Assembly: GCF_006345805.1 (NCBI RefSeq)
Contig: NW_021835915.1
Coordinates: 1-36,420, forward strand
Origin: Octopus sinensis
Lineage: Eukaryota
Length of the DNA: 36,420 nt
Reading direction: 5' to 3'
In this document: piece after piece, positions 1 through 36,420 of the stretch
Layout: each line of letters begins with the position of its first letter
How positions within the stretch are numbered: position 1 is the first letter of the stretch
Program-made: the position numbers and the translations under genes
The notes under the pieces: generated by a model
What the model was told of the DNA's origin: nothing
What the model saw: only the letters and a program-made list of their open reading frames with translations
Databases searched by the model: none

Positions 1-54
1 TAAATGAGATAAAAATTTATTATTTCATGAATCACAGTGTTAATTCAAGTTAAT

Positions 55-297
55 TCAGGAAAATATGAAGCGCTACGAGATCGATTCGTGTTCTGTCCGA
101 TTGTGGTCGAGACAACTGGAGGAATAAGTGGGAAATCGCTTCGCTTCCTAAAGAAGCTTGGACGCTTAGCCACATTAAAAAGCCACGACACACGTGAGAC
201 CCGGTGGCTTCTCCAGTTGATCTCCGTTGCTATCGTGAGAGGCAACGCAACGTCAATTATGTTGGCGGGGTCCACTTCGGACAGATGGCTTCATTAG
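55..297 (+). mobile_element. 3' fragment of a CRE-like non-LTR retrotransposon (restriction-like endonuclease C-terminus)
   Basis: Translation KYEALRDRFVFCPIVVETTGG...LRFLKKLGR...DTRETRWLLQLISVAIVRGNA matches the KY..L...F.P..vET.G...L..lG...Q.iS.Ai.RGN terminus of CRE-clade RLE domains; followed by T/A-rich sequence. Confidence 0.8.
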
Positions 298-923
298 CTA
301 ATTAGTTCCTTTTTTAACTGTTTTTGTTAATATTATAAAAATATTCAAGAAATATTACTAAACTTTTTGAAGGTTTCATTCAACACCGAGTGATGTGTCG
401 TATTATACGAATATGTTACTTTGTCTAAATATAGTTTCCATTTTTTTTATTTTTTCCATCAGTTTTGCCATACTTTGTTTTAATGTTTGTTTAAAGCGGT
501 CAATCACACCTTCATTCAGTTAAACTTATAAACTTGGACTGTTAAACTTTTTGATTTTATTTTTTTGCATATTTGATTCATCAGTTGTTTTTTGAATTCT
601 TCTCCGTTGTTGGAAACTCGAAAATAAATTGTTCCGGAACATATTGATGACTGATTTTGTAAATAAAATTCTCATCCGTTTTCTGTTTGTAAAATTTGGC
701 AATATCAAATTTGACAAAATTTTTTTTAGTTTATTTATAGCTTCTAAAATAAGTATCACCAAAAGCAGTTTTATTTTTTAAAAATTTGCAGAGTTTGAAT
801 TTGTTGTAAATGTTGATAATTGTTTGTTAAAATATTTATATTTGTTAACATCAAAAAATTCCCTCAGAATCTTTCATGTGGACTTCTTGCAGTTACATGT
901 TAATTAGAATCGATACCTAAGTA

Positions 924-2209
924 CAGTAAAGTCTCTCGAATCCGCCAATTTCGGGGATCGGCAAAATCTGGCGGATTCGAGAATTTGGCGGATTCGAGAG
1001 ACTTATCGATTTTTAAATCCATTAATAATTTAAATTATTAAGCCAAAATAATTAATTAAAAACAAAAAAATCAGTAAGTTTCGACTTGTTTCTTCTTAGA
1101 GTTTGGATCATTGAAGATCCAATGTTTTCAATATACTCAAGATTTTCTATATTAAAGAATTCTTCTTGATTATAGAACTCTTTTAATTTGTTTAAAGCGA
1201 TAAAAGCCTCGTTAATGGTAACAACATAGGGGTTTGTCCCAGCTTCAATTTTTTGAATTATATTAGAAAATTTTAGAGAATTGAATTTACATTTATACGA
1301 TTTAATTATGCCCTGATCCATGGGCTGTAAAAAAGATGTTGTATTAGGTGGTAGAAATAACATCTCAATTTGTTTTAATTCAATCAATACCTAATGTAAA
1401 TTTCATGAAATTCACCTTATGTGCAGGAGATTGATCTACAACAAACAAAATTTTTCTATCTTGTTTTCGCAATTCCATTTCCCATTTTAATAGAAATTGA
1501 TTAAAAATTCTGCTATCCATCCATGCTCTCTTTGAATTTGAATATATAACATATTTTTTGATATCGAAATTCTTGAAACATCTTGGATTTTTAAACAACC
1601 CAATTAGTAAGAATGTTCGCTTATCTGTACCGTCAACATTTCTACATAACATAACAGAAACTCTGTCTTTCAGGACTTTATAGCCAGATTTAATGGTTTT
1701 ACAAACACTCTTAGACGGTATCATTTTGTAAAATAAGCCAGTTTCATCGGCATTATAAACATTTTGAGCTCCGTAAAGACTGATTTTATTTTTGATTAAT
1801 TCAATGAAATCTGATACTAAATTAGGGTCAAAATTTGGAGTTGCAGATTCTCCATGCATATTGCGTAATTTCAAACCATTCCTCTTTTTAAATTTAACTA
1901 ACCACCCTTTGCTTCCTTTGAATTCAGTAATCCCGAGATTCAATGCAAAGGCTTTTGCTTTCTCAGTAATAATCCTATCATTTAAAATGGCTCCTTTAAG
2001 ATCCATTGAATTGACCCAAGCAATAGTATTATCATCGATTTCAGCAAACTTTAAATATTGTTTGCGGGAAATGTCAGATCTTAGGTTATGAAACATAATG
2101 TTAGATCCTCTTTTACTTTTCAGATCATCAATAGATCGGCGAGAAACAGGCAAGTTGTATTTTTTTGAAAAAATCTCAGAAATTTTTAGTGAAGATAATT
2201 CATTATTTG
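924..2209 (-). mobile_element. pogo/Tigger DNA transposon, 5'-truncated, frameshifted transposase (CENP-B HTH + DDE_1)
   Basis: TA|CAGTAAAGTCTCTCGAATCC terminus at 924. ORF 1380-2153 has FKGSKGWLVKFKKR, MHGES, VYNADETGLFY, KDRVSVML and NSKRAWMDSRIF; ORF 1052-1387 continues with FLPPNTTSFLQPMDQGIIKSYK. The second TIR is absent and the element stops at the Merlin TIR at 2210. Confidence 0.92.
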
Positions 2210-3498
2210 GGTACTTTTGTCGAAGTGGTCGCAGTTTTTTTAGAAGATAATTAAAATTAATTAATTTTTTTAGTGAAAAATAGATTATTTAATTTATAAC
2301 CCTCTATCAATAATTTAAATGGTTATTAAAATTATTTAAAAATTTATTTAACCAATTTAGTCATTTTTAGTACGCGGCATCCAAATTCCAGGACTGTAGA
2401 AGGAATTTATGTCTTTTACAATCTGTGCAAAAGATTCCTTATAGTTCTGTATTTGTTTTCGCCACATAAATTCTGAAAAAATAACTAACTAAAAAAACCG
2501 GTACTTTTGTCGAAGTGGTCGCAGTTTTTTTAGAAGATAATTAAAATTAATTAATTTTTTCCCCACATTCGTTCTACTGTCTGGGTGTGCACTCAAAATG
2601 CACTGCATCCTCCTTACTTATTGGGAGCTGTCGGAATTTGATGTTGCATAAGTCCACAACAGAATTTTCCATGTGACCTATAGTGCCAGTTTATATCAAT
2701 ATTAGGTACATGCTCGCCATAATATTAAAAAAATTAGAAAATAAATTAGTAAAAAATTTAATAATATTTTAAATTATTGATAGAGCGACTTAAATAAAAT
2801 ATAATATATTCCACCTCAAAAATTATTAGATTTTTTAAAAGGCCTAAAAAAACTGCGACCACTTCGACAAAAGTACTTAATTAATTTTTTTAGTGAAAAA
2901 TAGATTATTTAATTTATAACCCTCTATCAATAATTTAAATGGTTATTAAAATTATTTAAAAATTTATTTAACCAATTTAGTCATTTTTAGTACGCGGCAT
3001 CCAAATTCCAGGACTGTAGAAGGAATTTATGTCTTTTACAATCTGTGCAAAAGATTCCTTATAGTTCTGTATTTGTTTTCGCCACATAAATTCTGAAAAA
3101 ATAACTAACTAAAAAAACCTGCGAAATAAGATCCCAGATGATGTCTTACAGCTCCTCTTTGAGCTTTATTCTTGCATTTTGCACTTCCCCACATTCGTTC
3201 TACTGTCTGGGTGTGCACTCAAAATGCACTGCATCCTCCTTACTTATTGGGAGCTGTCGGAATTTGATGTTGCATAAGTCCACAACAGAATTTTCCATGT
3301 GACCTATAGTGCCAGTTTATATCAATATTAGGTACATGCTCGCCATAATATTAAAAAAATTAGAAAATAAATTAGTAAAAAATTTAATAATATTTTAAAT
3401 TATTGATAGAGCGACTTAAATAAAATATATTCCACCTCAAAAATTATTAGATTTTTTAAAAGGCCTAAAAAAACTGCGACCACTTCGACAAAAGTACC
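2210..3498 (-). mobile_element. Merlin (IS1595-like) non-autonomous transposon, compound/self-nested
   Basis: TIR GGTACTTTTGTCGAAGTGGTCGCAG at 2210 and 2500; its reverse complement ends at 2876 and 3498. The minus strand reads FRQLPISKEDAVHF, then (after a deletion) VHTQTVERMWGSAKCKNKAQRGAVRHHLGSYFA|EFMWRKQ, the C-terminal signature of DDE_Tnp_IS1595/Merlin, with a 26-nt GT-AG intron at 3093-3118. Confidence 0.85.
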
Positions 3499-3599
3499 GG
3501 AGTTTTTTTAATAAATATTTTGTGTTTAATTAATTTAGCGGGGTCGCGTTATAATTCCACCCTGCTTATTGCCATGAAATATTTGGTTTTTTTTCGTGG

Positions 3600-3985
3600 C
3601 AATATAGAAAGGATTAAGTATAGATGAAAAAATTCTCTTATACGCCCAATTCTCGAGCTGGGCTGACCTCGATTTGATAACCCCTACTCTCCCTCTTACA
3701 TACATCCAACATGGTTTTAGGAGTAATTTCTCTACCTCGACACATCTTACCACATTAACCCAGTTTATAATGGAAGGTTTCCAGTTTCCAGAAAGATACT
3801 GACTCAAAAAATATTTAACCTATCCATCAACTCGAACATAAAACTTTGACTTTCAAATTTCCTCAGCGAAAGAAGAGGGCTGAATGGAATCAAATCAATC
3901 TCAAGATTGCTTCCAAATGGAGTTCCCCCCTTTCTCCTGCTCTATTCAATTTATATCTATCCGACATTCCTAACCCTGAAATGGA
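3600..3985 (+). mobile_element. Degraded non-LTR reverse transcriptase fragment (jockey/I-like)
   Basis: Plus-strand pieces RPI, LPLTYIQHGFRSNFSTSTHLTTLTQFIMEGF, FLSERR, LPNGVP and LSPALFNLYLSDIP correspond to RT domains 1-4, with deletions and frameshifts. Confidence 0.75.
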
Positions 3986-4018
3986 GAATGGCTTATTAAT
4001 GCGAAATAATGAAAGTGA

Positions 4019-4784
4019 CTAGTCCTCCTGATAAATGGCTGCCTGCAACTCAGTTTTGGTGATCGTGTCTTTCAAGTCCATGAGCCTCTCACATCGCTGT
4101 AGGGAAGCATAGTAGGAATCCCGTTCAGACTCCACTTTAAGGACATGGTTGTACAAAGTCTCATACTATTGGTTATACAACTAAACACACCTCACTCTTG
4201 ACCAACTGCAGTTCACTTTTGAGAGAAACCACCTCAGAATTATTGACAGCAGTCTTGAGAGAGGCCACCTCAGAATTAACAGCAGTCTTGACAGGACGTA
4301 TTTCCCGACTCTGCTTGGCCACCCCAAACCACCTTCTGTGGCGGAGAGTGGTCTCCTCCCTGGAAGAGGGGTCGTAGTTCATTAGGAATAGTTTGTGGAA
4401 CCACTGCACGAACTCGTAGTTGTCCTGGAATCGGCCTTTCGCCAATTTCTGGATGGGCACCACTTTGTCCACGCCTGTCTTCGAAAAGAGGTTTTGCAGT
4501 TCTTTCAGGTTCTGGAAATACTCGTATTCTTGACATGCCTTGGTCTTTAGTTTAGAGGGGGAAAGGATTTCTCTCATTTAAGCAATACTGTACTTGGGAA
4601 TAAAAAGTCCATGAGAATGCAGTAGTGGTACCCTTTCGCTAAATCCTCCACTTTTTCTATTTGGAAAGGAATAAAGTCATTGACCCACTCCACCACCTGA
4701 TTCCGACTGATGTTGTCGGTTGTCACGCTTGTACTTATCACATTCACTGCCTAAGGTCGATTACAGTATCGATATTACTACCAT
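4019..4784 (-). CDS. MAPRE1: EB1/MAPRE microtubule plus-end binding protein; intact, 4 exons, 228 aa
   Basis: Exons 4784-4782, 4750-4594, 4570-4191 and 4165-4019; GT-AG introns of 31, 23 and 25 nt. The spliced ORF is open: MAVNVISTSVTTDNISRNQVVEWVN...KLAKGRFQDNYEFVQWF (CH domain)...VESERDSYYASLQRCE (EBH domain)...AAIYQED*. Confidence 0.93.
4220..4290 (-). repeat. In-frame 33/36-nt tandem duplication in the EB1 linker
   Basis: Encodes KTAVNSEVASL followed by KTAVNNSEVVSL. Confidence 0.85.
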
Positions 4785-4937
4785 AATAACACACCACAAG
4801 GATATGGACGGGAATGTACTATTAATAACACTTTATACAATTTGTTGACCATTTAAATATTCTTATGAAAAAATAGAAATTATATTAAATAAATTGACAG
4901 GTTATTTGTTATGAATTAGTATTTGTTGGTTACTGGT

Positions 4938-5105
4938 TCATCCCATTCTCAGATATCCACTACCATCACGGTTATGACGGACATTTTCAACATGGTGACT
5001 GTCCTCTATTGGATCGACCAGTGAATCTTGTTCTTCAACCTGAACACTTTGGGGCACAACATGATGTGCCATCGACAACAGACAAATCATAAGTAAATAA
5101 TTCAT
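4938..5105 (-). CDS. Candidate 55-aa secreted prepropeptide ending in an amidation glycine
   Basis: MNYLLMICLLSMAHHVVPQSVQVEEQDSLVDPIEDSHHVENVRHNRDGSGYLRMG*: hydrophobic N-terminus, acidic spacer, monobasic R, and C-terminal RxG-stop. No homology or expression evidence. Confidence 0.3.
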   Translation of the reverse strand: MNYLLMICLLSMAHHVVPQSVQVEEQDSLVDPIEDSHHVENVRHNRDGSGYLRMG

Positions 5106-5636
5106 TGAACAACTCTCTCGACTGACATATAGATAAGTCACGAATAACATATTGAAATATGTCACAATCAATGCATATAATCAATCATATTCTCTACAAT
5201 ACATCCCTGACCTCAGAAGTGATTATGAAATACAGCAAATCAATGATCGATTATTCAATATCTTTATTTTGTTAATAGTTAGAATGATTAACCAGATGTA
5301 TACTCAATTGAACACACACCGACGTACTGCCTTAATTTAGTGTCTATTGATATACAAAGTATTTGAATTTGTTTCCAGAAAACTCAGAATTCGGCTGTAA
5401 GAATTGAAAATCTTGATAATTTATCAAGTTGTATGATGTTAGATAATTCGGGTCGTTAATTCAAAGAAAACTCATATGGCCACTATCGCACAATTCTTAT
5501 CTCGAAAATACAATTCCGGAAATGTAAATGAATTGATAATATCAAAGCTGATGATTCATCAAAGCTGATATTCCACGTGAATATTTATGGAAAATTAAAA
5601 ACCCATTTAGTCAAATCTATCACTACCAACTGATTT

Positions 5637-5784
5637 GTGAAAATCCGAGTTGACACAAACCTTCCGGCGGATAATGCTGTCCCGGATAACAAGTCCGACA
5701 TATTTGTTTACGACAAATCGAACAACAAAATTACACTTGTCGAGGTGAGGATTATTTCACAAAATTGTTTCAAGCAGGTCGAAG
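5637..5784 (+). mobile_element. RLE-domain fragment of an R4/NeSL-type non-LTR retrotransposon
   Basis: IRVDTNLPADNAVPDNKSDIFVYDKSNNKITLVEVRIISQNCFKQVE resembles the NkPDI.v.dK.....liEv motif of RLE domains. Confidence 0.7.
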
Positions 5785-7737
5785 TGGCTTTATCCAAGAG
5801 AATTTATAAACCATTTAAAGTGCCCTTAAACGGGTATATTTCAAATGAATCTTTGGAAAGAGCTTTCGGATTCCGTCGAAGACTTACCAGAACATCTTTC
5901 CACGATCATTAAAATGAGAATGCATTAATACTATTCACCCTTCCACAATTCTCCATGGAAGAATCACTACGACAAAACGAGTATTTTAAACAAAACCACT
6001 AGAAATGACAAATTAGTTCACGTGGTTGTAGATGCATTATTCTCAAATATCCTTCGCCCACATCAACGAGAAGTTTTTCCACAAATTTGAATTTCAGGGC
6101 ATAAAATTCATGTTTGATTGTGTCACTGGAGCACAACTCACAGGTTTCCGTGAATGTATAATGGCAGATGAAATGATCGTTTAATTTTGCTAATTTTTAA
6201 GGGACTTGGCAAAACTTTGAAATGCATTTGTCTAATTTGGACTTTAATCCTGTAGTTTATGGAAGTCTCGTGGTTGATAAAGTCGTGGTGGTAACTCCAA
6301 GCAGTCTCGTAAAAGTTTATTTTGTCATTATTTTTGACATAGAATTGAGAAAGGAGTTTAAAAAGTGGTTAGATGATAAAATTTGTGTTATGACCGCCAA
6401 TGGAAATGAAAAAAACTCTATCAAGTCGATTTTGAGTGATTTGATGTTTAATTCATTTAAAGGAAGGTTTTCTGAAGAAAGAAGGTCGAATGGACCGGTT
6501 ATGATCATTTCATACGAGACTTTGAGATTGCATTGCAGTCTATTGAGAAGAATTGAGTCCAGTCTATTGATTTGTGATGAAGTCTCTGATTGTTTTATTA
6601 CCGCTTGGGGTCATCGACTAAAAAACAACAAAGTCAGGTTTACACAACATTGATGTGGTTGGCTATTCGAAGAAGAATTATTCTTTCTGGGACACTGATT
6701 CAAAATGATTTTTTGGAGTATTTCTCGTTGGTTAATTTCGTCAACGAAGAGATTCTTGGTGGTTTGTATTTTCATATTAAAGGATTGTGTTTGGAATTTA
6801 AGAAAAAGTTTGAAAATCCAATTTTTCGAGGACGGGATTTAGACATTACTGAAAGTCAAAGATTAAAGGGAGATCAAAAACTGGCTGAACTGATCTCTAT
6901 AGTGAATCTTTACATAATTCGAAGGACAAGCAGTTCCCTCTCACATTATTTTCCTATGAAAAGTCCAATGAGCTTTGTTTTATGTTTAAGGAGAATACGT
7001 GGTCTGTTGTGCTCTTACAAATCAGCAAATACAGTTATATTCCTCATTATTGAATGATCGAGAATTGGATTTGTTGGTTTTGATTTCTTCTTTAAAGAAG
7101 TTGTGCAATCGTAAGGTTGGTTGGGCCAATTTAAATTCTGCCTTGAAGGGACTGTGGATAGCGATAGTTCTGGTTTGTTGCTGCATTTAAGATAAAGGCA
7201 AGTTCAGAGTGTTAGATTGCCTGTTGAGAATAGTAAAATCATTGAGAATAATAAAAGCGGTCTAAGCTTGTTGGTGAGTTTAGTAATTCTTCTGTACTTG
7301 TTGTGTAAGTATGGTAAAATATATTTGTCTTCATGTTGAGTAGAAAGGCCGGGGACTGTGAATATTACAGAGACAGGCTCATAAGAAGGCATTAAGTGAT
7401 TGTGTGGTCGACCAAGAGGACGCTGAGAGACATTTTAGTTTGGATGATTTTCGTGAAATATCAACCCCTCTCTCGGACTCATTTAGATACACGCACGACA
7501 AGTGGGATGATTATTCAGTGGTTTAGACTTAATTGTCGGATATATGTGGGTGGAATTCAACATACTCCGCCGTGTGAGGACAGTAATTGTGCTTCTGATC
7601 TGTCTAATTAATATCATTGCAGTGATCCAAGGAATGTTTTTGATGTTGTTCTTCAAAGGGTTTTCTCTACACTCAAGGATGGAATTACATTTGTATTTTG
7701 GCATTTTTCTCATAATAGACAGAGAATTACCTTCTAA
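5785..7737 (+). pseudogene. RAD54L: RAD54 unprocessed pseudogene with micro-introns, stops, frameshifts and an internal deletion
   Basis: Recognisable segments: KPFKVP, HVVVD...LRPHQRE|GIKFMFDCVTG...CIMADEM|GLGKTLKCI, TPSSLVK, IISYETLR, ICDE|GHRLKN, LSGTLIQND, LKKLCN, GKFRVLD, QRQAHKKALSDCVVDQEDAERHFSL, ITFVF. Intron 6073-6097 is GT-AG; intron 6176-6201 has GT>AT. Several in-frame stops; helicase motifs IV-VI are missing. Confidence 0.92.
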
Positions 7738-7879
7738 TTACGCTCTGTTCCTTTTTGAGAGTAATTTTAAATGTATAGAATTCGATCTGACGGTTTATTC
7801 CGACATATTTCATTTTTATTCCACTATGAATATAAGACTTAGGGCTGGTTAATTTGTTTCTTTCGCACTCTTTTGATGC

Positions 7880-8320
7880 CCTGGCAACTTATTTCTAGAT
7901 AAGCAGCTATCAACCTAATTCACAAAGCTCTGGAAAAATCTGGTTTCCCTTCAGTTCTAGAACCGACGAGTTGTACGCTTCGAGAAGCAGCTTGTTTTGG
8001 ACGTCACTTATGCCGACTCTTTCGCCAAGGGAGCTTTGAATTCCACGGCTTGTCGACAGGGTTCGTCGGCCGAGAAGGCCGAATCTACGAAACTGACGAA
8101 ATACAAGGATTTGCGCGATCGATTTTGCTTTTGGGCAATTGCCGTCGAGACTTCCTGTGTTTTGAGGCCAAGACACTTGCTCATCTTAAGAAACTTGGCT
8201 GTCTGTGCACACATCGCTCCGAAGATCCCAGGGAATTTATATTCCTTATTCAGAAGATTTCGCTGGCTGTTTTACGCTGGAATTGTCTCTCAGTCCTGCG
8301 AGCCTGTACTTAATGGCTAG
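7880..8320 (+). mobile_element. CRE-like non-LTR retrotransposon 3' (RLE) fragment
   Basis: AAINLIHKALEKSGFPSVLEP...LDVTYADSFA...AEKAESTKLTKYKDLRDRFCFWAIAVETS...LKKLG...EDPREFIFLIQKISLAVLRWN, with an internal deletion and a frameshift. Confidence 0.85.
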
Positions 8321-10649
8321 ATGGTTTTTTTAATTACCCTTTTACATCTGAATTGTCAAGTAAATTCCTCAATCAATTCAAAGACGTACCAAAATTGGAT
8401 TCCCAGGGACAGACCAGTCACAATAAATAATTTCATCTTACGTGGGCATTCGAGAAACTTAATCTTTTGGACGAATGAGCACCCCGAACTGGATTACGTT
8501 ATCGGGGACTACTTGGAGACACATTCCCCATCCTCCAAAAAAGTGTACATTCAGTAAATGAAAGCACTCACCCATAAAACAGTGAATTTCTGGCTGAACT
8601 TATGCTCGAGGCGTTCTACGTGGGCGTAAAATACATTAGAATGCAGGCAGTGATGTCACTGTTTGCCTCTTGGGCTAAAAGGGCTGTGAACGACAGACCA
8701 ACCACTGGAATTGTGATCGACTCCGTTAATGTACTAACAAAATGTGTTTATTGAATGTTCAACTACGCTAAGAGTGCAATTGCAGGGTTATTAGGCAATT
8801 CGCCGGGCTTTAGCAATGTTACTGCTTTTGTTTGCACTACTCGCATTTGCAGAATGTGAAAATAGTCAGAGTATACATATTTATTTACTTTGAGATTATC
8901 TAGAGTCCAGTTCCATTGGGGAGGGTATAGATAAATATTTTTATATTAGGTGATAACACAAGAACTATCTTTGATGACGAATCAGGTATATTGTTTGGTC
9001 ATTTAAGAATTCTACGACCCACTTTATAATGGGAGGGACTGGCTACGAATTGGACTAAATTAACAATTCTAACTCACATAATATAATTATAACTCACCTA
9101 ACTCTTAAACAATCGAAATGATGATAAAGAGTACTCCTGTAGTATCATCTCTTCTTTCCAAGAAAATGATTTGAAAACTTAAGGAGTGACTAAATTTCAG
9201 GAAAAAACAAAATCGGTGATCATCATAGCAACTAGGGCTTACTTAAGCAGGATTGATCACTCAGTATCTAAGTACCCGTTGTGTTACTTGGAGACAAGTC
9301 CTACAATAACATTTTTATTCATACAAATATCAATAACGACATATAATTAAACGTGGTCAACTTCTTTACCAGGAATGTAACGTTTTAATTACTTTCAGAT
9401 GACCTTATCGTCCTGAGAGCCCCAATCTCCAGCCGAGGATTAGAAAAAGCTCTTTCAGAAAAACTATCACTTTTTTAAGTCATTTCCTGTCGAATTTGTA
9501 TGTGTCGCTCCGACCACGCTCTTTTTCATTCGAAGAACTTTTTACTAATCCCAAAAATAATTTACCTTCTCTTTTCACTATTTTGGTATTGACCTGAGAT
9601 TGTCTTTTGGCCATAGACGATGCTGTTGTGGATTTTTTCTGATCGATCTTAAATACTAAGTTCGTGTGTAGTATTCCGGGTCTTACAAGTCTGCGTGTCC
9701 GCTTTGGAGGAATTAGGGTCCTCTCCTGTAAAGAGCTGGCCTTTGCGTGTTATCTATTTTCTCTTTCTTTATCTACGGATTTTGTAGCTCTGTTATTTTC
9801 CACTCACTTGAACATGCTGGGCTTACGGAATGTTCAGAAGCGTTAGAGTCATGGAGTTGCGTCGGCTACTCAGTGTTTGAAAAGACCTCATTTCAAAAAA
9901 AGTTGGGACGAATTTTTAGATCTTTTTAAAGAAATGCGATTCAATCCTGACCTGCTCGAGCTGGCATCACTAGGCGCCACTTTCGAGCCACACTTTCTTA
10001 ATGTTGGTAATTACTTAATTTTTTCATCCGGGCTTTTACTTTGGCAGGAATCAGTTTGACTTAAGGTTTTGAATAAAGATTTTACATACGGACCTAGTTT
10101 TGGCGTGAGTGCATGAATTTTTTTGCCTGTGAAAATTTTTTAAAAATTCATATCTTAAAAAAATGCATTTTCCATCCATTCGATTTTTAAACCTTGTAAT
10201 TTCATATCTTATGACAATGTAAAAACAATTAAAATTACCAATTTTTTAAATAAAAGCTCCAGTCACCAAACAAAAGAGAAAGAAATTATTTATTAGGTTT
10301 TTATCAAATAGAATTATTCATTTTGGGTAGAGATCATATAATGTGTTCCAAAAAATAAAGTGTTCCAGCCATACGATTCATTTTAAATCAAAGTCCGGTT
10401 GTCCGTCTCTAACAAGCTTTCTGCGCTTATATTTTGAATATTCATAATTAATGGCATAAGCTGCCATTAAGCCTAAACTTTCTGAATTATCTATCTATCC
10501 TTTCGGAAAATTTACTCTGTTCAATATCCAGATTGAACTTTTGCTACTAAGGAACCGGTAATCAATCTCAACGCTAACTTATATATTGAGGATCTGGCCA
10601 CCGCAGTTGACTCAATTAGGAAACATATTTCTCCTCATCTAGAGAAATA

Positions 10650-11408
10650 CAGTCAAACCTCCGAATTTAATCATCTTTTGGATCGACAAAATCTTGCGAA
10701 ATTTAGAATTTGGCAATCAATAGAAATTTTGCACTTCCGGTTTTTTACTAAAAATTGAAAATTATATACGTAATTGAAATATCTGTTTCTTGTGTTTAAT
10801 TATCACATGTAATTCATTTACCATGCTTAAAACAACTCCCAATTGTTCGTTAAGTAACATTTTTCCATTCAAAATACGTAAACAGAAAGTCGTCATTTAA
10901 AATCTGTTTCTTATGTGAATCTACAAGATCAGTTCCATTGTCAATTTTGTCTAACATTGCTTAGAACGGCAAAAATCAGTAATTCCGCGTAGAACGGCGA
11001 AAAAGAATTGTCGTCCATGAATCCGCCACGAGGTTCTATCCATGTCACAACTTTTGTATCAATAGTTGAATATGTTAGATTGAATGGGCGTTTTTTGCTG
11101 AGAAAAGAGGATCACTATCAAGTAATTTTTGTTTCTCAAGACCGAGATCATTTTTTGATCTTTGTAAAAAAATTTTTCGCACGATTGAAGAAAAAACAGC
11201 GGCTATATGTTCCATTTCATATGTTTTTAACATCGATTAGAATATTATGCATCTTTTTTAAGTCTACTACACTTGCGCATGTTTTAACCCAAAAAATTTT
11301 TTAATAATGAAAAGTAGTGGCGAGATTTAGAAGTTGGCGAGAAATAGAGGTTTCTTTAGAAATTTTCCTTTTTTTGAAAATATGTGGCGTGCGATAGAGG
11401 TTTGACTG
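10650..11408 (-). mobile_element. Internally deleted pogo/Tigger element with both TIRs and TA TSD
   Basis: TA|CAGTCAAACCTC...GAGGTTTGACTG|TA, plus subterminal TGGCG repeats. Minus-strand remnants TYSTIDTKVVTWIE (HTH start) and EWKNVT.RTIGSCFKH (DDE_1 C-terminus). Confidence 0.85.
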
Positions 11409-11689
11409 TAACACAGAAATGACTGTTCTTTTTAAATACAATGAACAGAGGAGTCTTCTGGCATGCATAATTGCTTAGTCGAAATTTTTTTTTCCAAATG
11501 GAGAAATAGTAAAAGAGTTCTTTTTATCTGGGAACGAACTCAGTATTAAACGCGTTGAAAGCAATTATCTCCTCTGGAGGCAAACAGGCCCGCTTAAAAA
11601 CGAGGAGTCACCAATGGTGGTTGGTTAAAATGCTACCCCTGTTTGAAAGCGGAACGTTTGAACTTACTCAGAATGAAGATTATGCTCCA

Positions 11690-11929
11690 CACTGACACCT
11701 CAGTTGGCAGCCTTGCTTCCGAGGAGGCGACGCAGAAGAATGGACAGGGTTTCCTACGTTTCTGCAAGGAACTGGGAACTTCTCTGTCTGGAAAAATTAG
11801 TGTCATCGTCGACGACGAAAAAATAGAATGTGTTGAAAGTTATATCTTTCTTGGAAGTCTGATAACCAGAGATGGTGGTTGTGACTCAGAAATTAATAGA
11901 CGGATGGCTATGTGCAAGAGTATGATGAT
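11690..11929 (+). mobile_element. RTE-clade non-LTR fragment (endonuclease piece fused by deletion to RT C-terminal piece)
   Basis: KNGQGFLRFCKE followed by IVDDEKIECVESYIFLGSLITRDGGCDSEINRRMAMCKS, typical of RTE/BovB-like ORFs. Confidence 0.75.
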
Positions 11930-13578
11930 TAGGGCAATTTTTTTCAGGCACTTAAAATTTATTTTTAGGACCTTAAAAATAGGCATTTTAGGACTTTATT
12001 TTTAATTTTTAGGACTTTATTCTACATTTTTAGGCACATTTTAATAAGGTTAAATCAAAAAGTCGTAAAAAATTATTTGTTATAGTAAGGTATTAAATAA
12101 TTTTGACATTTTCCGCATTGAAACCTCTATCTTAGTAATTAATTTTTTAAGCATAGAAAATGCTCTTTCAACGGTTGATGATGTACACTGACATTTTCTT
12201 ATTAGTCCATATTCTTCAGGGGAGATATTACTTTTCTCCATTTCTATAATTGATTCTATGTCATTTTGTGTAATCTTTTTTGTATGTATTCATTTATTTC
12301 TGCATTATCAGACGGAAATTTTAACAAACAAAGATCTGAATGTGCATCATTTATTGTATAACTTGTGGATTCCATTTTTTCAATATTGATTAAGTATCTG
12401 ATAATTTTCATTTATTTCCATTAGACTTTTTCTTAAGGTTGGCGATTCAATTGCTTGTTTTACTTTTTAACTAATATTCCGTCGTCTTTGAAATTCTCCA
12501 CAATTTCAGCAATTGATACAAAATTATTTGCATAATAGTATGCTGCTTGCAGCCAACTACCCCATCTAGTTATGATGACGTCGGGCGGATAACCAATTGT
12601 AGAAAACATTTTTTTTCTAGTTTTGTTTTTCACTATTGATGTCTTTATAGTCGCAATAAGATTATCAACGTCCGAATAATACGCCTTTACTCTGAGACAG
12701 CAATTATGTAACAAATGTGCAACACATGTTACATGGAACATCCTAGGATAAAGCATTTTCAATGTTTTTCCGGCTAAAATAATTCAACAAACTACCCAAA
12801 ATCATATACGGGGCTGCATCAGAAAGAAAAAGAAGAAAATTATTGCGTATAATCTCGAATTTTTTAATCTCTTCATCGATAATCTGAAGAATTGTGTTAG
12901 CAGTTACAGATTCATATAAAGGTTCACACGAAATTAAATAGGTCTTCTCTGGATAAGCGATATTCCCAATGAGAAACTACAAACTTCTGTCCATTTACGT
13001 CACCCTCGTCAACAACCATAAAAATCTTTTGAGATCTAAAATCTAAGGATTGTTGAATAGGGAATCTAAGGATTGTTGGAATCCTTCATTGTTATCTAAA
13101 AAAAATAATTTTAAATTACTCAAAAGCTTTAGATGTTTTGTAGATTGTCTATGCTGATCAATATAATATTTTTTTGATGCATTGACGTAGATCATACATA
13201 TTTTACAATATAGACTGCCTTTAATCACTGTGAATTCTTTTACGTAAGTTTCATAGGCTTTTAGAGCTTTAGACTTTATTGTAGAACGTACACGTGGCAT
13301 TTGAACACAAAAAAGTAATTTATAGCGTGCCTAATTTGTTATTTTTAAAATATTTTTTTGTAACATTTAAAAATAATTTATTTTAAAAATTTTTAAGACC
13401 TTAAAAAAATTTTTAGGACCTTAAAAAAATTTTTAGGACCTTAACAATTTTTTAAGCATTTAAGGCATTTATAACTCGTTGTAGATAAATCTATTTTAAT
13501 TAAATTATAGCTTAAATTAATTATTTAAATAATAGACCTTTTGGTGCAAAAAGGCATTTTAGGCAAAAAATTGCCCTA
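11930..13578 (-). mobile_element. hAT-like transposon (CGGBP1/DUF659-type transposase), degraded
   Basis: TIRs TAGGGCAATTTTT / AAAAAATTGCCCTA; subterminal TTTTAGGACCTT repeats. Minus-strand pieces: LYCKICM...IDQHRQSTKH (BED-like finger), VVDEGD, FLSDAAPYM, HVTCVAHLLH, ITRWGSWL, TSSTVERAFSMLKK. Confidence 0.88.
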
Positions 13579-13914
13579 GTCATCATTCAAAACCTAAAGA
13601 AAAATGCGTTTCACGCAGGGTTTAGTAATGCAACGTAGAACATTAAAAATATTAAAAATGCCTTTCGATTCCGTCAGATTAATTCCGCATATTCCCGTGT
13701 TTGAAAGTCTCACAATGAAGATGAGTTTTTTTAACAAATATTATTTCCAACGTGTTTTCTTTACAGAATAATTTGTGAAATCATGGATGATGACACAAAT
13801 CTTTCACAATGGCATATGAGTAACTAATTACTTTAATTAGTGAGATTCGAATGAAGAACTTGAAATATCTAAGTTGGCTTCAGGCATTGGCAGGATTCAT
13901 AATAATTTGAGGAT

Positions 13915-14100
13915 CAGTTCGGCGAAGAGGTAGTTCCCCCAGAAAATTGAGACCGAGACGCGCTGGAAGAGCCAGCTCGTCCTTCTCCGGTCATTGATCT
14001 TTGATGCGATTTTTTCGCCCACCAGCCGTAACAACTTTTCAGCTTTTATAACGACCAGGCAAGTGGTCTCGAAGGCGAGGGCATAAATTCTTAGGCCTCC
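13915..14100 (-). mobile_element. CRE-like non-LTR retrotransposon 3' (RLE) fragment
   Basis: Minus strand reads ALAFETTCLVVIKAEKLLRLVGEKIASKINDRRRTSWLFQRVSVSIFWGN. Confidence 0.75.
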
Positions 14101-14504
14101 GAAAGTTTACTTTTAATCTTAAGCGGAACTAATTAATGACTTTTATTTACGAGAAATATGTCATAATATGTCGCGTCCCATGGTGGTTACGCATCCCATG
14201 CTGGCTACATGTCACCTGTCAATCAATCATTTTTACGAGGTCATTGGCTGTCAGATGTCATAATTAATGTGGTTTAATCATTCGTTACTCGTGTGGGCAA
14301 TTTAATATTTTTAGCGTTATTATTCAATTTTCAACATTCCTCTTTAAAATGTATTCCCCTGTATATGTAACTAGCTCAGCAGTTCGCTTCGCTCACTGCG
14401 AGCTAGCTCCTGCGGAGGCCCTGCTCGCTACGCTCGCAGTTTCCTTAAATAACTATAAATTTATGTAGATATATAAATGCGACCTGCTTTGATATAACCT
14501 TATT

Positions 14505-15310
14505 CTAAGGCCTGTGGATAAACGATGTTTGCAGTCCGTCCATCCTTGGCAAATATAAATAAATTTCTCTTCTACCTACCCTTGAGCACCCCACATACAG
14601 CTGGCCATGTGAAAAGCACTCGTTCTCTAAAAATAAGCCTACTACCTTTAAAGACTGTCCCTGGGCCTTGTTTATTGTCATAGGGCCTTTGTTATCTTCA
14701 GCGGAAATTGTAGTCTCTTAAATCTATCGCAGGCCCTTTCATGGTCCATAATAACGTCGACCGATTATTATATTTCTTCTCTGCCAGGGATTTTCATTAA
14801 TAAATCTAAATTTATATTAAGTACCTCATCATTAAGTGGAGCTAATATAGCTCGTTCACGCAGCCAGTCGAAATTCACGTAGTGTTCAGATAGTTCGGAA
14901 TAGACGGCATTCAATAATTCTTCTGCTGTTTCTACGAAAATACATAATTCTTCCGGTAGCCTAATTTTCTGGTCGTGCATTTCTGAAGTGATTGCCCCAT
15001 TTCCAATATCTAGAAGGATTTGGGGAATATGCTATTAACGCCTTGTAAATGTGCATGTACATTTACATCTAAGCTTACCTTTTTCACGTGTGTCCACAAA
15101 TATGACGATTTGAGGCAGGCATTCAATTCATCCGCAGGCGTCCCTCTTTGAATAATTGGCAGCGTCTGTCTAAAATCACCTGCCAATACAACTAATGCTC
15201 CCCCAAACAAATGGTCGCTACAATTCTTGATATCTCTATATGTTCGGTCAACTGCTTGAATGCGCCTTTATGAGCCATCGTACATTCATCCCAAACAATT
15301 AACCTAGAAT
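14505..15310 (-). pseudogene. Helitron RepHel PIF1-like helicase remnant, internally deleted
   Basis: LIVWDECTMAHK, FGGALVVLAGDFRQTLPII, ACLKSSYLW, WLRERAILAPLND, then after a deletion [11 protein letters not shown]...[15 protein letters not shown]. Confidence 0.9.
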
Positions 15311-16023
15311 GCATAATTCTATTACCCGTAGTTGAGTCTAACAGCAGTCCTGACCTTGTTCAGCTGTTGTCTAAGTTCCCTCACCATTTAAGCACATCTT
15401 CCCTCGTTTCTCTTTTTTTGTTATATGGTTCATATTCTCTTGTTTGTTAACATTCTCAGATCTCTCTTTATAGGACATTCTTATGATTTTGTAAACGCGA
15501 ATCAGTAATTTATATTAAATTTTCTACGTAAATTTATTTAGTGAAATTTATGTAAAGTGTATTATCCAATCAAAGCCATTATACTTAATTGCCTCTATGT
15601 TTAAAGGAATTGAAACTTTAGCATAATCGAACTTGTCTGTTTCGGTAAAGAAAATGATAATCAGCTTCATCTTTGTAGTATTATAAGGAAAAAAATTAAA
15701 GCCTGTTAAATCAAGGAGATTTAAATATAGGCAAATTGAAATTTACATGACTAATTTAAATTTTATTTGCCTCTATCTTTTAAGAAATCTAAACAGTAGC
15801 ATAATCGAATTTGTCAGTTTCGGCAGTTAAAAAGAATCAATTATGTAAATCTCTAATAATTTTTGCTTTTTCCTTTTTAGTGGTTTTCAAAATCTGATAA
15901 TTGCACAGTCTATTCATGGTCGATAACAATTAGAGCTTTTATTTTATTTTTTTAACGAAAATTTAACAAAAAAGAATTTATGTCATCGAAAAAAGATAGC
16001 TAAGCTAATTAATGGCCTCACGA

Positions 16024-19000
16024 GGCTTGAAGGTTGTGGAGGACCTCATCATGTGAGTCGAGGACTTTCTTGTCGTTCATTTTAACAAAAACGCAGAAAA
16101 TATTTTTTTTTAATTTTTGGGCTTGAAGGTTTTGGGGGACCACATCATGTGAGTCGAGGACTTTCTTGTTGTTCATTTTAACAAAAACGCAGAAAATAAT
16201 TTTTTAATTTTTTCCTTGAAGGTTTTGGGGGACCACATCATGTGAGTCGAGGACTTTCTTGTTGTTCATTTTAACAAAAACGCAGAAAATAATTTTTTTA
16301 ATTTTTTAGCTTGAAGGTTTTGGGGGACCACATCATGTGAGTCGAGGACTTTCTTGTTGTTTATTTTAACAAAAACGCAGAAAATAATTTTTTTAATTTT
16401 TTGGCTTGAAAGTTTTGGGGGACCACATCATGTGAGTCGAGGACTTTCTTGTTGTTCATTTTAACAAAAACGCAGAAAATAATTTTTTTAATTTTTTATC
16501 TTGAAGGTTTTAGGGGACCACATCATGTGAGTCGAGGACTTTCTTGTTGTTCATTTTAACAAAAACGCAGAAAATAATTTTTTTAATTTTTTACCTTGAA
16601 GGTTTTGGGGGACCACATCATGTTAGTCGAGGACTTTCTTGTTGTTCATTTTAACAAAACGCGCAGAAAATAATTTTTTAATTTTTTATCTTGAAGGTTT
16701 TGGGGGACCACATCATGTGAGTCGAGGACTTTCTTGTTGTTCATTTTAACAAAAACGCAGAAAATAATTTTTTAATTTTTTACCTTGAAGGTTTTGGGGG
16801 ACCACATCATGTGAGTCGAGGACTTTCTTGTTGTTCATTTTAACAAAAACGCAGAAAATAATTTTTTTAATTTTTTAGCTTGAAGGTTTTGGGGGACCAC
16901 ATCATGTGAGTCGAGGACTCTTGTTGTTCATTTTAACAAAAACGCAGAAAATAATTTTTATTAATTTTTTGGCTTGAAGGTTTTGGGGGACCACATCATG
17001 TGAGTCGAGGACTTTCTTGTTGTTCATTTTAACAAAAACGCAGAAAAGAAATTTTTTTAATTTTTTAGCTTGAAGGTTTTGGGGGACCACATCATGTGAC
17101 TCGAGGACTTTCTTGTTGTTCATTTTAACAAAAACGCAGAAAATAATTTTTTTTAATTTTTTGGCTTGAAGGTTTTGGGGGACCACATCATGTGAGTCGA
17201 GGACTTTCTTGTTGTTCATTTTAACAAAAACGCAGAAAATAATTTTTTTTAATTTTTGGCTTGAAGGTTTTGGGGGACCACATCATGTGAGTCGAGGACT
17301 TTCTTGTTGTTTATTTTAACAAAAACGCAGAAAATAATTTTTTTAATTTTTGGCGTTGAAAGTTTTGGAGGACCACATCATGTGAGTCGAGGACTTTCTT
17401 GTTGTTCATTTTAACAAAAACGCAAAAAATAATTTTTTTAATTTTTTACCTTGAAGGTTTTGGGGGACCACATCATGTGAGTCGAGGACTTTCTTGTTGT
17501 TCATTTTAACAAAAACGCAGAAAATAATTTTTTTAATTTTTTACCTTGAAGGTTTTGGGGGACCACATCATGTGAGTCGAGGAATTTCTTGCTGTTCATT
17601 TTAACAAAAACGCAGAAAATAATTTTTTTAATTTTTTAGCTTGAAGGTTTTGGGGGACCACATCATGTGAGTCGAGGACTTTCTTGTTGTTCATTTTAAC
17701 AAAAACGCAGAAAATAATTTTTTTAATTTTTTAGCTTGAAGGTTTTGGGGGACCACATCATGTGAGTCGAGGACTTTCTTGTTGTTCATTTTAACAAAAA
17801 CGCAGAAAATAATTTTTTAATTTTTTGGCTTGAAGGTTTTGGGGGACCACATCATGTGAGTCGAGGACTTTCTTGTTGTTCATTTTTACAAAAACGCAAA
17901 AAATAATTTTTTTAATTTTGTGGCTTGAAGGTTTTGGGGGACCACATCATGTGAGTCGAGGACTTTCTTGTTGGTCATTTTAACAAAAACGCAGAAAATA
18001 ATTTTTTTAATTTTTTAGCTTGAAGGTTTTGGGGGACCACATCATGTGAGTCGAGGACTTTCTTGTTGTTCATTTTAACAAAAACGCAGAAAATAATTTT
18101 TTTTAATTTTTTGGCTTGAAGGTTTTGGGGGACCACATCATGTGAGTCGAGGACTTTCTTGTTGTTCATTTTAACAAAAACGCAGAAAATAATTTTTTTA
18201 ATTTTTAGCTTGAAGGTTTTGGGGGACCACATCATGTGAGTCGAGGACTTTCTTGTTGTTCATTTTAACAAAAACGCAGAAAATAATTTTTTTAATTTTT
18301 TGGCTTGAAGGTTTTGGGGGACCACATCATGTGAGTCGAGGACTTTCTTGTTGTTCATTTTTACAAAAACGCAGAAAATATTTTTTTTTAATTTTTGGGC
18401 TTGAAGGTTTTGGGGGACCACATCATGTGAGTCGAGGACTTTCTTGTTGTTCATTTAACAAAAACGCAGAAAATAATTTTTTTAATTTTTGGCTTGAAGG
18501 TTTTGAGGGACCACATCATGTGAGTCGAGGACTTTCTTGTTGTTCATTTTTACAAAAACGCAGAAAATAATTTTTTTTAATTTTTGGCTTGAAGGTTTTG
18601 AGGGACCACATCATGTGAGTCGAGGAATTTCTTGTTGTTCATTTTAACAAAAACGCAGAAAATAATTTTTTTAATTTTTTGGCTTGAAGGTTTTGGGGGA
18701 CCACATCATGTGAGTCGAGGACTTTCTTGTTGTTATTTTAACAAAAACGCAGAAAATAATTTTTTTAATTTTTTGGCTTGAAAGTTTTGGAGGACCACAT
18801 CATGTGAGTCGAGGACTTTCTTGTTGTTCATTTTAACAAAAACGCAGAAAATAATTTTTTAATTTTTTACCTTGAAGGTTTTGGGGGACCACATCATGTG
18901 AGTCGAGGACTTTCTTGTTGTTCATTTTAACAAAAACGCAGAAAATAATTTTTTTTAATTTTTTGGCTTGAAGGTTTTGGGGGACCACATCATGTGAGTC

Positions 19001-19453
19001 GAGGACTTTCTTGTTGTTCATTTTAACAAAAACGCAGAAAAAATAATTTTTTAATTTTTGGCTTGAAGGTTTTGGGGGACCACATCATGTGAGTCGAGGA
19101 CTTTCTTGTTGTTCATTTTAACAAAAACGCAGAAAATAATTTTTTTTAATTTTTTGGCTTGAAGGTTTTGGGGGACCACATCATGTGAGTCGAGGACTTT
19201 CTTGTTGTTCATTTTAACAAAAACGCAGAAAATAATTTTTTTTAATTTTTTGGCTTGAAGGTTTTGGGGGACCACATCATGTGAGTCGAGGACTTTCTTG
19301 TTGTTCATTTTAACAAAAACGCAGAAAATAATTTTTTTAATTTTTGGCTTGAAGGTTTTGGGGGACCACATCATGTGAGTCGAGGACTTTCTTGTTGTTC
19401 ATTTTAACAAAAACGCAGAAAATTGACTTGAAGGTTTTGGGGGACCTCATCAT
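16024..19453. repeat. Satellite-like tandem array, ~95-bp unit, about 36-37 copies, inside the Helitron
   Basis: Unit CTTGAAGGTTTTGGGGGACCACATCATGTGAGTCGAGGACTTTCTTGTTGTTCATTTTAACAAAAACGCAGAAAATAATTTTTTTAATTTTTTGG repeated head-to-tail with few substitutions and variable T/A tracts; no unique spacers. Confidence 0.97.
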
Positions 19454-19598
19454 CGAGGATATTCTTTCTTATTAAAATTTTTTGACAGGAAGGTTCTTAG
19501 AGGATATCAACCTTTTATTGTGCCTCATTATCGAATAACTACAAAAGGGAAGGTTTTGACAATTTGATCTGGTTTGTAACAATTTGAATGTGGGTGTG

Positions 19599-19647
19599 CA
19601 CAGACAGACAGACAGACACACAGACAGACAGACAGACAGACACACAC
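19599..19647. repeat. (CAGA)n/(CA)n microsatellite, part of the Helitron 5' module
   Basis: cagacagacagacagacacacagacagacagacagacagacacacac; the homologous tract is at 29080-29120 in the opposite orientation. Confidence 0.95.
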
Positions 19648-19689
19648 CATACCATTTTATTATTAAGATAATAGGTTTTGTAAAAAATA

Positions 19690-20680
19690 TCTCAGAATAT
19701 CATACTATAGTCAAATTTACCTTCATTGATGTTTACAGTAAGTATGCCATTTGTAAAGGAGTTAAAATAAATCTGCAATAAGTATATTTATGTTTTATAT
19801 TGGAATTTAATATTTGTGAGGCTTTCGAAGAAATTTGTTCAGAAATCGGCTTTTGCGAGATTCTACAAACAGATAATGGAACTGAGTTTAGGAATAAATA
19901 TCTCGATTCTTTTTGCACGAAAAACAAAATCCAACATATTTACGGAAGACCAAATCATCCTCAATCACAAGTAATGACACAATATTTATCTGTTCAGGGT
20001 ATCGTGGAAAGATTTAATCAAACTTTAACACGAAATCTTTCAAAGCTGATGAGTGAAGAATCAACTAAAAACTGGATCCAATTTATTAAACGAAGCACTT
20101 TTACATATAACACGACTATTCATTCTTCTATAAATGAAACACCATTTAAAAAACAAAGAGGAGTTTCTGGTATAAACACCGTCATTCATGATGATAAAAG
20201 TTTTTTTAATTTTTTTAATTTCAAAGAAAGTGAGTGTTCGGATGATTTTTATCATGTATCATCAGAGGATATGGATGTAGAAAATATTCTAGATGTTTCA
20301 GGTAAATTTTGAATAACATATGCTAGAAAACTTGTATGCTAGTGATTTTATATTGAATTTTACTCCACCTAATTTAAATTCACCATATTTTAAACGCATG
20401 AATAAAAAAATGAATGTTCATCAATCGAAATACGATTTTTCAATTGGGAGCGGAGTATTTTTAGTGAATAATTGTTAGGTTAGAGTTCTAAAGGATTTTG
20501 GGACAAATCCTTCCCTAAGGCTAAACCGATTTGAATCCCCATATGGAGAACCTGCTGAAGTTGTTCAAATTTTGTCAAACAATCGACTAGAGGTCTATTT
20601 TATTATTATTTTATTTAACAGATTAAAACAAGTTCAGGGAAGTCTAAAATAGTTAATATGAATCAAGTTAAAAAAACGTA
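19690..20680 (+). pseudogene. Ginger-type DDE (rve) integrase, degraded, with a 27-nt intron
   Basis: IDVYSKYA...ILQTDNGTEFRN...HIYGRPNHPQSQ|GIVERFNQTL...YNTTIHSSINETPF; intron gtaatgacacaatatttatctgttcag at 19971-19997. Confidence 0.85.
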
Positions 20681-20918
20681 GACGCTTTATTTTAATAAAT
20701 TTTTATTGTTGAAACGATTATTGATTAAAAATCAATGCAATTAAATTAATTATTAAATTTGACAGTCACCATGACAGGCATTATTATTTATTGACAGGTG
20801 ACATGTAACCACCATGGGATGGGTAGCTCGTGTGGGACGCGACATAATAGCATACATCTAGAAAATCACTGCTAGTCAACATACATGTCGTAAAACAATA
20901 AAATCATTAAAACTAATT

Positions 20919-21011
20919 AACAATTTAATAGATGCCTAATTCACAGACTAATCGTCAAATAAAAAAACCCAAAATACACCCAAAACAATTTAATAGATGC
21001 CTAATTCACAG
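20919..21011. repeat. Pair of identical 28-bp direct repeats
   Basis: aacaatttaatagatgcctaattcacag at 20919-20946 and 20984-21011. Confidence 0.85.
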
Positions 21012-21658
21012 CGTTTTTTTACATCTTTTTAGAAAGACTAAACAGGTTGTAGGTTTTTTTCAATGTTTCGTTGTCGACTGCTGAAATATATGTCGTCGAT
21101 AAAGGAAAATCATTTCAACTGCCCAATTTTTCTGATATTTACTCCTCGGTTAGGTTTGTGGTCGATTGTTGAGTTTTGTAAGATCAGAGAATTTGAATGA
21201 GTCGACAAATGACTTTCCTGACTTTGTTTTTACCGTAAAAGCGGAGACTTCAATGGATAAGGTTTCTCGCTCTTTGAACAAATCCATCTCCGCGTTGTCT
21301 AAATCCCTTTGTTGTCTTGTAATACAGTCTTGTTCAGGTTTATAAGTACTCCTGCCATTTTTAGAGAAAAAGCGGCTTCATGAAACATTTCCTTTTTTAG
21401 AGAACATACCCGTAGTTAATATCAAATCACAGGATAGGTTGTTTAGTATGGTTCAATCACCAGTCCATCTCTTTTTTCTGTCTTGGATTGGCAGCGTGTG
21501 GGAGCTAGGACAATGATTCGATATTTTTTTAATTGAAAAAGACACTAAATGTATTGATTTGTATTTATTTGAAAGGAGTTGACTGAACATTGTCGCTATC
21601 TGCACATCCCAATAGGAAATTACCCCCGGACGTGTATTCCTTTGGGTGTAATCTCTTA

Positions 21659-21795
21659 TTATGAAAAATGGATGATGGATGATGACCATGAAATCGAAAC
21701 AGTTTTTTTGGGAAATCAGATGGCAAAGGATGAGGAATCAAAACTATCCTCAAGATATAAAATATTGTTAAAATTCACGTATGTATTAATATGCT
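21659..21795 (+). repeat. Dispersed ~135-bp repeat, copy 1 (copy 2 at ~28428-28560)
   Basis: Shared aaaaatggatgat...aaatcgaaa...tttttgggaaatcagatggcaaaggatgaggaatcaaaa...ctcaagatataaaata.tgttaaaattcacgtatgtat. Confidence 0.9.
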
Positions 21796-22425
21796 TCTGA
21801 CTCCAGTTTTGCATGCAAAAACGTTCATAAAACATCAAAATTGATATATACAATATTTTTAATTTATTAATTTATTTATTTTCTTATTTACATTGTAAGT
21901 CTGACATCTTAAGTTAGATCGTACATAGTTCCTTAGTTTGAGATAGTAAAATGGTTTAGAGGAGGTTGAACAAGTTAATAATAGACGATCAAAGGAGGCA
22001 GTTGTCCTGGAAAAATCAGGTCGATTGGTTGCACACAAGTGGAGATCTCGGGAGGGTGTTTTGTCGGAAATAAAGACTCATTTTAGTTAGAAATATCTAA
22101 AGTTCAGAACTTTCAGCTTTTCAAATTTGTTAATTGACTGATTTATAACATTTTAGGGAATTTTTTAATGTATTCTAGAGATTTTATCAATAAACTGCAT
22201 AATTCCAGGCCTCTTCTAGAAGGGTCCTTATGGATAGCGATTAGCATACATTGTAGTAGCCTATAAAGAAACTAAGGTCTAGGAACGTCTGACTCCAGTT
22301 CTGCATGCAAAAACGTTTATTAAACATCAAAATTGATATATAACAATATTTTTTATTAATTTATTTATTTTCTTATTTATTTTGTAAGTCTGACATCTTA
22401 AGTTAGATCGTACATAGTTCCTTAG
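21796..22425. repeat. ~140-bp direct repeats (21796-21936 and 22288-22425) flanking a 351-bp spacer
   Basis: tctgactccagtt...gtaagtctgacatcttaagttagatcgtacatagttccttag occurs twice with a few substitutions and indels. Confidence 0.9.
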
Positions 22426-22789
22426 GTTCGTTGCAGAAACATTGATATAAATGCTTTACGTTCAGTTAATATCAATTTGCGCATTGTGTATCTATAATTC
22501 TAGAACACCGTATTTTGAATCACATTTTTAATATGGATTCAACAGAAATTTTTTTTAATAAGGTTTAACATTTTTTCTAGCAGTTTTAAAATAACTGTCC
22601 ATGTTTACTTTAAACATATAAATGATTTTAATATTATATAAAGATTATAATCTTAAAAATGTGGTTTATCAATATTGTTTGATTTAATGTTATTGTAAAT
22701 GAATTTAGTATATCGTATATCAGTTTTAAATTATTAATTTGCTTGCACAATATTTGCTATAAGTTGATATTATTTTTTATATAATATTA

Positions 22790-23789
22790 AGAACTTTATG
22801 ACTCATGCTCGCTTTGTACCTGCCAGAAATTCGTATGTAAATCTACTTGGAATCGTAAATGTGATTCTTGCCATCATTTCTTGATCTGTCATGGTTTGAC
22901 TTATATGCTAAAGTTGACTTTGTAGTAAAATCTAACGAACGTCAATTATCTCAAATCTATATCGGAATTTTTAAAGCTATTTTATTATAAAAACTATCAA
23001 ATTCCAACGTCATTACAACAATTTGTTCAATTGGTTGCCATACTTCTTCCAGGAAATCAACTCGGCGAAAAGCTCAATATTTTGGGTTGGAGTTTGGAGA
23101 ATTTTAATAGATATTCTAAAGTTATTCAATGTTATAATAATTTTAGAATATTGAAGTTGAAAACGAGCAAAGCAAAATATCAAAAGAAGAAGAAAACTTT
23201 ATTTTATTAAAAATTAAAAAACAAAAACTTTATATAGATCATAGCCAAGCATATACCTCAAAACAGTACAGACTAAATGATTCCAGGAATACCCAACATG
23301 CAACGTTCAACGTTGAAAATTTATATCAAAATAATTCTCCAATTTTAGGAATGTTTATGTACTCTGTCTTTCAATACCAATATGGGCTTTATATGCGTCA
23401 AGTTTATGAAAATTTCACCAAGCAGATGCAAAATTTTGTAATACAGAAAGCATTTTCACAAGAGCAGTTAATCAATAGCTACGCAGAAAATAGTGAGCAT
23501 AAATCCAAGAAAATTTTTCATTCCAACAAAATTTTTATGGAGGTATCATAACTGGACGAAACGGAAAGAAACGAGTTCTCTGTAGCAAATGTGGAAAGAC
23601 ATTTTGCAACCGAGGAGCCTTAAAAATACATGTGAGTGCAGTCCATTTGTGTGAATCTCATTACTGTACTGTACTGGCTGCAAAATGAGCTTTTCTTCCA
23701 GAAGAAGTCGGAATAGACACAGTGCTAATAAAAATCCTAAATTGCATTGTTCAACGCGTTTTTTAAGGAAAAAGTCAGAACCCCCCTAA
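22790..23789 (+). pseudogene. BNC: Basonuclin/disco-like zinc-finger gene, frame-disrupted
   Basis: N-terminal domain CSLCTCQKF...RKCDSCHH...CH and IPTSLQQFVQLVAIL...LNILGWSLENFNRY. The finger pair KKRVLCSKCGKTFCNRGALKIHVSAVHL..SHYCTV.GCKMSFSSRRSRNRHSANKNPKLH closely matches the basonuclin/disco consensus. One unambiguous 1-nt deletion at ~23675; the other frame changes could be micro-introns. Confidence 0.85.
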
Positions 23790-24189
23790 GGGATATCACC
23801 AAAATGATTTCAAAATCAGATTTATCATATCAAAAAATGTGATTGTCTATATTTCTAACATTTCATTCAAATTAAGTGAATTTGTTTTCTCATTTTTACT
23901 ATCGAAAAATTATTTGTTTTGATCTAATTACCACTTAAAAAGGTTCAAAGGGATTAGATTTCGCTACCCCAAAGACCTCACTTCTCGATTTCTACCACCG
24001 CTGTACAATTTCTAATTTCTAAATTTGGAAATTTAGTTCTAGGAAAATTTGAAGTTAGAAAATCAAATTTATCACGCTTTGCAAAAATATTTGGTTATCA
24101 TGCGATCTATAAAGTTTTCGTCTCTCTCAACGTCTTTTCCACTTAATTAACATAACAATTTCCCATTAGAATACGAAAGACAGGACAAG

Positions 24190-27100
24190 TAACATTTCGT
24201 GATTCCAACACGTAGGAGAAGACTCCTCGTTTTGACCCGATTTTCCTCACGAGTACCCACGCAAGCGCGCAGTGGTTGTGCCTCAGATGATGCCTCCTTT
24301 AGTGGATTACAAATCAAATGGATAACGGCGCTGAAATCACATCCGTGAAAAACAACGAGCCTTCTTGGTTCAACACTTTTGATGAACTACTCAAAACTCA
24401 AAGGGATTAATGGGATTTAAGATATTCCTGATAAGTTAAACCTTGGAGACTGTCTTGACTTTTATTTTGCTTGTAAATTTTGAATTTTATTTGAATTATC
24501 AAAATCACCCGAACCAATTGTTTTTTACAACCATGTTAAATCTCTTTATCATCGTTTTTTATTCGCGAGAATATTTCTTGTCTTTCTCCTGAAATGGCTA
24601 GTCGGATATATCTAAGTGTCAATATGAAGGACGAATCTGTTGAATTTAAGAAATTATTCAAAGAAGCTAAATCTGAGACTTACGTTTTTTTGAAGAACAA
24701 TTATTTTCCGAATTTTCCTTTTATCTTCTGAATATCTCGAATTTTTAAACAATACTGACGTTTTCAAGCCCGAACTGAAAGCTTACAGCCATTAAAGTTG
24801 TTTAAACTTCTCTAAATCGAAAATATGTGGAAACATCCAAGTCAGCAAATAGTTAATACTTATTTATCTTATTTTTTAGGTAAATAGACCCTCGATATCA
24901 ACCAAGTTCGGCTCTCAGTGATTCAAGGACTTTTGGGAATGAACTTTCTTCGAGAATCAAGAATAAGAGTAGTAATAGAACTCAATGGTTGTTATTTAAT
25001 AGTTCGATAATAAAACAGGGCAATGAGAAGTCCTTCGATCTCTCTCATATTCAACCTGATGATATTCTAGAGCAGGGGTCACCAAACTTTTTGCACACTC
25101 GCGGGCCGGATTGACCCCAACACAATGAACGCGGGCCGGAGCACGTGCATAGGATTAATAATTTTACTAGAAATTCATAAGTGTGTTTTTTACAATAAAA
25201 ACTAATTTAAACAAAAATAAAGTAAACACAAATTTTAATGAGAGCTATGGAACTGTGATCTTTTTTTGATAAGTTCATCAATATTTGGTTTTAAATTGCT
25301 GCATCCTATCATGAGAATTGATTTTAAGTGTCCGTCAGTCAATCTTGCACGATGGGCAGACTTAACATATTTCATCCTCGAAAACGTTTGCTCACATTGG
25401 TAAGTTGTGCCAAATATAGAAATCATCTTTATCGCAAAATTCTTTAGTCTCGGAAACTCATCATCCTTGAGATATTCGTAGAACTCAGCGAGTTTGGTCC
25501 GTCTGTGACAATCTTTGAGCTGTTCATTTGATTGTAAGTCAATAACTTCTAATTGTAATTCATGTTGAACATTTTCAACATTACAAGAAAATGGATTTTC
25601 GAACAAAATTATATCGCTTTCAATTTTGTCAAGTTCAGAAAACTTATGTAAAAAATGATGTTTTAATTCTTTGATAATTCCAATTTGGAAAGTAATGTCG
25701 ATCTCATTACAGTTTGCCTCACAAAAACTTTTAAAACAAGAAAAGTGTGAAAACTGACGTACTCCAAGTTGTGACTCGAATAATAACATCAATTTTTGTC
25801 GAAATGCTTTAATTATCCTGTAGAAATCACAAATTAAGTTTTCCTTCCTTGTAATTTCAGATTTAGCTCATTCATGTGAGTTGTAACATCAACCAAAAAT
25901 GATAATTTTGATAGCCAAGCAAGATCTGATAATTCGGATAATAGTTATTTTTACTGGTTAGAAAAATATCAATCTCACTTCGGAGTTTTAAACTATTTAA
26001 TACATTACCACAGCTAAGCCATCTAACTGCAGTGTAATATGGTAAGTCAAAATATTCAGATCCAAAATCGTCAAGTAAAACTTTAAACTGACGGTGATTA
26101 AGTGAGCTCCCTCGAACAAAGTTTATTATGCGAATAACTGGATTCAACACACATGAAATATTAAGAGCCTTCGCACATAGTGCGTGCTGATGAAGGATGC
26201 AATGAATGAAACAGTGTTTGAAATATGTAATTCCTCCAATTTATTAGTTATTTGCCCAACTAGACCCTTTTTAGAACCAGCCATATTCTTTGCCCCGTCA
26301 ATCGTAACACAACTCAGTTTCTCCCATTCAAGGTTATAGTCACTTATAGTTTGTTCCAATTCATCAAAAATATCTTTTCCAGTGGTTTTCCATGAATAGA
26401 ACAAACAGATGCCAGTTCTTCAGTTATGGAATATTCTCATCAACTCCACGAATAAAAATAAGAAGTTGCGATGTTCCCGAAATGTCAACTGACTCATCCA
26501 ATGCAAGAGAATACCACAACATATTACTTGTCTTTTCACAAATTTGTATATATATTTTTTCCAAGCTCTTCAGTTCTCCGTGATACAGAACTCGCCGACA
26601 AACTTATTCCATCAAATAAGGAAGATTTAGTGGGCACAAACAATTAACTGCTTCAATAATGCAATTTTTGATATACATCCCATCACTAAAGGTTTCCCGT
26701 GTTGTGAAATAATTTTCGTTATCTCGTATCCAGCTCTTGTTACATTTCATTATTTTCAAATTTTTTTTTATAAGGCCTTGTTGAATTTGTAAAGTGCGTT
26801 TCAGTGATTCAACTTTATCCTCACGTAGCTTTCCAGTGTACTTGGAATATATCGGAGCATGATTCGTTTCATAATGACGTCGAATGTTATACTCCTTCAT
26901 AACAGAGAGATGTTCGTGGCATATTAAACAATAAGCTTTCTGCTTTAATTCATCTTTCGCAAAAAAATACTTCAATTCCCATAATTTATTGAATACACGG
27001 CATTCGCGGTCAACCTTTCTGTCATATTAGACATAGCAACAAAGAAAAATTTAACGTTAATGCTGATAAGTTTTTTTTCGAATTAAATCTTGCAAAATAG

Positions 27101-27735
27101 TTTATTTTTTAATTAAAGTTTTTATTTAAGTTATTATTAAGGTATTAATTGAATATCTCGAAAGTGCGCGGGCCGGATAAAATGTTGTCGCGGGCCGGAT
27201 CGGGCCGCGCGGCCGTAGATTGGTGACGCACGTCTGTTCTAGAGGAACATATCTCAAAATTATGGGATAAACACCTATTAAAAAAGCTTCAATTCCTCTG
27301 AATATAAAGTCCGGATCTTGTTTTGCTCAAAGACTTAATGAAACTGTGTTAATCGTAGTATATTTACTTATTAATAGGTAAGGTCAATTAATTTTAGCAC
27401 TGAGAAATTTCCATACTTGTTTAGCTGCTCCTCAGGGCCCTCTTGTGGTTGGGTATCAATTTTCCAATGAAAAATTTCCTTTTCGACTATAGTTAATAAA
27501 CCTACAATTGATTTGAGAGCTTTTTAAAAATTGTGGGAAGGAAAGGATCTTTTCGGTAAAAGTTTGCAGCTATAATTATTTTAAAATATTTTTTTAAACA
27601 GCTTGTTTTGATTTTGACTCTTCTGTTGCATTTGTAGAACTTTTTAATGATTCAGATGAAGTTCCCCTCTGGGAAGGAAAAGTATTTTCAAAGATTTTCC
27701 CGAGCTGTTCTGATTGGTCTCACTTGTCAAAATGA
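24190..27735 (+). pseudogene. AXIN: Axin pseudogene (RGS, GSK3-binding, beta-catenin-binding, DIX), split by a hAT insertion
   Basis: RGS: WFNTFDELLK..GLMGFKIFL..LGDCLDFYFAC...KSLYHRFL...FKEAKSETYVFLKNNYFPNF.LSSEYLEF. GSK3-like motif TFGNELSSRI (24929-24958). QPDDILE|EHISKLW is rejoined across the hAT. DIX: LVVGYQFSNEKFPFR...GRKGSFR|YFFK...FDFDSSVAFVELFNDSDEVPLWEGKV. Multiple frameshifts and stops; the 5' boundary is approximate. Confidence 0.88.
25073..27236 (-). mobile_element. hAT transposon (SPIN/Charlie/Buster, GTF2IRD2/EPM2AIP1-like), near full length, frameshifted
   Basis: 8-bp TSD TTCTAGAG (25065-25072, 27237-27244); TIR CAGGGGTCACCAAAC with a degenerate partner; GCGGGCCGGA subterminal motifs. 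Transposase ~27034-25235: CLICH...NIRRHYETNH, IDGAKNM, LPYYTAVRWLS, FGTTYQCEQTFSRM. Confidence 0.95.
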
Positions 27736-28158
27736 AAAAATATATTATTGTACGGGTGTGGATCCTACTCTGAATTGGCATAACATCATTTTTTAATTTT
27801 GTGTTTTTAATGAATAATATATTACCAGATTGATTCGTTAAAATAAGTTTCAAAATTCCTGATGCTTTTATTTGCGATCTATTAACTAAAAACAAAATTG
27901 GCACCTCAATTGCAAGGTTTGTTGTATAAAATTTGTGTTTTACTTACTTTATGTTTTGAAGTCAGGTTTATATTTTATTTCCTTAAATAAAGCAAATGTT
28001 TTAGCAGAAAAAAGACCAGGAAAAAGACACGACTTTTTCAAAAATTACTTTTAATAAATTTTATCACCAAGGAAACATATTGATTATAAAGTTAGAAGGT
28101 CATTTGGTTTTCTTAAGTTTTGATGTTTAATGACATTTGGTAGTATCTAAATAAATAC

Positions 28159-28430
28159 ATGGATAAATATTCATTTTCAAAAGTTCTCGGAGATGGAACG
28201 TATGGAATTGTATATACGGGGATTGTTAAATCAACTGGAGACAAGGTTGCAATTAAAAAGTATTTTTTTAATCAAATGATATTTTTATTTCAACAAAGAA
28301 TGAGAAAAAATTATTATTCGTGGGAGGAGTGCTTAGAATTAACCGGCGAAATTAGTTTTAGAAGACATAAATTTTAATAAATGATTTTTGCAGTTCTAGA
28401 AATGTTTCCATTTAGCTTGAAGTTTATTAT
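28159..28430 (+). pseudogene. MAK: MAK/ICK (Ime2-family) kinase 5' fragment
   Basis: MDKYSFSKVLGDGTYGIVY...VAIKK|MRKNYYSWEECLEL (cf. LGDGTYG...KRKFYSWDEC) with a 39-nt intron. The rest of the kinase domain is not recognisable downstream. Confidence 0.8.
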
Positions 28431-29140
28431 TAAAAATGGATGATTACCATAGAAATCGAAAACAGTTTTTGGGAAATCAGATGGCAAAGGATGAGGAATC
28501 AAAAATTTCTCAAGATATAAAATAGTGTTAAAATTCACGTATGTATATAATATGTTTTAGGGATTATGAAACGAATGATTGTTTGTTGAAGATGGAACTT
28601 GGACCTACATACAGTCAGTTGTGTTGAAAAAAAGACTCTGTCCGTAGGACATAATCAAAGTTATAATCCCACACGTGTAACAAGCGAGGCGATCTTCTGG
28701 ATTATCCTAAAAGGTTTACTTTCTTTTCTTGAAAAAATCGCATAGTCATCTTGGAAGTATGACATGGTGCCATTGTATAGGGCCTATAGAATAAATCAAA
28801 CCCACATTAATTAGTTTTCTTGTCTGCTCTCTTGGCTTTCTCCCTAACTTTAATTTATGGGTTTGTTGGGAAATAAAACTTGTCTTGTCTTGTCGGCTGG
28901 ATATTCGAGAAAAATGATTAAAAACACAACACTCCAATCTCAATTTTGTTACTCCATATCGTTAACCTCAGATTATTTTTAAAATTCATATTCACCATAA
29001 TTTTATGTACTATAATAAATATTTATTTATGCATAAATTCATTAATTTCTAATACAAAAATCTTAATAATAAATGGTATGGTGTGTGTCTCTGTCTGTCT
29101 GTCTGTCTGTCTGTGTGTGCACACCAACTTCAAATTGGCA

Positions 29141-29650
29141 ATACGATGTCCTCGACTTACATGATGAGGTCCTTAAAACCTTCCCTCCAAAAAATTAAAA
29201 AAAATTTTCTGCATTTTGGTTAAAATGAACAACTACGATGTCCTCGACTTACATGATGAGGTCCTTAAAACCTTCCCCCCAAAAAAAATTAAAAAAAAAT
29301 TTTCTGCATTTTGGTTAAAATGAACAACTACGATGTCCTCGACTTACATGATGAGGTCCTTAAAAACCTTCCCCCCAAAAAAAATTAAAAAAAAAATTTC
29401 TGCATTTTGGTTAAATGAACAACTACGATGTCCTCGACTTACATGATGAGGTCCTTAAAACCTTCCCCCCAAAAAAATTAAAAAAAAATTTCTCCATTTT
29501 GGTTAAAATGAACAACTACGATGTCCTCGACTTACATGATGAGGTCCTTAAAACCTTCCCGCCAAAAAATCAAAAAATATTTTCTGCATTTGATTAAAAT
29601 GAACAACGTTAATGTCCTCGACATTCATGATGAGGTCCATTAAAACCTTC
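29141..29650. repeat. Tandem array, 91-95-bp unit, 6 copies, homologous in reverse complement to the 16-19 kb satellite
   Basis: The gtcctcgac core recurs at 29148, 29240, 29335, 29430, 29523 and 29614. The reverse complement shares catcatgt.agtcgaggac and gttgttcattttaac.aaaa.gcagaaaa with the long array. Confidence 0.95.
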
Positions 29651-29844
29651 GAGGCAAAAATCTCACGTATTAAGAATATCCTTGATGAAAACGACAGCAA
29701 GAATATTAACAATTATGACTCCCAATTATTCGCGATAAGAAATTCAATTCATCCTATGATTTTCTCTTAAAATTAATGCATATATCATTATCGACCATGA
29801 ATCAAAATTAAAGCTATTATCATATTTGACTTTGACAGAATGTG

Positions 29845-30055
29845 CAATTACAGATTGCACGACTTTGAATAGAGTGTGCAATTAACAGATTTTGAAAAAC
29901 CACTTTGATAGTTGAAACCACATTAGCACAATCATTAACACAATTTACCACCAATAGACACACGACCTGAATAGAGTGTGCAATTAACAGATTTTGAAAA
30001 ACACTTTGATAGTTGAAACCCACATTAGCACAATCATTAACACAATTTACCACCA
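29845..30055. repeat. Two-copy ~110-bp tandem duplication inside the Helitron
   Basis: gaatagagtgtgcaattaacagattttgaaaaac...cattagcacaatcattaacacaatttaccaccaat occurs twice. Confidence 0.9.
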
Positions 30056-30699
30056 ATGACAGCGCAATCAGAAGAATTTGCGTAAAAATTAACTATTTAG
30101 TTAAGTTTTTCGTAAAGATAGAATTTATTTTCGGTATGCCTCTTTCCTAAACTTTTTATTATTCAAAAATAATTTTTTCAATAGATAACCGAAGGAGGAA
30201 GACGACCTTAAGAAAAGAAGTTTTTCTTAAAGATAGAATTTATTATCTGTAGCCTCTTTTTTCTAATATTTTTTATTATTCAAAAATAATTTTTTAAATA
30301 GATAACCGAAGGAGGAAAACGAAGCTGAAGAAAAAACGGTCAGCTTAGGTAATTAATTAAATCTTTTTTGTGTGTCGCTTTTTTGGCTGCTGCTACTCTG
30401 CCTGCCGCATCTCTGCCTGCCCCATCTCCAGCTGCCCCATTTCGCCAGTGGTTTGTCTAATCAAGGTCACTAAGCTAAATCTCCGGACTATAAAGGCTCT
30501 TAAGCATTATCTTAATTGGCTGTTAAAAAAATTAGACAGGTTGTTGCCGTGGCGGCAGAGATTTTTTTTGTTTATACTATTTCACAAATTTTTAAAGTTT
30601 TTTTTTTTATTTTTTGTTTTAAATTATTTTTTTTTATTTGTTTTTTTTTATTTTTTTTGTTATTTTCTAAAAATTCAACCGGATTGAATTTTTAAACTC

Positions 30700-31144
30700 C
30701 TTAGATCCCTCTGGAATGCCGAATCATCTTTTAAAGTTAAAGATAGCCGTTCAGTGGTTTTATTACGAAATCTTGCGCCACCTAAATTATGCAACGGAAC
30801 GAGGTTAGTTATCAAAATTTGATGGCTAACGTAATAGAGGCGACGATATTAACAGGTAAGTATAGAGGTGAGGATGTTTATATTCCACGAATTCCGATAA
30901 TTTCTGATGAATTACCATTTAGATTTAAAAGGCTGCGATTTCCTTTGAGGATGAGTTTTGCAATGACAATAAACAAGGCCCAGGGACAGTCATTAAGGTA
31001 GTTGAGTTATTTTTAGAGAGTGAGTGCTTTTCACATGGACAGCTGTATGTGGGATGCTCGAGGGTAGGGCAGAAGAGAAATTTATTCATATATGCCAAGG
31101 AAGGACGGACGACAAACATCGTTTATCAACAGGCGATAGAATAG
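30700..31144 (+). pseudogene. Helitron PIF1-like helicase C-terminal remnant
   Basis: PSGMPNHLLKLK..VVLLRNLAPPKLCNGTRL...IPRIP...[27 protein letters not shown]...[15 protein letters not shown]...TNIVYQQAIE*. Confidence 0.93.
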
Positions 31145-31559
31145 GGTTACATTAAACCAGGTAGTTTTATACATCTACATAAACTTATAGTTGTTTGATG
31201 AAACAGGCCCTCCGCAGGAGCTAGGTCGCGGTGAGCAAAGCGAGCTGCCGAGCTAGTCTGTTATAAGACGTATTCCTTCATTTCCCGAAAATCTTGGCTC
31301 TTCTGAGAATACAACAATAATCTAAAAATACATGTCAATCACTAAAGATACACTGTTTTCTGTAAAATGATCTTCTTCATTTTAAATCCCGCATTGGCGT
31401 CCTGATCCTGCAGTAGGTTGCTTTTTGACTGGAGGGTGTTCAATTGTGATTTCTCACAGTCCTGTTATGTATAAATTTTTAATATCCCCTCCATTAACAT
31501 TAATATGATTGATAAATTTCCAAAAATTAATTTCCAGCAAAATCACTATTTTATAAACA

Positions 31560-32010
31560 CAGTTTGACGAAAATCATCTGTCGATCTCTTCGAACTGCTG
31601 GATTCCACACACAATTGAAACCTATAGGGATTTTTGTAGAGGACGGCAGAAGACCCAATGGGATGACCACATTTCCATTTCAGAGGGGAAAGTGTCTGGT
31701 TTGGGGACGTCACGTGTGTGAACTCCTTTTCCAATCTGAATATCAAATTATGCATCGAGAATCCTGGAGCCCCGTCTGAACGGGCTGAGAGAAAAGCTGC
31801 TGAGAAATACGCTGGAATTGGAATTGGAGAGTGTTTGTTTCCCTGGCTGTTGAGACGTCAGGAATACAGGGGCCTTCTACTCGGACCCTACTCCAGCGCA
31901 TTGCCTCATTAATCGAAAGGGTTACCGGCGACCGTGTGAGCACCGGTATTTAATCGAACAAATATCTATAGCCATAGTCAGAGGCAATACTCTGGCTATC
32001 TGCCAATGAC
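31560..32010 (+). mobile_element. CRE-like non-LTR retrotransposon 3' (RLE) fragment
   Basis: IICRSLRTAGFHTQLKPIGIFVEDGRRPNGMTTFPFQRGKCLVW.VTCVNSF...AERKAAEKY...LAVETSG...IEQISIAIVRGN. Confidence 0.88.
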
Positions 32011-32460
32011 GATTTTTCTCTTGACCTATTTTGATTATAAAATTATGAGGGACTTGGCAAACTTTAATAAAAAATTATTTTTTTTAATTAAAAACCTGAT
32101 TTTTTTAGTTTTTTTAAAGTTAATTGCATCCTAATTTCAAAATCTAAAAAAGTTGGAATTCTTTTGTTCTTTTTTTGTAGTTAGTTATAAGCCTTCAAAT
32201 ATGGACATATCCTGGACATTTTTCCTTACAAGTTTATTTCTGTCGCATTTCTCGATTTTGGTGAAAATTCTCATTTTGAAGTCATGATTTAGTTGTAATT
32301 ATATGTGCTATTACTTTAAAAAAATGTCTTTTAATAGTATTTGTTGTGGATTACAAGTAATGGTGACCACATATATACTTTTCAAATTACCACTTTCTCA
32401 TTTTCTCAGCTCAATCGTTAAAAATATCAAAAATTTGTTCTGACCTTCAATATCGTTGTA

Positions 32461-34340
32461 CAGTACGACCCCGGTTTGGGGCAGCATTTTTATCATAGTG
32501 CCCCAAAAAGCGGGGGTGCCCCAAAATGCGAGGGTAAAGATTTTTTGCTTTTATTTTCTCCTCAATAGATTTTTATTGCATTTTAGACTATAAATTAAAA
32601 TTATTTAATATTAATAAAAATTCTAACATAGTCCTTTCTAATAAAATTTAAAAATTTTAATAAATCCAACAAAAAATACTATTAAAAGTAATCAGTAATT
32701 TTCTCACCGAATTGGTTTTTTTTCAGTTCTCCTGATAGGTTTTTTCTAAATTCGTAGTAGATTTTCAAAAATTGTGGACATGTACTGAAAATATTATCTT
32801 CTAGAGAATTCACGATGTTTATGATTTCTTTAATTGATGATTTTTTAGATTCATATCCATCATAAGTAATTTTGTCCTCAATAATATCTGTCGAATCCAT
32901 TGAAATAACATCTGAAATCACGTCATCTATTAATTCTTCGTCCAACTGTACATTATCCGAAATTTTTTGATCTGTTTTCATTTATTTTCTGCCAGCAATT
33001 AATTATCGTTGTCTCTGACATCATTTTCCATGCCTCCCCGACAACTGTAATGACTTGTCTAAGATTGACATTATTCAAATTCAAATCAGAAAGCTGTTCT
33101 TTTTCAAATATAAGAGTAAAATCAATCAGTTTATTGAAATAGAGGGACTTGAAGGATTTTATTATTCCCATATCTAGGGGTTGAATTAAAGCGGTCGTAT
33201 TTTTGGGAAGAAAAAGTAAATAACATTGGAATATTCTGTATTTCTGTGACAGCTCGCATTATCCAGTATTAAGACAATTTTTCTCTTTTCATTGATCATA
33301 TCTTGATTTACTTTCCATAACCATTTCCCAAAATATCACTAGTCATCCACGAATTTTTTGATGCAGCATATAGTACTCTCCGTGATCCTCAGCGTTAAAA
33401 TTTTTTAAACACCTAGGAGATTTGAATTTTCCAATTAATAGAGGTTTTAACTTTTCACCAAGTGCATTACAACAAAGGAGAAGGGTAACTTTCTCTTTGC
33501 TCATTTTAATTCCATTGCATTTGTCATTAAATTGAACAAAAGATTTCGACGGCGTTCGCTTTATGTATAAAGCTGTTTCATCACACAGTTAAAATATTTT
33601 TCACTTCCTACAGTTTCCAAACAGTTGTCATAATCAGCAAAAAAATTGGAAACCGTAGAAAGGTCAGATGAATTCTTTTCTCCACTTATAGTTTTAAATA
33701 GCAACTCGTGTCTTTTCTTGAACCGTCTAGCCATCCATTTGATGCCTTAAATGATTCATAATTTATCTTTTTAGATAATTTTTTTGCAATCAGTTTTAAG
33801 ATAGTTCCAGAAATTGGAAGAAATTCATCTCTCAGACGTAGAAAAGTTTCAAAAACTAATCTATCTAATTCATTATTTGGATCATGTGATTCCTTGATTC
33901 TATCGGATTCAGTTAATCCCGCGTCAAAATAATAAACAAAATTTTGTTTAATGCGAGAATAGTACCTGTAATTAATAATTAGTTAAAAAAGATACCTTTG
34001 CTCGTTTTATACTTTTTAGCAAGATCTCTTTCTGAAAATTGACCATGTTTTATATCTTTAGCGATTTTAATTTTTGTTTCATAATTAATCTTTGAATTCT
34101 TTTTACGAACCATACTAAAGTCAAAATAAACACGTGAAATAATAGTATTAATTAATAATTAATAAATAAACTAACATTTTGTAATTAAATAAATTAAATA
34201 AGTGCCCCAAACCGGGGTCATCAAAATAAATAATAGAATGAAAAATTTACTGTTTTCAAAAACTGCCCCTAAAAGCGGGGGTGCCCCAAAACCCGAGGGT
34301 GCCCCACCCATGGGGTCTGCCCCAAACCGGGGTCGTACTG
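32461..34340 (-). mobile_element. pogo/Tigger transposon, full length, degraded transposase with a 30-nt intron
   Basis: 24-bp perfect TIR CAGTACGACCCCGGTTTGGGGCAG with TA TSDs. ATG at 34113; intron 33966-33995; motifs FKASNGWL, KVTLLLCCNALG..KLKPLLIGK, LPKNTTALIQPLDMGIIKSFK, AWKMMSETTIINCW. Confidence 0.93.
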
Positions 34341-34803
34341 TATTACTTATTTTTTGTTAGTAAATCTGTCATCTACTGTTGTTGATTTGTTATATGGAAC
34401 GTGGAATGACTTCTTGTATTTGTTATTCAACTATTTCCCATTCTCTTGGACTAAAGTAAGTTTTTCAGGACTTATGAATAACATATTTTCTTGATCTGAT
34501 ATCAATTTTCATTATGTTTGAGGGAGTTGAGAGAGCATTTAATTACCCAGAAATGATAAAAATTGGCGGTCTTTTGTGTAAATTAGGTGATTTGGGTAGT
34601 CTCGGATGAGAAAATTTGGTAAACTTAGTGGGGGGATTTTTTATATTGGAGGTCATAATCTTCACGTGTGCCACCCAATATAAGTTAAACGATAACCGAT
34701 CCAAATTTATTTATTTATATATATTTTTTCAATATTATAGGTAATACAAACAAATTATTTATTAAATTAAAAATATTAATAATTTTAAAAAAACAATAAT
34801 AAA

Positions 34804-35690
34804 ATGCATCCTTGCACGTTTAAATCATGTGACAAGTCATTTACTCGTCCATACAAATTAGAAGCACACATTCGAACACATTTAGACGAGTAATGACTAA
34901 TTATAACAAAAATATTAATAGAGACCATATATCTGCAATATTGACTGGTGTAACAAAGCATATACACGCAAACAACATTATTAAGACATCAATCCATCAG
35001 TCATCCCACCAAACCACAAGAATAACAAAATTAAAGTTATAGCATTTTTAAAATTTAAAGTTGTCCATTCGAGGATTGTAATGCCACTTTTGTGTGTCTG
35101 AACAAACCTTATCTCGACACAAAATAGATTTCATTCATTCAATTTGAGCTGAAATGTAACTTCAATCAATGTGATGCCACATTTCAATAAAAGACAACTT
35201 TTTTGTCACACCAGGAAACATGTGAGGGATAATATTTACCAGGAACAATTTTGTGTCCACAAACGTCAACATAAACAGAAGGGTATATTCAAATACTATT
35301 TGTATTTTAAATTTTTAGTCGAATTTTAATATATATTAAATTAATAATGTTTTTAACAGAATTTATTTGTGGTCATTGTGGTACGTCTTTTTCATCAAAA
35401 CGATCACTACACTCACACAATCAAATATGTCTTTTTGTGCAATACGATAAAAACTAAAAGTTTTTACTTGCGAATTTCCCCTCTGCTTAAAAAATACACA
35501 ACAAAGTCCAATCTTCAAAGCCATATAAATCGAATACATAAAGGGGTCACTTTTCCTTGTAAATTTGGAGATGGGTGCTCTTTGACTTTTTCTTCTAAAG
35601 TAGAATTTATTCTACTAATATGATAGCAAAAAATGAATGAACATTATAAAAATGTACATAAATAATATTATTTTATATTATTTTTTTAAT
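34804..35690 (+). pseudogene. Multi-C2H2 zinc-finger gene (TFIIIA-like), frame-disrupted, with micro-introns
   Basis: MHPCTFKSCDKSFTRPYKLEAHIRTH...RPYIC...CNKAYTRKQH, CPFEDCNATF, CNFNQCDATF, CGHCGTSF, KSNLQSHINRIH, FPCKFGDGC. A damaged splice donor at ~34890 and several 1-nt indels. TFIIIA identity is only suggested by finger spacing. Confidence 0.75.
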
Positions 35691-36420
35691 AAAATGTTTG
35701 ATATTTTAAATGTTTCTTGTTGGATATTTGATGATATTTTTTCTTACGTAAAAAACTGAATTATGTTTTTTGAGCTTAAAATATATAGATAGTTTGTTAA
35801 TTTATTTTTCTACGTAAATACTGTCCTGGGAATTTGGTCGGCCGGTTTACGTCACTGGTGCTGAGACATTCTTTTTCACCAAATTAAAATTATTATGGAA
35901 TAATTAATCCTTTAAATATTATTTTGAATTTATTTTAATAAGATTCAATGTTTTGTTACTAGTGCCTGATGGCATGTTCCTGAAGAAATAGTATTGAAGG
36001 TAACCTATGCTATTTAGGTGACGGAGTAATTAGAGAACTATTTTGAGAACGCTTGAATTACTTGTGTTGAATTTTGACAGTAAAACTTGGAATACTTCCC
36101 TATTAAGATTTTCGCTGTCTCAAACATACCATCGGCATACACCACGAAATTTGAGCACAATATTAATTACTAAATTTGAACGGAAAGATGTCTGATGAAT
36201 TTAGAAACGATATTCAATAACATGTCAAATACAAAGTGTCGGCCAAGAAATCCGAGTTGCTTCGGAAACACCTACGTGGTCCTCTTCAAAAGAATTTGGA
36301 TTCGATACCCATCGGATATTGCACTAAATAACTCAAGTTAAAATAGTTTTTTTTTCTAATCTAAAAAATCCAGTCCAGATCTGCGAAACGCGCCAGGGCG
36401 CGAAGTCAATGCTTAAATAC

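Follow-up and report, generated by a model that had tools for sequence, protein, structure and literature searches.

The window, by which we mean the whole stretch of DNA analyzed (36,420 nucleotides), is the entire contig VCDQ01006995.1 of the Octopus sinensis assembly GCA_006345805.1. From RAD54, at about 5.6 kb, rightward to its end, the contig is a zone of dead genes, with an EB1 gene to the left of this zone and an intact PSMB2 gene further left. Using tblastn with three RAD54 proteins, we found on the plus strand, at positions 5634 to 7610, collinear pieces of a RAD54 whose frame changes from one piece to the next, and the SNF2 part was recognized by Pfam (E = 5e-15). An in-frame TAA stop occupies positions 5909 to 5911, the donor of a 26-nt intron (6176 to 6201) reads AT in place of GT, the acceptor at 6607 to 6608 reads GG in place of AG, and 1-nt frameshifts lie near 5960, 6250, 6345, and 6620. 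Two internal deletions, with junctions at about 7255 and 7360, take out the helicase-C motifs, so that the N-terminal and SNF2 parts are kept and the combination of SNF2 core and helicase-C by which a RAD54 is recognized is broken. Three micro-introns, at 6073 to 6097 (25 nt), 6315 to 6342 (28 nt), and 6963 to 6990 (28 nt), are intact and GT-AG. The sequence is the relic of a RAD54, in the form of a non-processed pseudogene, and not a working gene.

A sister contig (L008) is identical to the window at the TAA stop, the AT donor, the GG acceptor, three of the frameshifts, and both deletion junctions, and since it carries the same lesions, these are not assembly errors. This bears directly on the view that the animal itself has intact genes and that errors in the long-read consensus of a thinly covered contaminant contig produced the frameshifts, a view we consider extremely improbable. 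The differences between the window and L008 (42 indels, most of them of 1 nt and many in homopolymers, and about 15 to 20 isolated substitutions in 2.8 kb) do form an indel-heavy, error-like spectrum, and some of the 1-nt frameshifts could in principle be errors. However, every key RAD54 lesion is common to the two independently assembled contigs, the testable frameshifts are replicated, and L008 matches the window at 100% identity over the window's first 2.2 kb. Moreover, indel errors do not produce point stops, AT and GG intron termini, deletions of more than 100 nt, a 2.2-kb transposon with its TSD, or a truncated kinase, and frameshifts are absent from PRIM2, SLC6, and PSMB2, which are intact on other contigs.

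Further right, and also on the plus strand, an Axin relic is present in two parts. The 5' part (24300 to 25072) comprises an RGS domain with stops and frameshifts and the central region up to a hAT transposon, while in the 3' part (27245 to 27700) the frame resumes across the TSD and leads into a DIX domain (about 27430 to 27700) that is interrupted by two in-frame stops and one frameshift and contains a GT-AG intron of 40 nt (27562 to 27601). The best PDB matches were the RGS domain of Axin (1dk8) for the former and the DIX domain of Axin-1 (2d5g) for the latter, both of them weak (E = 0.023 and 0.016, respectively), and Pfam returned DIX at E = 0.05. An N-terminal RGS and a C-terminal DIX domain thus stand in order, on one strand, as in a single Axin gene. 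The degenerate hAT element that separates them (25073 to 27236, minus strand) retains Dimer_Tnp_hAT (E = 3e-6), zf-BED, and zf-C2H2_12 domains; it is flanked by the 8-bp TSD TTCTAGAG at 25065 to 25072 and 27237 to 27244, and its ends read CAGGGGTC... and ...GACGCACGTCTG, giving the TSD, terminal inverted repeats, and dimerization domain that characterize hAT transposons.

Three shorter relics, all on the plus strand, are assigned with less precision. To the left of Axin (23147 to 23790) lies a basonuclin/disco-type zinc-finger relic, in which a C2H2 pair (23560 to 23770), split by one frameshift, was confirmed; profiles matched it as generic C2H2 only, and its FSSRRSRNRH...NPKLH residues are a putative signature of the basonuclin/disco subfamily. 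To the right of Axin, a CMGC/MAK-like kinase stub (28159 to 28375) consists of a start codon, a GxGxxG loop, a 39-nt intron (28260 to 28298), and a second exon, of which 59 codons in all are left (Pfam Pkinase, E = 1.5e-4). Its PDB matches are CDKs, its YYSWEEC residues resemble those of MAK, and downstream kinase motifs were looked for after the stub and not found. Finally, a TFIIIA-like relic (34804 to 35610) with stops and frameshifts and a 32-nt GT-AG intron (34890 to 34921) shows seven C2H2 fingers, as against the nine tandem fingers of a TFIIIA; TFIIIA entries match it (E of about 1e-17), although generic poly-zinc-finger proteins score higher and swamped the matches when it was used as a query in the representative-library search. 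A Pfam scan of joined plus-strand open reading frames proved too insensitive for relics.

The first-pass annotation had described five disabled host genes on the plus strand, and the stops, frameshifts, splice-site changes, deletions, and hAT insertion with its TSD are all confirmed in the sequence, as is the claim that the relics are not retrocopies, given the GT-AG introns located above in RAD54, Axin, the kinase stub, and the TFIIIA-like relic. Its list was nonetheless incomplete, since EB1, on the minus strand, makes a sixth host-type gene, and among its gene names RAD54 and Axin were recovered, whereas profiles identify MAK, basonuclin, and TFIIIA only as kinase and C2H2 relics. The EB1/MAPRE gene (4020 to 4797) comprises an ATG, a 31-nt intron, a CH domain, a 25-nt intron, and an EB1 C-terminal domain, with a GC content of 45% and one doubtful spot at 4554 to 4576. 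It has zero or one lesion in 730 nt, compared to about one per 100 to 200 nt in the other genes, and may still be functional. We also considered that EB1, being GC rich and seemingly intronless, was a processed retrocopy of an octopus gene, and rejected this because it has no close octopus match and contains the 31-nt and 25-nt introns.

Mobile elements occupy much of the remaining sequence. Near the left end lies a Tigger/pogo DNA transposon (909 to 2288, minus strand) with DDE_1 and HTH_Tnp_Tc5 domains, represented by two RefSeq protein isoforms (P0265 and P0266); it is 95 to 99% identical to Tigger-like proteins labeled Octopus sinensis, and DNA copies of it occur at 97 to 100% identity on six other contigs. 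It overlaps an exact 620-bp tandem duplication (2210 to 3497, 100% identity), in which pieces of an IS1595/ISXO2-like transposase were read by eye. Between the RAD54 and basonuclin-type relics, a Helitron remnant (14370 to 19673, minus strand) carries a PIF1 helicase (14508 to 15447, E = 5e-19), an (ACAG)n repeat, and 36 copies of a 95-bp satellite (16024 to 19423), and this region is 97.8% identical over 2.7 kb to L002; next to it is a retroelement integrase fragment (19782 to 20650, plus strand; rve, E = 2.9e-4, below the Pfam cutoff). A second, inverted Helitron remnant (29059 to 31257, plus strand) contains (CTGT)n, five copies of the 95-bp satellite (29142 to 29650), and a helicase fragment (30686 to 31141; Pif1_2B, E = 6e-9), and a second, degenerate Tigger/pogo-like transposon (32685 to 34158, minus strand) retains DDE_1 (E = 4.5e-12) and HTH_Tnp_Tc5 (E = 1e-7). 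Capture of gene fragments by Helitrons was rejected on geometry, as the two Helitron-satellite remnants are arranged head to head and the relics lie outside both. An Rfam search of the window returned no match.

Other contigs of the assembly share the transposons of the window at 97 to 100% identity and carry intact micro-intron genes. On a contig of 1.29 Mb, a Tigger copy (99%) lies 3 kb from an intact PRIM2 (456 amino acids, eight introns of 25 to 38 nt, E = 1e-100 to solved PRIM2), and an intact SLC6 transporter with introns of 24 to 36 nt is also near. The presence of this copy among intact conserved micro-intron genes indicates that the Tigger family is resident in the micro-intron genome. 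PSMB2, whose introns measure 24, 24, 28, and 81 nt, is intact just past the left end of the window in two sister contigs, which implies purifying selection beside the locus in a genome that splices 24-nt introns, and L004 contains about 3.2 kb of coding sequence without a frameshift. The intact SLC6 and PSMB2 genes were missed by the RefSeq gene calls, and the spliced PRIM2, PSMB2, and EB1 models had no exact match in the protein collection. In total, three divergent versions of the locus were sampled, with strong structural polymorphism among them, and each has either the same dead RAD54 or no RAD54.

To whom does this DNA belong? The introns across the window are 25 to 40 nt long and GT-AG, as expected of dicyemids (mostly below 30 to 40 nt; median, 27 bp), and myxobolid myxozoans are the only other animals in which introns so short are known (PMC6543705, PMC13644364). 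Overall, the genes of the window are no more than about 40 to 50% identical to those of any animal. In a search of about 15 billion proteins, RAD54 and EB1 were only 38 to 55% identical to any entry, and their best matches were spread over many phyla, with no cephalopod among them. Octopus DNA should have its closest orthologues in cephalopods or other molluscs and should contain long introns, whereas the introns of the window are tiny and its matches are scattered across phyla; nor was an octopus-type gene or flank seen on the contig. The AT-rich sequence and short introns had at first suggested a flatworm W chromosome, a rotifer, or Oikopleura as the source, origins that were rejected after the Tigger element matched O. 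sinensis records and the contig was traced to that assembly. Dicyema japonicum, 48.9% of whose genome is repeats, was collected from O. sinensis (PMC6736024). Considering the divergent genes, the 25- to 40-nt introns, the host, and the related contigs with shared transposons and intact micro-intron genes, we conclude that the contig almost certainly derives from the nuclear genome of a dicyemid mesozoan living as a Dicyema-type parasite in the kidney of O. sinensis and has been filed as octopus, and that its presence in the octopus assembly is most likely contamination. This identification was drawn from intron size, divergence, and host, and not from a match to a named dicyemid sequence.

The window resembles the nuclear genome of D. 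japonicum (PMC6736024, PMC6543705) in its 25- to 40-nt introns, abundant repeats, highly divergent proteins, and host, and differs from it in GC content (33% here versus 36.7% reported), the comparison being with published descriptions rather than sequences. Nuclear pseudogenes are not discussed in the Dicyema genome papers (PMC6736024, PMC6543705), and RAD54, Axin, TFIIIA, MAPRE, and basonuclin are not mentioned in the text and supplements of the dicyemid genome papers. In having foreign gene structure and divergence under a host label, and RefSeq proteins named after the host, the case is like that of other parasite or symbiont contigs misfiled in host assemblies, but it differs in its large scale, with at least one contig of 1.29 Mb, and in that the contaminant belongs to a poorly sampled animal phylum.

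A parasite-to-host transfer would also place dicyemid sequence in an octopus assembly, which is where the contig sits. A multi-gene piece of tens of kilobases would have integrated into the octopus germline and be decaying there, its micro-intron genes having all decayed because they could not be expressed in octopus, with octopus transposons invading. Such a transfer predicts exactly the joint death of all the genes, and the transposons do match sequences annotated as O. sinensis. We nevertheless regard it as highly improbable, as the same transposon family (99%) resides among intact conserved micro-intron genes on the 1.29-Mb contig, PSMB2 beside the locus is intact and under purifying selection in a genome with 24-nt introns, the contig lacks any visible octopus-type gene or flank, and the three divergent versions of the locus are what a parasite population would give.

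Beyond 5.6 kb, on the right, none of the five genes has survived, and PRIM2, SLC6, and PSMB2, the genes checked on related stretches, are intact. The damage of the substitution type, namely, changed termini in 2 to 3 of about 11 introns and approximately 5 to 7 point stops in about 3.4 kb, suggests that all five dead genes have diverged neutrally by no more than a few per cent, and it is very unlikely that five neighbors died both recently and independently. The best explanation, in our tentative judgment, is that a redundant duplicated block is decaying neutrally under transposon invasion in dicyemid DNA that was co-assembled with octopus. The ancestral block would have been compact, gene dense, and rich in micro-introns, with the order RAD54 ... 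basonuclin-type - Axin - MAK-like ... TFIIIA-like, and selective constraint would have been lost over the whole of it as a unit. Point stops, altered splice sites, small indels, and internal deletions would then have accumulated through neutral decay, and Helitrons with their 95-bp satellite, hAT, Tigger, and retroelement pieces would have inserted into the block as it decayed. Redundancy would be the most likely cause, the block being one copy of a segmental duplication with a functional counterpart elsewhere in the dicyemid genome. We infer this redundancy from the state of the block; no parent copy was seen. Pseudogene blocks arising by segmental duplication similarly keep their introns and gene order, have all members similarly disabled, and acquire TSD-flanked transposons later, although here the parent block is unseen, a live essential gene adjoins, and the animal genome is unusually compact, with micro-introns.

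The decaying segmental duplicate had been among the explanations offered by the first-pass annotation and is the reading we favor, although no parent copy was found in the protein collections; the whole-genome duplication offered with it gained no support, and a degenerate haplotype is disfavored, as the three versions of the locus carry the same dead RAD54 or none. Its suggestion of gene loss in a parasite is a serious rival and rightly named a parasite, but missed that this would be a different organism from the namesake of the assembly. In such a loss, original single-copy dicyemid genes would be dying in place as one outcome of the parasite's extreme reductive evolution, possibly after transposon and satellite invasion had silenced the region. 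This is a possible, if on balance unlikely, account. For D. japonicum, 5,012 genes are reported, with a single Wnt gene, a BUSCO completeness of about 76%, and about 24% of core genes missing (PMC6736024); such losses make it credible that Axin and RAD54, together with a zinc-finger factor of development and a ciliary kinase, were lost as well and, in this respect, count against a duplicate. Two other observations do so: intact PSMB2 and near-intact EB1 adjoin the zone as in an ordinary chromosomal neighborhood, which fits decay in situ equally well, and lesion density is uneven among the genes.

Searches of the protein collections (about 15 billion proteins) gave only distant best matches for RAD54, EB1, and the TFIIIA-like gene, with no close paralogue, as loss in situ would predict. 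This negative result is weak, however, since the intact dicyemid proteins of these contigs are absent from the collection as well and RefSeq missed SLC6 and PSMB2. Decay of single-copy genes would also require five adjacent genes to have died during the most recent few per cent of neutral divergence, very unlikely if independent; related stretches of the same genome hold intact genes and not scattered relics; and if the zinc-finger gene were truly a TFIIIA, a membership that is putative, its loss should be lethal. The unitary pseudogenes of reductive genomes (Mycobacterium leprae, host-restricted symbionts, and microsporidia) offer a parallel in a parasite with extreme gene loss, in relics of otherwise conserved genes, and in repair and signaling genes being among those lost, but the relics described here are clustered in one zone, with intact genes on the other stretches sampled.

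DNA elimination and extrachromosomal circles have been reported in dicyemids. Such circles are mentioned in one of the genome papers (PMC6543705). The zone might accordingly belong to a special compartment, i.e., germline-limited, eliminated, or non-recombining heterochromatic dicyemid DNA whose genes degenerate together, a germline-restricted compartment having been another option of the first-pass annotation, and both the dominance of satellites and transposons in the zone and the strong structural polymorphism of the three locus versions are compatible with this. A live essential gene nevertheless lies within about 6 kb, and no mark of an elimination boundary was seen in the sequence, which makes a special compartment improbable.

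If the favored reading of the contig's origin is correct, the Octopus sinensis RefSeq genome appears to hold dicyemid contigs of up to 1.29 Mb, and some of the proteins named "Octopus sinensis", the Tigger-like XP_ entries and a truncated PRIM2 model among them, would belong to the parasite, which can mislead studies of cephalopod gene families and of horizontal transfer. A transfer, were it true, would represent the movement of tens of kilobases from an animal parasite to its animal host. As dicyemid sequence, these contigs are useful long-read data for a phylum with very little genomic data. Dicyemids have a gene number among the lowest reported for any animal, and relics of RAD54, Axin, a ciliary-type kinase, and developmental zinc-finger genes caught in mid-decay, their introns not yet lost, could help establish when and in what sequence genes disappear, be the block a dying duplicate or an ongoing real loss. 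The block would also show that a minimal-intron genome still tolerates transposon-rich junk.

Joined into one reading, the pieces of the RAD54 relic matched 581 RAD54-family proteins in a protein search. Searching by tblastn with three RAD54 proteins gave collinear segments from residue ~64 to the C terminus, with the frame changing, and Pfam recognized a SNF2 domain, making this a solid identification. The relic, on the plus strand, retains three intact GT-AG introns of 25, 28, and 28 nt (6073-6097, 6315-6342, and 6963-6990). Its lesions comprise an in-frame TAA (5909-5911), an AT in place of the GT splice donor (6176), a GG in place of the AG acceptor (6607-6608), 1-nt frameshifts near 5960, 6250, 6345, and 6620, and two internal deletions that removed the helicase-C motifs; the stops, the altered GT splice site, and the deletions reported in the first-pass annotation were all recovered.

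The Axin relic is represented by an RGS remnant (~24330-24770) and a DIX remnant (~27430-27700; Pfam DIX, E=0.05), on the same strand and in the correct order, each with Axin-1 as its best, although weak, solved-structure match. A degenerate hAT element (25073-27236) harboring hAT dimerisation and BED domains splits the gene; copies of the 8-bp duplication TTCTAGAG lie on either side of it, and beyond it the Axin frame picks up again, confirming the proposed transposon insertion with a target site duplication. The labels MAK, basonuclin, and TFIIIA designate putative subfamilies. The putative MAK-like kinase is a 59-codon stub with one 39-nt intron, and no other part of the gene was found downstream of it; the putative basonuclin-type gene retains a finger pair with one frameshift, and in the putative TFIIIA-like gene seven C2H2 fingers survive, disrupted by stops and frameshifts, along with an intron of 32 nt. 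The claim of five dead, intron-bearing genes thus held, with both the lesions and introns of 25 to 40 nt being observed.

Two sister contigs, L008 (VCDQ01007651.1) and L009 (VCDQ01003200.1), are versions of the left part of the window and were reached via the Tigger protein. L008 matched the window at 100% over positions 1-2209, at 97.3% in the EB1 region, and at 97.2% in the RAD54 region (5276-8047), while L009 contains EB1 but no RAD54 relic. Over 10 kb, the identity between L008 and L009 is 99.3%. Between window positions 5276-8047 and L008 positions 1354-4112 we counted 42 events, mostly 1-nt indels, versus ~15 to 20 isolated substitutions. The indels often fall within short homopolymers, and the differences resemble consensus errors of long reads or slippage in neutrally evolving DNA; frameshift counts are therefore to be taken with caution. 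Given this indel excess beside a 100% identical first 2.2 kb, either polishing was uneven or the mutation spectrum of the organism's neutral DNA is strongly biased toward indels.

Assembly error had been put forward as what could undo the pseudogene reading. This was contradicted by L008, which shares with the window, without any change, its TAA stop, AT donor, and GG acceptor, both deletion junctions, and three of the frameshifts (5960, 6345, and 6620); moreover, no frameshift occurred in PSMB2 or in ~3.2 kb of coding sequence of L004 (VCDQ01000492.1:195619-216044). Judging from these sequence comparisons, we take the pseudogenes to be real, not errors, and the RAD54 lesions to predate the split of the contig versions. 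None of the three versions (window, L008, and L009) contains an intact RAD54, which goes against a degenerate haplotype in its simple form. The contig pairs L002/L006, L003/L007, and L008/L009 are 99.3 to 99.6% identical over 10 to 20 kb and could represent haplotigs, strains of the parasite, or duplications of very recent date; the assembly evidently contains the micro-intron genome more than once.

The five relics of the earlier inventory are all present, but a sixth host-type gene, EB1 (4020-4797, minus strand), had been overlooked. A 31-nt intron comes after its start codon, there is a further intron of 25 nt, and the frame is open except for a 23-nt stretch (4554-4576), the most variable spot across the three copies (window, L008, and L009), which might belong to a GT-AG intron of 44 nt. 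The gene is possibly still alive, and a GC content of 45%, versus 29 to 36% for the relics, likewise distinguishes it from them. The linker region carries a 36-nt tandem duplication (4219-4291, minus strand) encoding the repeated peptide ...NSEV(A/V)SLK..., and a long ORF (4279-4551) overlapping EB1 in another frame probably results from the GC richness of the EB1 coding sequence. Past the left end of the window, L008 (15950-16690, minus strand) and L009 both harbor an intact PSMB2 (proteasome beta-4) of 205 aa, uncalled by RefSeq, with introns of 28 (GC-AG donor), 24, 81, and 24 nt and an end-to-end match to solved PSMB2 (E=8e-42). With PSMB2 intact and EB1 possibly live on the left, the dead zone thus begins at RAD54, and it extends at least 30 kb to the right end of the window.

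The window, which corresponds to one complete contig (VCDQ01006995.1) of the Octopus sinensis assembly GCA_006345805.1, is AT rich (33% GC) and crowded with mobile-element remains. A Tigger-like ORF (1383-2288, minus strand), the only feature annotated by RefSeq within positions 1-12096, shares 95 to 99% identity with proteins that carry an O. sinensis annotation, and the transposons of the window recur at 97 to 100% identity on other contigs of that assembly. At positions 2210-3497, a 620-bp unit with IS1595/ISXO2-like transposase pieces is repeated at 100% identity, so the repeat either arose by tandem duplication very recently or is an artefact of the assembly; the L008 version of this stretch is longer. 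A 95-bp satellite occupies window positions 16024-19423 and 29142-29650, L002 positions 13356-14510, and L003 positions 22103-22542. Its constant attachment to a Helitron remnant and an (ACAG)n run points to a satellite spread and carried by a Helitron family; the two window copies are head to head. Four fragments of one unclassified element (31-294, 7903-8317, 13900-14106, and 31531-32006) share the C-terminal protein motif ...FCPIVVETTG...FLKKLG...LLQLISVAIVRGNA... and gave no Pfam match.

Among ~15 billion proteins searched, the relics were no nearer to molluscs than to other phyla; best-match identities were 42 to 51% for RAD54 and 38 to 55% for EB1, and cephalopods were absent among the best matches of both. 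Among animals, only dicyemids (median, 27 bp) and myxobolid myxozoans are reported to have introns as short as those of the relics (PMC6543705; PMC13644364). Dicyema japonicum, collected from O. sinensis, has 5,012 genes and 48.9% repeats (PMC6736024). On VCDQ01000492.1 (1.29 Mb), a Tigger copy (99%) lies 3 kb away from a fully intact PRIM2 of 456 aa, with eight GT-AG introns of 25 to 38 nt and an end-to-end match to solved PRIM2 (E=1e-100), which RefSeq models as a truncated "octopus" protein of 310 aa. The same contig carries an intact SLC6 transporter with 24- to 36-nt introns, missed by RefSeq. The intact micro-intron genes noted at L004 positions 1950-4050 and 12990-14600 comprise PRIM2, SLC6, and an ADAM whose HExxH motif is intact. 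For genes with such introns to stay intact, selection must act on them in a genome able to splice them, and hence the micro-intron organism is the source of these contigs as well as of the window and the transposon families. The economical reading is that the octopus assembly is contaminated by its dicyemids; had dicyemid DNA instead been integrated by the octopus, both genomes would have to carry the same young transposons, and we regard this scenario as highly improbable. The explanations first offered for the block contained the right ingredients but overlooked that the DNA is very probably that of a parasite.

Two to three of the ~11 recognizable relic introns have changed termini, and ~5 to 7 point stops occur in ~3.4 kb; by our own rough estimate, this substitution-type damage suggests a neutral divergence of a few per cent since constraint was lost. 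That five neighbors died independently over such a brief period is very unlikely, and stretches sampled elsewhere in the micro-intron genome hold intact genes, not scattered relics, indicating that constraint was lost block-wise. Dead blocks that still bear introns most commonly arise from redundancy after segmental duplication. We tentatively favor such a redundant copy, in which duplication would have lifted constraint from the whole block. The main rival, in which single-copy genes were lost in situ within a region heavily invaded by Helitron-satellite arrays, hAT, Tigger, and retroelement pieces, seems less probable; it is consistent with the ordinary live neighbor genes and with the known extreme gene loss in dicyemids, whose Wnt pathway is down to one ligand (PMC6736024). 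Close paralogues of RAD54, EB1, and the TFIIIA-like gene were not found in protein collections, but these also lack models of the intact PRIM2, PSMB2, and EB1, and this absence therefore fails to separate a duplicate from in situ loss. Special chromatin or a germline-limited compartment is an unlikely explanation.

The finding is an example of known things, a block of non-processed pseudogenes and, very probably, a parasite concealed within the assembly of its host. It flags the RefSeq octopus genome for apparent, sizeable dicyemid contamination, and in the dead block gene decay is caught at a datable stage, in an animal that ranks among the poorest in genes.
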